This document shows, piece by piece, positions 1 to 64,000 of a DNA stretch of 64,000 nt. Origin of the DNA: an uncultured Acidobacteriaceae bacterium (lineage in GTDB: Bacteria; Acidobacteriota; Terriglobia; Terriglobales; Acidobacteriaceae). The stretch spans positions 812,076 through 876,075 of the forward strand of contig CAVZUG010000001.1 of NCBI GenBank assembly GCA_963778445.1, written 5' to 3'. The notes under the pieces were generated by a model, which had not been told where the DNA came from, ran no database searches, and was given only the letters and a program-made list of their open reading frames with translations. The first letter of the stretch is position 1, and every line of letters begins with the position of its first letter. Both the position numbers and the translations under genes were made by a program.

Positions 1-2569
1 ACCTTGATGCCCTTGACCTCGACCGCAGCCGAAGCCGCCCCCGCCGTCGCCGCCGAGGCCGACTTCATCCGCGCCTGCTCCAGCTCCCGCCGCAGCCGCT
101 TGAGCTCGTCCTCCTGCGCGGCAAACCTCGCCCGCAGCGCCTCTGCCGGTGCGCCTTCACCTCCGCCGCCGGCAAACTGCGTCGCCACGCGAGCCACATC
201 CGCGTCTCGCCGAAAAGCCTCGAGCGACCCCGCGCCCGTTACTGCCTCCACCCGCCGCACACCCGAAGAGACCGACCCTTCGCCGACCAGCTTGATCAGC
301 CCGATCTCGCCCGTCGCCCCCACGTGCGTCCCGCCGCACAGCTCCGTCGAAAACCCGTGCGGCCCGCCGATCGTCACCACCCGCACGCGGTCGCCATACT
401 TCTCGCCAAACAGCGCCATCGCGCCCAGCTCGTTCACCGCCACATCGATCGGCACATCCACCAGCGTCTCCACCTTGGCGTTGCCGAGCACCTGCGCGTT
501 CACAATATCTTCGATCTGCTGCAGCTCCTCCTCCGCCACACCCGCAAAGTGCGAAAAATCGAACCGCAGCCGCGACCGGTCCACCAGCGACCCCGCCTGC
601 TTCACATGCTTGCCCAACACCTCGCGCAGAGCCGCATGCAGCAGATGCGTTCCGGTATGGTTGCGCATCGTCGCCCGCCGCACCTCGCCATCGACCACCG
701 TATCGACGGCATCGCCCACCGCGATCCGCTCCCGCACCACCACCCGGTGCGCAAACACTCCCTGCACCGGCTTCGAGCACCCGCTCACATCCGCCACCAC
801 CGTATTGTGGTCCGCCGAGTACAGCCACCCCACATCCCCCACCTGCCCGCCCGAGTCCGCATAAAAACTCGTCGCGTCGAGCACCACCTCACCCGCCTCT
901 CCCGCCGCCAGCTCGTTCACCCCCACCCCATCCCGCACCAGCGCCAGCACCCGCGCCCCATCCACCCGCAACGCCGAGTACCCCTCAAACTCCGTCTTCG
1001 CCAACTCCCGATACACCGGCGCCGCCGACTTCTGCGACCCACCCTTCCAGGAAGCACGAGCGCGCGCCTGCTCCTCTTCCTTGGCCGCTTCGAAGCCTGC
1101 CATGTCAAACGCAATGCCCGCATCGCGCGCCGCATCGACCATAAAGTCGAGCGGCAAACCGTATGTCTCGTAGAGACGAAAAGCGTCTTCCCGCGATGAA
1201 CTTTCGGCTGCGCAGCCTCGACCAGGCTCGAATAGACTTCGATCGGACCTGACATGTTTCGAAGCTGCGACTATCAACCTCTGAATGCCCACGACTCTCG
1301 TGATACTCGTTCTCACTCCAGAACTTCTCATTTTCTTTTGCAATGTCTAGAGCCGAACAGTACGCGCATCGCGAGCTGGGCTCTAGAACATGGTTCAACT
1401 CGCAGTCCGCTCTCCATCACCCGCGCAAACTGCTCTTCCTCCGCCAGCACCACCTTACTCACCCGCTCCGAGTGCTCCACAAGCTCCGGATACGCCACCT
1501 TCATCTCATCCCGAACCGCCCGCACCATCTCAAACAGAAACGGCTTCTCCTGCCCCAGCAGCCGCCCATGCCGAATCCCTCGCCGCATGATCTTCCGCAG
1601 CACATACCCACGCCCCTCATTCGCCGGCACCACCCCATCCGAGATCAGAAACGTCGCCGCCCGCGCATGATCCGCAATGATCCGAAGCGAAGCCGCACCT
1701 CTCCTCCTCCGTCGCCCAACTCGACGAACTGACATCCTGACAACTGGAGAACCCGTCAACTCTGCCGCCCGCGCAATCAACGGCGTAAACAGATCCGTCT
1801 CATAGTTCGACAGCTTCCCCTGCAGCACCGCCGCAATCCGCTCCAGCCCCATTCCCGTATCGATCGAAGGCTTCGGCAGCGGCGTCAGCACCCCATCCGC
1901 GCCCCGATCGAACTGCATAAACACCAGGTTCCAAACCTCCACATACCTTTGTTCGTCCTGCGGAAACGGCAGGTCCACTCCCGGCGTCTCCGCCGCCTCA
2001 ATACCGAGGTCGTAGAAGATCTCCGAACAAGGACCGCACGGCCCCGTATCCCCCATCGCCCAGAAGTTATCCTTCCCCGGCATCGCAAAGATCCGCTCCG
2101 CCGGAACCCCCACCTCCACCCAGTACCCGAACGCCTCATCGTCCCGAGGCACGTTGCCCTCACCCTCGAAGATCGTCACGTACAGCTTGTCCGGCGAGAT
2201 CCCGAACCACTGCGGCGAGGTCAGCAGCTCCCACGCATATGCAATCGCCTCCCGCTTGAAGTAATCGCCAAACGAGAAGTTCCCCAGCATCTCGAAAAAC
2301 GTATGGTGACGCCGCGTAAACCCGACGTTCTCAAGGTCGTTGTGCTTCCCACCCGCACGCACACACTTCTGCGACGTCGCAGCCCGCGTGTACTCCCGCT
2401 TTTCGAGCCCAAGGAACACATCCTTGAACTGGTTCATCCCCGCATTGGTAAACAGCAGCGTCGGATCGTTCGCCGGAACCAGCGACGACGAATGGACGCG
2501 CCGGTGCCCTTTTGTCTCAAAAAACCGCAGAAAATCTTCGCGAATCTGGCTTCCCGACCTGTATTCCAT
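1..2569 (-). CDS. alaS: Alanine--tRNA ligase (3' end beyond window start; indel-split; internal low-GC insert ~1200-1400)
   Basis: N-terminus [69 protein letters not shown]. The distal frame reads [38 protein letters not shown] and ELCGGTHV (editing domain). Confidence 0.95.
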
Positions 2570-2619
2570 AGAGCTAAAGTCTAGCAGCGGCGACCCACCA
2601 GACACTCGAGCGTATGCGA

Positions 2620-5048
2620 TCAGGGCTGCGGAGCAGTAGGCGGGACCTCTGCCGGCGGCCTGCGCTCGACCGGCGCGGCAGGCTGCGTCGCCGGGTTGTC
2701 CGGGTCGCTCTCATCGCTCGGCTCCGCCGGCTTCCTCACCACAGGAGCCTCATCGCTCTCCGCCGGAGCCGCCGGCACATCCAGCACCTTCTTCGGAGCA
2801 CCCGCCGACGCAAATGTCTCCTTCGGTTTGCCCGCAATCGCCGCCCGCATAAAGTCCATCCAAATCGGCAGCGCCGCGCGCGCGCCCGTCTCCTTCTCTC
2901 CCAGCGACTGCGCGGTTATCAAAGCCAATCCACGTCCCGCACGTCACCGATGGCGAAAACCCGATAAACCACGCGTCCGTGTAGTTGTTCGTCGTGCCCG
3001 TCTTTCCCCCCAGCGGATGATTCAGCTGCGCCGCCGCCGCGCCCGTTCCAAAGCGCGTCACCGCCTGCAGCAGTTGCATCATCGTCCGCGCCGTCTCCAC
3101 CGAGATCACCTCCGTCACCTGCGGAGCCTTCTCATCCAGCGGCAGCCCATCCGCCTGCGTCACCTTGCGAATGTAGTGCGGCTCAATGCGGATGCCGTCG
3201 TTCGGAAACACGCTGTAAGCGCCCACCTGCTCGGCCAGCGTAATGTCCGCCGCGCCAATCGCCACCGGCAGAAAGGCCGGCAGATTGCTCGTAATCCCAA
3301 ACCGGTGCGCCGTCTCAATCACCTTCCGGATGCCGGCCTGTCTGCGCCAGCTTCAGCGCCGGAATGTTCCGCGACTCGGCAAACGCGTTCAGCAGCGTCA
3401 TCGCGCCCTTGTAGTCACCCTCGTAGTTGTGCGGCGTGTACGGCCCGCTCGGCGTCGGAAAGCTGGTCGGCCCATCCACGACGATGTCCGTCGGCTTGGC
3501 CCCATCCTCGATGGCCGTCGTATACACATACGGCTTGAACGATGACCCCACCTGCCGCGTGCGCCTGCGTCGCCCGGTTGAACTGCGACAGCGCAAAGTC
3601 CCGGCCCCCCACCATCGCCAGCACCTCGCCGTTCGAGTTGTCCACCGCCATCAGCGATGCCTGCGCGCCGGAATCCTGCTGCAACGCAGGCGCGCAAGCT
3701 CCATCGGGACGGTTCGCCTCCATCCGCACGTACACCACATCGCCCGTCCGCAGGAAGGCTGTCCGCCCGCGTGAATCTGCGTCCACGCGCAATCCTCCGG
3801 CGTCATCACCGCCTGTCTGCGACCCAACTTGCACCATCGCCGTGCTTCGTCGCAACCTCCGTCACCAGCGCCATGCGCATAGCCGCCGTGCACCAGCGTC
3901 TGCGCCCAGTCCGGATGCCGGTACGCTCTCCATATCCGCCCGCGCTGTCCACCACGTTCTGCAGATGGCCCTTCCACTTATGCCGCCGCTCATACGCTGC
4001 CGCCCCGTCCAGCACCGCCTTGTTTGCGACGATCTGCAGATCGAGATCAAGCGTCGTATACACCCGCAGACCGGCGCCGTGCACCTCTTCCACGCCGTAC
4101 TCCTTCTCCAGCTGCCGCCGCACCTCCTCCACGAAGTACGGCGCAATGCTGTTCGCCGGAGTCTCGATCTGCAGTCCCAGCGGCGCAGCCTTCGCCGCAC
4201 TCGCCTGCGCTTCGCGTGATCTTGCCGGTCCTCCAGCATCTCGCTCAGCACCAGGTTCCGCCGCCGCAGCGCACGATCCGGATATTTCAGCGGCGAGTAA
4301 GCCTCCGGTCCCTTCGGCAGCGCCGCCAGCAGCGCCGCCTCCGGCAGCGTCAGATCGCGCACATGCTTGCTGAAGAAAGAACTCCGACCCCGCCTCGAAC
4401 CCATACGTCCCATGCCCCAGGTAAATCTGGTTCGCATACAGCTGAAGATCTGCTGCTTGGTAAACCGCCGCTCGATCTGCATGGACAGAAAGATCTCCTG
4501 GATCTTGCGGCCATACGTCTTCTCGCGACGAAAGGAACAGGTTGCGCGCCAGCTGCATCGTCAGCGTGGACGCTCCCTGCGCCCGCCCGCTCGAATGCAG
4601 ATCGCGCTACGCCGCGCCCACCGCGCGCACCAGGTTCACCCCCCAGTTGCTCTCAAAGCTCTTGTCTTCAATCGAGATGATCGCCTCGCGCAGCACCGGC
4701 GGAAAATCCGCATACGGCACCACCACCCGCCGCTCCAGCGCAAACGATCCGAACACCTTGCCATGCACATCCAGCAGCTCGGTCGTCGTGTTGGGGCGAT
4801 ACCGCGCCAGGTCGTCCATCTGCGGCAGGTCGATCGAGTAGACCAGCATCAGACCGCACAGCGCGCCGAAGACCGCCGACAACCCCAGCAGCACGAGAAA
4901 CGTCAACCGCGCCGGCTATCCGCTTGCTCGGACAGCAGGACCACTCAAGCCGTAGCGCGGCCGTTCAGCCGCTGCCAGAACGGTCCAGTCTTCGTCCTCG
5001 GGCTCCTGCGTCTCCGGTCTGGATAGGCTCCGCACGGCCCTTCACCAT
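2620..5048 (-). CDS. Class A penicillin-binding protein 1A (transglycosylase/transpeptidase), several indels; start approximate
   Basis: Fragments give an N-terminal TM helix, [56 protein letters not shown] (SxxK), SRN and [17 protein letters not shown]. Confidence 0.9.
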
Positions 5049-5141
5049 AGCACGAGCCAACAGCCCCTGACCTCATCGGCTAACCCGCAACCGATCAGCA
5101 ACTGGCACACGGACCATCACAACCGCTTCCAGCGAACCGCC

Positions 5142-6378
5142 CTAAGCTGCCTTTGCCTTCAGCAAATCCAGCGCCTTCGTCAGCTGCTCATCTACTGTCA
5201 CACCCGGCTTCTGGGACGGCTGTCGTCCCCGCTGCCGGAGTCGTCATCGTCGTCTTCGTCGACGCGCCTCATCCTCCGAAGCCACCAGCACCTCCGGCGT
5301 CACGCCGTCATCCTGCAGCTTCTTCCCGAAGGCGACTCGTACTTCGCGACCGACAGAATCAGCGCCGCGCCATCCGGCAGCTCAAACGTCTTCTGCTGCG
5401 CGCCCTCGCCAAACGTCTTCTCGCCCACCAGCTCGGCGCGCTTGTTGTCATGCAGCGCGGCTGCCACGAGCTCCCCGGCCCCGCCGTTCCGCGATTCACC
5501 AGAACCACCACCGGCGCACGTTGCATTCATGGTCTTCGACGGGATCCGCTGTAAACGTCTGCTTCTCGCACCTTCTGCCCCTCAAGCGATCGCAATCGTT
5601 CCGACTCGGCAGCAAGAAGTTCGCCAGCCGCGTCGCCTCCGCTCATATCTCCCGCGGCAACATCGCGCAGGTCGAGCAGTATCTTCTTGTTCCCGGCCTT
5701 CTGCATGCCTTTCAGCTTCGCTTCCATCTGCTGCACATGCTCGTGATCCAGAACGTCCGGCTTCAGGTAAAGAATCGACGAGTTCTCATACATCGTCTCC
5801 GTCACCGGCGGCTGCGCTCACCACCGCCCGCGTCAGCACCACCTTGTCCGGAGCCGCCTTGCGCGGCCGCACCACCGACAGCGTCAACTCGCTGCCCGGC
5901 TGCCCTTCCAGCAGCAGCTGGATCATCGCCAGCGAAAGATCGCGCGTGTCCTGCGGCGCCGATCGCCTCGATGATGTCGCCGTCATTCAGGTTGGCCTTG
6001 TCCGCCGGGCTGCCCGGAACCACCGATACGACCGTCGCATAGCCAAACCGCTTCGACACGTTGATGCCCACCTGCGCCTTGCCCGCCCTTTCGGCCTTGT
6101 AGATCTTGTAGTCCGCCGGCGTCAGGTAGCTCGAGTCCGCATCCAGCGACTCCAGCAGACCGCGCAGCGCGCCGTTGGTCACCGATTGCCGATATTCGGC
6201 TCTTCCACGTAGTCCGTCTGGATGTGCCGCAGCACCTCGCTGTACACATTGATCTGGCTGGTATGCGCCGTCCTGGTCTCGATGCCGCGCTCACGCCGCT
6301 CGAGTTCACACCCAGAAAGACCGTCAGCACCAGAACCACCGAGACAGCGAGCAGCAGGATCTTCGAAATCTTAGGCAT
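5142..6378 (-). CDS. S41 family C-terminal processing protease with PDZ domain (indel-split)
   Basis: Signal peptide MPKISKILLL.., GALRGLLESLDADSSYL, PDZ VVSVVPGSPADKA, ILLDLR, ELVAAALHDNKRAELVGEKTFGEG. Confidence 0.85.
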
Positions 6379-6508
6379 AATGCGAGAGCGACTCTCCAGC
6401 GGGCATCCTGACAGCACATCCGCCCAGGGACAGGTTAGACGTTCCCCGACTCCCGAAATGATACTCTCGTACTCAGAATTGCGCGATACGCGGCAGGCTA
6501 ATACACAT

Positions 6509-6585
6509 TGGTGGCGGTGGGCAGAATCGAACTGCCGACCTACGGGTTATGAGTCCGTCGCTCTAACCATCTGAGCTACACCGCC
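6509..6585 (-). tRNA. tRNA-Met (CAT), elongator-type
   Basis: GGCGGTGTAGCTCAGATGGTTAGAGCGACGGACTCATAACCCGTAGGTCGGCAGTTCGATTCTGCCCACCGCCACCA: cloverleaf, CAT anticodon, encoded CCA, paired 1:72. Confidence 0.95.
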
Positions 6586-6674
6586 TTAAGGTGTACAAGC
6601 GTCCTGCGAATCCGCAGCACCCGCGAAGATCGGCGCTGACGAGTCAGTTTCAACGGCAAAGGAACCGATCGCCG

Positions 6675-7488
6675 GTGGCACAGCCAGATCCAATCATACT
6701 GGATTCGCCCCCAGCGGAAAGCTCGCGCGGACGCGTCCTCGGCGTCATCCCCGCACGCCTGGCCTCCACCCGCCTTCCCCGCAAGGTCCTCCGCACCATC
6801 GCCGGCGAGCCCATGCTCGCCTGGGTCTACGACGCCGCCAACGCCTGCCCCCAGCTCGACGACCTCATCATCGCCACCGACTCCGAACGAGGTCGCCGAC
6901 CTCTGCCGAGCGCAACGGCTGGCCCTTCCGACTCACCTCCCCCGACCTCCCCAGCGGCACCGACCGCGTCCACGCCGTCGCCCAGCTCGATCCACGCCGA
7001 CATCTACGTCAACATCCAGGGCGACGAACCCCTCCTCAAGCCCCGAACACCTCACCGCGCTCCTCGCCCGTTTCCGCGTTCCGCAAGTCGAGGTCACCAC
7101 CCTCAGAGTCGCTCTGCACCCCCGAAAACATCGCGCAATCCCAACGCCGTCAAAGTAGTCACCGCCGCCGGACGGCCGCGCCCTCTACTTCTCCCGCGCC
7201 ACCATCCCCTACGACCGCGACACAACCCACGACACGCTAGTACTGGAAGCACATCGGCCTGTACGCCTACCGGCACGCCGCCCTCCACCGCTTCCCTACC
7301 CTCCCCGCGCGCCCCTCGAGCAGACCGAACGCCTCGAGCAACTCCGCTTCCTCGAAAACAACATCCCCATCTACGTCGAGACCACACACCACGACACCAT
7401 CGGCGTCGACACCGAAGCAGACCTCCAGATCGTCGAGCGCCTCCTCAGCCAGCCCGGCGCAACCCCGCACCTACCGCATCGCACTTAG
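6675..7488 (+). CDS. kdsB: 3-deoxy-manno-octulosonate cytidylyltransferase (indel-split)
   Basis: VIPARLASTRLPRKVL, SGTDR, VNIQGDEP, PNAVKVV, ALYFSR, KHIGLYAYR, LEQLRFLEN and GVDTEADL spread over shifted frames. Confidence 0.92.
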
Positions 7489-10056
7489 CTGACTCGGCGG
7501 CCCAATCGGCCCCTCCAAAACCCTCTCCGCCGTCGCAATCGGCAGCTTCCAGTCCGTCACCGGTGTCCCCGAGACATGGAGCTGCTGCGTAAACCGGATC
7601 AGCCGATCCGTATCCACACCGCTCGCATCCGTAGCCCGCTGCCGCAGGTAGTAAGGCGGAATCGACTGGTAATACAGCGTCGCCCGCACATGCGTCGCCC
7701 TGGCGGTCCTCGGGCTCATCCTGATCTCGTACCGCACCACGCTGCTCCCGCTGCCGTCCCCGTACGAGGGATCGCACGCCTGCTCCTCCCGCCGCGTCAC
7801 GCAGGTCCCAACCGGGCCCGTCTCACTGGCGAACGGCCCCGACGAGCTCCATCCCCGCGGCTGCAGCCGATTGTCCTTCGCCTTGTTTGCCAGGCTGATA
7901 AAGCTCGTCGTCAGGAAGCCCTCAGGATCTCTGACCAGCTCCTCATAGATCTGCACCTCGTCCTGGCGACGAATCGGATCCTTCGCCCAGTGGTGCCTTT
8001 GGACCTCCTGCTGATGCGGCGAGAAGAACTCCGTCCTCAACGCGCTCCCATTGCCATCCACGATTACGCCGTCATCGTTCGTCCTGCCTGACTCCCAAAC
8101 CACGCGATTGTCCTCATCCAGGACCTGCAGATCGATAAAGGCACGCCGAAATCCCACACCCGACGGAAAGCTGTGCCCGGCAAGGTTGGTCACCTTCACA
8201 TCCGCGACAAACCGGTCATTGGCTCGTCCGAACGTCTGCACCTCCACCTCGGCGCTCTTCTGCGAAGCGCTCTCGAAGCTCGTGGCAATCGCGTTGTCGA
8301 TCCCCGGCGTCGTCGTACCCGGACTTCGCAGCATCGGATCATCCTTATACAGCCCCAGCTCCGTCCGGAACTGCTTGAACATCTCCAGCGCAAAGATGTT
8401 GATCCCAAGCAAGGTATGCCGGTGATACTCATCGCGTTTCACCAACGTGATATCCGCATCAGGCGCCCGGAACTCCACCGGCGGAAACGTATTGTCCTCA
8501 ATATTCGCGATCTTGTACGACAGCGGATTGCCCTTGAAATCCTTCTGCATATGGCAGCTCTGGCAGCTCTGGTTCAGGAAGCTGCTGTTCAGCCACTCCA
8601 GGTACGTCGTCTGCTCGTAGAAGTCCGCGGGCTTGCCGTCCCGCATGTACCGTTTGCCGGAGCTCTCATACACCGGCAGCACAATCGTGTGGCACGAGCC
8701 GCAAAGATTCGCCGCCTCGATCTGGTTCTTCTCCGTACTCTTCGGCGTAATGCCCAGCGCGTTCTTCATCGGCAGGACCGCCACGTCATGCTGATACGGC
8801 CCATAGACCTCGTCCACCGGGCCCAGCTTGAACTTCGCCGTAAACGTCTCCGGCTTGCCCAGCCCATCCGCCGCAATGTGGTGGCACGCGGCGCACGACA
8901 CGCCATCGCGCGCCAGCGCCCCATAGGTCGAGTGCGGATCCAGAAGCTCCGCGCGCTCCAGAAAGCCGCCCGTGTCCAGCTTGTGCTGCCGCTGTCCCAT
9001 CACGCCGTGACAGCTCAGGCACAGATCCTGAACAAACGGCTTGGCATCCTTCACATGGTCTTCAAGCTCCGGGTGCAGCGCGTTCTCGGAGTTCAGCTGC
9101 GAAAAAAAGATCGGGTCCCGCCCCGACAGGCCCATCATCGAAAATCGCCACTCGCCGTTCATTGACACATTCGTGATCGGGTCCGCCAGCGCGTTCGGCC
9201 ACAGCATGCTCGGCAGGTCCGCGCGCGTCGGCGACAGTGTTCCGGTCGCATTGTGGCAGCCCGTACATTGATCCGAGGTAATGAAGTGCGTCGGCGCATC
9301 GTTCGCCGCGCGCGGCACCACATGGTCGAACGACTCCGGAACCATGCATCGCCGCGGTCCAAAAGTATCCTGCTGAAACAGCTTGCGCGCCAGCCGATGG
9401 TGGATGTTGTCGTCCGGAGGAGTCGACGTACTTGGAGGCGGCACAGCCACGGGCGCCAGATGGTTCGGGCTCGCATAGGTGCTCTGGCCGCTCGCCGCCG
9501 ACGCATGGCAGTTCAGGCAGTACTGCCCAAACCCGATGCTCGGAAATACCGCCTCAGGACAACTTTTTGTGGAGCCGGTCCCCTCTGCCGTTGTCGTCGA
9601 CGGCGCGGAAGACGTCGGGGAACTCAGGTCCGCCCAGTACCACCCGTCGTGCGACCCCTTGGCGTCCTTCACCATGATCGTCCATTCATCAAGCGGCGCC
9701 GTCGGCTCCGGGTACTGCTCCTTCACCAGCATCGATCCATCCGGTGGCTGCCCCTGCCGGTGGTTCACCGTCATCCACCGCCACATCTGCGGCGAATAGT
9801 AGATCTTGATGAACGGGTGCACGCCATCCGAAGACCGGATGCTCCCATCGTGCATCCACCCCTGGGCTCGGTAGCAGTAACCAGCCATAAACGTCTCTAG
9901 TTTGGCTTCAAAACCGGCCGAGCTCGCTGGAGGAAGCGCTTCGCAAGCTGCCTGTGTGTTTCTGTCCGCTTGCGAAGCGGACACACGGAGAGACGGAGCG
10001 AGCGCCAGCAGCGCGCATCCGGAGATCAACGTCAGGTATCGAGCGGTGGGAGCCAT
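7471..10056 (-). CDS. Secreted multiheme c-type cytochrome (6 CxxCH) with N-terminal cytochrome P460-like domain
   Basis: AGGAGG RBS and signal peptide. Heme motifs CLNCH, CTGCH, CLSCH, CAACH, CGSCH, CQSCH. P460-like PDGSMLVKEQY..WTIMVKD..GWYW segment precedes the first CxxCH. Confidence 0.85.
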   Translation of the reverse strand: MAPTARYLTLISGCALLALAPSLRVSASQADRNTQAACEALPPASSAGFEAKLETFMAGYCYRAQGWMHDGSIRSSDGVHPFIKIYYSPQMWRWMTVNHRQGQPPDGSMLVKEQYPEPTAPLDEWTIMVKDAKGSHDGWYWADLSSPTSSAPSTTTAEGTGSTKSCPEAVFPSIGFGQYCLNCHASAASGQSTYASPNHLAPVAVPPPSTSTPPDDNIHHRLARKLFQQDTFGPRRCMVPESFDHVVPRAANDAPTHFITSDQCTGCHNATGTLSPTRADLPSMLWPNALADPITNVSMNGEWRFSMMGLSGRDPIFFSQLNSENALHPELEDHVKDAKPFVQDLCLSCHGVMGQRQHKLDTGGFLERAELLDPHSTYGALARDGVSCAACHHIAADGLGKPETFTAKFKLGPVDEVYGPYQHDVAVLPMKNALGITPKSTEKNQIEAANLCGSCHTIVLPVYESSGKRYMRDGKPADFYEQTTYLEWLNSSFLNQSCQSCHMQKDFKGNPLSYKIANIEDNTFPPVEFRAPDADITLVKRDEYHRHTLLGINIFALEMFKQFRTELGLYKDDPMLRSPGTTTPGIDNAIATSFESASQKSAEVEVQTFGRANDRFVADVKVTNLAGHSFPSGVGFRRAFIDLQVLDEDNRVVWESGRTNDDGVIVDGNGSALRTEFFSPHQQEVQRHHWAKDPIRRQDEVQIYEELVRDPEGFLTTSFISLANKAKDNRLQPRGWSSSGPFASETGPVGTCVTRREEQACDPSYGDGSGSSVVRYEIRMSPRTARATHVRATLYYQSIPPYYLRQRATDASGVDTDRLIRFTQQLHVSGTPVTDWKLPIATAERVLEGPIGPPSQLSAMR

Positions 10057-10363
10057 CCGACCTCCTATTCCCAAACGAAACAGCAGGCCCGATGAAGCAG
10101 GTGCCAGGCATCCATCCCTTGGTTCCCGGATGGCCGCTCCAGCTCCTCCCAAGAAAAATACAACTTCCGTAGGAGGCTGTCAGCAGGGACCGCGAAAGAA
10201 AATCAACGGTTGGTAACGTCTCCCCACCAGGCCCCCGCCCAGCCCTCGCCAGGCTTTCATTCCGAGCCGAAGACGCGGAAATCCAAGCACTTCGCCCGCC
10301 CCTCATACACCGGAAGTTGTATAGGCCAGGCGCCCCCGCCGAACTACTCTCGGCCTTGGAAAG

Positions 10364-11602
10364 GTGAGGGGGGTTCGCTTGCACAGCAAGGCCATTCGCA
10401 GCATCGCAGGCGTTCAACCGCAAAGAGGTCGCCTCACCCTCCTTCAACGGCCTCCCGCTCGCGTGTCCATCGGCGCCGCCTCAGCCAACAACCAGAATCA
10501 CCTCTTCGTCGACACTGTGCGCTTCTGGTCCACGCTGGCGATCGTCGCCCTCCACTCCACCGGGCTCTTCGCCATGCTGGGGAAAGGATCGCCGCATCTC
10601 GCTCACGCCGTCGCCACCCCATTCAAATTCGGAACCATCGCCTTTTTCCTCGCCTCGGGATTCCTCCTCGGAGAACGCCTCGAAAACTGCCGGCCCTTGG
10701 CCTACCTGCGCAAACGCCTGAAAAAAGTCTTTCTTCCGTGGCTCTTCTGGTTCACTCTCGCCGTCGCCTTCTTCCTGACTGCCGAGGTCATCCACCATCA
10801 GGTCACGCTCTCCTTCAGCCTCGATACTCTCGGAATCATCGGCCGTAAGTTCGTCAGCTGCCTGTTCACCTCGGCCTTCTGGTTCGTGCCCAATCTTCTG
10901 TTGTCGCTCTGCATCCTTCTCCTCTTCCGCAAGCGTCTTGCAGATCCGCGCTTCGGTGCAGCTCTCTTGGCCATCAATCTGTTCTATGTCGTCAACATCT
11001 ACACGCGCTGGTTCCCAAGCTCCCATACCGAGGCGATGCTCGGCTTCGTCTTCTATCTTTGGCTTGGAACCTATGGCGCCCGTCACTTCGGCCGGCTCAC
11101 CAACTGGATCTCTCGGGTGTCGCTCGCCACGCTGCTTGCATTCACGATGTTTGCTGCCTCGATCGCGTGGCTCGAAGCCCACCTGCTCTCCCGTCTGGGA
11201 TCGCCAGATTCAATGAACACGCTCCGCCTCAGTAACCAGATCTTCTCGGTAGCCGTCGTCCTCATGCTCCTGAAACTCCGCCGCCCAACCTGGCCGCGTT
11301 TTGTCAACGTAAGAAACAATACCTTCGGCCTCTACCTCACGCACACCATGATCCTGTCCATCGTCCTCAAAACAGCTGTGCATCTTCTCTCGCGCTCACC
11401 AGACATCTGGCTTCAAAACAGCAATGGAGGCCTGATAGCTCTGTGGATTACAGCAGTGGTCGTTACCTATTCAATCTGCCTCCTGATCACGAAAGCAGTT
11501 GACTCTCAACCCGGGCTGCGATGGCTGATCGGTTCGAGCGCCCCGAAGCGAGGGGCCCAGACTTCGCCGCGCCTCGCCACAGCGCTGGAACTGCCGGCTT
11601 GA
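10364..11602 (+). CDS. Acyltransferase-3 family membrane O-acyltransferase
   Basis: DTVRFWSTLAIVALH, FFLASGFLL, YLRKRLKKVFLPW, FWFVP, FGLYLTH; about 10 hydrophobic segments. Confidence 0.85.
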   Translation: MRGVRLHSKAIRSIAGVQPQRGRLTLLQRPPARVSIGAASANNQNHLFVDTVRFWSTLAIVALHSTGLFAMLGKGSPHLAHAVATPFKFGTIAFFLASGFLLGERLENCRPLAYLRKRLKKVFLPWLFWFTLAVAFFLTAEVIHHQVTLSFSLDTLGIIGRKFVSCLFTSAFWFVPNLLLSLCILLLFRKRLADPRFGAALLAINLFYVVNIYTRWFPSSHTEAMLGFVFYLWLGTYGARHFGRLTNWISRVSLATLLAFTMFAASIAWLEAHLLSRLGSPDSMNTLRLSNQIFSVAVVLMLLKLRRPTWPRFVNVRNNTFGLYLTHTMILSIVLKTAVHLLSRSPDIWLQNSNGGLIALWITAVVVTYSICLLITKAVDSQPGLRWLIGSSAPKRGAQTSPRLATALELPA

Positions 11603-11689
11603 GAAACTGCTGAAACGCTCAAGCCTCACGCGCTCTGGTTCACGCTGCCTCGCCCCGTCGCGCCACCCACACCAGGAGATATCCCCAGG

Positions 11690-11740
11690 CCGTGACTTCG
11701 ACCCTGAGCGGAGTCGAAGGGGAGATGGATCCCTGTATCT
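11690..11740. repeat. REP-like palindromic element (related to 21528-21577, opposite orientation)
   Basis: CCGTGACTTCGACCCTGAGCGGAGTCGAAGGGGAGATGGATCCCTGTATCT forms a hairpin. Its reverse complement shares the ATACAGGG..CTCC..GTCGA..ACGG layout of the 21.5 kb copy. Confidence 0.6.
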
Positions 11741-11846
11741 GCTCTTGCCAATATCCGTTTACGCGGCCATCCTGAGCGCAGCGTATCCGCCGGACCAACA
11801 GCATAATTAACGTAGAGACACACTCGTCCGATCAGAACCGGAGCTT

Positions 11847-12557
11847 TTGGAACATCATGGTTGCCCTTTGAAGAAGGAGATCTATCTCCAGCGCAAAGCT
11901 CTACGGGCGTCGCTGCGCGTCCAACGCCTGGCGCTCGCGGCCTTGTTGCTTACCGGCATCTCCGCGTGCCATTCCTCCACCGCACCTTCGTCGGGCAGTC
12001 CCGGCAACGCGTCCAACGAGCCCACAAATACCCCCACAGGCACACCCCCGGAGACCTTCAGCCGCGAACTCAACAGCACCTCCGTCTTCAGCGGCGCGTC
12101 CATCATCCAGTACTGGCCGCTTCCCATCCATAACGCCGGCATCGCGGGCGAGACCACATCCGAGGTCCTGACGCGCTTCAAAACAGCCGTCGTAGGACAC
12201 GGCTACCTCCGCGTCATCGTCCTGTGCGGAACCAACGACATTCTTCAGAACAAACCCAACCTCGTCGCTGAGATCACCGCAAACCTCAGATCGATGCGTC
12301 AAATCGCCGCCGATGCCGGCATCGAAGTCGTCCTCAGCCAACTCCCCCCGGCCACCTCAGGCGGAGTCGACCTCAGCCCGACCATCGCAACCGTAAACGC
12401 CGCGATCGTCAGTCTGGCAGCCGAACACGGGGACCTCGTCGTGGACTTCTACACCCCACTCCTTGGACACCCCGAATACTTCCCGGACGGCATCCATCCC
12501 AACTCCGCCGGCTACGCCGTCATGGAAAAGGCCCTGTCCGCCACCGTTCTGCGGTAG
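11847..12557 (+). CDS. SGNH/GDSL hydrolase, probable lipoprotein (start may be downstream)
   Basis: Lipobox-like ISAC; blocks GASI, NAGIAGET, GTND, DGIHPN. Confidence 0.85.
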   Translation: MEHHGCPLKKEIYLQRKALRASLRVQRLALAALLLTGISACHSSTAPSSGSPGNASNEPTNTPTGTPPETFSRELNSTSVFSGASIIQYWPLPIHNAGIAGETTSEVLTRFKTAVVGHGYLRVIVLCGTNDILQNKPNLVAEITANLRSMRQIAADAGIEVVLSQLPPATSGGVDLSPTIATVNAAIVSLAAEHGDLVVDFYTPLLGHPEYFPDGIHPNSAGYAVMEKALSATVLR

Positions 12558-12611
12558 GGCGCTCCCTGGCAGCCCTGCCTCAGACGTTTCCGGAATAAAT
12601 CTCACCGGAGT

Positions 12612-12827
12612 TGGCGTAACTACCCCATCGAAATGGCTACACTGGAAATAGCTGATCTCACAAAAACCTTTCGAATGTGTAGGGGCCAGCTAAGTCATTC
12701 GTTTTGAGGAATTTGGCTCCAACTCCTTTGCTTTGACGATTTTGCGGAGACCGCAAATCGTAAGTGCAACAAAATGGCGAATTTACGGGACGATCCGGGG
12801 GGGGGTACCCCCCCCGGGGGATCGTCC
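12612..12827 (+). repeat. Dispersed element copy A (promoter-like end, three 28-bp motifs, GGTACC palindrome)
   Basis: TGGCGTA..TACACT (12638-12643). Motifs at 12690-12717, 12719-12746, 12760-12787. 40-bp palindrome 12788-12827 centred on GGTACC. Motif block aligns without gaps to copy B. Confidence 0.8.
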
Positions 12828-12848
12828 GAAAGCACACCCGTATCGAGA

Positions 12849-13513
12849 CTAGGGGAGAGCCGGCAGCAAAAGGACCAGTTCAGCCCCTGCCGCCTTAACC
12901 ACAACTTCGGTCAGGGAAGGCGTAATCCACTCCGCCCCAACCAGTTCCGCAGCAGCATGGGTGCCCAGAACAGCCAGCACGCGTCCACCGGCCAACCTCC
13001 CCGCCTCCACACCGGCTGGAGCATCTTCCACCACAACGCACTCCTCCGGACGGAAACCCAGGAGCTCAGCACCGCGCCGGTAAGGCTCCGGATCGGGCTT
13101 GCCCCGCTCCACCTCATCGGCCGAGATCAGGCGCTCCGGAACCGGCAGCCCCGCCGCATTCAGCCGGCCCAGCAGCAAACGCCGTGTCGCCGACGTCACA
13201 ATCGCCCAGCGCTCCGGCGGAAGACTCGCCAGCAGCTCCCGTGCCCCGGGCAGCACGACGAGATCCGCCGTGTCCTCAAGCTCCATATCCTCGATCACCC
13301 GGAGCCCCTCGACCGCATCGATGTCCGGCCGCAGCTGCTTCACAATCTCAATGGCCCGCATCCCGTGCGGCACCTCATAGCTCTCCGCCCCGGCACGCCG
13401 TAGAGGGCCGCCCAACGCCGCCAGCACCGGTTCACCGACCCGATCGAGCTCACCAGAACCCCGTCCATGTCGAACAGAAGCCCCTTCGTCCGGATCTCCA
13501 CAACGCGGCTCAA
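12849..13513 (-). CDS. HAD-superfamily sugar phosphatase (YfbT/HxpA-like; one indel)
   Basis: LLFDMDGVLV motif I, WAIVTSA motif II, GKPDPEPY and VVEDAPAG motifs III/IV; TTG start overlaps the upstream TGA. Confidence 0.88.
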
Positions 13514-14954
13514 CCCCCGCCACCCTGGAGCACAAACGCCTGCGCCGCCGCCAGAACCCGCGCCACCGACCCCTCCGAACAGCTCTCGCAGTACACCCGT
13601 AGCAAAGGCTCCGTCCCCGACGCCCGCAGCAGCAGCCACGTCTCCGCCGCCCGGGGCCGCCCCTCGCACTCACTGTTCTCCAGAAAAAACTTGATTCCGT
13701 CCAGCGTCTCGACGCGCAGCACCTTCATGCCCGCAAACTCGCTCACCCCGGCCTTCGCCCGAGCAATCGCCGACTGCTTCAGCTCCTCATCGATGTGCAT
13801 ATCGACGCGGCCGTACTGATGCTCGCCAAACTCCTCCTGCAGCGCCTTTACGAGCTCGCCCAGCGTCTTCCGCTCGTCCGCCATCACGTTCGCCAGCAGC
13901 AGTGAGTTCAGCAGCCCATCGCGCTCCGGCAGATGCCGGCTGATCCCGATCCCACCCGACTCCTCGCCGCCGATCAGGATCTCCTGCTGCAGCATCAGGT
14001 CGCACACATACTTGAACCCGATCCCGTGCTCATGCAGACGGCGACCATACTTCGCCGCGATGCGGTCCAGCATCTTGGTCGTGTTGAACGCGCGGGTCAC
14101 ATCCCCCGGCCACCCCTTACGCTCCAGCAACCACTTCAGCAACACCGCAAAGATCTTGTGCGCATCCACAACACGCCCATGCTCGTCCACGGCGCCAATG
14201 CGATCCGCGTCACCATCCGTAATCAGTCCCGCATCGCAATGCTCCGCCACCACCGCGGCCTGGGCAGCAGCGATGTGCGGCAGAATCGGCTCCGGGTTGA
14301 TCCCCGGAAACGCCGGGTTCAGCTCGCTCCGGATCTCGACGAACGGCACCCGGCCCGCTCGAAGATGCCCGCAATGACACCCCGGCCGGCCCCATACATG
14401 CAGTCGATGAGGAACTTATACCCAGAGGCCCGAATCGCGGCGAAGATCGACGAAACGCTCGATAGCAGCGATGTAGTCCGGGAGAAAGTCGATCTCTTCG
14501 ATCGTGGGCCTTATTCGGTGCCCGGTGGCAGCGGCTCATGCAGATAACCTTCGATCGAAGAGATGATGGAGGGCTTCCCCGATCCGCCGTAGCTGGCCTT
14601 GTACTTCACGCCGTTCCACTCGGCCGGATTGTGGCTGGACGTGATCATCACACCGCCAGCAGCCTTCCGCTCCCGCACAGCATAGGAGAGTGCCGGCGTA
14701 GGAGTGATGCCACTCGCGAGCGCCACCGGAATCCCGGCGTCGGCCAGAACCTCCGCAACTACTCCGGCGAACGATCGCGATCCGAAACGCGTGTCGTAGC
14801 CGATGCACACCCCCGAGGCAGCATCTTCGTGAGCAAGTACATAGTGCGCGATCGCTCTAGCAGCAACCCGGACGTTGGCGTAGGTGAAGTCATCCGCGAT
14901 GATGCCACGCCAACCGTCGGTCCCGAACTTTACTTCACCTGTGTTTGCTGCCAT
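13510..14954 (-). CDS. Phosphoglucomutase/phosphomannomutase (indel-split)
   Basis: FGTDGWRG, TSSHNP (phospho-Ser), DGDADR (metal loop), GGEESGG, RASGTEP. Confidence 0.92.
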
Positions 14955-14967
14955 CCCACTTCCGATC

Positions 14968-16137
14968 TTAGAGACAGTCTTCCCGAGCCGTGTCCGCCAA
15001 CGCTCTGGTCACCTTACTGACGTCCTGGGATCTCTCCCGCGTCGTCACCAGCACCGCATCGTCCGTCACGACGACAACAAGATCCTGCACACCGAGGAGA
15101 GCCACTGTCCTCCCGGGCGCGTACACGTAAGTGCCCTGCGACTCGATAGCGACATGAGAGCCGGACTCAATCACGTTTACCTGCTCTGACCCGTGATTGT
15201 TGTCCCCGCTCGAGTGCTCGTAGAGAGCGTCCCACGAACCAAGATCGTTCCAGTCGAAGTCCGCCGGCAGGCAATAGATCTCCGAGGCTGCCTCACCCTT
15301 CGCAGAACGCGGCTCAAGCACAGCGTAATCGATACTGATGTTCTCGCACTTCGGGTAGAGTTCGGCGAAGACCTGCGCGAACTCGGCCGTTCCATAAGCC
15401 GCGGCGATCTCTTCGAGCAGTGGTGCGAGCTCCGGTCGATGTTCGCGAATTGCGTTCGCCAACGTGCCGGCTTTCCAAAGAAATATGCCGCTATTCCAGG
15501 CGTACTTGCCGGATTCGAGAAATTCCTTTGCCCTCGCGGTGTTCGGTTTCTCAGTGAAACGCGTGACCCGGTGGACGGGCATGTCTCCGGAGGGCAGATC
15601 GACTTGATTTCCCCGTTCGATATAGCCATATCCGGTCTCCGGGCGCGTTGGGGGAACGCCCAAGACAACGATACGTTCTCCTTGGGATGCTAGTGCCACG
15701 CCGGCCCGGATCACCTCGGTGAATCGCCGAACATCCTTCACCACGTGATCGGACGGGAAGATGCCGATTACCGTGTCGGGCTCGCTCCGCTCGAGCAGGA
15801 ATGCCGCGAGAGCACACGCTGGAGCGGTGTTTCGCGCTGCCGGCTCGCAAAGCACGTGCTGCTCTGCAAGCTCTGGGAGTTGCTGCACAATCTGGGCCTT
15901 GAGCAGATCGTTGGTGATCACCCAAACCTCGCCGGCACCGGCGAGTCCGCCCATGCGAGCGACCGTTTGCTGGATCATGGTGCGCTCCCCGTCGAGAGCC
16001 AGCACCTGTTTCGCGCGGGCTCTGCGACTGCGCGGCCAGAAGCGGGTTCCACTTCCGCCCGCCAGAATCACCGGAGCAAAGCGAGGCTCCGCAAGACGAT
16101 CAGCTTGAGGCATGAATTCAATCCTATGGGAAGGCAC
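14968..16137 (-). CDS. manC: Mannose-1-phosphate guanylyltransferase (start possibly 16113)
   Basis: VILAGGSGTRFWPRSR, EPAARNTAPA, PSDH, PETGYGYI, FTEKP, WNSGIF, SIDYAVLE, WNDLGSW. Confidence 0.93.
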   Translation of the reverse strand: MPSHRIEFMPQADRLAEPRFAPVILAGGSGTRFWPRSRRARAKQVLALDGERTMIQQTVARMGGLAGAGEVWVITNDLLKAQIVQQLPELAEQHVLCEPAARNTAPACALAAFLLERSEPDTVIGIFPSDHVVKDVRRFTEVIRAGVALASQGERIVVLGVPPTRPETGYGYIERGNQVDLPSGDMPVHRVTRFTEKPNTARAKEFLESGKYAWNSGIFLWKAGTLANAIREHRPELAPLLEEIAAAYGTAEFAQVFAELYPKCENISIDYAVLEPRSAKGEAASEIYCLPADFDWNDLGSWDALYEHSSGDNNHGSEQVNVIESGSHVAIESQGTYVYAPGRTVALLGVQDLVVVVTDDAVLVTTRERSQDVSKVTRALADTAREDCL

Positions 16138-16141
16138 CGGC

Positions 16142-17335
16142 TTAGCTCAGAGTGGACAGGTACTGACGGATGCGCGTGATGCCCTTTTCGATGACGTCGT
16201 GCGAGACGGCGTAGGAGAGCCGAATGTGCTCCGACGTACCGAACGCCTCGCCCGGCACCACGACCACATGGGCCTCACTGAGCAGCTTCGCCGCCAGATC
16301 GGATCCGGAGCGAATCGATCCTTTGCCGATAAAGTTGCGCACGTTCGGGTACACGTAGAAGGCACCCTCGGGGATCGTGCAGGTCAGACCGGGAATGGAC
16401 CGGAAGCCCTCGAGCACGGCGTCACGAAGCTTGACGTAATCCGCGCGCATCTCGGCGACACACTCCTGCGATCCACTTACGGCGGCAATGGCGGCCTGCT
16501 GCACCATGCTGGCCGCATTCGACGTGCTCTGCGACTGAAGCTTGCTCATCGCTGCTATGACGGGCTTGGGGCCGAGCGCAAATCCTGCGCGCCAGCCGGT
16601 CATCGCGTAGGTCTTCGACAGGGATCCCAGGATGATGATGTGTTCCTTGCAGTCCGTGAACGAGCCGCCGCTTACGATCTCGCCGGTGTAGTTCAGGTAG
16701 ACGTAACACTCATCGAGAAGAACGTAGATTCCGCACTTATCTGCGAGGCGAACGATGGCCTCAAGGTCTTCCGGCGCGACGACCGCACCGGACGGATTTG
16801 ATGGCGAGTTGAGGATGATCGCGCGAGTCTTGGGCGTAATTGCCGCCTCGATCATCTTCGCGGTGATACGGAAGTTTTCTTCTTCTCTGCTCTCCACGCA
16901 CACGGGCTTGCCGCCGGCGTACTGGATGATGTCTTTGAAGGAGACCCAGTAGGGGACGGGTAGGATGACCTCGTCGCCGTGATCGACGAGCACCTGCACC
17001 GCGTTGAAGAGGGCGAGCTTTCCGCCGGTGGTGAAGACGCACTCTTCCGGGGTGTAGTTCGAGCCGAAGTCGCAGGCGTGACGGTCGACAATCGCCTTTC
17101 GGACTTCGGGAACTCCGGCTACGTTGGTGTAGCGCGTGAAGTTCTTTTCGATGGCCTTGATGGCGGCGTCTTTGATATGGCGAGGGGTGGCGAAGTGCGG
17201 TTCCCCGGCACCGAAGTCGGCGAGATCGACTCCCTGGGCCTTCAGCTTCAGGGCCTCGGCGGTGATGGCCATGGTGGCGGAGACTTCGATGCGGCCGATG
17301 CGGTCGGCGAAGATCTTGGTTGCGGCGATGCTCAT
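16142..17335 (-). CDS. aspC: PLP-dependent aspartate aminotransferase (class I/II)
   Basis: FGAGEPHF, NSPSNPSG, DECY, SLSKTYAMTGWRAG (PLP Lys), PEGAFY, IRLSYA. Confidence 0.88.
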   Translation of the reverse strand: MSIAATKIFADRIGRIEVSATMAITAEALKLKAQGVDLADFGAGEPHFATPRHIKDAAIKAIEKNFTRYTNVAGVPEVRKAIVDRHACDFGSNYTPEECVFTTGGKLALFNAVQVLVDHGDEVILPVPYWVSFKDIIQYAGGKPVCVESREEENFRITAKMIEAAITPKTRAIILNSPSNPSGAVVAPEDLEAIVRLADKCGIYVLLDECYVYLNYTGEIVSGGSFTDCKEHIIILGSLSKTYAMTGWRAGFALGPKPVIAAMSKLQSQSTSNAASMVQQAAIAAVSGSQECVAEMRADYVKLRDAVLEGFRSIPGLTCTIPEGAFYVYPNVRNFIGKGSIRSGSDLAAKLLSEAHVVVVPGEAFGTSEHIRLSYAVSHDVIEKGITRIRQYLSTLS

Positions 17336-17386
17336 GCCGCTAGTGTTTCAGATTCCGCAGATGAGATAAAGCGTTGATCGCCCCAT

Positions 17387-17883
17387 TTACAACTTTGAGG
17401 GGACCTTGGAGCGGAGGCGCTCGACCACCAGCGGGGGGACCAGGGCCGAGACGTCGCCGCCCAGCTGGAAGACGCCCTTGATCAGACGCGAGCTGACGTA
17501 GGTGTACTTTTCGGCGGGCATCATGAAAAGCGTTTCGAGCTCAGGGTCGAGCTTGCGGTTCATCATGGCCATCTGGAACTCGTACTCGTAGTCGCTGATG
17601 GCGCGGATGCCGCGAAGCACCGCCTTGGCGCTGCACTCGCGGGCGAAGTCGACCAGGAGGCCGTCGAAGACGGCGACGGAGACGTTTGGCGAAGTCGCTG
17701 CGTGGCCTCGGAGATCATCTCGCGGCGCTCCTCGACGGTGAACAGGGGGGCGGCCTTGTCGCTGTTGCGGAGGATGGCGACGACGAGTTCATCGACGATC
17801 TTGGCGCCGCGGGCGATCAGATCGAGGTGACCGTTGGTCAGCGGATCGAAGGTTCCCGGATAGATGGCCTTGACGGTATGCAT
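17387..17883 (-). CDS. coaD: Phosphopantetheine adenylyltransferase (indel-split)
   Basis: [18 protein letters not shown]; [20 protein letters not shown]; VSSRLIK. Confidence 0.95.
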
Positions 17884-17969
17884 GCATGAGCAGCATACGG
17901 CTGCACCTATACCGATGCAACGCCGGTTTGGGTGAGAGCTCCCGACGAGGCAGGTGGAGAGCGGCACCA

Positions 17970-18133
17970 GGCACCCTCCCCCTATATTGCGCAAAGTCTT
18001 CGAATCAAAAAACTTAGGTCCGGACCTCTGGCGGAGGTATCCGACCTGAACGGCCAGGCAGGACGTGCCGGAGCATACCTATTGCGGGAGAGCTCTATTT
18101 CTATTGTAAACATTCGGGGCGTTGATTGCGCCA
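17970..18133 (-). repeat. Dispersed element copy C (single 28-bp motif)
   Basis: Plus strand reads GGCACCCTCCCCC..TTGCGCAAAGTCTTCGAAtcaaaaaacTTAGGTCCGGAC. Minus strand has TGGCGCA..TACAAT (18103-18108). Shares 18-nt and 12-nt identical blocks with copy D. Confidence 0.8.
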
Positions 18134-18168
18134 CAGCCGGGCTGCTGCATATAGCAGCTGGCGATTCC

Positions 18169-19213
18169 CTATGCCTGGATGGCTATGGGGGAGTCGGTTT
18201 CGAAGAGGTCGGCCTGGTAGGCGCCGGTCGCGACTTCGGCGATGGCGCGGATAAGGGTGTGGGAGTCGTTGAGGCTTTCGGCGCGCCAGAGCTCCAGGCC
18301 TAGCGAGCGCGCGGTCTCACGGAAGGCGATGTCGATGTCATAGAGGATTTCGACGTGATCGCAGAGGAAGCCGACGGGCTGCATGACGACTCCGGGAAGG
18401 CCCTCGGCGGCTATGGCCCGGAAGGTGTCCTCCACGGTGGGACCGATCCATGGACCGCCGCTGACCCCCTGGCTCTGGAAGGCGAAGTACCAGTCGCTGT
18501 CACGCATGCCGACGACGGCGAGGCGTTCGGCGACGAGCTGCGCGGTTCGCTTCGCTTCGACGGGGTAGGGGTCGGGGGTGGCTTGCTCGGGAGTTCCGGG
18601 ACGCGCGCCGATGACCGACGCGGTGCCGGTTGAGATGGTGCGGCAGGGGACGGAGTGCGCGGTGAAGAGCACGGGGATGCGCCGGCCGGTCGAGGCACAG
18701 GCTTCGGCCCAGACGGGCCAGAGGCGCTCGGCAAAGGCCTGAGCGAGAAGCGGGTGCTCGGCCCAGCCGGCGACGAACTCGACCTCCATGCCTTCGGAGG
18801 CTTTCAGGACGGCACCGCGGTAGAGACCGACGCTGGTGCGGGAGTTTTGCGGGGCGAGGCAGATGGCTTTGAAGCGGGTGACGCCGTCGCGGCGCATCTG
18901 GGCGATGACATCGGCGATGTACGGGTGCCAGTTGCGCATGCCGACGTAGACGCGTGGGCCGCAGAGAGCGCCTTCGAGGAGGCGGCCCTGGATCATGGTC
19001 CAGCGGGTGAGCGGCGGCGGCTCCTTGCCGGGAGTCTCGGCGAGGCCGATCTCGGCGTACCGGTGCTGAAGCTCTTTGACGACGTCGTCCGGAAGGGGGC
19101 GGCCGCCGGTGACGCTGCTTGAGGTACTCGGCCATCTCGCCAAGAACGTCGGGGGTGCCATGGGCGAGGAGGAGGATTGCAGCCGATTCATCCTGGAGGA
19201 GTGCGATGGACAT
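18169..19213 (-). CDS. hemH: Ferrochelatase (indel near 5' end)
   Basis: ILLLAHGTP, VGMRNWHPYI, LFTAHSVP, FQSQG..WIGP, PVGFLCDHVEILYDIDI; TGATG coupling to hemE. Confidence 0.92.
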
Positions 19214-20382
19214 CAGAGCGAGAACTCCTTGACCCAGCGGACGACGTCGATGACATTTTCCACGGGGGTTCCGGGGACGATGCCGTGGCCGAGATTGAAG
19301 ATGTGGCCGGGGCGGCCGGCGGCGAGGTGCAGAATCTCGTCGACGCGGGCCTTGAGGATGCCGGCCGGGGCGAAGAGGGTGATGGGGTCGAGGTTGCCCT
19401 GGACGGCGCAGCCGTGGCCGAGCGACTGCCAGCCCATGTCGAGGGGCACGCGCCAGTCGAGACCGATGACATCGGCGCCGGTCTGACCGCATGGTGGGGA
19501 GGAGCGATGCGGTATCGACGCCGAAGTAGATGACCGGGACGCCGAACGCCTGGATGCGGCGGATGAGCTCGGTGGTGGGGGCGAGGCAATACTGCGTGTA
19601 ATCGGTGACGGAGAGGGCTCCGGCCCAGGAGTCGAAGACCTGGATGACGTCGGCGCCGGCTTCGACCTGCTGCTGGGCGTAGCCGGTGAGGACGGTGATG
19701 AGCTTCTCCATCAGCATGGGCCAGGCTGAAGGCAGTTGTGAGTTGTCCGTTGCCTGTTGTGAGTTGAGTTCGCCGCTGGCGTACATGAGGCGCTTGGTTT
19801 CGATGTAGTTGCGGGAGCTGCCGCCCTCGATCATGTAGCTGGCGAGGGTGAAAGGTGCGCCGCAGAAGCCGATGATGCCAAGCTGGTCTTTTTGCGAAGA
19901 TCCCGGGTCGGTGCGCGGGCGAGTGTTGAAATGGGCGGCGACTTTTTCAATTGCGCGAGCGACGTAGCTGAGGTCCTCGATGCGATCGGTGCGGAGAGCC
20001 GGCGACCTGCTCGAGCGGTGCGGATGGGCTGATGGACGACGGGGCCTTCGCCGGCGAGGAACTCGAAGTCGACCCCCATGGGTGTGAACGGGAGGAGGAG
20101 GTCGGCGAAGATGATGGCGGCGTCGACACCGAGACGCTCGGCAGCGGTGATGGTGACCTCTGCGGCGATTTCGGGGGTGCGGCAGATGTCGAGCAGCGAA
20201 TGGTGCTTGCGGACGGCCATGTACTCCGGCATGTAGCGGCCGGCCTGGCGCAGAAACCAGACGGGAGTGCGATCGACGGGCTGGCGGAGGCAGGCGCGAA
20301 CGAAGCGGCTGCCGGCGCCGTTTGGAGCTTCGGCGGAGAGCTCAGGCGTGGGTGAATTTTCTGCTGTGGATGTGTGGCTCAA
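19213..20382 (-). CDS. hemE: Uroporphyrinogen decarboxylase (indel-split; two short inserts)
   Basis: [67 protein letters not shown]. Confidence 0.95.
19732..19766. repeat. Five tandem heptamers (nnnGTTG) in frame inside hemE
   Basis: GCAGTTG TGAGTTG TCCGTTG CCTGTTG TGAGTTG; encodes [12 protein letters not shown] on the minus strand. Confidence 0.75.
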
Positions 20383-20512
20383 AATGGATGGCTCAAAATG
20401 GGTGGCTCGAAGGGACGCAGGCTTCTCTTTGAGCGTAGCACCGGCCTTGAGCCCCGACGCATTGACGGCAGTGTTCTGTTGACGTCGCTAAACCGTTCAG
20501 GAGAAGAGCAGT

Positions 20513-20758
20513 TCAGGCTTCGAGGTCGAAGGTGAACTCTTCGATGACGGGGTTTGTCAGCACTTCGCGCGCGATCCGTTCGACCTCGGCCTGCGCGGCG
20601 GAAGATTCGATTCCATCCTCGAGTGTGAGGACGAAGTACTTGCCCTGGCGGACGTCGGCCACACCCTGGTAGGACATGCGCCGGAGTGCGTCGGCCACGG
20701 TTTTACCCTGGGCGTCGAGCACCGTGCGCTTGAGCGTGACATAGACATGAGCCTTCAT
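20513..20758 (-). CDS. purS: Phosphoribosylformylglycinamidine synthase subunit PurS
   Basis: VYVTLKRTVLDAQGKTV..VRQGKYF..LTNPVIEEF; TATAAT 8 nt upstream of ATG. Confidence 0.95.
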   Translation of the reverse strand: MKAHVYVTLKRTVLDAQGKTVADALRRMSYQGVADVRQGKYFVLTLEDGIESSAAQAEVERIAREVLTNPVIEEFTFDLEA

Positions 20759-20896
20759 CGTGTCTGATTATAGACATGCGGTTGCTTTGCCAGATGCGGT
20801 CGGAGCGCGATCGATTGCACGGCGTCTGGCGCGAAAGCCTCGCTGTTGCGATGGCAGCCCCAATCTTCTGGAAACGAGACGACACCCACACCATCT

Positions 20897-21451
20897 ATGA
20901 CGAACTATCTGGAACTGCCCGTCGGGCCGAAGTCGCCGGAGGTCATCAACGCGGTGATCGAGATTCCGCTTGAAGGAATCAACAAGTACGAGTACGACAA
21001 GCAGCTGCATGTGTTCCGGCTGGATCGGAATCTTTACTCGCCGGTGCACTACCCGGGGGACTACGGATTTGTGCCGAGCACGCTGGCGGACGACGGCGAC
21101 CCGCTGGATGTGCTGGTGCTGGTGGACGCGGCGAGCTTTCCTGGGTGCGTGATGGAGGTGCGCCCGATCGGTCTGCTGGAGATGCTGGATCAGGGGGTCG
21201 CGGACGAGAAGGTGCTGTGTGTGGGCAAGGGCAATCCGCGATACAAGGATGTGTGGAACTTCTCGGAGATCTACCCGCACATGCTGAAGGAGATCACCCA
21301 TTTCTTTGCGATTTACAAGGATCTCGAAGGCAAGCGGGTGGAGGTGAAGGGCTGGCGCGATGCCTCGTATGCGCGGAGCAAGGTGGTCGAGTCGCAGCAG
21401 CGCTTTATGGATAACAAGAAGCAGGGCGCCGGAGATCCGGTGAAGGCGTAG
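20897..21451 (+). CDS. ppa: Family I inorganic pyrophosphatase
   Basis: NKYEYDK, LDRNLYSPVHYPGDYGF, DGDPLDVLV, DEK, FFAIYKDLE. Confidence 0.95.
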   Translation: MTNYLELPVGPKSPEVINAVIEIPLEGINKYEYDKQLHVFRLDRNLYSPVHYPGDYGFVPSTLADDGDPLDVLVLVDAASFPGCVMEVRPIGLLEMLDQGVADEKVLCVGKGNPRYKDVWNFSEIYPHMLKEITHFFAIYKDLEGKRVEVKGWRDASYARSKVVESQQRFMDNKKQGAGDPVKA

Positions 21452-21481
21452 GGCTGCCCCTCGGGTGTTGGCGGTCTCCTA

Positions 21482-21605
21482 CCCATATCTGGGGGCAGTT
21501 CCGCCTCAGACATGGAGGTCGGAGGCGAAATACAGGGGTCTCTCCACTGGCGCTCCGCGCTCCCGTCGAGATGACGGTGGAAAGGTCTCAGACATGGGGC
21601 ACCCG
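21482..21605. repeat. Composite REP-like cluster between convergent ppa and permease
   Basis: Hairpin CCCATATCTGGGGGC..GCCTCAGACATGG, inner unit AAATACAGGGGTCTCTCCACT..GTCGAGATGACGG (21528-21577), terminal CTCAGACATGGGGCACCCG. Confidence 0.65.
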
Positions 21606-21639
21606 CATCTTGCCAAGCTGGTGATGTGTTTGGGGCAGG

Positions 21640-22968
21640 TCAGGAGACTCGCGATACCGTCTGCGGCGATCTGCGAACGGCGATCCAGTAAAAGATGGGA
21701 CCGGTGGCAGCGACGATTGCCGCGAAGGCGAGTGCGGGGATGCCGGCGACGCGCTCGGATCGGGCCGCCCAGAGCGCGAACGCGATGAGAGCCGCTGGGC
21801 CGGCGCCAAGGGTGACCATCGCTCCGACGCCGCCGGGGACGCGGAAGGGGCGGGGCATCCCTGGCTCGCGCACGCGCAGGACGACGAGAGCGGCGAACTC
21901 CAGCAGAAGCGCTCCGCCGTAGAGTACGAGGTCGATGGAGATGAGACGCTCGAAGGTGAAGCTGAGGGCGAGCGCCCAGCCGATGCTGCACGCGATGACG
22001 CTGACCCAGGGAACGCCGTTCGACGAGCGGCGGGCGAGAGCGCGCGGCATGAGGCCGTCTTCTGCCATCGCGGGAGGGAGACGTGTGAGGGATAGTACAA
22101 GTGCGTTGAAGGTGCCGAGGCCGTCGAGCGAACCGGCGACGACCACCATGGTGGCCAGTGCGGGACCGGCGAGCGATGTGGCCGCGTCCACCCAGGCTCC
22201 GGTCGAGAAGCGTTCGGCAGGGATGCCGGCGAGCCAGACGGCGGTGAGCGGGAGCAGATAAACGCACGTGACAAGGGCGGCGGACGAGAACATGGCGCGG
22301 GGATAGGTGCGCTGCGGGTCTTCGACCTCCTGCGCGATGGTGGAGGCGTTGTCCCAGCCCATGTAGTTCCAGAGCGCGATGAGGAGCGCACCGGAAAGGT
22401 CGAGGTGGGCGGGTGGGCCTCCGGCAGCGGCGGCTGGGAGATGGTGACTGAGCAGACGCCAGCTGACGATGCCGACAAGGATGAGGAAGGGTGAGAGGGA
22501 GATGAGCATCAGGCGCACGGAGCCACGGCCAACGGAGACGGCGCCGCGGAGATTCCAGAGCGCAGCGATGGTGACGATGGAGAGCTTTATCAAAAGACCG
22601 CGGTGGCCGGAGGTGAGTTGCGGGGCGATGCGGGAGAGATAGAGGACAAAGGTGGTCGGGTAGATGGCCATGTCGAAGACGCTGGCGGCAAGCGAGAGCC
22701 AGGCCTCCTGAAAACCCCAGAACGGGCCCATAGCGCGGCGGACCCAATGGTAGAAGCCGCCGTCGCAGGGTATGGCGGTGGCGAGTTCGCCGATCATAAG
22801 GGAGGTGGGGATGCTCCAGAAGACGGGGACCAGGAGGAGCAGCGTGACGGCTCGCAGATAGCCGGCATCGCCGATGATGTCTTCAAGGCCGTAGGGGCCG
22901 CCGGAGACCATGAAGTAGGTCGCCGCGATGAGCGGGAGCATGCCTAGTTTGCCGGCCGGTTTTGCCAA
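21640..22968 (-). CDS. APC family amino acid/polyamine permease
   Basis: YFMVSGGPYGLE, ELATAIPCDGGFYHWV, WNYMGWD, EVEDPQRTYPRA, RPFRVPGG; about 12 TM segments. Confidence 0.9.
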   Translation of the reverse strand: MAKPAGKLGMLPLIAATYFMVSGGPYGLEDIIGDAGYLRAVTLLLLVPVFWSIPTSLMIGELATAIPCDGGFYHWVRRAMGPFWGFQEAWLSLAASVFDMAIYPTTFVLYLSRIAPQLTSGHRGLLIKLSIVTIAALWNLRGAVSVGRGSVRLMLISLSPFLILVGIVSWRLLSHHLPAAAAGGPPAHLDLSGALLIALWNYMGWDNASTIAQEVEDPQRTYPRAMFSSAALVTCVYLLPLTAVWLAGIPAERFSTGAWVDAATSLAGPALATMVVVAGSLDGLGTFNALVLSLTRLPPAMAEDGLMPRALARRSSNGVPWVSVIACSIGWALALSFTFERLISIDLVLYGGALLLEFAALVVLRVREPGMPRPFRVPGGVGAMVTLGAGPAALIAFALWAARSERVAGIPALAFAAIVAATGPIFYWIAVRRSPQTVSRVS

Positions 22969-23065
22969 TCCGCGCGATCCCTCGATAGAACTGAAGGTAA
23001 TCTACGCGAAGATGCGGATATCTCCCGTCGGGATCACGCTATAATCAGCCCAGCCGGAGTACCGT

Positions 23066-23158
23066 GGAGAGTTGGCCGAGTGGCTGAAGGCGGCGGTTTG
23101 CTAAACCGTTATAGGACCAAAAGTTCTATCGGGGGTTCGAATCCCCCACTCTCCGCCA
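23066..23158 (+). tRNA. tRNA-Ser (GCT)
   Basis: GGAGAGTTGGCCGAGTGGCTGAAGGCGGCGGTTTGCTAAACCG..long variable arm..GGGGGTTCGAATCCCCCACTCTCCGCCA; TATAAT at 23040-23045. Confidence 0.96.
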
Positions 23159-23203
23159 TGGACCTCATTCGGCACCGTTCGGACAACATCCACAAAACCT
23201 CAC

Positions 23204-23234
23204 AGAGCTCAGCAATGCTGGGCTTTGTTCTTTT
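23204..23234 (+). terminator. Intrinsic terminator after tRNA-Ser
   Basis: AGCTCAGCA-A-TGCTGGGCT hairpin followed by TTGTTCTTTT. Confidence 0.55.
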
Positions 23235-23471
23235 AAGGTCCGGTGACGCGCCGGCCTTACTGCACTACCAAATCGGAAAACTACTATGACTGGGTGTAGT
23301 GACACAACGGGGACAAGTCCAGTATTCCTTACGGCTTGAGACGTCGCCTGCTTGGTGCCGATGTATGTGGATTGCTTTGGAAAGCATGAAGCCATATCGT
23401 AAGGAGCCTGTTGAGAGCTCATCTGTTAAGTCGGTTCGAACATTTGTAGATCTTCAGGCGTGAAGTGTTTG

Positions 23472-24872
23472 ATGACAATCAACAGGCGTACTTTCCTCCA
23501 ACTCGTATCCGCTACCGCCGCTTCGAAGACCCTTCCGTTCGCGGGCATGGCTCTCCAGGCCGAGGGACAGGCACCTGCCCCAGATCTGAAATTGCGTTTG
23601 GAAACATGCAACCTCGAGATTGGCAAAGGCGTAATCATTCCAACAACGGCCTATAACGGGCAGGTCCCAGGACCTATGCTGCGCTTCCGTCGCGGAAAGA
23701 CGGTTCACATCGATGTCACGAATGCGAGCGCCCGGGAAGACCTTGTGCATTGGCATGGGTTGCGAACAGACACTCTCAACGATGGAGCTGTTGAGGAAGG
23801 GTCACCGCTCATCAAGCAGGGCCAAACACTTCGCTATACCCTCACACCGGAGATCTCGGGCACGCGTTGGTATCACAGTCACGCCATGGCAATGGACGAC
23901 CTGACAGCTTCCGGATACTCGGGCCAGTTTGGTTTTTTGCTGGTCGACGGCGCACCGGATCCCGGCCATTATGACCAGGAGGTAAACCTCGCCATTCATC
24001 ACTGGGGTCCGCACTTCGTTCCCATGGTGGAGACGATGCGCGAGCACTCGCAGAACGTACCGCAAACGACGGGCTCGGATGTGGGTTACACGTATGCCAC
24101 GATGAACGCGCACATGTTGGGTTTTGGGGAACCGATCCGTGTCCGCCCCGGCCAGCGTGTGCTTTTCCGCTTGCTCAACGCCAGCGCTACGGAGAACGTA
24201 ATCCTCTCCCTGCCGGGGCATCGCTTCCGCGTGCTCGCGATGGATGGCAACCCCGTACCCAACCCGCAGACAGTCGAGACGATCTCGCTGGCGGTGGCCG
24301 AACGCGTGGATGCGATCGTCGAGATGAATGCCCCGGGCGTTTGGGTGCTGGGCTCGACCCTCAAAGCTGCGCGTGATATGGGCCTCGGTGTAGTGGTTGA
24401 GTACCGCGGCAACTCCGGCCAGCCAACGTGGCGCGACCCCGCGAGCGATGCCTGGGATTACAGCGCTTTCGCTGCCAAAACGTCTGCACCCGAGCCGGAG
24501 AAGACATTTACACTCACCATCCGCGATGCCGGCGCTCTCAACCGCTCCAGGTTCGACACATGGACCATGAACGGAGACGCCTGGCCCAATGTGAAGCCCC
24601 TGATGGTTAAAGCCGGACGTCGTTACCGCCTGCTTTTTCGCAATGCCAGCGGGGACCAGCACCCGATGCATCTCCATCGCCACAGCTTTGAGATCACACG
24701 GATAGGCGACGTGCCTATGAGCGGTCTTTTCAAGGACTGCGTCAACGTCATGCCGCTCGAAAGCGTTGCTGTCGACTTCGTTGCTGACAATCCCGGGGAC
24801 TCCCTCCTCCATTGCCACCAGCAACTGCATATGGACTACGGCTTCATGCAGATAGTGAAATATGAGGGTTAG
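23472..24872 (+). CDS. Tat-exported multicopper oxidase
   Basis: NRRTFL Tat motif; copper motifs HWHG, WYHSH, HPMHLHRH, HCHQQLHMDYGFM. Confidence 0.93.
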   Translation: MTINRRTFLQLVSATAASKTLPFAGMALQAEGQAPAPDLKLRLETCNLEIGKGVIIPTTAYNGQVPGPMLRFRRGKTVHIDVTNASAREDLVHWHGLRTDTLNDGAVEEGSPLIKQGQTLRYTLTPEISGTRWYHSHAMAMDDLTASGYSGQFGFLLVDGAPDPGHYDQEVNLAIHHWGPHFVPMVETMREHSQNVPQTTGSDVGYTYATMNAHMLGFGEPIRVRPGQRVLFRLLNASATENVILSLPGHRFRVLAMDGNPVPNPQTVETISLAVAERVDAIVEMNAPGVWVLGSTLKAARDMGLGVVVEYRGNSGQPTWRDPASDAWDYSAFAAKTSAPEPEKTFTLTIRDAGALNRSRFDTWTMNGDAWPNVKPLMVKAGRRYRLLFRNASGDQHPMHLHRHSFEITRIGDVPMSGLFKDCVNVMPLESVAVDFVADNPGDSLLHCHQQLHMDYGFMQIVKYEG

Positions 24873-27345
24873 CCCGAGCGTCACTACATATCTCTGGTTG
24901 GCCGCTGCATCAGGCACGCTTCTGCTCGCGGGCTTGAGGGTTGAAGGCCGCGCCTGGATCGGTGTTCAGTGCGTGCGGGCCTCCGCCGCCGCGGGAAGGT
25001 CAGTTGCCGGGGATCAACAAGACTGGCCGGCCTATGGAGGGGGCCCGGCAGACGACCGTTTTTCACCGCTCAGTCAAATCAATCGCGACAACGTCCGTCA
25101 GCTTAAGGTGGCGTGGACCTTCGACACCGGCGAAGCCGGAGGTCTACAAACTAACCCGCTGGTTATCGGCCGGACGCTCTATGGATTCACGCCCACACAG
25201 AAGGTGATTGCGCTCGACGGTGCGACGGGCAAGAAGCTCTGGACCTTCAATACCGGCACACCGGGGCTACAGCCTACACGCGGCCTCAGCTACTGGACCG
25301 ATGGAACGCATCGCATTCTGTTTGCGGGCCTGCTGAGCTATCTCTATGCTCTGGATCCCTCCACGGGCAAGCCCGTGGAGACCTTTGGCGAAAGTGGGCG
25401 CATCGATCTGCGCAAAGACCTAGACGAGCCGAACATAAACGAAAGCTTCGCGGCAATGACGTCGCCCGGCATCATCTACAAGAACATGATCATCGTAGGC
25501 TTCCGCGCGCCGGAGACTAAACCAGCCCTCCATGGAGACATTCGCGCTTACGACGTCCGCACCGGGACGCTGCGCTGGATCTTTCACACAATTGCTCGGC
25601 CCGGCGAAGAAGGCTATGACACCTGGCCCAAAGATGCTTGGAAGTACACCGGCGCGGCCAATAACTGGAGCGGCATGGCGCTCGACGCGAAGCGCGGCAT
25701 CGTTTATGTCCCGACCGGTTCCGCGGTCGACGACTTCTACGGCGGCGATCGCCTTGGCGATGATCGGTTCGCCAATACGCTGCTCGCGCTCGACGCAAAC
25801 ACCGGCAAGCGTATCTGGGACTTCCAAGGTGTGCATCACGATATCTGGGACCGCGATTTCCCGTCGCCGCCCTCGCTTGTCACCGTGCGCTCGGGCGGCA
25901 AGCAGGTGGACGCCGTAGCCCAGGCGACCAAGCAGGGTTTCCTTTACCTGTTCGATCGCACCACGGGCAAATCGCTCTTTCCCATCAGGGAGACCGCGTT
26001 CCCTGAGTCCACCGTGCCCGGAGAGAAGGTCTCTCCGACCCAGCCCGTACCGCAGATTCCCGCGCCGTTCGCTCGCCAGCGCCTCACCGAGAACATGCTG
26101 ACCACCCGCACGCCCGAGGCTCACGCGTATGCGGTGCAGCAGTTCCGCACCTACCGTAGCGGAGGCCAGTTTGTTCCGCTCAGTCTTGATCGGCAGACGG
26201 TCGTCTTCCCGGGCTTTGATGGGGGCGCGGAATGGGGTGGCTCGGCCGTGGACACCCGCACCGGTGTGATCTACATCAATGCGAACGACCTACCCTGGAC
26301 CGGTGGGCTCACAGAGAACCGACCCGGAGGCAGCCTGGGCGCAACCGTGTACCAGAGTCAGTGTGCCATCTGTCACGGCGGCGATCGCAAGGGAGCACCA
26401 CCCGCGTTCCCCTCACTCATCGATTACCAGAAGCACCTCACCGACGCTGAGGTCAGCAACATCATCCACAACGGGAAGGGTCGCATGCCGTCCTTTCCAA
26501 ACGTTGCGGACGCGCGGTTGGCGGCTGTGCTCGAGTACCTGAAGACCGGCACGGACGAGGGTGGCTTTCTGCCCACCGCCGCGGTCGCCTCGCCCAACCT
26601 CAAGGAGATCGCCGGCGCCGCGGTATACGCGAAGAACTGCGCGATCTGTCACGGCGATGACCTGCTAGGTGCCCCCTCGAACTACCCCGGTCTTGTGGGT
26701 GTACGCGCCAGGCTCACGGACGCACAGATTCTTAGCAACATTCACCAGGGCAAAGGGCGTATGCCGGCCTTCGCCAAGCTAAGCGGAGCTGATGTCACTG
26801 CTTTGCTGCGCTTCCTGGGCACCACCCAGGCTCCGCTCACCGAAGCCGCCGTGGCTTCCGGAAACAGCAGCAAACGGGAGGTCGAATCCGCAATGGCGCC
26901 ACCGGGTGGCGTGTCGAAGTATCGTTTTACGGGCTATCGTAAGTTCCTCGATTTGGATGGCTATCCGGCGGTCGTGCCTCCGTGGGGAACGCTGAACGCA
27001 ATCGACCTAAACACCGGCAAATACCTTTGGAAGGTGCCGCTGGGCAACTACCCGGAGTTGGCCGCCAAAGGACTTCCGGACACGGGCTCTGAAAACTATG
27101 GCGGCCCTGTCGTTACCGCCGGCAACGTTGTGTTTATCGGCGCGACGAATTTCGATCACACCTTGCGCGCCTTCGACAGTAAGACGGGTGTGTTGCTCTG
27201 GCAGGGAGATCTTCCGTACGCCGGCAACGCGACTCCAGCGATTTATATGATCGACGGTAAGCAGTACGTGGTCATCGCCACAAGTAACGCACGCAATCCC
27301 AAGGGGAAACAGGGAGCTGCCTACGTCGCGTTTACCCTGCCCTAA
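24862..27345 (+). CDS. PQQ-dependent dehydrogenase with two internal cytochrome c domains
   Basis: DWPAYGG..FSPLSQINRDNV, HHDIWDRD, FPGFDGGAEWGG, PPWGTLNAID propeller motifs. Two CAICH..G(K)GRMP cytochrome c units are inserted. Start overlaps the oxidase stop. Confidence 0.9.
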   Translation: MRVSPSVTTYLWLAAASGTLLLAGLRVEGRAWIGVQCVRASAAAGRSVAGDQQDWPAYGGGPADDRFSPLSQINRDNVRQLKVAWTFDTGEAGGLQTNPLVIGRTLYGFTPTQKVIALDGATGKKLWTFNTGTPGLQPTRGLSYWTDGTHRILFAGLLSYLYALDPSTGKPVETFGESGRIDLRKDLDEPNINESFAAMTSPGIIYKNMIIVGFRAPETKPALHGDIRAYDVRTGTLRWIFHTIARPGEEGYDTWPKDAWKYTGAANNWSGMALDAKRGIVYVPTGSAVDDFYGGDRLGDDRFANTLLALDANTGKRIWDFQGVHHDIWDRDFPSPPSLVTVRSGGKQVDAVAQATKQGFLYLFDRTTGKSLFPIRETAFPESTVPGEKVSPTQPVPQIPAPFARQRLTENMLTTRTPEAHAYAVQQFRTYRSGGQFVPLSLDRQTVVFPGFDGGAEWGGSAVDTRTGVIYINANDLPWTGGLTENRPGGSLGATVYQSQCAICHGGDRKGAPPAFPSLIDYQKHLTDAEVSNIIHNGKGRMPSFPNVADARLAAVLEYLKTGTDEGGFLPTAAVASPNLKEIAGAAVYAKNCAICHGDDLLGAPSNYPGLVGVRARLTDAQILSNIHQGKGRMPAFAKLSGADVTALLRFLGTTQAPLTEAAVASGNSSKREVESAMAPPGGVSKYRFTGYRKFLDLDGYPAVVPPWGTLNAIDLNTGKYLWKVPLGNYPELAAKGLPDTGSENYGGPVVTAGNVVFIGATNFDHTLRAFDSKTGVLLWQGDLPYAGNATPAIYMIDGKQYVVIATSNARNPKGKQGAAYVAFTLP

Positions 27346-27737
27346 CTCGTGATTGTCTGCATCAGCCGAACCTTCGATCGCCAAACCCGCAAAGCGTATG
27401 ATCCGTCCTCCGGGCAGAACTAAACGACTGGACGGGGCCGACTCGGTCTCGTTCATTTGAAGCGAAGTTGAAGTGTTCGGTTTTCTGCAAAGTTCAAAGC
27501 TCGCGAACAGTTGCTGGACCATTTCGGCCAAGCCTCAGGATGACATGGCGAGCGCGGTCCGGTGGATCGATGGTGCCCCGGATTGGCACCGGAAGATGCA
27601 CGCAACACACGCTGCGAAGATTTGTTTGCGAAGACCGAAGGCACGAGGAGGCATCGCCGCATTTCGAGACCACACAACCTTTTGCCAAGCATGCGGGCAC
27701 GCAGGTACAGTGTTTGACGGTTTCGAAAAACATACAA

Positions 27738-30047
27738 ATGTGCCAAAGCAAACGATTGTTTACATACTTTCCTGCATACACCCTCCTGCTGCTTACCACA
27801 TGCCTGCTCGGAGGCCTAGGCCCCACTGCCACCGCGCAACAAGCTCCGCCGCGCAGTGAAGCAGAGGTCCACCGGTTTGTCGACTCCCTCATCGCGCGCA
27901 TGACCCTCGCCGAGAAAATCGGCCAGATGGAACAGACCGCCGGCCAGCCCGAGTACACGCCCGCCAGCACCTCGGACGAACTCGCCCGCACCGGCAACAC
28001 CGGCAGCTTCCTCTTCTTTACCGATCCCGTCCGCATCAACCAGCTCCAGCACACCGCGGTCGAGCAGTCCCGCCTCCACATTCCCCTGCTCTTCGGATAC
28101 GACGTCATCCACGGCTTCAGCACCATAGCTCCCATCCCCCTCGCGATGGCCTCCTCCTGGGATCCCGCGCTCGTCACGCGCACCCAGGCCATGGCCGCCG
28201 AAGAGGCCCGCGCCGCTGGCATCCACTGGGCCTTCGCCCCGATGGTCGATATCGCCCGCGACGCCCGCTGGGGACGCATCATGGAAGGAGCCGGCGAAGA
28301 TCCCTTCCTCGGGTGCGCTATTGCCGCTGCCCAGGTCCATGGCTTCCAGGGTGACTACATCGGCAGCCCCAACCACCTCCTTGCCTCGGTCAAGCACTTC
28401 GCCGGCTACGGCGCCGCTGTCGGGGGCCGCGACTATGACTCCTCCGATATCTCCGACGAACAACTTCAGAACGTCTTTCTGCTGCCCTACAAGGCCGGCG
28501 TGGACGCAGGCGCCGCCACCATCATGGCGGCTTACATGGATCTCAACAGCGTTCCCGCATCCGCCAACACCTGGCTGCTCCAGGACGTCCTGCGCAGGGA
28601 GTGGGGCTTTCACGGATTCGTGATCAGCGACTGGGAGACCGTCCGCTCGCTCGTAACCCAGGGCTTCGCCGCCAACCCCCAGGACGCCGCCGTCCGCGCC
28701 GCCAATGCCGGCGTCAACATGGAGATGACCAGCTCCTTTTACCGCGAGAACCTCCCGGCCGCCGTCAAATCCGGTCTCGTCGCCGAATCCACCATCGATG
28801 CGCTTATCCGGCCTATCCTCGAGGTGAAATATCGCATGGGCCTGTTTGAGCATCCCTACGTGGATCTCGGCCATTACCGCCAGGTCACCGGCTCACCTGC
28901 CCAGCGCGCCGCTGTCCGCGAAGCCGCCGAGCAGACCGCCATACTGCTTCGCAATCAGGGGGAGGCCCTGCCACTGCGCGCCGACCTCCGTTCCATCGCC
29001 GTCATCGGCCCGCTCGCCGACTCCAAGCTCGATACCCTCGGCTCCTGGGCTATTCACGCCGATCGCGAACACGTCGTCACCATCGCGCAGGGCATCCGGG
29101 AGCGTGTGCCCAAGGCCGCCGTTACGGTCACCACCGGCGTCGAGATCTCCCGCGGCAATCCCAGCATCTTCGATAGCCAGGTACCTCCCACCAGATCCAC
29201 GCTCCTCACTCCGGAAGCGCGTGAGCACGAGTTCCAGCATGCCCTCTCGCTCGCTCGAAACGCGGATACCACCGTCCTCGTCCTCGGCGAAGCCCAGAAC
29301 ATGAACGGCGAACGCGCCTCGCGCGCCTCGCTTTCCCTTCCCGGCGAGCAGCAGCGCCTCCTCGAAGCCGTCGCCGCCCTCGGGAAACCCGTCGTCCTTC
29401 TTCTGATGACCGGCCGTCCCCTCGATATCACCTGGGCCTCTACCCACATTCCCGCCATCCTCAACGTCTGGTACCCCGGCTCCGAGGGTGGCCATGCCAT
29501 CGCCAGTCTGCTCTTCGGCGACAAAAATCCCGGCGGCCACCTCACCGTCACCTGGCCGCGCTCTGCCGGGCAGGAGCCGCTCTACTACGACACCAATCTC
29601 ACCCAGATTCCTGACGACGTCTCGGGCCGATACTGGGACCTCCCCAGCACCCCGCTCTACCCCTTCGGCTTTGGCCTCAGCTACTCCACGTTCGCGCTCG
29701 GCACGCCCCAGCTCAGCTCCACCAGCATCCATGCCGGAGGCACCCTGCAGGTCAGCATCCTCGTGGCCAACACCTCCTCACGCGCTGGTACGGAGGTCCT
29801 CCAGCTCTACACCCACCAGCGCGCCGGAAGCGCCTCCCGCCCCATCCGCGAGCTCAAAGCATTCCAGAAGATCACCGTCCCCGCCAACAGCTCGGAGACC
29901 GTCCAACTCTCGCTCAAAGCCGACGATCTCTCTTTCTGGAGCCCCGCCCTGCACAAGCGGGTGCTTGAGCCCGGCGCCTTTGACCTTTGGGTCGGCACCG
30001 ACTCCACCGCAACCCTCCACTCCACCTTTCAGGTAACCGCCCCCTGA
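27738..30047 (+). CDS. GH3 beta-glucosidase (BglX-like)
   Basis: MTLAEKIGQM, DVIHG, RDARWGRIMEGAGEDP, VKHFAGYG, VISDW (nucleophile), YPFGFGLSY, Fn3-like C-terminus. Confidence 0.93.
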   Translation: MCQSKRLFTYFPAYTLLLLTTCLLGGLGPTATAQQAPPRSEAEVHRFVDSLIARMTLAEKIGQMEQTAGQPEYTPASTSDELARTGNTGSFLFFTDPVRINQLQHTAVEQSRLHIPLLFGYDVIHGFSTIAPIPLAMASSWDPALVTRTQAMAAEEARAAGIHWAFAPMVDIARDARWGRIMEGAGEDPFLGCAIAAAQVHGFQGDYIGSPNHLLASVKHFAGYGAAVGGRDYDSSDISDEQLQNVFLLPYKAGVDAGAATIMAAYMDLNSVPASANTWLLQDVLRREWGFHGFVISDWETVRSLVTQGFAANPQDAAVRAANAGVNMEMTSSFYRENLPAAVKSGLVAESTIDALIRPILEVKYRMGLFEHPYVDLGHYRQVTGSPAQRAAVREAAEQTAILLRNQGEALPLRADLRSIAVIGPLADSKLDTLGSWAIHADREHVVTIAQGIRERVPKAAVTVTTGVEISRGNPSIFDSQVPPTRSTLLTPEAREHEFQHALSLARNADTTVLVLGEAQNMNGERASRASLSLPGEQQRLLEAVAALGKPVVLLLMTGRPLDITWASTHIPAILNVWYPGSEGGHAIASLLFGDKNPGGHLTVTWPRSAGQEPLYYDTNLTQIPDDVSGRYWDLPSTPLYPFGFGLSYSTFALGTPQLSSTSIHAGGTLQVSILVANTSSRAGTEVLQLYTHQRAGSASRPIRELKAFQKITVPANSSETVQLSLKADDLSFWSPALHKRVLEPGAFDLWVGTDSTATLHSTFQVTAP
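27746..27761. promoter_or_regulatory. Putative LacI-family operator
   Basis: AAGCAAACGATTGTTT, a variant of the sites at 32730, 32842 and 39602. Confidence 0.55.
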
Positions 30048-30091
30048 CCAAGTGACGCACCCGCCATCCACCTCGGCCGAACGCGCGAGCG

Positions 30092-31162
30092 TCATCCGCG
30101 TGCGCGCATTTTCCTTGGCTTTGCCTTCACCGTCTTCGCCACCGCCAGCTTCGCCGTGCTCTCCCGCGCAATCAGCTCCGGCTCAATCTTCACCTGGCTC
30201 TCCGTATGCTCGCCCCGCAACCTCTTGAGCAGCAGCGTCGCGCCCATCGCGCCCATCTGCTCCAGTGGCTGACGGATGGTCGTCAGGCTCGGCACATAAA
30301 ATGAGGCGCTCTGAATATCGTCGAACCCCACCACCGACACCTGACCCGGAACCTTCAGTCCCGCATCGTGCAAAGCCCGCACGCACCCGATCGCTGACAC
30401 GTCGTTGAAGCAAAGCACCGCGGAGAAATCCCGTTGCCGCATCAGCAGTTGCGCCATCGCCGGATACCCCAGCTCCGGTGTGTTCAGGTCCCGATCCAGC
30501 CGGATGATGTGAGTCTCCGGAACCTGTAGACCAAATACCTGCGCCATCCGCACCATGGCACGCCAACGCGTGTTTGTATCCGACGAAAACGTGGGCCCCC
30601 GCATGAACACGATCTTCCTGTGCCCCAGCCGCACCAGATGCCCCAGCGCCAGCTCCGCCGCCCGGTCGTGGTCCAGCAGAATGTTCGTCGTACCCCGTAG
30701 CGTCTTGTGACTCGCCACGGTCACCGTTGGAATCCTCAGCGCCGTTTCCAGGTGCGTGTCGATCGCCAGGATCCCCTCCACGCCGCGCTGGCTCAGCAGC
30801 CGCGGATACTCCTCCACCAGGTCCGCCCGGTGGCGATGATGCGCCGTGAAGAAGAAATATCCTTCGCGCATGAACACATCCGCCGCACCCGCCAGCACCT
30901 GCGCGTGATACCCCTCGCCAAGCTCCGGCAGCAACAGCCCGATCGTTCGCGAGGGTTTGCCCTGCAGCAGCCGCGCCACCATGCTCGGCTGGTAGTGAAA
31001 CTGCTTCGCCGCAGCACGCACCCGCTCCCGCGTCGCCTCCGGGATGGAACGGTTCGGTGCATTGTTCAGCACAAACGACACCGTTGCCGGGCTCAGGTCC
31101 AAATGCTCCGCGAGCATCTTCAGGCTGACAGGCCGGCCTTGCTTGAATACAGAACGAGGCAT
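30092..31162 (-). CDS. LacI family transcriptional regulator
   Basis: HTH SLKMLAEHLDLSPATVSFVLN, hinge YQPSMVARLL, NDVSAIG, VSVVGFDDI, LTTIRQP. Confidence 0.95.
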   Translation of the reverse strand: MPRSVFKQGRPVSLKMLAEHLDLSPATVSFVLNNAPNRSIPEATRERVRAAAKQFHYQPSMVARLLQGKPSRTIGLLLPELGEGYHAQVLAGAADVFMREGYFFFTAHHRHRADLVEEYPRLLSQRGVEGILAIDTHLETALRIPTVTVASHKTLRGTTNILLDHDRAAELALGHLVRLGHRKIVFMRGPTFSSDTNTRWRAMVRMAQVFGLQVPETHIIRLDRDLNTPELGYPAMAQLLMRQRDFSAVLCFNDVSAIGCVRALHDAGLKVPGQVSVVGFDDIQSASFYVPSLTTIRQPLEQMGAMGATLLLKRLRGEHTESQVKIEPELIARESTAKLAVAKTVKAKPRKMRARG

Positions 31163-31219
31163 GAGATTCCGTTCAGTATAGTGCCGCACTTATGCCCAAC
31201 CGCGGCCGCGCGCCGGCGT

Positions 31220-32677
31220 TCACCACACAAACGTCGCGACTTCCCCTTTCGCCACCGAAGCCCTGAACCGGCGTCCCTTCGCCTCCACGCTAATGTCTCT
31301 GCTCTCCCCACCCGTGTTCGCCACCAGCAGCACATACCTGCCCTCCGGCGTCACCCACGCCACATTGCTCAACCCGGTCCCGGTCGCCGTCGATCCGATC
31401 CGCGACGAACCCGGCGGCACAAACTTCGACGCATGCGCCACCGTATACAACGCGATATTGCGCGTCACCACGTCCCCATCGATCGTAATCGCCCCCTGGC
31501 ACACCGGGCATCCGCCGTCGCCCGTATGCGGTCCAAACTCCGCGTTCGCCGCCAGGTTCCAGAGCAGCACCGTCCGGCTCCAGTTCCGCATCGCCCCAAT
31601 CACGATCGCGGCCACCGGCCTGGCCACCGGCTCGAGCACACCATCCGCCTCCTTGTTGAGCACGGCACGCTCCACCACCATCTGCTCAGTGAAGTAGAGA
31701 TTCTTTGCCGGAAACGCATCATGCACCTGCGACATCGCAGAGATCTCCCCCCCATAAAGGTGGAACCCCGACCCGTCCGCATACTGCGCCGCCTGCGCGT
31801 CCTTCAGAATCGTCTCCGGATAATCCGGCCGGTCGCAGTTGTGGTCGTACAGCACCACCTTGGTCTTCAGCCCCGCCGCCCGCAGCGCCGGCCCCAGCGC
31901 ATCGCGCAAAAACGCCTCCTCCTGCGACGCTTCCAGCACCATGCTCGGCGTATTCTTCGGGTTCAACGGCTCATTCTGAATCGTTAGCGCCGCAATCGGC
32001 ACTCCCTCCGCAGCCATGCCCCGCAGATATTTCACCAGGTACGCCGCATACACACCGTAGATCTCCGGCTTCAGCGTCCCGCCCTTGACCGCGTCATTGG
32101 TCTTCATCCACGCCGGTGCCGTCCACGGCGACGCCAGTATCTCCATCCGCGGCGCGATTTCCAGCACCTCCTTCAACACCGGGATTACGTCCTTCTCATC
32201 CTCCGCCAGCGTAAAGTGCGCAAGCGCCCTGTCCGCCCCACCCGCTGGCTGATCGTCATACGTGTAGACCCGCTCGTTCATGTCACTCGCGCCAAGGCTC
32301 ACCCGCAGGTAGCTCACGCCCAGCTCCCCGGCGCCGCGCCCGAACAGCTCTTTCAGCAGCGCATGCCGTTTCGCCGCAGGCATCCGGTGCAGCAGCTGCG
32401 CGCTCCCACCCGTCATCGCAAAGCCGAACCCATCCACGCCCTGGAACCGCTGTGCCGCATCCACGGCAATCGTCTCCGCGCTGCCGCCCATAGCTCGGCC
32501 CGTCTCTGCCTCAGCCGCACCCGTCCCCAGCCGCTCGTGTGCCAGCAGCTTCGTCCGGTCGGCATTGGTCCGCCAAACATCCACCCCGGCCTGCCCCTGC
32601 GCCACGGCCGCACTCACACTCACCAGCAACCATCCCGACACGGCCGCCGTCCGCATTTTGAGAAAGCAACTCCCCAT
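31220..32677 (-). CDS. GH30 glycoside hydrolase (probable endo-beta-1,6-glucanase type)
   Basis: GFGFAMTGGS, LRVSLGASD, ASPWTAPAWMK, QNEP (acid/base), YDHNCD, FTEQ (nucleophile), WNLA, HASKFV. Confidence 0.9.
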   Translation of the reverse strand: MGSCFLKMRTAAVSGWLLVSVSAAVAQGQAGVDVWRTNADRTKLLAHERLGTGAAEAETGRAMGGSAETIAVDAAQRFQGVDGFGFAMTGGSAQLLHRMPAAKRHALLKELFGRGAGELGVSYLRVSLGASDMNERVYTYDDQPAGGADRALAHFTLAEDEKDVIPVLKEVLEIAPRMEILASPWTAPAWMKTNDAVKGGTLKPEIYGVYAAYLVKYLRGMAAEGVPIAALTIQNEPLNPKNTPSMVLEASQEEAFLRDALGPALRAAGLKTKVVLYDHNCDRPDYPETILKDAQAAQYADGSGFHLYGGEISAMSQVHDAFPAKNLYFTEQMVVERAVLNKEADGVLEPVARPVAAIVIGAMRNWSRTVLLWNLAANAEFGPHTGDGGCPVCQGAITIDGDVVTRNIALYTVAHASKFVPPGSSRIGSTATGTGLSNVAWVTPEGRYVLLVANTGGESRDISVEAKGRRFRASVAKGEVATFVW

Positions 32678-32729
32678 AAAACAACCCCCTTAGACCGTTG
32701 CCATCCTAAACCCACATCCGGCCGATGGA

Positions 32730-32745
32730 GGATAAACCTTTGTCT
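32730..32745. promoter_or_regulatory. Putative LacI operator (GH30 side)
   Basis: GGATAAACCTTTGTCT is the reverse complement of the 32842 site with one mismatch. Confidence 0.65.
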
Positions 32746-32841
32746 TATGGAGATCGCCGTATTCACCCGATGGCCCTCCCCGGAAAACAGGGGGCTTGAC
32801 AGACATATCCACGATCCGCTTGAATGATGCGGCACGAGATT

Positions 32842-32857
32842 AGACAAACGTTTATCC
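32842..32857. promoter_or_regulatory. Putative LacI operator (TonB receptor side)
   Basis: AGACAAACGTTTATCC: AAAC/GTTT dyad with central CG typical of LacI sites; TTGACA at 32796-32801. Confidence 0.7.
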
Positions 32858-32920
32858 ATTTATTTTTTGTGAGTCCGTCCGCAAGCCCGGACCAGACTCT
32901 TTTCAGGAGGAAGTGACACC

Positions 32921-35900
32921 ATGAAATCCCTGCTCAAACCAGTCGTCTATGCGGCTATTCTCTGCGCTTCGGCCGCTGTCCTGCCCGGTCAGGCCATCAA
33001 CTCCGGAGATATCCGCGGCACCGCCACAGACTCGAGCGGCGCCCTGCTCCCAGGCGTCAACGTCGTCGTCACCAACGTAAACACCGGCGTGATCACCAAT
33101 CTGGTCACCAATCGTGACGGTCTCTACGACACCTCTTCCATCGTCCCCGGCACCTACAGCATCAAGTTCTCCAAAGACGGCTTCCAGAGCTTCGAGCGCT
33201 CCGGCGTCACCATCAACGTCGGCTTCTCCACCGTCAACGCCAGCATGAAGGTCGGCTCCGTCTCGCAGGAGGTCGTCGTCTCGACCGACATCCCCCTACT
33301 TACCACCGAGAGCGGCGAACAGTCCACCACCTTTGAAGCCAAGTCCATGGCCCAGCTACCCAACGTCGGCGGCGGAACCGGCCCTGACTGGCAGAACTTC
33401 GTCGTCCTTCTCCCCGGCAGCGCCGGAACTCCGCAGCAATCCAACAGCGCCACCAACCCCGGCCAGGTCGCCGCCATCAACGGCAACCTCCCTTACAACA
33501 ACGTCCTCGCCGATGGCGCCTCCACCACCCTTTCCCACTCTCAGAACTCCGACGTCAACACCTTCGAGACGGTCGCTGAGCTCCAGGTCAACACCTCCGC
33601 CTTCTCCGCCCAGTACGGCATCGGCGGCGTGGTGTTTAACCAGATCAGTAAAGGCGGCACCAACCAGTTCCACGGCTCCGCATACGAGTATTTCCAGAAC
33701 AACGCTCTCAACGCGGCCCAGTACGGCTTCAACAGCAAGCCGACCGTTCCCTTTCTGCGCTACAACGACTTCGGTGGTTCCATCGGCGGCCCCGTTCTCG
33801 TCCCGCACATCTTCAACGGCCGCGACAAGGCCTTCTTCTACTTCAACTATGACCAGATCGTGAGCCACGGCTCCGCCAGCAACTCCACCCAGACTGTCCC
33901 GACCGAGAACGTCAAGGCGGGTGACTTCAGCGGCCAGCATCTCATCTACGACCCCACCACCCAGGTCATCGCGCACGATGCTGCCGGCAACCCCTATCCC
34001 ATCCGCCAGAGCTTCCTGAGTGAGTACGGCACCAACGCTGTCCCCACCGCCCTCTTCGACAAGGTCTCGAGCGCCTTCCAGAAGCTCTACCCCACCCCTG
34101 ACAACCACATCTCCGGCGGCAAGTTCCTCGCCGGCCAGCTCAACGGAGCGGGCCTCTTGCAGAACAACTGGTACTCCAGCCTGCCTCAGTCCACGCCCTA
34201 CCGCCGCTACTTCGGCCGTTTTGACTACAACCTCAACGCCCGCAACCGGATCTCCATGACGGACCAGCAGCGCGATACCCCGGTCCAGTACCCGAATTCG
34301 GTCAGCGCTTGCCCCGTCGGCTGCCAGAGCGGTGACGTCGACAGCAACAACGCCCAGATCACCCTTGTCACCAATCTCTCCACCAATACCATCAACGAGG
34401 CCCGCTTCGGCTACACCTATCAGGGCAACTTCTTCGCCGACAAGACCCTCGGCGCCGGGTACCCCACCCAGCTGGGCTGGCAGTTCGCCAAGGCCGACAG
34501 CCTTCCTGCCGTTCAATTCAACGGCTCCTACCCCTACGCTTGGATCAATCCCAGCTCTAACGCTGTCTACAAAGAGCATGTCTTCGATCCGTCCGACGTC
34601 GTGACGATGATTCATGGCAGGCACGTTCTCCACTTTGGCGGCGAGTTCCTGATCTACCAGGACAACTCCACCGCGTGGGGCAACACCAACGCAGGCACTC
34701 TCCAGTTCAACGGCTCGTATACACGCAACTGGACGGTCAACGCTGCCGGCATTGCGAGCCCGGATACCAGCACAGGTCTCGATTACGCTGACTTCCTGCT
34801 GGGGCAGGCGGATAACTGGTCCGCCCAGGTAAAGCCCGAGTACGGTGCCCGCCTCAAGAGCCCGCAGGTCTTTGTCCAGGACGACTACAAGCTCCGTCCC
34901 AATCTGACCGTCAACATCGGCCTGCGGTACCAGATCCGCCACGGCTGGTCCGAGATCCATGGCAACGAGGCTACCTTCGATCCCACGATCACGAATCCGG
35001 CCAACGGGTCCCTTGGAGCCGAGTGGTACGGAACCACCAAGGCCAACGGAAGGACCTCACTGCAGGAGGACGAGTACAAGACCTTCCTGCCCCGCGTCGG
35101 CTTCTCCTGGCTGCCGCGTCCTTCCGCCACAATCCGGGGCGGCTTCGGTATCTACGCCTACAACCTTTCGCTCGATAACTATGGCGGCGACATGGGAAGC
35201 CTCTTCGCCTCCACCGGCGGGTACGCGGACCAGACCAATGGCATCACCCCGGTCACCACATTCAGCGGCACCGGCATGAATCTGCAAACCGGCAAGCCGC
35301 TGGTCTATACCAGCGCCTCCACGGACCCGGCACGCTTCAATGGGCAGGGAACCAGCTATACCCCCTACCACAACCCCACGCCGCAGATCTACCAGTACAA
35401 CCTCGCCATGCAGAACGCGCTTGGCACTAACATGGTCTTCGAGCTCGCCTATGTCGGCAGCCATGCGCACAATCTCAAGTTCCCCACGGACATCAACGCC
35501 GTTCCGCTCAACCATCTCAGCACCAACAACACCCAGTTCCGTCCCTACAACCTGTTCCAGGGCATCGGCGGTTGGAGCAACGATGCTATTTCCAACTACA
35601 ACTCCCTCCAGGCCTCCGTTCGCCGCCGCCTCAGTCATGGGCTCAGCTTCGACGCCAACTACACCTGGGCGCACTTCACGGACTCGCAGGACTCGTCCGG
35701 TTGGGGCAATCGTTCCGGCAACCAGAACTACCAGTACGCCAACAACGCCCCAGCTAACTACTCCAACTCCAACTTCGACATCCACAATGCCTTCAAGAGC
35801 CGGCTCGTCTATCAGCTGCCGTTCGGCAGGGGCCGCCAGTTCATGAACAAGAGCTTCCTCCTCGACGAAGTCCTTGGCGGCTGGCAGGCTTCCACCACCA

Positions 35901-36364
35901 ACATCTTCCAGAGCGGCAATCCCTTCAGCGTCTCTGTCAACAATGGCGACACCTACCAGCACGCCGGAACGCAGTTCCCCAACTACACCGGCGCGCCCCT
36001 CTACCTCGGAGGCAAGAACCACACCGTATGGTTCAACCCCGCAGCCTTCAGCCTGGTCGCACCTGGCCAGTTTGGAAACGTTCGCCGCAACTCGCTCTAC
36101 GGTCCGGGAGCGGAGTTGGTCAACATCTCTGTCGGAAAGACGTTCGACATCCACGAAGCGGTCAAGCTCCAGATCCGTGCTGATGCCGCGAACGCCTTCA
36201 ACCACGCCAACTTCGGCCTTCCCGGCGGCGGCATCTACGGCCTCACCGCCTACAGCGGTCAACAGCCTGGACAGGCATACCGCGTCAACGAAAACACAAA
36301 CCAGATCACCGGCACCACCAACGGCGGGCGTTCTTTACAACTCGCCGCCCACCTGGACTTCTAA
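32921..36364 (+). CDS. TonB-dependent receptor (Oar-like, N-terminal carboxypeptidase-regulatory-like domain)
   Basis: Signal peptide, GDIRGTATDSSGA, KGGTNQFHGSAYEY, FVQDDYKL..NIGLRY, C-terminal ..QLAAHLDF. Confidence 0.93.
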   Translation: MKSLLKPVVYAAILCASAAVLPGQAINSGDIRGTATDSSGALLPGVNVVVTNVNTGVITNLVTNRDGLYDTSSIVPGTYSIKFSKDGFQSFERSGVTINVGFSTVNASMKVGSVSQEVVVSTDIPLLTTESGEQSTTFEAKSMAQLPNVGGGTGPDWQNFVVLLPGSAGTPQQSNSATNPGQVAAINGNLPYNNVLADGASTTLSHSQNSDVNTFETVAELQVNTSAFSAQYGIGGVVFNQISKGGTNQFHGSAYEYFQNNALNAAQYGFNSKPTVPFLRYNDFGGSIGGPVLVPHIFNGRDKAFFYFNYDQIVSHGSASNSTQTVPTENVKAGDFSGQHLIYDPTTQVIAHDAAGNPYPIRQSFLSEYGTNAVPTALFDKVSSAFQKLYPTPDNHISGGKFLAGQLNGAGLLQNNWYSSLPQSTPYRRYFGRFDYNLNARNRISMTDQQRDTPVQYPNSVSACPVGCQSGDVDSNNAQITLVTNLSTNTINEARFGYTYQGNFFADKTLGAGYPTQLGWQFAKADSLPAVQFNGSYPYAWINPSSNAVYKEHVFDPSDVVTMIHGRHVLHFGGEFLIYQDNSTAWGNTNAGTLQFNGSYTRNWTVNAAGIASPDTSTGLDYADFLLGQADNWSAQVKPEYGARLKSPQVFVQDDYKLRPNLTVNIGLRYQIRHGWSEIHGNEATFDPTITNPANGSLGAEWYGTTKANGRTSLQEDEYKTFLPRVGFSWLPRPSATIRGGFGIYAYNLSLDNYGGDMGSLFASTGGYADQTNGITPVTTFSGTGMNLQTGKPLVYTSASTDPARFNGQGTSYTPYHNPTPQIYQYNLAMQNALGTNMVFELAYVGSHAHNLKFPTDINAVPLNHLSTNNTQFRPYNLFQGIGGWSNDAISNYNSLQASVRRRLSHGLSFDANYTWAHFTDSQDSSGWGNRSGNQNYQYANNAPANYSNSNFDIHNAFKSRLVYQLPFGRGRQFMNKSFLLDEVLGGWQASTTNIFQSGNPFSVSVNNGDTYQHAGTQFPNYTGAPLYLGGKNHTVWFNPAAFSLVAPGQFGNVRRNSLYGPGAELVNISVGKTFDIHEAVKLQIRADAANAFNHANFGLPGGGIYGLTAYSGQQPGQAYRVNENTNQITGTTNGGRSLQLAAHLDF

Positions 36365-36382
36365 CCTTGTCACCCCACAGGT

Positions 36383-36410
36383 GGAATCGGCGGCCTCGGC
36401 CGCCGATTCC
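36383..36410 (+). terminator. Strong hairpin after TonB receptor (terminator or mRNA stabiliser)
   Basis: GGAATCGGCGGCC-TC-GGCCGCCGATTCC perfect 13-bp arms; weak U tail. Confidence 0.6.
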
Positions 36411-36476
36411 GCTCTTCCACATCACCCTGTCAAGAGCCCGCAGCCCACAAGTTGCTCATGAGAAACATCATTCTCC

Positions 36477-36633
36477 TGGCATAGCGCACCCCCTCCACCA
36501 GGTATCCTGAACACAGTCACCAGAAAAGGCCCGACGCCCCTTCCGATCGGCGACACTGCGCACATACAAGTCCGGACCTAACTCCCCTACTTCGAAGACT
36601 TTGCGCAACTTTGGAGGGGAGGGGAGGGTACCT
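36477..36633 (+). repeat. Dispersed element copy D (single 28-bp motif)
   Basis: TGGCATA..TATCCT (36503-36508)..GTCCGGACCTAActcccctacTTCGAAGACTTTGCGCAA..GGGGAGGGGAGGGTACC; GTCAAG 42 nt upstream, as in copy B (43 nt). Confidence 0.8.
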
Positions 36634-36692
36634 CGCCCAAAGCTGCCGGACCGACGAGATGTCTTAGCCGAACCTCCTCGCCAGGCACTATC

Positions 36693-37880
36693 ATGAAGCC
36701 TGAAATGTCTTTCCTCCGCACTCTCAGACCGGGGCTCCTGTGCCTCTGCAGCTTGCTCCCGGCTCAGCTCAGTGCCCAGTCCCCCAACGCTGCGGGGCAC
36801 CTCGAAAAAGCTCACCAGTACCTCCAGTCCCGACAGCCTGACCTCGCCCGCGCCGAGTTCGCTGCCGCCGTCGCCATCGACCCCGCCAACCTTGACGCCC
36901 AGGCTAACCTCGGCGTCTTGCTCTACTTCGCCGGCGACATCCGCGCGGCCGAACCCCACCTCCGCTCGGCCCTCGCGCTCGATCCCTCGCAAGCCAAACT
37001 GCAGGCCCTCCTCGGCTTCTCCGAGCGCCGCGACGGCAATCTCTCCGCCGCCCGCTCCGATCTCCAGGCCGCACTCCCCCACCTCACCGAGGACAACGTC
37101 CGCAAACAGGCCGGCCTCGAGCTGGTCGAGCTCCAGACCGCAGCCAACGACCTCCCCGCCGCCTCCGCCACGGTCAACATCCTCAAAGCCCTTCTCCCCA
37201 CTGACCCCGAGGTCCTCTACGCCGCCTACCGGACCTTCACCGACCTTGCCGGCGAATCTCTCCTCGATCTCTCCCTCACCCACCCTGCTTCCCCCCAGAT
37301 GCACCAGGCCATCGCCCACGAGCTCGTCAAGGCGCGCGACAACACCGCCGCCCTCGCCAATCTCCGCGAGGCCCTGGCGGCCGATCCCCATCTCCCCGGT
37401 GCTCACTTTGAGCTCGCCGAACTCCTCGCCGCCTCCTCCGCACCCGACCTCAAAGCCGAGGCACCCAAGCAATACCTGGCCGCCCTAGCCGATAACCCGC
37501 GCGACGACAAAGCCCTCACCCGTCTTGGCGACCTCGGGGCCGCCTCCGCGGACCACCCCGCCGCCATCGCCCGCTACCGCGAGGCCCTCGCTCTGCAGCC
37601 CGACAGCGTCGACGCCGCCATCGGGCTCGCGCATGAGCTCGTCGAAACCAATCAGCCCGAAGCCGCGCTCCCCCTGCTCCTGGCGGCCATCAAGTCCGAC
37701 CCCTCCAACCTCCTAGCCCACTTCCGCCTCGCCGCCCTATACCGCCGCCTCCACCGCCCCGAAGACGCCAAACGCGAGGTTGCCGAGTACGAACGTCTTA
37801 AGGCCACCCGCGAGAAGCTCCGCGGCGTGTACGCTGCCCTTCGCGCCAACTCCCCACTCCCAGATGAAGCCCGCAAGTAG
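36693..37880 (+). CDS. Secreted tetratricopeptide repeat protein (start possibly 36705)
   Basis: Signal peptide; repeated TPR helices (AQANLGVLLY, AHFELAELL, AHFRLAALYRRL). Confidence 0.88.
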   Translation: MKPEMSFLRTLRPGLLCLCSLLPAQLSAQSPNAAGHLEKAHQYLQSRQPDLARAEFAAAVAIDPANLDAQANLGVLLYFAGDIRAAEPHLRSALALDPSQAKLQALLGFSERRDGNLSAARSDLQAALPHLTEDNVRKQAGLELVELQTAANDLPAASATVNILKALLPTDPEVLYAAYRTFTDLAGESLLDLSLTHPASPQMHQAIAHELVKARDNTAALANLREALAADPHLPGAHFELAELLAASSAPDLKAEAPKQYLAALADNPRDDKALTRLGDLGAASADHPAAIARYREALALQPDSVDAAIGLAHELVETNQPEAALPLLLAAIKSDPSNLLAHFRLAALYRRLHRPEDAKREVAEYERLKATREKLRGVYAALRANSPLPDEARK

Positions 37881-39555
37881 CCTCGCCGCACTTCTCCTCA
37901 TGCTGTCCGGTGCGGCCGTCGCACAAAAATTCCCCCAGCTCGTCGACATCACCTCCTCCACCGGCATCCACTTCAACCATCTCGCCAGCCCTGAACAGAA
38001 GTTCATCGTCGAATCTATGTCCGGAGGCGTCGCCCTCATCGACTTCGATAACGATGGCTGGCTGGATATCTATTTCACCAACGCCCCTAGCGTCAGCATG
38101 GCCCAGAGCGGCGGCCCGCCAGGCCAGAAGGCCCACGGCGCCCTTTACCACAACAACCACGACGGCACCTTCACAGACGTCAGCCAGAAAGCCGGAATCG
38201 CCGCGCCCTGCTGGGCGATGGGCGTCGCCGTTGGCGACATTGACAACGATGGCTGGCCCGACCTCGCGGTCTCATGCTTCGGTGGAGTCGTCCTTTACCG
38301 CAACAACCATGACGGCACCTTCACGGACGTCAGCAAGTCCTCCGGTCTAGCCGCCGACAAAGGATGGGCCACCGGACTTGCCTTCGGCGACTACGATGGC
38401 GACGGCTACGCCGATCTCTTCGTTCCCCACTACGTCGCACTCGATCTCCAACACCTCCCCACCTTCGGTTCGGAAAAGACCTGCACATACCACGAAGTCC
38501 AGGTGCAGTGCGGCCCCCGCGGCCTCAAGGGCTCACCCGATGCCCTCTACCACAACAACCACGACGGCACCTTCACCGAGGTGAGCCGCGCCTCCGGCGT
38601 CAACGATCCCCAGGGCTTCTTCGGCCTGCAGGCAGTCTGGTCAGACTTGGACGGCGACGGCAAGCTCGATCTCTTCGTCGCGAACGACGGCGAACCGAAC
38701 TTCCTGTATCACAACGAAGGCAATGGTCACTTCAAAGAGATCGCTAATGACGCGGGAGTCGCCCTCAGCGAGAACGGAGAGGAACAGGCCAACATGGGCG
38801 TCGCGCTCGGCGACTATAACCGCACCGGACGCCAGAGCATCGCCATTTCACACTTCAGCGAGGACTATGCCATTCTCTACCGCAACGACGGCGGGCTTAG
38901 CTTCACCGATGTCGCCCACGCCGCGAAGATCGCCTCCTCCACCCTGACCTACGTCGGCTGGGGCGACGCCTTCCTCGACACCGCCAACCGTGGTTTGCTC
39001 GATCTCATCCTCGTCAACGGCCACGTGTACCCGCAGGTCGACAACGCCAAACTTGGAACCAGCTACAAAGAACCCAAACTTCTCTTCTGGAACAACGGCG
39101 ACGGCACCTTCACCGACGTCAGCAAACAAGCCGGCCCCGCGCTCGCCATCCCTCAGGTCAGCCGTGGCTTGGCCGTCGGCGATCTCTTCAACACCGGCGC
39201 CCTGAACGTTGTCATCGAAAACCTTACTGGAGAGCCGATGATCCTGCAGACTCGGCCTGACCCCGCCAACCACTGGATCAGTTTTCAGCTTGAGGGCGAC
39301 CCCTCCAACCGCCTCGCGCTCAACGCCCGAGTTTTCGTCCGCACCGGTACCATCACGCAGTCCGCCGAGGTCCTCAGTGGCGGCAGCTATCTCTCGCAAA
39401 GCGACCTCCGCCTCCACTTCGGCCTGGCCGCCGCCACCCAGATCGACGAGGTCCGCATTTTGTGGCCCGACGGCAGGCAGCAAACCTTCCCCAACCTTCC
39501 CGCAAACCGGTTTTACCGCGTCAAGGAAGGCGCCGCTCCCACCACCCAGAGGTGA
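37864..39555 (+). CDS. CRTAC1 / ASPIC-UnbV protein with FG-GAP repeats
   Basis: Repeated DxDNDGWxD and LYHNNHDGTF motifs; C-terminal GGSYLSQSDLRLHFGL..WPDG. Confidence 0.92.
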   Translation: MKPASSLAALLLMLSGAAVAQKFPQLVDITSSTGIHFNHLASPEQKFIVESMSGGVALIDFDNDGWLDIYFTNAPSVSMAQSGGPPGQKAHGALYHNNHDGTFTDVSQKAGIAAPCWAMGVAVGDIDNDGWPDLAVSCFGGVVLYRNNHDGTFTDVSKSSGLAADKGWATGLAFGDYDGDGYADLFVPHYVALDLQHLPTFGSEKTCTYHEVQVQCGPRGLKGSPDALYHNNHDGTFTEVSRASGVNDPQGFFGLQAVWSDLDGDGKLDLFVANDGEPNFLYHNEGNGHFKEIANDAGVALSENGEEQANMGVALGDYNRTGRQSIAISHFSEDYAILYRNDGGLSFTDVAHAAKIASSTLTYVGWGDAFLDTANRGLLDLILVNGHVYPQVDNAKLGTSYKEPKLLFWNNGDGTFTDVSKQAGPALAIPQVSRGLAVGDLFNTGALNVVIENLTGEPMILQTRPDPANHWISFQLEGDPSNRLALNARVFVRTGTITQSAEVLSGGSYLSQSDLRLHFGLAAATQIDEVRILWPDGRQQTFPNLPANRFYRVKEGAAPTTQR

Positions 39556-39601
39556 TGGGCGGTGGCGCAGGAGCTCGGCTCAGTCTAAACAGAAAACTTG
39601 C

Positions 39602-39617
39602 AAGCAAACGTTTGTCT
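39602..39617. promoter_or_regulatory. Putative LacI operator overlapping the -35 of the GH55 promoter
   Basis: AAGCAAACGTTTGTCT; TTGTCT-17 nt-TACCCT-6 nt-ATG. Confidence 0.7.
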
Positions 39618-39646
39618 GGAACTTCACAAAGCACTACCCTCTCCTC

Positions 39647-41350
39647 ATGCTCCTCCGCACCCTCTTAGCCACATTCTTCCTTCCGGCCCTTGCCGCCGCC
39701 CAGCCTGACTTCGGCCCCAACGTCTTCCTTCTGAATCCCAAACTTTCCACCGCGCAGATGCAGGCCACCATCGACGGCATCTACGCGCAGCAACAGCACA
39801 GCGAGTTCGGCCCCGGCCGCTACGCCTTTCTCCTTATGCCCGGCGAGTACAAACTGGATATTCCGATCGGTTTTTACACCGAGGTGGCCGGCCTCGGCGC
39901 TAGCCCCAATGACACTCACGTTACCGGTAATGTCCACGTCGATGCTGCTTCAAGCAAGAACAACGCCACCACTACTTTCTGGCGCGCGGCCGAAAGTTTC
40001 TCCGTCAGCCCGACCGACAACGGCACCCTCCGCTGGGCCACCTCGCAGGCCGTCTCGTTTCGCCGCATGCACGTCCTCGGCAACATGGTTCTGCACCAGA
40101 AGGGCTGGGCCAGTGGCGGTTGGATCTCCGACTCATTGATCGACGGCAACGTCGACTCGGGTCCGCAGCAGCAGTGGATCTCCCGTAACGCCGAGTGGAA
40201 GAGCTGGACCGGCTCGAATTGGAACATGGTCTTCCTGGGCGTTCAGAATCCACCGTCCGGGGAGTGGCCAAAACCCGCGTACACGAAGATCGGCGCCACC
40301 CCCGTCATCCGGGAGAAGCCCTTCCTTATCTCGAACTCCGGAGGCAAACTCAGTGTGCGCGTCCCCGCCCTTGCACACAACACGTCCGGAATCACTTGGC
40401 GTGGCGGCAGCACCCCCGGGCACGACATCCCTCTTACCCGCTTCTACATCGCGCACCCGGTCAGAGACTCCTCGATCACTATCAATGCGGCGCTCGCCGC
40501 CGGCAAGCACCTTCTGCTCACACCGGGCACCTATGACCTCGACCAGCCCCTTCGCGTGACGCACAAGGACACCGTCATCCTCGGCCTCGGCTACGCAACC
40601 CTCCACCCCACTCACGGCAATGCTGCCCTCACGCTCGCGGATGCCGACGGCATCATCGTCGCTGGCCTCCTCTTCGACGCCGGTGAGATGGAGTCTCCAG
40701 TTCTCCTGCAGGTCGGCGACCACACCTCCGCCACCCGCCACCTCACCGATCCTATCTCCCTCCACGATATTTTCTTTCGCGTCGGCGGTGCCGCCGTCGG
40801 CAAAACTCTCGCGAACCTAACGATCAACTCCAATGACGTCATCGTCGACCACACCTGGATCTGGCGGGCCGACCACGGCGCGGGGGTGGGCTGGACCTCG
40901 AATACCAGCGATAACGGCCTAATCGTTAATGGCAGCGACGCCACAATCTATGGCCTTTTTGTCGAGCATCACCAGCAGTATCAGGTGCTTTGGAAGGGCG
41001 AGCGCGGACGCACCTACTTTTACCAGTCCGAGATCCCCTACGACCCGCCTACCCAGGCCGCCTGGACGGATCGCCAAGCCCACACCAACGGGTACGCGTC
41101 GTACAAGGTAGCCGACTCGGTCCAGACCCACCAGGCCTTCGGCCTGGGCATCTATAGTGTCTTCCGCCACCCCGACGTGATCCTTAGCCAGGCCATCGCC
41201 GCCCCCGAGCGCCCGACCGTTCAGTTCGAGCATATGGTCACCGTTGCGCTCGACAACCTCGGCCAGATCACGCACATCATTAACGATATCGGCGCAGCTG
41301 CCACCACCCATCACCCCCGAGTCGATCCCCGCCTCACCCAGTACCCATAG
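39647..41350 (+). CDS. Bacterial GH55-type exo-beta-1,3-glucanase
   Basis: DFGPNV, EFGPGRYAFL, GFYTEVAGLG, NATTTFWR, WATSQA, WASGG, QQQW, WIWRADHG, YGLFVEH, YQSEIPYD: pattern of actinobacterial GH55 laminarinases. Confidence 0.8.
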   Translation: MLLRTLLATFFLPALAAAQPDFGPNVFLLNPKLSTAQMQATIDGIYAQQQHSEFGPGRYAFLLMPGEYKLDIPIGFYTEVAGLGASPNDTHVTGNVHVDAASSKNNATTTFWRAAESFSVSPTDNGTLRWATSQAVSFRRMHVLGNMVLHQKGWASGGWISDSLIDGNVDSGPQQQWISRNAEWKSWTGSNWNMVFLGVQNPPSGEWPKPAYTKIGATPVIREKPFLISNSGGKLSVRVPALAHNTSGITWRGGSTPGHDIPLTRFYIAHPVRDSSITINAALAAGKHLLLTPGTYDLDQPLRVTHKDTVILGLGYATLHPTHGNAALTLADADGIIVAGLLFDAGEMESPVLLQVGDHTSATRHLTDPISLHDIFFRVGGAAVGKTLANLTINSNDVIVDHTWIWRADHGAGVGWTSNTSDNGLIVNGSDATIYGLFVEHHQQYQVLWKGERGRTYFYQSEIPYDPPTQAAWTDRQAHTNGYASYKVADSVQTHQAFGLGIYSVFRHPDVILSQAIAAPERPTVQFEHMVTVALDNLGQITHIINDIGAAATTHHPRVDPRLTQYP

Positions 41351-41773
41351 AGATCAAAAGCAGCGGCTCGCACATTTACATCCGTCGCCTCGGGCTAGCA
41401 TCGCTTCACCGTGCTTAACGATCTCTAGGCCTCGCTCCTGAGACTTTCGGCAGACGACTTAAAGTACCGGCGCCGTTGGTGGAGACCGCATGATGCTCCG
41501 TCGTACCTTTGAGAGCAGAGTGCTGGTTCAGCGGCCCGGTGATGAACCCCAGGTCCTGAGCCTGAGCCCGACGAGGTGCTAGTTGCCCTGGTCATTCCAT
41601 GCTTGTAGTCGACCATCAGGACATTCTGAGCGGAGGTGTCGGTTTACTCGCCTCTTGACGGAAGACCACAGCAAGGACTTCCATGGAGGTAAGGTGAAGT
41701 GGCCACGGCTTGACCGGTATGGAAGGTCATAAAGCCTGCCTTACCTTTGTGCTTTCTGAGGGAGTAGGGACTG

Positions 41774-44757
41774 ATGAGCAGGCATTTACCCGGCGAGAAG
41801 CTGAAAGATCTGGTCGCACAGGCTGAGGGTACTCAGCGAAACGGCTCGCTAAACCGGAGAGGCTTTCTCGCTCGGATTGGCGCAACGGCTGCGGTTGCCG
41901 TGTGCAATCCGTCGGGGGCGTTTGCCCAGACCGCCGGCGCTACCCTGAACCTTGCGAAGGTGGCAGTGCCCTCCAGCCTTACGACGACGAGCGAGAACAA
42001 GATCGGTGCGCTTAACGACGGCTTCACCCCGTCCAGTTCTCGCGACCGTCAGAATGGCTCTTACGCGGTCCGGCAAGGTTTTGAATCTGAGAACTCCGTG
42101 GCCGAGTGGGTTCAGTATTCGTGGAGCAAGCCGGTTGCCTTCAACAAGGTCGATATTTATTGGGGGATCGATGCACCTCGCCCGAATGGCCCTCCCGGCA
42201 GCGGATATGCACACATGGTTGCGCCTGTGTCCTACCGAATTCTTTTCTGGAACGGAAGCGACTTCGTCCCGGTCTCCAGAGCCCGCGGGTTTGGAGCCAC
42301 GGCAGACACCTTCAACGCGACCAGCTTCGATGAGGTGGTGACGGACAAGCTGCGCCTCGAAGTTGTGCCGGACGGAATTCATCCAGCCGGCATCCTCGAA
42401 TGGAAGGTATACAGCTCAGGTCCGGTTCCGTCGCTGCCACCGGTTGTGAACGCGGGCATCGATCGCTCGGTCGTGATGGGCGGCAGGACCTATCTTGCCG
42501 GCAGGTCGATCTGGCTCGAGGACCTCCCGTCAAATTTCACGACGTGGGCGAAGGCTTCGGGCCCCGGTTCCGTTGTGTTTGCTAATGCGGCGTCGCCAGT
42601 GACGACCGCGGCGTTTTCTGCTCCGGGAGACTATGTTCTCAAACTTACCGCCTCCGGGGTTGGCCACGAGACGACGTCGACGATACATGTTCACGCCGAA
42701 GCGGCTCCCCCAAAACAGCGTCTCGACGTCGTTTACACCAAGAAGTACTCCATCGATAGCCCGCTCTGGAATGCGCGTGCCAAGGCTCTTATCGTCGATT
42801 GGATCCCTCACTGCATTGCGTATTGCGAGCGCACGGATATTGCTCCGGATGAAGGTGACGGTGGCATCGACAACTTCATTGAAGCGGGAAAGGCGAACCG
42901 CGGCGAACCGCATGGACGTCACAAGGGGTTTGTGTTCTCGAACGCGTGGGTTCACCAGACTGTTGAGTCCATGTGCATCGCGTTGATGGTCGATCCCGCA
43001 GGATGATCAGGAGATCATGTACGCCCAGCAGCACATGCATGCAACGCTGGACAGGTGGATTCCGATTCATTCTCGCGGCGCAGATGCCAGATGGCTACCT
43101 GCAGACGGCCTATATCCTTGCTGACCGCGCGCAGTGGCCAGAGCGTTGGTCGCCCGAGCACCGCGGCAACCACGAGGGCTATGTTTCTGGCTACTTCATT
43201 GAGTCCGCGATCAATCACTACACGCTTACCGACGGTCAGGATCTGCGCCTGTATGACGCGGCCAAGAGGCTGGCCGACTGCTGGGTTGCAAACCTCGGTC
43301 CCGGGAAGAAGGACTGGTTTGACGGGCACCAAGAGATGGAGCAGGCGCTTGTGCGATTTGGCCGCTTTGTAAACGACCAGGAGGGCAACGGTCGAGGAGA
43401 CGCTTACATAGTTTTGGCCAAGTTCCTCCTGGACTCGCGCCGCGGCGGATCGGAGTACGACCAGAGCCATCTGCCCCCCGGACAGCAGTACGAGGCGGTG
43501 GGGCACGCCGTGCGAGCAACCTACTTCTACTCGGGTATGGCGGACATCGCAGCCGAGACCGGGGATCATGACTACCAAAGCGCCGTGTTGTCGCTTTGGG
43601 ACAATATGGTGAATAGAAAGTACTACCTGACCGGCGGCATCGGCAGTGGCGAGACCTCGGAAGGTTTCGGGCCGAACTATTCCCTTCGCAATAACGCCTA
43701 TTGCGAGTCCTGCTCAAGCTGCGGCCTGGTCTTCTTCCAGTACAAGCTGAACCTCGCTTACCACGACGCGAAGTACGCCGACCTTTACGAGCAGACTATG
43801 TATAACGCCCTGCTTGGCGCGGTTGACCTCGGAGGTAAGAGCTTCTGCTACACCAATCCACTCGTCAATACGCAGCGAACGCTTTGGCATGTGTGCCCCT
43901 GTTGCGTGGGGAACATCCCACGTACGCTGTTGATGATGCCGACTTGGGCCTATGTTAAGGACAAAACCGGCGTGTACGTAAACATGTTTGTAGGCAGTCG
44001 CATCCATGTGGGACGGGTCGCCGGTACGAATGTCGAGATGGTCCAGAAGACCGAGTATCCGTGGAATGGCGCGATCACAATTACCGTCAATCCGGAGCAG
44101 GCCAGTACCTTCTCGGTGTATGTCCGTATCCCCAACCGAAGCTTCAGCAAGCTCTACACGGAGTCTCCGGCGATCAGTGGCCTCAAGCAGTTCGCCGTGA
44201 ATGGCAAGCAGATTACGCCGAGTATTGTGAAGGGCTATGCTGTGGTCACTCGCGAGTGGAAGAGGGGCGACCGTATCGAGCTGGAGCTGCCGATGGAGCC
44301 ACAGCGGGTGATCGCGGACGATCGAGTGAAGGCAGATCTAGGTTCTGTAGCCTTGCGGTACGGACCACTTGTCTACAACGTGGAGAATGCGGATCAGGAG
44401 CATATCGCGCAACAACTCAGCGACGCTCCGCTAAAAGCGGAATGGAGGCCCGATCTCCTTGGAGGTGTGATGGTCATCACGGGCAGATGGAAGGATGGCT
44501 CGCCTATGCTTGCTGTTCCGAACTATGCGCGTATGAACCGTGTAGGACCTCCTCACGAGTATCTGGAGGAGCCCCGGGTGAATTATGCGCCGGGTACGAC
44601 GACCAGCACTGGGACCACAGCACGGAGCGGCTCACCAAAGGCTGCTCCGGCGACACCGGCTATCGTCAGCGCTACGGCCGGAGCCGGGGATACAACTCCG
44701 GCCGACAAGCGTCGCAACAGATCCGCGACAAGAGTGGAATCCAAGGTGTGGATCTAG
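41774..44757 (+). CDS. Tat-exported GH127/GH146-like beta-L-arabinofuranosidase with N-terminal accessory domains (indels near 43000)
   Basis: NRRGFL Tat motif; HEGY, DGHQE, AVGHAVRA, YCESCSSCG, YADLYEQTMYN, CPCCVGN (Zn/Cys triad), TEYPWNG. Confidence 0.85.
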
Positions 44758-44901
44758 ATCGAAGCTGATTGCATTGATTCCGGTGTCAGTTGTTCCGGAG
44801 TTGTTGCCCCACCTCACTGGACATGGGCTAACAGGAGAACCTGGAAATCGTCGATGGCTCGCAGATCTTGGACGGCAGGCATGGCTTGGTTGGAGGTGTG
44901 C

Positions 44902-47900
44902 CTAGTGCTCTACGATCCAGTTCAAAGGCCCGATCAGGCCTGAAGGCAGAACGGGCGAACTACTCTTGTAGCTCGTGATATTCGTTTTCGTATAGGTCTT
45001 CGAGACCCCGGGCTGTAAATCGCCGATCAGCCGATTCGCCCACAGATTGGTCACCTCGATGGAGATGTGGTTTTCACCCGGGCGCAGCAGCGGGTCAACG
45101 CGAAGCTCATAGGGCCTCGCCCAAACCGTTCCTGCATCCTTGCCATTGATAAAGACCCGTGCGATTTCCCGAACATCATCGAAGTGGAGCGACACCTTTT
45201 CGCCTGGCTTCCACAGAGGCGCGAGCACGTCAGCGCGATATACCGCTGTTCCCGAGAAATAGCGAATTCCAAGATCCGGTGACTCCGTCCAACTCTTCAG
45301 TTCAGGCAGCGGGATGCTGCCCGAAGGAGCACCGCGATCCCTCTCGAAGCTGACCGACCAGTTCGCAAATAGCGGTGTGTAGATCGGCGCTGTAGCGTGT
45401 TGCTCATACACGTCGGGGCCTCTCTCACCGCGCATACCGTCATCGAAGATGACAAAAGCAGACCCAAACGCGGGAAGGGACAGAGGCAACCTCGTCCGTC
45501 CGTCTGCCTCGGATCGCCCTGCCACGGGCTGCATCTGCCCGCTCACTCCGTCCCACACCTCGGCCGTTCGCTGCTTCACGCGAAACAAGCCCTCGAATCC
45601 AGCCTCCTTGCTAGACGCATTTCGAAGGAAGTACACCTCGGTGCTCCCAATACGCCGATGCACAAAGTCGATGCCTTCCGAGCTCGAGGCAGACGCCGGC
45701 CCAGCCTCGCGCACGCCCAGCTCCGGACTGAAGTCCGGAGGAGTCTTGAGCGCCTGGAGCGCCGCCCGCGTGTCCTCCGTGCAGAACACTATTCCTTTTC
45801 CAAGAGCATGCGATGCTGCTTTGGAGCAGCCATCCCAGAGAGTGTGACTCAAGCTAGCAACACGCGCCTCGTCTGTCGCCGACAGCCTTCCCGTCGAAGC
45901 CTGCACGGGCATTCCTGTGACCGCGCCACCACCTCGTACAAACCGCAAAGCTAACTCCAGCACCTCCGCCGAAGCTCGCCGTGTTCGCGGCATCGCCAGC
46001 ACGCTCCATCGCACTCCGCCCGGTCCCACCAGGTAGCGCCCGTCCAAGCGAATCGTTCGCAGAAGCGCGTCCTCGTCCGTGACGTCGTAGTCATACCCCG
46101 GAAGCACGTGTGCCGGATCATCCGCTTTCAGCCGAACGAAGTTTGGTACGTTGTCCCCGTAAAAGTACAGAACATCGTTCACGGCGACACCTTGCTGCAT
46201 CATGTATTGCGCACGATTCAGGTAGGTAAAGAAGGCTCTGCCCGCGTTCCACCACGTCACCTTCGGATTCAGGTGCGTGCCGGCGAAGTATTCCTGCCCC
46301 GGAAGACCCGTCGACTCCGGACTTGATGTGAACTCATGCCACACGAGCCGGTTCATTCCCTCCGTGATCGCCATATCGAAGGCCGGCTTCAGATCTGTTG
46401 CCAGGCTCTCTGACCATTGCGGTCCAATGGACGTCTCGCCCTCCTGTGCTACAAAACTTTGGCCGTAGATGTTCGCCGCGCTGGCTGCCTCCTTCGTGAA
46501 AAATCGCTCGGCATCTTTATTGCGATGGGCGTTCTGGGACCAGAATTCCGTCTGTGGCACAGCGGCATGGCGAAAGGTCTCCAGAGCGTCGATCGGCGCG
46601 CCATGCGGTCCACCACTCTCAGCCTGCACACCCATCCCATGCGCGCGAGCCTTCTCCGCGAAAACATCATAATGCTCGCTGACGATGAGGTCCGCCACTG
46701 TGCGTCGCAGATCGGTCAGAAATCGCGTACTTTGCGACCTATCCCCCACAATGCGTCCCGCCACTACAGGGAGCCACGGCACAGGATCGTACCCGCGTCT
46801 CACCTTGAACTCCTCGCGAAATTTCGGTGTCCAGTTCGTTCCACCAAGCTCCCAGCTATCTGTGGCCAGATATCTCAGGCTTTTATATGGCTTCGCGGCC
46901 CGAAGCAGAGGCTCAACCGTGCGATTCCAGTACTGTCCAAAGGCTTCGCGGCTCAGGTAGTCGATCGCGAGACCCTGCCACGCTCCACTGCTCGTGGACA
47001 CCCGTGCATCGGAATCCGTATATCCGATCCGGAGAACCTCCCACTGGCCCGCTGGCGCCTTCCACATCATCGTCCCGTCCGCGCTCGTCTGCGCCGTGAT
47101 GTCCGACACCTATCCGAGGGCGTGTCGGCAAATCCCCGATCCCCTGCGAACTGCTGGCTGAGCCCGTCATTCAGAAGCGCCGAACTTTCCGGCATGCTAA
47201 ACCCGCTCTCAGCTGCTGCCGATCGGAAGCGCAACGTCTGTAACGCACGCGTCCCGGCACGATCTCCCTCATCCTGCCGGCACGCGATCCCCGCTGTTCG
47301 GCCGTATGCCGGTCTCCCTCCTGATCGTCTGGCTGTGCCGCAAGCGCCCTTCCATGTTATAACGGGTAGGCCAGCACGGCGATCTGGCGATAAAATCCGT
47401 TCTTCACCGGGGGCGCAGCCAGATGGATCACTTCCTTGGAGCCGCCGTTCACCGCTGTGCGGCTCCATGTCAGCAGCTTCGAAGCTTGTTCTGGCGTGAC
47501 ATCCGGTCCTCCGAGATTCCATCCGCTCGTAATGTTTAGCGTGATTTCCAGGCCGAGCCGGTCCGCTTCCTTCAAGGCATGCGTGAACAGCGCAACCCAT
47601 GCCGGGCTACCAAATGTTGGGCCGGCCGGCACCTCCCTGTTTCCCGCCTGGTTTGACCCGTTGGCGTCGACCAGAAGCGCTCCACCGAAGCCCTTGGCCT
47701 TCATCTCCTCGAGATCGTGCGAGATGGTCGCCTTATCGGTGTTTCCATTCAGCCACCACCAGTAGCAGCGAAGCCTCGCCTCCGCCGGTGGATGCAGAAA
47801 TCCCTCGCGCAACGCAGGGAGCGACGGCGAGGTGCTCGTGCCTTGCGCTTCCTGCTGTGCTGCTATCGAACACGGCACCAGCGTCCAAGCGCAAGCTACA

Positions 47901-47959
47901 AATGCAAGCCAGCAGACACGATCAAACCGGAACGACCCAGCCATGCGTCTCCTTTCCAA
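44902..47959 (-). CDS. GH106-like alpha-L-rhamnosidase (indel-split)
   Basis: FLHPPAEARLRCYWWWLNGN, SGWNLGGP, DSWE, AESGGP, PQTEFW, KEAASAANIYG, VTNLWANRLIGD, PSGLIGP. Confidence 0.85.
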
Positions 47960-48003
47960 AACAGCAACGGAGAACCCGAAGAAGGGCTCGTGCTTTGGCT
48001 CCG

Positions 48004-51000
48004 CTAGAAGTTGACCCGGGCCGTGAGTTGACCGATTCGAGGATCGTTTGCCTGCGTCAACGTGACCACACCAAACGTCGAACTGCCAATCGAGGTTCCC
48101 GGACCGCCAAAGTTCGGTGTGTTCAGGACGTTGAAGAACTCGCCACGGATCTCGAAATTGACGCCCTCGTGAAGCAGAAATTGCTTGAAGAGCGAAGCGT
48201 CCATCAGCGGATGAACCCGCTGCCGGATATTGAGGTAAGCCGTGTTCACCTGTGACGTATAACTCAGCCTCTGTTGAAACGCCGGTGTTGCATTAGTCGA
48301 GCAGCCATGCTGCAGGCCCGTCGCGTCGAGGTAGCAAGTATTGAAGTACTGGTTGTAGGTAGGATTTGCGATGCTAGGATTCTGCAGGATCGTGACATTG
48401 CCCGGCGCCGAAATCAGACTTCCGTTCTGCGCGCGCAGCACGGAGTTGAGCTGCCACCCGCCCAGAAGGACTTTCTGGTATGCCGGACGGCCTTCAAATT
48501 TCGGAAACTGATACAGCCCGAAGATGTTGCCCACGAGTGTCGGTCCAGGATCCTGGTTTGACGCGAGGCGCGTATCGAAAGGATTAAGAAAGCTGGTATG
48601 CACCATCGTCTTCGACCAGGTGAAGTTGCCCTGGAGCGAGAAGTGGTGGCTCAGCGGCTTGCTCACAGTGATCTGTAGCGAGTTATACGGTGCGCTTCCA
48701 ATGGATGAGTAGTTCTCTGTAACCGATCCGAACTCGGGAAAAGGAAGAAGGAGCTGGTTTCTCGCAATATTCGCGGCGTTCAGAGAGGAGTTCGGAATCT
48801 TGCCCGCCATCGGATTTGGCACTGTGGCATTGAGATAACTCACCTCCGCCGCGCCAAGATTGTAGTACGACGCTGGAAGCACGTTGATGTTGTGGTTTAC
48901 TTCCAGCCGCGTAGGCCGCGTACCCAGATAGGCAAGCTGCAGGACCATGTTTCCCGGGAACTGCGTCTGCGTGCTCACGGAATATTGCGCGCTCTTCGGC
49001 TGAACGTGATTCGGATCGACAAAACTCACACTCTGCCCAAGCTGCGTCGAGAGCCCCAGGGCACTTCCGCTCGGTGCGTTCACACCCGTGGGGAAGGGAT
49101 TGCTGAGCGTGTTTACGGGATGCGTTCCGTCGATTGCCGCGACATAGTTCGTCGATGCGCTGAACCCCTGCCCAAATGGTGTCTCAAGCGTATTGAAGTA
49201 GATCACCCCGAAGCCAGCTCGCAGGACCGTTGAAGGGCTCGCCTGGTAAGCGAGGCCGACGCGCGGCTGAAAGTTGTTCAGATCGCGCGGGTACTCAAAA
49301 CGATTGCTGCTGTTCACAAACTGCAAACCGCCGTTCAGCGCCAAGCCCGGAACCGATGTTTGCAGTGGGTTAGGGCAGGTCAGGCAGAAGCTCGAATTCA
49401 AGCGGTTATAGCGGTCCGTGAAGGGAGATTCGTAATCCCAGCGCAATCCCAGGTTCAACGTCAGCTTGCTTGTTGCGCGCCAGTCATCCTGCACGAACGG
49501 CGCAGTGTAAATTTGCTGCAGTGCAAAGGCAATCTGGTTGTTATAGGTCTCGGACGAAGGATATCCCAGCAGAACCGAGGCATACGGATTGCCGGATGCG
49601 AGGTCTCCGCCAACGGGCGTGTTGATGGAATTTTTCTGCGTGAACTGACGGTTAAACGTAAAGCTTCCGAAGCCCGATTGCGGGTTCTGGACGTTATAGC
49701 GGATCAGGTTGCCGTCGAAGCCGAATCGAATCGAGTGCGTGCCCAGCGTTTTTGTCAGCACCACGTTCATCGAGCCTGTGGTGTTTTCACTGATTTGTCC
49801 ACCTGCACCAGCAGCAAGCCCTCCATACTGATCCGTGTTGGTGCCGGCATCAATCGCCGTCAGACCCGGAAAGGTCTGAAACGGAAGGTTCGTTCCCGTG
49901 ATGCCAATGCTGCTCAAGTTGAAGCCCTGATTGCCGGGGTAGGTCAAGCCAAACGGATGATACAGAACGCCGACACGTGCATCGAGGACAAGCGATGGCG
50001 AGAACACATGCACGTCATCGAGGCTTCCACCTTTGTTATCCCGGTATACCGTATACCCGTATCCGGTCGCGCTGCTCGCCGGTCCCACCCCGCCTGTGTA
50101 CCCCTCGAACGGGTACGCTTGCGTCAGACCGGACTGGAAGAACACAGCATTCAGCTTGTTCCTGGTTCCAAACGACTGGTCGACCCTCACAATAAAGGAG
50201 GGATACGAGCTTCGGTAAGAGGTCTGGTTAGAGATGTAGTTCACGTTGCCGACAGAGGCATTCGGCAAAGGATACAGGTTCAGTAGTGCCTGTCCCGCGG
50301 CGTTGATGCGGCCCTTTAGATTGTTGTTAGGGAATGGCGTGCGATTGTTCGACGCATCGAGCGTGAGCGGATCGTAAAGCTGGATGCCCGCGCCCGTAGC
50401 GCACACGCCGCTCACAAAGTTCGAACACAGGTCGGAGAAGTCGCCGGCACGTTCTGCAACTGTGGGAACATGCGTGCTGTACGGCAGGGAAACATGCGAT
50501 TGATAGCGTTCGAAGGAAACCATGAAGAACGTCTTATCGCGGCCGTTGTAGACCTTCGGAAGGATGACCGGGCCATCCACGACGAGCCCCGTCTGACTTA
50601 ACTGGTCGTTTCCGCGCGGCGTTCGAAGCAACGGATTGCTGCTGTTCTGGTTCGGCACCTTTTCATGCGTGTTGGCATTCATGTACGTGTTCTGGAATAC
50701 GTAGTACCCCGCGCCGTGCAGTGCGTTTGTTCCCGTCCGAACAACCGTGTTTGTGATGGTTCCATTGCCGTGTCCATACTGTGCATCGAAGATCGCCGTC
50801 TGCACCTTGACCTCCTGCACGGCCTCCGGAGAAGGCACAAATCCCGTGTAGCTCGCCCCGGAGAAGCGCTCCGCCGGATCGTCAGGGATACCATCCAGCG
50901 TCAGCCGGTTGTGGCCAGCGCTTCCATCCGCAGTAATCTGAACCGCCGTCCCACTGAACGGATTGGTGAAGCTGCTCGCCTTGCTCTGCGTGTAAGCCCC

Positions 51001-51525
51001 CGTCGTTACCCCGGCAGCAAGTGTCGCCAGCACAAACGGGTTGCGCCCGATGTTGGGAAGATCGGTCACCTCTTTGTTGCTCAAGGTCGTGCTTAGGTTC
51101 GCCGAGCCTGTATCGAGAAGAGCCGTGTCCGACGTCACGGTCACCGTCTCCGTTGCAGCGCCCGCTTGGAGCTTGAAGTCCACTTGCTGGTTCTGCCCAG
51201 CCGTCAAGATGATGTTAGTGCGCGTCTCCGGCCTGAAACCCGCCGCCGAGATCGTCACCGTATAAGTACCGGGCTGTAGCGACGGCACGTTGAAAGAGCC
51301 GGAACCGCTACTCTGCACGTCGGTCGCGAACTTGGTTGACTGTTCCGTCACGGACACGTTCGCCTTTGGTACCTGCGCTCCCGTGACATCGACCACCTCT
51401 CCCCGTATCGTTCCCAGGTAGAGTTGAGCCCGCGCGGATCCGCAGATACAAAGAGAAAAAGAGACGAGCAGGAAGAGGCTCAGACAGCTTCCGCGTCGGT
51501 GTGCAGGTGCAGGTCGTGATTGCAT
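48004..51525 (-). CDS. TonB-dependent receptor (Oar-like)
   Basis: Signal peptide, GTIRGEVVD, FDAQYGH, RTGTNALHG, FVQDDWR..LNLGLRWDY, C-terminal ..QLTARVNF. Confidence 0.93.
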   Translation of the reverse strand: MQSRPAPAHRRGSCLSLFLLVSFSLCICGSARAQLYLGTIRGEVVDVTGAQVPKANVSVTEQSTKFATDVQSSGSGSFNVPSLQPGTYTVTISAAGFRPETRTNIILTAGQNQQVDFKLQAGAATETVTVTSDTALLDTGSANLSTTLSNKEVTDLPNIGRNPFVLATLAAGVTTGAYTQSKASSFTNPFSGTAVQITADGSAGHNRLTLDGIPDDPAERFSGASYTGFVPSPEAVQEVKVQTAIFDAQYGHGNGTITNTVVRTGTNALHGAGYYVFQNTYMNANTHEKVPNQNSSNPLLRTPRGNDQLSQTGLVVDGPVILPKVYNGRDKTFFMVSFERYQSHVSLPYSTHVPTVAERAGDFSDLCSNFVSGVCATGAGIQLYDPLTLDASNNRTPFPNNNLKGRINAAGQALLNLYPLPNASVGNVNYISNQTSYRSSYPSFIVRVDQSFGTRNKLNAVFFQSGLTQAYPFEGYTGGVGPASSATGYGYTVYRDNKGGSLDDVHVFSPSLVLDARVGVLYHPFGLTYPGNQGFNLSSIGITGTNLPFQTFPGLTAIDAGTNTDQYGGLAAGAGGQISENTTGSMNVVLTKTLGTHSIRFGFDGNLIRYNVQNPQSGFGSFTFNRQFTQKNSINTPVGGDLASGNPYASVLLGYPSSETYNNQIAFALQQIYTAPFVQDDWRATSKLTLNLGLRWDYESPFTDRYNRLNSSFCLTCPNPLQTSVPGLALNGGLQFVNSSNRFEYPRDLNNFQPRVGLAYQASPSTVLRAGFGVIYFNTLETPFGQGFSASTNYVAAIDGTHPVNTLSNPFPTGVNAPSGSALGLSTQLGQSVSFVDPNHVQPKSAQYSVSTQTQFPGNMVLQLAYLGTRPTRLEVNHNINVLPASYYNLGAAEVSYLNATVPNPMAGKIPNSSLNAANIARNQLLLPFPEFGSVTENYSSIGSAPYNSLQITVSKPLSHHFSLQGNFTWSKTMVHTSFLNPFDTRLASNQDPGPTLVGNIFGLYQFPKFEGRPAYQKVLLGGWQLNSVLRAQNGSLISAPGNVTILQNPSIANPTYNQYFNTCYLDATGLQHGCSTNATPAFQQRLSYTSQVNTAYLNIRQRVHPLMDASLFKQFLLHEGVNFEIRGEFFNVLNTPNFGGPGTSIGSSTFGVVTLTQANDPRIGQLTARVNF

Positions 51526-51564
51526 AAGACTCCCTCCAGAAACGTGGTTCAGTATCAGTTCGGT

Positions 51565-53043
51565 TCAGCAGACCTGCACCGCAGGCATCTGCAGCAGAGC
51601 GGCCGTCTTCTTGAGTGTGTCCGCCAGGTGCCCGACGCCAATGGCACAGTGATGTGCAGGCCCCTGCGCATTCCATCGTTCAACGAACTCGCGAGCCGGG
51701 AGAGCGAACATGTACCGGCTATTCGTATTACCGATCTTGAGAATTCTTCCCGCAACGCTCGTCCCTTCCGCGATAAGGAACTGAAATCCAGCCTCCCGAT
51801 GTTCTACGATCGAAAGCAGCGTGACCGGCCCATGCTCGACCGACATCTCGACCGACAGACCACGGCCCACCTTGCCGTGGTACACCTCGAGGGGGCGAAC
51901 CTTGACACGATCCTTTGCAATCAGAGGGTGCGCGGGACCGTCATGCCCCATGAGCACGACATTTTCTTTCAAATCAAGAGCATAGATTTCGCTAAAGGAG
52001 CCGCCCGCGCCCAACTCGCTGAGCACCTTCATCGCGATCGCGTTCTTCACCTCGTATTCTCCGGCGACGGGAATACCGCGAGCCGTCAACTGCGAGGTCC
52101 CCAGAATGATGGAGCTCATTGTGTCTTCGTTCTCGGGAATTCCACTGCCCTTGTAGTAGTAAGCCAGCAGATCAATCCCGTTCTCGGCGATCAACCTGTC
52201 AAGCGCTACCGCGGTTCGTGCAGCCCGAAGCAACTCGCTCCGTGAGCAGTCCAGATCCAGATCGAACTGCTCCGCGAATGCCTCCGCCCGCTGTTCTGCC
52301 TCAGTTTCGCTCACCTCACGCCTTCGTGCCGAAAACGTATCTACCTCCATCTGGTCGATCAGCAAGCCGAACCGCCCACTCACCTGCACGAGATCCGTGG
52401 CTATATCCAGCATGCCCGTGTAGTAATGTCCCATCAGCCCGAGCGTGCTGTGGGATAGCGTCTTCACCACACGCGCTGCAAGAAGCAAGGCATCCACCTC
52501 TGCCCAGCAACCCGGGTCGCCCTCCAGCGATCCAGTCACCTGGAAGAAAGGAGTGTCAAGCCGCTTCAGCACATTTGCGATCTCCGGTACCGGACACGCA
52601 CTGCACCAGGCAAGCCACTCGCCCGTCATCGCTGTACGATCCGCAAGCTCGTTGAAACGCTCGTAATCCAAAGCCAGCTCTGGCTGGAGATTTAGCAAGA
52701 TGACCGGCACTTTTGCCCGCTGCACAATCGGCAGCACCGTCGAAGACAGCGCGTAAGTCGTCACATAAATCAGCAGGATGTCGATATCGTGCTTCCGGCA
52801 CTCGTGTCCCGCTTTGATTGCCCCAGCCGTATTGTCCACCATGCCCAGATTTACGACGGTTCGGCCATTCCCCTCGATCTTCCGCTCCACATCGCCGAGA
52901 TAGCCGTCTAATCGGGCGCGCAGCCCCTCGAATTGTTCCCAGTAAGCGTTGAGCCCGAGACCCACCAGACCTATTCGCACATCATGTCCTCCGGCAACCA
53001 TCCGATCCTTCCCGTCCTGAGAATCTGAAATCAGGGGGAGCAT
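51565..53043 (-). CDS. L-fucose/L-arabinose isomerase family protein
   Basis: YWEQFEGL, TTYALSS, CSACPVPE, GHYYTGMLD, AGEYE, GHDGP, YHGKVG, IGNTNSRY, GPAHHCA. Confidence 0.85.
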   Translation of the reverse strand: MLPLISDSQDGKDRMVAGGHDVRIGLVGLGLNAYWEQFEGLRARLDGYLGDVERKIEGNGRTVVNLGMVDNTAGAIKAGHECRKHDIDILLIYVTTYALSSTVLPIVQRAKVPVILLNLQPELALDYERFNELADRTAMTGEWLAWCSACPVPEIANVLKRLDTPFFQVTGSLEGDPGCWAEVDALLLAARVVKTLSHSTLGLMGHYYTGMLDIATDLVQVSGRFGLLIDQMEVDTFSARRREVSETEAEQRAEAFAEQFDLDLDCSRSELLRAARTAVALDRLIAENGIDLLAYYYKGSGIPENEDTMSSIILGTSQLTARGIPVAGEYEVKNAIAMKVLSELGAGGSFSEIYALDLKENVVLMGHDGPAHPLIAKDRVKVRPLEVYHGKVGRGLSVEMSVEHGPVTLLSIVEHREAGFQFLIAEGTSVAGRILKIGNTNSRYMFALPAREFVERWNAQGPAHHCAIGVGHLADTLKKTAALLQMPAVQVC

Positions 53044-53091
53044 AGGCCCGTTCAGAGACTCATGCCAATCTGAAAGACCTGAAAGTACTGC

Positions 53092-53109
53092 GTTTCACAT
53101 TGCGAAATG
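53092..53109. promoter_or_regulatory. Putative IclR-type operator 1
   Basis: GTTTCACATTGCGAAATG (TTTC..GAAA dyad). Confidence 0.6.
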
Positions 53110-53177
53110 CTTTTAGACAGTTTTGGGCGCAAATTTCTCAATTCACCAGATATGCTGCCGTCACGAGCGAAAGCTCA

Positions 53178-53195
53178 CATTTCGCGGTGTGAAAC
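53178..53195. promoter_or_regulatory. Putative IclR-type operator 2 (inverted copy of operator 1)
   Basis: CATTTCGCGGTGTGAAAC; its reverse complement matches operator 1 at 16/18. Confidence 0.6.
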
Positions 53196-53210
53196 AATTT
53201 ACGCAGTGAG

Positions 53211-54422
53211 ATGAAGAAGCTACTCAGCAAACCTGCGGAAAACAAGGCTCAACTTCCTCTGGCCGAAGAAGCTCAACGTGTGGTCAGCGGCTCCTCTGTC
53301 CAGGCCGTAGTACGCGCATGCAGCATCTTGAAATGCTTTTGCAACAGCACCGAAACACTTCAGCTTCACGAGATCGCTGCACGCTGCGCTCTGCCAAAAC
53401 CGACCGCATATCGTCTTCTCACGACCCTTGTCGCCTGCGAGATGCTGCATAGACCCGAGCGGAACCGCTATCGGCTCGCCGGAAGTTCCGCGCGGCGCAC
53501 CCGTTACCGCTTTGGTTATGCCGCCCAGAGCGACGTCTCCTCCTTCGCCCGCCTCGTTTCCGACGGTATGCGCAGCGCAGCCTACTCTGCAGGTGTCGAG
53601 CTCCTCGTTCTCAACAACCATCTCAGCGCGAAGACCGCGCTTCGTAACGTCAACACCTTTATTCACGAGCGCGTCGACTTTGTTATCGAATTCCAGACCG
53701 TTGAAAAGGCTGCGACCGTGATCTCATCTCGTCTACGCGAGGCCGGCATCCCATGCGTTGCCATTGAAGTCCCGCACCCGCAGGCTTTCTACTTCGGAGC
53801 AAATAATTACCGCGCCGGCATTATGGGCGGCCGAGCTCTCGGCCAGGCCTGCCAACAACAGTGGCAAGGTCAATACGACGAAGTGCTTCTTCTCGAACAA
53901 CTCGCGGCTGGAGCCCTGCCCCAGACGCGCCTTACCGGCACCATCGCCGGTCTGCGCGAGGTCCTGCCACAGGTATCCGAGAAGAACATTAAACTTATCG
54001 ATGGACAGGGTCGGTTCGTGAACAGCTGGGAGGCTGTTCGGCGCCATCTCACGCGATCCGCCGTTCAGCGCGTTCTTATCTCCGGCGTGAATGACGAGTG
54101 CTGCCGAGGTGCCCTAGCCGCGTTCTCCGAAGCCGGTCGTGCTGAGAATTGCATCGTCGTAGGCCAGAATGCCAGCTTGGAGGTTCGGCAAGAGATGCGC
54201 CGACCCGGCTCCCGATTTGCCGGGTCGGTCGGCTACTTCCCTGAGCAATACGGCGAAACCGTTGTGCTGCTCGCCATCCGTGCCCTCGAAGGTCACCGAC
54301 CTCCACCTTCGACCTTCGTCAAGCATCAACTCATTACGCCGGAAAACGCCAACCTCTTTTATCCGAATGATGGCCTTTCCGCCAGGCAAGGAGGGGAATC
54401 ACTGCTCTACAGCGGCAGGTGA
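53211..54422 (+). CDS. Regulator: IclR-type HTH fused to a RbsB/LacI-like sugar-binding domain
   Basis: VQAVVRACSILKCF..LHEIAARCALPKPTAYRLLTTL HTH, then VDFVIEFQ, YFGANNYRAG, GVNDE, GSVGYFPEQYG. Confidence 0.85.
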   Translation: MKKLLSKPAENKAQLPLAEEAQRVVSGSSVQAVVRACSILKCFCNSTETLQLHEIAARCALPKPTAYRLLTTLVACEMLHRPERNRYRLAGSSARRTRYRFGYAAQSDVSSFARLVSDGMRSAAYSAGVELLVLNNHLSAKTALRNVNTFIHERVDFVIEFQTVEKAATVISSRLREAGIPCVAIEVPHPQAFYFGANNYRAGIMGGRALGQACQQQWQGQYDEVLLLEQLAAGALPQTRLTGTIAGLREVLPQVSEKNIKLIDGQGRFVNSWEAVRRHLTRSAVQRVLISGVNDECCRGALAAFSEAGRAENCIVVGQNASLEVRQEMRRPGSRFAGSVGYFPEQYGETVVLLAIRALEGHRPPPSTFVKHQLITPENANLFYPNDGLSARQGGESLLYSGR

Positions 54423-54535
54423 ATGAGATAACGATTCTCGATGGTCGGTGTGTCGCGACTTGTGTGTACCACGCGTACCAAGTGCTTCGCTCTCACGAAT
54501 ACTCGTCCTCCCACCCTCTTCAGCACCGTCTGCCG

Positions 54536-54805
54536 TTACATGATCAGGGCGAGGCGGGAAAGCTCTTCCTTCATACACTGGAGATTGCAGCCGAGGGACT
54601 CGATGCGGCTGGCGGCGGTGCGAGCTTCGGTGTTTGAAACACCGTAACCCCTTCCACTGAGAAAGGAACTGATGAGTTCGCCAGCCTGCCAGGAATCGAT
54701 GCCCGCCTGCTGGAGCTCCTCGCGAAGGTTGAATAGATCTGCCTGAGTAAAGGTGTCGGAGCTAGGTTGCAAGTCGTCCTCGAATCCTGCCGCTGTCTTC
54801 GGCAC
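54536..54805 (-). CDS. Small hypothetical protein
   Basis: Compact 89-aa ORF (LREELQQAGIDSWQAGELISSFL..GYGVS) filling the gap between the regulator and folD; function unknown. Confidence 0.65.
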   Translation of the reverse strand: MPKTAAGFEDDLQPSSDTFTQADLFNLREELQQAGIDSWQAGELISSFLSGRGYGVSNTEARTAASRIESLGCNLQCMKEELSRLALIM

Positions 54806-54972
54806 TGCAGAGTAGGACGCAGTCTGTTGTGTCGACGCGTCACGGAATAGGTACGTGTCAGGGCCGACCAGCAGATTGCGAAGTATTTTGTTCGCGTGAT
54901 AAAGCCAATGAAGCCCCCGGATTGGGAGCTGCGCCGTTCCGGCATTCCGAGCTGGCGCGATAGCATAAACGT

Positions 54973-55920
54973 ATGAACGTGGCGGAGACGAGAACCGGGC
55001 GGGTGCTGGACGGCGTTGCGATCGCAGCCGAGATCAAGGCGGAGGTGGCGCGCGAGGTCGAGGCGCTGAAAAGGGCGGGCGTCGTGCCGGGATTGGCCGT
55101 GGTGCTTGTTGGCGAGGTGCCGGCTTCGGCGATCTATGTGCGCAGCAAGGTGAAGACGTGTGGAGAGCTTGGGATTTTCAGCGAGATGCTGACTCCACCG
55201 GAAACCGTGACGACGGAGGAGATGCTGGGGATCGTTGCCGCGCTGAATGCGCGCGACGACATCGACGGGATTCTGATCCAGCTGCCGTTGCCGAAGCATG
55301 TGGACACCAAGCGGCTGTTGGAGGCGGTGGCTCCGGACAAGGATGTGGACGGGTTTCACCCGGTGAATGCGGGGCGCTTGCAGGCTGGACAGCCGGGTCT
55401 TTCACCGTGCACCCCGGCAGGAATCATGGAGATTCTGCGGCGCAGCGGCATCGAAGTGGCGGGAAAGAACGCGGTGGTGGTGGGGCGAAGCGATATCGTC
55501 GGCAAGCCGGCGGCGATGATGCTGCTGAACGCGTCGGCGACGGTGACTGTGTGTCACAGCCGGACGAGAGATCTGCCGAGGTATACGCGTGATGCGGAGA
55601 TCCTGGTTGCAGCGATCGGGCGGCCGGGGTTTGTGACGGCGGAGATGGTGAGGCCGGGAGCAGTGCTGATCGATGTGGGGATCAACCGGGTGACGGATGC
55701 GGCGGAGGTCGAGAGGTTCTTTCCGGGCGACGGGGCTCGCGCAGCTGGATTTGCGAAGCGCGGGTCGACGGTGGTCGGTGATATCGATCCGGCTGCGTTT
55801 GCGTTAGCGGGTGCGTACACGCCTGTTCCCGGAGGCGTGGGAGCGCTGACGATCGCGATGCTGATGCAGAACACGGTGACGGCGGCGAAGCTGCGACGCG
55901 GTCTGCCGGCGGTCCTGTAG
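54973..55920 (+). CDS. folD: Methylenetetrahydrofolate dehydrogenase/cyclohydrolase
   Basis: YVRSK, GILIQLPLP, KDVDGFHP, PCTPAG, GRSDIVGKP, IDVGIN, TPVPGGVG. Confidence 0.97.
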   Translation: MNVAETRTGRVLDGVAIAAEIKAEVAREVEALKRAGVVPGLAVVLVGEVPASAIYVRSKVKTCGELGIFSEMLTPPETVTTEEMLGIVAALNARDDIDGILIQLPLPKHVDTKRLLEAVAPDKDVDGFHPVNAGRLQAGQPGLSPCTPAGIMEILRRSGIEVAGKNAVVVGRSDIVGKPAAMMLLNASATVTVCHSRTRDLPRYTRDAEILVAAIGRPGFVTAEMVRPGAVLIDVGINRVTDAAEVERFFPGDGARAAGFAKRGSTVVGDIDPAAFALAGAYTPVPGGVGALTIAMLMQNTVTAAKLRRGLPAVL

Positions 55921-55926
55921 GCGGCG

Positions 55927-56589
55927 ATGCTGCGGGTTGGGCTTACGGGAGGACTAGGCAGCGGGAAGTCGACTGTGGCGGCGATGCTGGCCGAGCGCGG
56001 CGCGCACGTCATCCAGGCGGATGAGGTTGCGCGGGAGATGATGCGGCCCGGGCAGGCGGTGTATGCGGCAATTGTGGAACGCTTTGGGCCTGACGTCGTG
56101 GGTGCCGGCGGCGAGCTCGAACGGGCAAAGCTTGCTCGACTAGCGTTCGACGGCGACAGGCTGGAGGAGCTGAATGCGATTGTGCACCCGGCGGTGATTG
56201 CGCGGCAGGCGGAGATGGCGGAGGAGATTGGACGTCTGGACCCGGAGCCGGTGATTGTGGTGGAGTCGGCGCTGATCTTCGAGACTCAGCACGGTGGGGA
56301 AGGCGGGTGGAGGAGGCGCTTCGACTTGCTGGTGCTGGTGACAGCAAGCGAGGAGTTGCGAATCGACCGCTTCGTAAAGAGGTTGGTGGGGACCGGTGGG
56401 AGTGACAGCGAAGTTGCGGCTGCGCGGGAGGAGGCGTGCCGCCGGCTCCGGCGGCAGATGCCGGATAGCGAGAAGGAAATCGCGTGCGAGTACGTTCTGC
56501 GGAATGAAGGAACACTGCTCGAGCTCGAGACGGAGGTGAATGCGCTCTGGCGTGCGCTGCTGGCGGCTGCAGCAGGGGCGAGGCTGTGA
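55927..56589 (+). CDS. coaE: Dephospho-CoA kinase
   Basis: VGLTGGLGSGKSTVA P-loop, LNAIVHP, ESALIFE. Confidence 0.95.
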   Translation: MLRVGLTGGLGSGKSTVAAMLAERGAHVIQADEVAREMMRPGQAVYAAIVERFGPDVVGAGGELERAKLARLAFDGDRLEELNAIVHPAVIARQAEMAEEIGRLDPEPVIVVESALIFETQHGGEGGWRRRFDLLVLVTASEELRIDRFVKRLVGTGGSDSEVAAAREEACRRLRRQMPDSEKEIACEYVLRNEGTLLELETEVNALWRALLAAAAGARL

Positions 56590-57227
56590 GCGGATCGAGG
56601 AGATTCTCGCGCCGCCGGGTGGTGCGGCATCTGCTGTTCGCGGTGCTGGCAGCTGGGATGACAGGGCTGGTGTACCGCATACTGCCGCAGCGGGACTGGC
56701 GTCACCAGCTAAGCATGGGAACGGCGTACGCGGGACTGGGATTTCTCCTGTGGTCGCTGCTGATCGGCCCCTGGAATGTGCTGCGAGGCCGGGCTAACCC
56801 GGTGAGTTCGGATCTCAGACGGGATGTAAGCATCTGGGCTGGCTTGCTGGCGGTTGTGCACACGGGCGTCGGCCTGACGGTTCACCTGCGTGGACGGATG
56901 TGGATGTACTTCTTCAAGCGGCTGCATCCGTTGCACATTCAGAACAATGCTTTCGGTGCGGCGAACTACACGGGTCTCCTTGCGGCGCTGCTGTTTGTTA
57001 TGCTGCTGGCGATCTCGAATGACGCGTCGTTGCGATCGATGGGGGCGCGGCGATGGAAGAGCTGGCAGCGGTGGGCGTATGCGGCGGCTGCCCTGACGGT
57101 GGTGCATGCGGTGATCTTCCAGAGTGTGGAGACGCGACATCTCCCGTGGCGAGCGGTTCTATACTTAGAGATCGGGCTGGCTTTGGCGCTGCAGGTAGCG
57201 GGAGCGGTAAGGACGGTACGGAAGTGA
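56586..57227 (+). CDS. Ferric reductase-like heme b membrane protein (MsrQ-like)
   Basis: LRRDVSIWA..VVH, LAISND..RSMG..WKSWQRWAY..VVH; hydrophobic helices with His ligands. Confidence 0.75.
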   Translation: MSGSRRFSRRRVVRHLLFAVLAAGMTGLVYRILPQRDWRHQLSMGTAYAGLGFLLWSLLIGPWNVLRGRANPVSSDLRRDVSIWAGLLAVVHTGVGLTVHLRGRMWMYFFKRLHPLHIQNNAFGAANYTGLLAALLFVMLLAISNDASLRSMGARRWKSWQRWAYAAAALTVVHAVIFQSVETRHLPWRAVLYLEIGLALALQVAGAVRTVRK

Positions 57228-57264
57228 GACTGGTATTGGTCACTCTTAAGGAATGGTTCTATTG

Positions 57265-58479
57265 ATGAAGCTGCGTCCTGTATTGCTTGTCCTGCTGTTA
57301 CTCACCGGCTTTTACTATCTGACGACGCACCTTGCGTCGACGGGGGCAATGGCGCCGATGGTGCGCCGCGCCCTGCTGGGACCGCAGGCGGATGTTGCCG
57401 GGACGAGTCTCCAGACGGTGAAGGGGCCGATGGGGGCGTTTGACCTGACGGAGGCGTCGGCAGCTCCGGCGTTTGACACGGAAGAACAGCAGAACATGGG
57501 TGTGTACAAGAAGGCGCTGCCGTCGGTCGTGAATATCACGTCGACGGCGGTGCAGTTCGACTTCTTCTACGGTCCAGTGCCGCAGCAGGGGCAGGGATCG
57601 GGGTTCATCCTGGACAAGCAGGGGCTGATCCTGACGAACAACCATGTGATCGACAACGCGCAGCGGGTCGAGGTGACGCTGAGCGATAAGCACAAGTACA
57701 AGGCGCAGGTGATCGGGATCGACAAGAACCACGACCTGGCACTGATCAAGATTCAGGCGCCGAACCTCCAACCGGCGACGCTGTCGGATTCGAATGGCCT
57801 GACGGTGGGACAGAAGGTGTACGCGATCGGAAATCCGTTTGGGCTGAACGGCACGATGACGCGGGGCATCATCTCGTCTATCCGGTCGATCCGCGGGCCA
57901 AACAATAACCCGATCGAGGACGCGATTCAGACGGACGCAGCGGTGAATCCGGGCAACTCGGGTGGTCCGCTGCTGAACTCGCGCGGTGAGGTGATCGGGA
58001 TCACGACGCTGATCGCGAGCAATGGAGCGGACCAGAGCTCGGGCATCGGGTTTGCGATTCCGATCAACACGGCAAAGGCGGTGCTGGACGATTTTGCGAA
58101 GTATGGGCACTCCCGGCGGCCATCGCTCGACATTGTGACGCTTCCGGTGTCGCCGGATATTGCGGAGCAGATCGGGCTGCCGGCGGACTATGGCATCCTG
58201 ATTGACCGCGTGATTCCGGGTGGGGCGGCGGAACGGGCCGGTCTGAAGGGCGGCACGCAGCGGATGTACAACGGCAACCAGCCAGTGATGCTGGGGGGCG
58301 ACCTGATTGTGGCGCTGGACGGGCAGGAGATCGCGACGGTGCAGGATCTGTCGGCGGCCATGAATGCTCACAAGGCGGGTGACGTGGTGACGCTGACGAT
58401 CTTTCGCGGGCGGCGGCGTATGGATGTGAAGGTCACGCTGAGCGACGCGAAGGACCAGGGACCGGGGCAGACGACGTAG
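57265..58479 (+). CDS. HtrA/DegS-type trypsin-like serine protease with PDZ domain
   Basis: GSGFI, TNNHV, HDLAL, IQTDAAVNPGNSGGPL, C-terminal PDZ. Confidence 0.95.
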   Translation: MKLRPVLLVLLLLTGFYYLTTHLASTGAMAPMVRRALLGPQADVAGTSLQTVKGPMGAFDLTEASAAPAFDTEEQQNMGVYKKALPSVVNITSTAVQFDFFYGPVPQQGQGSGFILDKQGLILTNNHVIDNAQRVEVTLSDKHKYKAQVIGIDKNHDLALIKIQAPNLQPATLSDSNGLTVGQKVYAIGNPFGLNGTMTRGIISSIRSIRGPNNNPIEDAIQTDAAVNPGNSGGPLLNSRGEVIGITTLIASNGADQSSGIGFAIPINTAKAVLDDFAKYGHSRRPSLDIVTLPVSPDIAEQIGLPADYGILIDRVIPGGAAERAGLKGGTQRMYNGNQPVMLGGDLIVALDGQEIATVQDLSAAMNAHKAGDVVTLTIFRGRRRMDVKVTLSDAKDQGPGQTT

Positions 58480-58523
58480 CGGAGCAGGCCGCTTCTTTTG
58501 CGGCGACTTAGAATCGAATAGGT

Positions 58524-59544
58524 ATGGAACCCGTTCAACTGCCGCCCCCTCCACCGGCGGTCTACAACTGTCCGCAGTGCAGCCACTACATCCACGAAGG
58601 GACGCTGGTGTGTCCGGAGTGTGGGACGCTGATCTATGGTCAGTACGTGGCCGGGCTGGCCCATGTGGCGCAGACGATGGAGGGCGAGAAGCGGTGGGAC
58701 GAGGCGCGGGCGGCGTGGGGTGAGGCTCTGACGTGGCTGCCGGAGGGGACGACGCAGGCTGGTGCGGTGCAGTCGCGGGTGGCGGCGATCGACTCCCACG
58801 CGCGGGCGGACCAGGAGAGGATGGCGAAGTGGACCAAGCGGCTGGGTCCGCTGGCCCCGATCCTGCTGTTTCTGGGCAAGTTGAAGGGCATTCTTTTTGT
58901 GCTGTTCAAGATGAAGTTTCTGTTCAGCTTTTTTGCGTTCTTCGGGCTGTACTGGGCTTTGTTCGGGTGGAAGTTCGGGCTGGGATTTACGCTCTCGATC
59001 CTGGTGCATGAGATGGGGCACTACTGGGCGGTGAAGCGGCGTGGTTTGAAGGCGGATTTGCCGGTGTTTATGCCGGGGCTGGGGGCGTATGTGCGGTGGT
59101 ATGCGATGGGCATACCGTTGGACGGGCTGGCGGGGATCGCGCTGGCGGGGCCGCTGTTCGGGTTGGGCGCGGCGCTGATCTGCCTGGGGCTGTTTGCCTG
59201 GACACACCAGCAGGTGTACCTGGCGCTGGCGCATACGGGGGCGTTTATCAACCTGCTGAACCTGATTCCGGTGGTGGGGCTGGACGGGGCGCAGGCGACC
59301 TATGCCTTGAACCGGCTGCAGCGCGGTCTTCTCCTTCTGAGCACGATTGTGCTGTTTGGGCTGATGAAGGAGGGTGTGTTTCTGTTTCTGGCCGCGGGCA
59401 TGACGTGGCGGATGTTTACGAAGGACGAGCCGGCCGAGGGGTCGGCGAAGACGATGGTGTATTACCTCCTGCTGCTGTTCTGCGCTGGGGGCGTTTCTGT
59501 TTATTGTGCCGCCGGGGACGGTGCGGGGGCAGCGGATGTTTTAG
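58524..59544 (+). CDS. M50 site-2 protease with N-terminal zinc ribbon (3' end probably frameshifted; ORF track runs on into the repeat)
   Basis: CPQC..CPEC; HEMGH; IALAGP; NLLNLIPVVGLDG. Confidence 0.88.
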
Positions 59545-59558
59545 GCCGATGCTGTCCT

Positions 59559-59778
59559 GGGGGTACCCCCCCCCCGGATCAACTTGTAAAATAGCCAGAA
59601 TCAATGACATACAAAACGGGGCGCCTGCAAAATCCTCCATCCATTAGGTTTATGGGTAAATTCCTCATAACAAAGGAGAAGGGTTGCCGCTGATATTGGA
59701 TAGGCGGCTGGTTTCGATCCCGTATCCCTAGGTTCGTCCGTACTTTCATTCTAATCAGGTGATCGGAGATGTACGCCA
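59559..59778 (-). repeat. Dispersed element copy B (three 28-bp motifs)
   Basis: Plus strand GGGGGTACCCCCCCCCCGGATC, then motifs starting 59585, 59626, 59655 (41 and 29 nt periods, same as copy A). Minus-strand TGGCGTA..TAGAAT (59748-59753). CTTGAC at 59822. Confidence 0.8.
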
Positions 59779-59959
59779 TAGCTAAATCGCTGTAACAGCT
59801 GGGTTTGTACAGGCCAGGTGACTTGACGGTGTGGTTTGGCTATTGAAGTTAATCCTCCGCGGGACAGGTGGCTCGCCCGGGATCCCGCTTGACGCTTCGG
59901 CTGTCCCAACTGTGGTTAGAACTGTTGGAGTTTGTGATTCGCTGAGTTGATCGGGTAAG

Positions 59960-60015
59960 TGTGTTGGGTATTCGGGTATCGGGTATTGGGTATCGGGTGT
60001 TGGGTATGAGGTTTT
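59960..60015. repeat. Intergenic tandem heptamer array (GGGTATY)
   Basis: GGGTATT(C) GGGTATC GGGTATT GGGTATC GGGTGTT GGGTATG. Confidence 0.8.
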
Positions 60016-60079
60016 GGAGGGCTGGAGCGAGGGCAACGAAACGCAGGTCTCTCCGCTGTCGGGTAGATCCAGGGTGCTT

Positions 60080-61709
60080 TCAGGGGACCGTGGGGGTGGC
60101 GGGGCGGCGAAGGCGGTAGACGACGAATGCGGCGAGGGCTATGCCGAAGGCTTCGAGACCGCGGACGGTCCAGTAGCGCGCGCCGTGGGTGTGGTGGAGG
60201 GAGCCGCTTTGCCATGCGTTCCTGGTGGCGATGAGGTCTTCGGCGAGGCCGGGGATGGTGATGCTGTGGAGGTCTGTGGTGGGGAGTGAACCGAAGATGC
60301 GGTCGGGGGTGGGGCGGGCGCCGTTGCGATCTTTGGGAATGGCGGCGATGAGGGCGTTGACCTCCGCGTCGCGGGGGTCGTTGAAGAGGGCGGAGTCGGC
60401 GGTATTGGGGAAGAGGGTTGCGTGGCCAGTCAGCTTGTTTTCGATGGCGGCGACGGCATCCTGGCAGACGCCGAGGGCGTAGTAGCCGCCAAAGGGAAGA
60501 GCGGGGCGGGCGAGGTGCTGGTGGATGTAGGCCACGGCCATGAGACCGGTGAGGCGGGTGACCTCGACGGCGTCCGCGCCGGTATAGGTGTGAGCGTGGC
60601 GGCCGAGAACCCAGGGCTGGTTGAGCTCGTCCATGGTGCGGAACTCGGCTTTGCCGTCGATGCCGAAGTAGAAGGCGACGTCGGCGTTGATGCGGGGGCC
60701 GCGGATGAACCACTCGTACTCGGTGTGGGTGACGGGGACGAGGAGGGGACGGCTGGTGCCGGGGACAAGGATCTGCGGAGTTGACCCAGAAGGGCATCAT
60801 GACGTCTTCGCCATTGAAGTGAAAGTGGCCGAAGTTGGCGAAGTAGCGTGCGTCGGCGACGGCCACGGTGTGGCCTGTGGCGGTGAGGGCCTCGATCAGA
60901 TGTTCGGGGGAGTCCGCGGTATGGCCGGCGATGGTGGCCGTTGCTTTGGGGTTGTTGTCGAGGGGGTTGAGGGAGAGACGGTTGAGGACGTAGGCGAGGC
61001 GGGCGCTTTCGGGGTGCGTGGGAGCGATGGCGGGGTCGGGGCCGTCGCCGCGGGTGACGCCGTCGCCGAGGGCAGTGACGATTCCCTCAGTGGTGAAGCC
61101 GGGAAGTGTGGAGGGCTGGTTGAGGTCTATGGTTTCGGGGTGGGCAAGCGTATAGGGGCCGAGGTCGATCCAGGTGGCGATGGAGGGTGTTGGGCAGTTG
61201 TCTGGAGCAGTTGTGGGTTCCTGCGACTCCGGTGGCGCATCAGACCCCACCCTTTCGCGATGAGACTGCGAGAGGGTGGGGCACCCGCCGGGGTTTCCGG
61301 GATTGGCGAGGCTTTCGGCCTGAGAGTCTTTGCCGACGATGTGGCCGGCTACGCGGACGGTGGGATTGATCTCGCGCATGGTCCAGCCGGGGAAGCGGTT
61401 GAGGCCCTCCCAGTCCTTTCCGAGGATGAGTTTGCGCATGGTGTCGGCGAGCTTTGGGGTGAGGAGGGCGGGACCGTTCTTGCTGCCTTTGTCGATCTCG
61501 GAGAGGACGGCTTCGGTGAAGCCAGGTTTGGTGGAGAGATGCTGCATCATCTCGGAGAGGAGGATGGTGTTGGGAGGCATGGGGCCGGTGGGCGGGGTGT
61601 AGCGTGCGCGGCCGCTGCAGCCGGCGAGCGCGGTGGCGACAGCTCCGGCGATGGCGCCGATGAGGAACCAGCGGGCTTTGGGAGCGGGGACGCGGACGGA
61701 CGAGCGCAT
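60080..61709 (-). CDS. Hypothetical lipoprotein with C-terminal TM helix (indel near 60780)
   Basis: Lipobox LAGC; the frames join DARYFANFGHFHF..MMPFW to HTEYEWF..GGYYALGVCQD and a hydrophobic C-terminus. Confidence 0.7.
61245..61287. repeat. REP-like palindrome inserted in frame in the lipoprotein gene
   Basis: CCCCACCCTTTCGCGATGAGACTGCGAGAGGGTGGGGCACCCG is a hairpin with the same TGGGGCACCCG tail as 21595-21605; encodes GCPTLSQSHRERVG. Confidence 0.7.
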
Positions 61710-61893
61710 GAGTAGTTGTAACCGATTGGGTGCGGGGGCGAGGCGGCGGGATACCTCGAGCCTTGGGGTTGAGCCGCGGTTTAGAGGCGCCGGTCCACGG
61801 TTTTATTCTTCGAGGACGGCGCTTTCCAACTGACGAGAGATGATTTCCGGGTAGCCCTTCGTTGGCCCACGGTCCGGCTTGCGGTTGGTTGGT

Positions 61894-62406
61894 CTACTTT
61901 CCCGGATCGTGCGCTGCAGCCTGCGGGTCAATTACGGTGTTATGCCCTTCCGCGACGAGCCAGCGCTTATCACGATGCACAAACACCAGCGTCAACATGT
62001 TTCTGTTCGGCGGTGCGATGGATCCATTCGGGGATGGGAACCCGTCCATCGGAATGGCCTGTGTGACGATCACTACGCCTGGAGCGACCTGCCGCAGCTC
62101 CGTCGTCTCCGCGTCGTGCATCTGCCGGTCTTTGAATGTCGATCTGTGCATGCGGTCATGGGCCAGAAACACCTGCGCTTTTCCACGCCAGCGCATGCCC
62201 ACAATGTTCACCCACTCCACATCATCCGTCATGTAGCTCACGAACGCCTTCATATCATGGTGATTCCACGCCGCCTCCAATCCATCGAGCGCCGCATGGA
62301 TCTCCGCGGCATCGTTTGCAGGAATGGAGCTTTGTGCGACGCTTTTTCTCAGGTGAACCGAGCACCAACGCTATTCCAACGACTGCGACCCATTTGCCAT
62401 CCGCAT
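61894..62406 (-). CDS. Secreted NTF2-like / SnoaL-like (SgcJ/EcaC-type) protein; indels in the 5' part
   Basis: AAWNHHDMKAFVSYMTDDVEWVNIVGMRWRGK..LTLVFV..WLVAEGHNT; GGAGG RBS and signal-like 5' segment. Confidence 0.75.
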
Positions 62407-62607
62407 CCTGACCGCCTCCATGCCGACAGCTTACCGTGAAAGTGCTTCATACTGGACCAAAGCTCCGCTATAGGTCCTACATCGGGGTAGCTGACGAGAA
62501 TGCGACTTAGCGTGACTAATTTCTCGTGACGTGCTGACGGGCTCAGTCCTCAGTTTCCGAAAACCCTGACTTTGCAGGCGGTTCAACAAGCACCCATAAT
62601 CTGAGAG

Positions 62608-62847
62608 ATGGTGAATAACCAAAAGGTGTTTGTGATTGCCTGGCTTGGGACAGCGGCTCTACTCTTCGCTGCGGGCTCAGCTGACTACGGAGGATCACGT
62701 CTGGAGACTGCTGTGGAGGCGCTTACCGTTGCTTCTGCTGCGGGGACAGTTGTCACAACATTTTTGCGTTTCGCTCGTTCTGGAGAGCCGCTTCAGCAGA
62801 CAGTGGGTTTGCTGTTTTTGGGCTTGCTTCCTCGCCGTTTCTTGTAG
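62608..62847 (+). CDS. Small hypothetical membrane protein
   Basis: Hydrophobic 79-aa ORF preceded by TTGCAG-17-CATAAT-7 nt-ATG. Confidence 0.45.
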   Translation: MVNNQKVFVIAWLGTAALLFAAGSADYGGSRLETAVEALTVASAAGTVVTTFLRFARSGEPLQQTVGLLFLGLLPRRFL

Positions 62848-63091
62848 GAGCGCTGCTGGCCCTCAACGGAACTGAGCCGAATTTTCACTACACCTCGATG
62901 GGTGGACTACTCTTCTACGGTCTCCTCGCAGAGATCACGGCTGCAACGCTACTAGTTTCACGCGTCTTCGCACGGTGATGCGTAACCAGCAACCTGGCCA
63001 GCCAATCCAGGGGTCCCAGAAACGGCGTTTTCGGAATAGATGAGATATCGCCACGATTTGAGGCGAGTCTGTGCGGTGTGAGCCTCTGGTG

Positions 63092-63592
63092 TCATCCCTT
63101 GTGTTCGGTTGCGTGTTTGCGGGCTTTGGCGGCGGCGGGCGAGTTGGGGACGAACTGTTTTCCGGTCTTGGAGGCGACGACCTTTTTGCGGTCTGTCGCT
63201 TTGCGCTCCTCCGGTGAGAGCTCCTTCCAGGCGGCGTCGGGGAGGTAGCGGTGGGTTTCGCCGCCCTGGACTGCGGGTTTGCCGTCGGCGGTGTGCCAGT
63301 GCTCGTCGCCCCATTGCTTCAGGGATTCCTGTGCGGCGTTGCGAGGGTGCTTGTAGCCGCCGCCTTCAGCCTCGTACTCGTGGGCGACGAGTTGGGCTTT
63401 GCGAGCGCTCCACTGGCCGGCGCGGCCGCCCTTGTCGCCTGCCATCACCTCTGCCTTGATCTTGTCGCGCAGCTCTGGTTTGGTGTAATCACCGGCGCTG
63501 CTGCTGGCCGACTTCTTGCCTGCTGCCTTTGTCGCGGTCTTCTTCGGAGGGGATTTCTTTGCTGCGGTTGCCGCGGCCTTTGTTGTGCTCAT
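63092..63592 (-). CDS. Conserved hypothetical protein with Lys/Ala-rich N-terminus (DUF5872-like, from recall)
   Basis: YTKPELRDKIK..GGRAGQWSARKAQL..YEAEGGGY..LKQWGDEHW..RYLPDAAW; GAGGTG RBS. Confidence 0.7.
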   Translation of the reverse strand: MSTTKAAATAAKKSPPKKTATKAAGKKSASSSAGDYTKPELRDKIKAEVMAGDKGGRAGQWSARKAQLVAHEYEAEGGGYKHPRNAAQESLKQWGDEHWHTADGKPAVQGGETHRYLPDAAWKELSPEERKATDRKKVVASKTGKQFVPNSPAAAKARKHATEHKG

Positions 63593-63642
63593 GCGTCGTC
63601 ACCTCACCTGCTATAGAGAGATGCCTGCTGCGGCCCGAGGAC

Positions 63643-63684
63643 AAAAGGAAGGGTTCCGGGAGCTGAACTCCGGGAACCCTCTCC
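63643..63684 (-). terminator. Intrinsic terminator for the last gene
   Basis: GGGTTCCGGGAG-CTGAA-CTCCGGGAACCC hairpin followed by TTCCTTTT on the minus strand. Confidence 0.65.
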
Positions 63685-63707
63685 GTAACGCGGGTGGATC
63701 GTTGCTC

Positions 63708-64000
63708 CTAATAGGCGCGGTAGACGCCGCGGTAGGCGATGGGCGGGTAGGCGTATCCGTAGGGTGGGGGTGGGTAGCCATAGGGGCCGGGAGGATAGTT
63801 GTAGACCACCTGGGGCCGGGGCTGCTGCATGACGACAGGGGCCGCAGTCTGCTGGATGATGGTGGGGGACGGGGCCTGGACGACGACGACGGTGGGGCTC
63901 GGCTGGGCGTAGGCCTGCTGGATGGGTGCGGGTTGTGCGTAGGCCTGCTGCACGGGTGCGGGTTGCTGCTGTTGAGCGTAGGCGCGCTGGATGGGTGCGG
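63708..64000 (-). CDS. C-terminal end of a Pro/Gln/Tyr-rich protein (5' part outside the window)
   Basis: Repeats of PAP(I/V)QQAYAQ and a YPPPPYGY tail; stop at 63708. Confidence 0.65.
   Translation of the reverse strand, partial: APIQRAYAQQQQPAPVQQAYAQPAPIQQAYAQPSPTVVVVQAPSPTIIQQTAAPVVMQQPRPQVVYNYPPGPYGYPPPPYGYAYPPIAYRGVYRAY

What the first reader, a model, noticed from the sequence alone, without database searches (positions are those of the whole stretch)
1..64000. GC skew flips in ~5-15 kb domains, each holding one copy of the element in matching orientation
Seen: plus-strand skew is independent of gene direction and reverses three times. C-rich ~1-14.4 kb (13561-13620: 28C/12G, minus gene). 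G-rich ~17-23 kb (18961-19020: 16C/28G, minus gene; 21121-21180: 14C/27G, plus gene). C-rich ~28-41 kb (37261-37320: 32C/8G, plus gene). G-rich ~55-64 kb (60961-61020: 8C/33G, minus gene). Near-neutral zones lie between (~15-16.5, 23-27 and 42-54 kb). The two C-rich domains carry plus-oriented copies (A, D) and the two G-rich domains carry minus-oriented copies (C, B). By eye the skew looks strongest within a few kb of the elements. Established: replication normally gives one skew polarity per replichore. Inference: the element may seed a local strand-asymmetric process (nicking or helicase loading, ssDNA exposure, unidirectional transfer or packaging) that leaves a mutational halo. Alternatively it is a replication-oriented motif carried along by frequent inversions. 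Four concordant cases alone have about a 1-in-8 chance.
Basis: partly seen in the sequence, partly recalled or inferred. Interest (0 to 1): 0.8.

Follow-up and report, generated by a model that had tools for sequence, protein, structure and literature searches.

The report
Oriented elements repolarise acidobacterial chromosomes
About a hundred copies of a 200-base DNA element (a predicted promoter, short repeats and a run of G), which is also the front end of an unknown zinc-finger gene, match the local C-versus-G strand bias of this soil bacterium's chromosome, likely because each copy starts DNA synthesis in one direction, which would mean many start points instead of the single one bacteria are thought to use.

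Summary
Confirmed and extended. The genome (Acidobacteriaceae) holds 105 copies of the element; in 103 the element strand is locally C-rich. The halo is polar: about 25 kb upstream, 3-4 kb downstream. Positions alone explain R2 0.50 of four-fold-site skew (skew-matched random sites 0.29, max 0.36). The element is larger than reported: promoter-like box, 1-3 AT-rich repeats, G-tract. It is also the leader of an uncharacterised Zn-finger gene, Z: 6 of 6 copies here, 28 of 30 loci from 24 genera. An 822-bp element+Z unit has duplicated recently. The A-C switch lies inside an operon colinear in five relatives, so it is no inversion or chimera. A REP family follows the same polarity in 75 of 75 clusters. 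Best reading (0.45): mobile, one-sided start sites of DNA synthesis. Against it: strong skew far from elements in two relatives, weak skew with many elements in another genus, opposite sign in a third; DnaA is present. Not found in ten literature searches.

The parts
12612..12643 (+). Copy A, promoter-like box (TGGCGYA-N18-20-TAnAnT)
   Evidence: 77 of 80 strict matches in the genome lie 109-217 bp (5th-95th percentile) upstream of a copy's end, reversed control 2
12690..12815 (+). Copy A, three AT-rich repeats then G9-TA-C8 tract (multi-repeat subtype)
18103..18133 (-). Copy C, promoter-like box
17972..18034 (-). Copy C core: GTCCRGAC box, CTAA-N11-GAAGACTTT, G5AG3 tract (single-repeat subtype); between hemH and coaD
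   Evidence: (E 2.8e-12)
36477..36508 (+). Copy D, variant promoter-like box (TGGCATAG ... TATCCT), read by eye; not a strict match
36562..36633 (+). Copy D core with G-rich tract and GTAC
   Evidence: E 5.5e-14
59748..59778 (-). Copy B, promoter-like box
59559..59652 (-). Copy B, repeats then G10-TA-C5 tract (multi-repeat subtype)
1..15000 (.). C-rich domain, upstream tail of copy A
12849..17620 (-). Minus-strand gene run (HAD phosphatase, phosphomannomutase, mannose-1-P guanylyltransferase, aminotransferase, coaD) across which skew turns from -0.51/-0.59 to +0.46; same order in five relatives
16500..24000 (.). G-rich domain, upstream tail of copy C (hemH, hemE, ppa, amino-acid transporter), cut short near tRNA-Ser
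23066..23158 (+). tRNA-Ser(GCT); the skew also steps at this gene in relatives, likely an island integration site
27500..42000 (.). C-rich domain around copy D
54500..64000 (.). G-rich domain around copy B

Best explanation
The element is a roughly 200-base oriented cassette (promoter-like box, AT-rich repeats, G-tract) that also forms the leader of a small Zn-finger gene (Z), is scattered in about a hundred gene-less copies, and likely acts as a one-sided start site of DNA synthesis that sets the strand bias of the tens of kilobases upstream of it. Shown: anatomy, copy number, orientation concordance, polar halo, link to Z, recent duplication, gain and loss at colinear sites. Inferred: RNA polymerase would transcribe from the promoter through the repeats into the G-tract, where a G-rich RNA would stay hybridised (R-loop); Z would bind the repeats; the opened or nicked DNA would let synthesis start within 0-4 kb downstream and run back through the element and upstream, so that the strand opposite the element is the leading-type, G-gaining strand, as in ordinary bacterial skew. 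Back-to-back copies (- +) would send forks toward each other, giving a linear ramp at any gap size; tandem copies would give a flat domain; face-to-face copies (+ -) would leave a weakly biased gap. All three shapes are seen. The strength of the bias needs a second, lineage-specific factor that I did not find.
For: 103 of 105 concordant. Kernel -0.2 to -0.47 from 25 kb upstream to 3 kb downstream, about -0.1 beyond 4 kb; asymmetry -0.19 against 0.00+-0.04 (most extreme -0.12) in 200 skew-matched random sets. In - + gaps skew runs near-linearly from about +0.6 to -0.5 in gaps under 20 kb (n 3) and over 45 kb (n 12); tandem gaps stay near 0.5 up to 45 kb. Face-to-face gaps are short (median 18 kb), back-to-back gaps long (52 kb). 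Turnover at four-fold sites between G000 and G171 is alike in skewed and weakly skewed genes (1.72, 1.65, 1.98), as for a process that acts everywhere and only changes direction. A REP-like hairpin family has its GCAG-foot strand on the G-rich strand in 75 of 75 clusters whatever the gene direction; related HUH elements use the lagging-strand template (PMC6006769, passages), which fits G-rich = leading-type strand. Same saw-tooth in another genus: 3 of 4 copies in 200 kb of G117 have a clear upstream ramp. Z: 6 of 6 copies begin within a few bases of a copy's end; 28 of 30 Z loci carry the leader, by eye; 30 of 32 family genomes with the core have Z against 59 of 118 without; all 8 Z-less genomes of the genus have at most one pattern match against 16 of 82 with Z; the Z-less complete genome G381 has a weaker mosaic (RMS 0.085 against 0.19-0.23).
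Against: Direction: an R-loop primer should fire downstream (ColE1, T4; recalled), yet the long tail here is upstream. G171 and G172 have strong skew (RMS 0.23) over 100-200 kb with few copies, including 40-110 kb downstream of a copy; only 3 copies in 400 kb of G171. The 4 large + - gaps of G000 switch sharply in the middle instead of being neutral. G025 has about 7 diverged copies in 400 kb but weak skew (RMS 0.048); G077 is C-rich upstream in only 9 of 13 copies (mean -0.055); G068 has the other sign: element strand G-rich downstream in 8 of 8, upstream in 5 of 8. dnaA, RNase H, MutS, DnaE and DnaE2 are present in every element-bearing genome searched, so nothing forces origin-free replication. 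GC at four-fold sites rises with skew (0.71 to 0.88; slope 0.19 among orthologues), which pure fork mixing does not predict. A looser REP pattern gives 122 of 143. Z resembles no known initiator.
Confidence: 0.45

Rival explanations
1. Polar recombination or transfer hotspot (Chi-like or oriT-like). The element strand, with its 3' end near the copy, would invade a homologue from another cell over about 25 kb upstream; mismatch repair that misses C-containing mismatches would fix C on that strand: a strand-specific form of GC-biased gene conversion. Rare events suffice in large populations.
For: Geometry equals that of Chi (effect upstream, decaying; recalled). C rises while A, G, T fall equally, and GC rises with skew. 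MutS is present. Halos fade to zero within about 20 kb in G117.
Against: Ramps in - + gaps scale with gap size. REP orientation needs a standing ssDNA strand choice. No PF03237 terminase in 5 genomes; no relaxase or other common gene beside copies except Z. A 200-bp cassette with a promoter is unlike Chi.
Confidence: 0.2
2. Passive follower: the mosaic comes from frequent inversions of ordinary replichores, and the element is a mobile unit that inserts with a fixed orientation to the fork, as IS200/IS605 elements do.
For: G000 and G171 differ by many inversions and translocations; orthologue skew r 0.88 while copy positions are mostly not shared. 15 domains lack a copy. Sharp switches in G171 at 2198 and 2755 kb fall on synteny breaks. 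The unit moves; G077 copies are near-identical.
Against: Cannot give the upstream/downstream asymmetry, the switch inside a colinear operon between A and C, or the G000-specific change around G000-specific copies. Four-fold sites have turned over more than once since G000 and G171 split, so inverted blocks would have lost concordance under one origin.
Confidence: 0.15
3. Polar fork barrier: initiation is dispersed, and head-on transcription or an R-loop at each copy stops forks that come from downstream, so upstream DNA is always copied toward the element; this needs a C-rich leading strand.
For: Fits a long upstream tail and a stop zone 0-4 kb downstream; skew downstream of G000-specific copies is weaker than in orthologues. 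Genes are slightly more often coded on the C-rich strand (1232 against 1110).
Against: Needs reversed polarity, whereas G025 turns from C to G near dnaA, the usual sign; REP orientation points to G-rich = ssDNA strand (inference). Needs a second unknown source of initiation.
Confidence: 0.12
4. KOPS-like FtsK guide motif on replichores, or an assembly artefact.
For: 51 of 105 tracts contain GGGNAGGG.
Against: Other GGGNAGGG octamers lie on G-rich strands (573 against 95), the opposite of the element. The pattern is in finished isolate genomes and on a plasmid; independent contigs of a 99% identical strain span 14785-16613 and 17576-18356.
Confidence: 0.03

Closest known systems
R-loop-primed origins: ColE1 RNAII, phage T4 ori(uvsY), vertebrate mitochondrial LSP-CSB II (recalled; one search returned no paper)
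   Same: Promoter, 100-200 nt leader, AT-rich stretch, G-tract of the form G5-9-A-G3-6 on the transcribed strand.
   Different: About 100 copies on a bacterial chromosome; long-range effect lies upstream of the promoter; own Zn-finger gene; transcription and R-loop not shown.
Haloarchaeal orc1/cdc6-ORB origins and plasmid rep-iteron replicons (recalled)
   Same: Gene next to its repeats; G-string giving polarity; several mobile origin-gene pairs per genome; skew mosaics.
   Different: Z is a 135-280 aa Zn-finger plus helical hairpin with no AAA+ or winged-helix match; most copies have no gene; bacterial host with dnaA.
IS91/ISCR rolling-circle elements and IS200/IS605, REP-TnpA(REP) HUH systems (PMC6006769 passages and section 12; PMC3733652 passages; IS91 recalled)
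   Same: Mobile unit without inverted repeats or target duplication; gene-less copies; strand preference; invariant Tyr in the protein; IS91-type synthesis runs from the downstream end upstream.
   Different: Z lacks a conserved HUH motif (Y-x-x-Q, not Y-x-x-x-Q) and any HUH family or fold match; none of these is known to me to reshape base composition over 25 kb.
Eukaryotic replication N-domains (recalled)
   Same: Linear skew ramps between oppositely facing sites, independent of gap size.
   Different: Bacterial, 20-120 kb, amplitude far larger, defined by a sequence element.
Chi and KOPS architecture-imparting motifs (recalled)
   Same: G-rich oriented motif tied to strand skew; Chi acts upstream with decay.
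   Different: 200 bp rather than 8; on the C-rich strand; follows local domains, not two replichores.

Membership tests
R-loop-primed origin (ColE1/T4/CSB II type) | Promoter upstream of and facing a G-tract | tested here: met
   70 of 105 copies have the strict box, 88 of 105 a looser one; it is a sequence match, and the sigma-70 consensus scan found none at copy A because the -35 differs
R-loop-primed origin (ColE1/T4/CSB II type) | Transcript forms a persistent RNA-DNA hybrid that primes DNA | not testable with these tools
   needs R-loop mapping and nascent-strand data
R-loop-primed origin (ColE1/T4/CSB II type) | Leading strand runs downstream of the promoter (G-rich element strand downstream) | tested here: not met
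   not in G000 or G117; met weakly in G068, 8 of 8
Initiator-origin pair (Orc1/Cdc6-ORB, Rep-iteron) | Gene adjacent to direct repeats | tested here: met
Initiator-origin pair (Orc1/Cdc6-ORB, Rep-iteron) | Protein of AAA+/winged-helix or Rep family | tested here: not met
   no Pfam, PHROG, NCBIfam or PDB-sequence hit at E<=0.001; model is Zn-finger plus helical hairpin
HUH rolling-circle or ssDNA transposon (IS91, IS200/IS605, REPtron) | Conserved HUH motif and catalytic Tyr | tested here: not met
   Tyr93 invariant in 124 sequences, but H-x-H only in 2 of 4 G000 paralogues aligned
HUH rolling-circle or ssDNA transposon (IS91, IS200/IS605, REPtron) | Mobile unit without terminal inverted repeats or target duplication | tested here: inconclusive
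   one duplicated 822-bp pair, no TIR or TSD seen, ends not defined by more cases
pac site / gene transfer agent | Large terminase in the genome; Z a small terminase | tested here: inconclusive
   PF03237 absent in 5 of 5 genomes, other terminase families not searched; PHROG small-terminase hit only E 0.35; no Z in IMG/VR scan
KOPS | GGGNAGGG on the G-rich leading strand pointing to dif | tested here: not met
   element tracts sit on the C-rich strand, against the other octamers

The most novel reading that the evidence does not exclude
Acidobacteriaceae carry a family-specific, mobile replication-start module (Zn-finger gene Z plus its promoter-repeat-G-tract site) whose gene-less copies have colonised the chromosome and, in the Edaphobacter/Granulicella/Tunturiibacter clade, set fork direction locally: a bacterium replicating from dozens to a hundred one-sided origins, with eukaryote-like skew domains and codon and amino-acid usage rewritten by distance to the nearest copy.
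Probability: 0.35. Interest if true: 0.97.

Novelty: categorically new. Interest (0 to 1): 0.87.

Why it matters
One origin per chromosome is a rule for bacteria, and natural multi-origin bacterial chromosomes are an open question. Here a defined 200-bp site, a candidate protein and cultured carriers (Tunturiibacter, Granulicella, Edaphobacter) make the question testable by sequencing alone. Even under the rivals, an oriented element that drives four-fold sites to about 80% one base and shifts amino-acid usage (Pro 0.074 against 0.048, Gly 0.073 against 0.099, Glu 0.043 against 0.065 by strand) is a strong mutational or conversion force in one of the commonest soil groups. It bears on phylogeny, codon-based inference, origin prediction and skew-based assembly checks, which would flag these genomes as misassembled.

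Tried and rejected
Rfam: only two tRNAs in the window. A supposed second element in relatives was a single orthologous promoter region. IMG/VR: strict pattern 0 hits; loose pattern 120 hits, none passing the HMM; Z not found. Plasmids: one hit, G. tundricola pACIX902, in C-rich DNA as predicted. dnaA is not at a fixed kind of switch (G000, G171, G174, G381). Loss of RNase H, MutS or DnaE2 does not separate strong from weak genomes. The promoter box of G000 is lineage-specific, so its family search was mostly background. A GTCAA motif sits 48-49 bp upstream of the box in 10 of 77 copies but no matching -10 was seen. Z: fold searches gave nothing above background (best Foldseek E 0.009 to an unnamed viral protein, best VIA Z 6.0); Atlas hits are unnamed Acidobacteriota clusters, DUF5763 a weak lead; homodimer prediction gave no verdict. 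No RNA holder listed. Strain differences (73 in X1, 19 of them C/G) are unpolarised and decide nothing. I first took G025 for element-free; it has a diverged version. The planned oriented profiles for G108, G162, G043 and eight more G068 copies could not be fetched, so the polarity outside the genus rests on G117, G077 (5 kb up, 2 kb down), G068, G025 and G060 samples. Earlier scan notes: three look-ups, nothing.


Full report
Setting. The window is G000:C1:812076-876075, a 67% complete, five-contig genome; relatives of its hemH gene are Acidobacteriaceae (Edaphobacter, Granulicella, Tunturiibacter). Genes were called with my own hexamer model (3330 genes), so four-fold-site figures rest on that calling.

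Observation. The quoted counts are exact and the four domains are real. The whole genome is such a mosaic. An iterated HMM finds 105 loci at E<=0.1 (91 at 1e-3), four in the window. The element strand is C-rich in 103 of 105. The effect is polar: in a linear deconvolution of 3670 1-kb bins the kernel is -0.2 to -0.47 from 25 kb upstream to 3 kb downstream and about -0.1 beyond 4 kb; R2 is 0.50, against 0.12 for shuffled orientations and 0.29 (max 0.36) for random sites given the orientation of their local skew; the up/down asymmetry of -0.19 lies outside all 200 such controls. Back-to-back gaps ramp near-linearly at small and large sizes (the 5 middle-sized gaps less cleanly), tandem gaps are flat, middle-sized face-to-face gaps are neutral inside, and the 4 largest face-to-face gaps switch sharply.

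Not inversion or chimera at the A-C switch. Six minus-strand genes between A and C run -0.51, -0.59, -0.17, -0.02, +0.30, +0.46; the same genes in the same order are flat near +0.1 in G171 and near -0.6 in G008, and graded in G170 and G172. A contig of a 99% identical strain spans 14785-16613. The hemH block has four-fold skew from -0.81 to +0.87 across 73 relatives with gene order kept in all but one. Inversions do add to the mosaic: G000 and G171 are heavily shuffled, orthologue skew correlates at 0.88, and 15 of 66 domains lack a copy. Of 12 G000 copies with orthologous flanks in the fetched 0.7 Mb of G171, 11 lie in colinear gene pairs, and the G171 sites printed lack the element: copies come and go without rearrangement.

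Anatomy. Upstream of the repeats lies a conserved box TGGCGYA-N18-20-TAnAnT: 80 strict matches, 77 in front of a copy, reversed control 2. Then 50-150 nt, with a strong hairpin in 45 of 77, one to three CTAA-N11-GAAGACTTT-type repeats, a G-tract, often GTAC. Other lineages keep the -10 box and change the -35 side.

The gene. Clustering flanking proteins showed a family directly behind some copies. All 6 paralogues in G000 start within a few bases of a copy's end, on its strand. Z has a Cys/His Zn-finger-like head, a helical hairpin with invariant Tyr and Gln, and a variable acidic tail; 4989 clusters at 50% identity, no named family, no fold match. It is in 89 of 150 family genomes and 0 of 139 genomes of other families of the phylum. 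In 30 Z loci from 24 genera, 28 have a version of the leader by eye, and 26 are C-rich over the 1.2 kb upstream. Presence of Z and of the core go together in family and genus (kin are not independent; the family tallies include three genomes marked unpublished, G022, G041, G156, as rows). An 822-bp unit from just before the promoter into the Z tail is present twice at 98.5%, and two solo copies keep the first bases of Z: solos arise from Z modules. That Z binds the repeats is inference.

The bias. On the element strand four-fold sites go to C 0.82, A 0.06, G 0.065, T 0.05 in the most skewed genes; all eight codon families and two-fold sites follow. Between G000 and G171 exchangeabilities are nearly flat and turnover is alike in skewed and weakly skewed genes. 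This is 'any base to G on one strand', not C-to-T deamination. A REP-like hairpin family (161 copies, 75 clusters) has one strand on the G-rich strand in 75 of 75 (looser pattern 122 of 143), so the strand choice was in force when these young repeats spread.

Results against. G171 and G172 hold strong skew far from copies and downstream of them; G025 has many diverged copies and little skew; G077 shows 9 of 13 and G068 the other sign; the Z-less G381 still shows a weaker mosaic and one copy. dnaA and the usual repair genes are present. So the element is not sufficient, old halos likely outlast copies, and the direction of the process may differ by lineage.

Mechanism. I commit to one-sided start sites of DNA synthesis (0.45): scale-free ramps, uniform turnover, REP orientation and the promoter-repeat-G-tract build favour it; the upstream direction and the long-domain genomes are unexplained. 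Polar recombination with biased mismatch repair (0.2) explains base composition better; passive insertion (0.15) and a polar barrier (0.12) remain.

Literature. Ten searches listed no paper on this element, on Z, or on element-linked skew in Acidobacteria; the library lacks most subscription journals. Seen: passages of PMC4148992 (skew only in figure legends), PMC7717575 (no Acidobacteria), PMC5900883 (no 'skew'), PMC3733652, and passages plus section 12 of PMC6006769; no supplements were read. ColE1, T4, CSB II, ORB, Chi, KOPS, IS91, N-domains and MutS specificity are recalled.

Verdict. Real, genus-wide, tied to an undescribed mobile gene-and-site module; mechanism open but directly testable. 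Interest 0.87.

Noticed in passing
G000 genome-wide, e.g. C1:71245-86693; none in the window: REP-like hairpin family (GCAG-ATTCCC-loop-GGGAAT-GACA), 161 copies in 75 clusters, in direct tandem arrays with GCAACA microsatellite spacers, always on the G-rich strand; one array is inserted in the tail of a Z gene (C1:1246371).
   Followed up: partly
window 23066-27500: tRNA-Ser followed by multicopper oxidase and PQQ dehydrogenase genes, with a step in skew; relatives have different DNA beyond the same tRNA: likely island hotspot.
   Followed up: partly
window 41900-54400: Glycoside hydrolase and large TonB-type genes with lower GC (0.56-0.60) and weak skew: likely more recently acquired polysaccharide-use locus.
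   Followed up: no
window 1-10200, 13510-14954, 17387-17994, 19188-20382: Many housekeeping genes (alaS, phosphomannomutase, coaD, hemE) are split by frameshifts, likely long-read homopolymer errors in this assembly.
   Followed up: no
L413-L425 (G077): Near-identical 130-bp cores of a recent expansion, often flanked on both sides by a short inverted motif of the form TTCC(C)AAAATGG(G)AA.
   Followed up: no
G068:C1:4005211-4005408: A second DnaA C-terminal domain hit (385-aa frame) besides dnaA.
   Followed up: no
L304 (G171:C1 about 2199200): A remnant with the repeats but no G-tract lies at the right end of a C-rich ramp, next to rnpB and ruvA, at a synteny break.
   Followed up: partly
L131 (NC_015065.1, pACIX902, 223822-223884): Element on a 300-kb plasmid of G. 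tundricola, with C-rich skew of -0.2 to -0.3 over the 20 kb upstream.
   Followed up: partly
window 63901-63999: Three copies of a 30-nt coding repeat at the window end.
   Followed up: no
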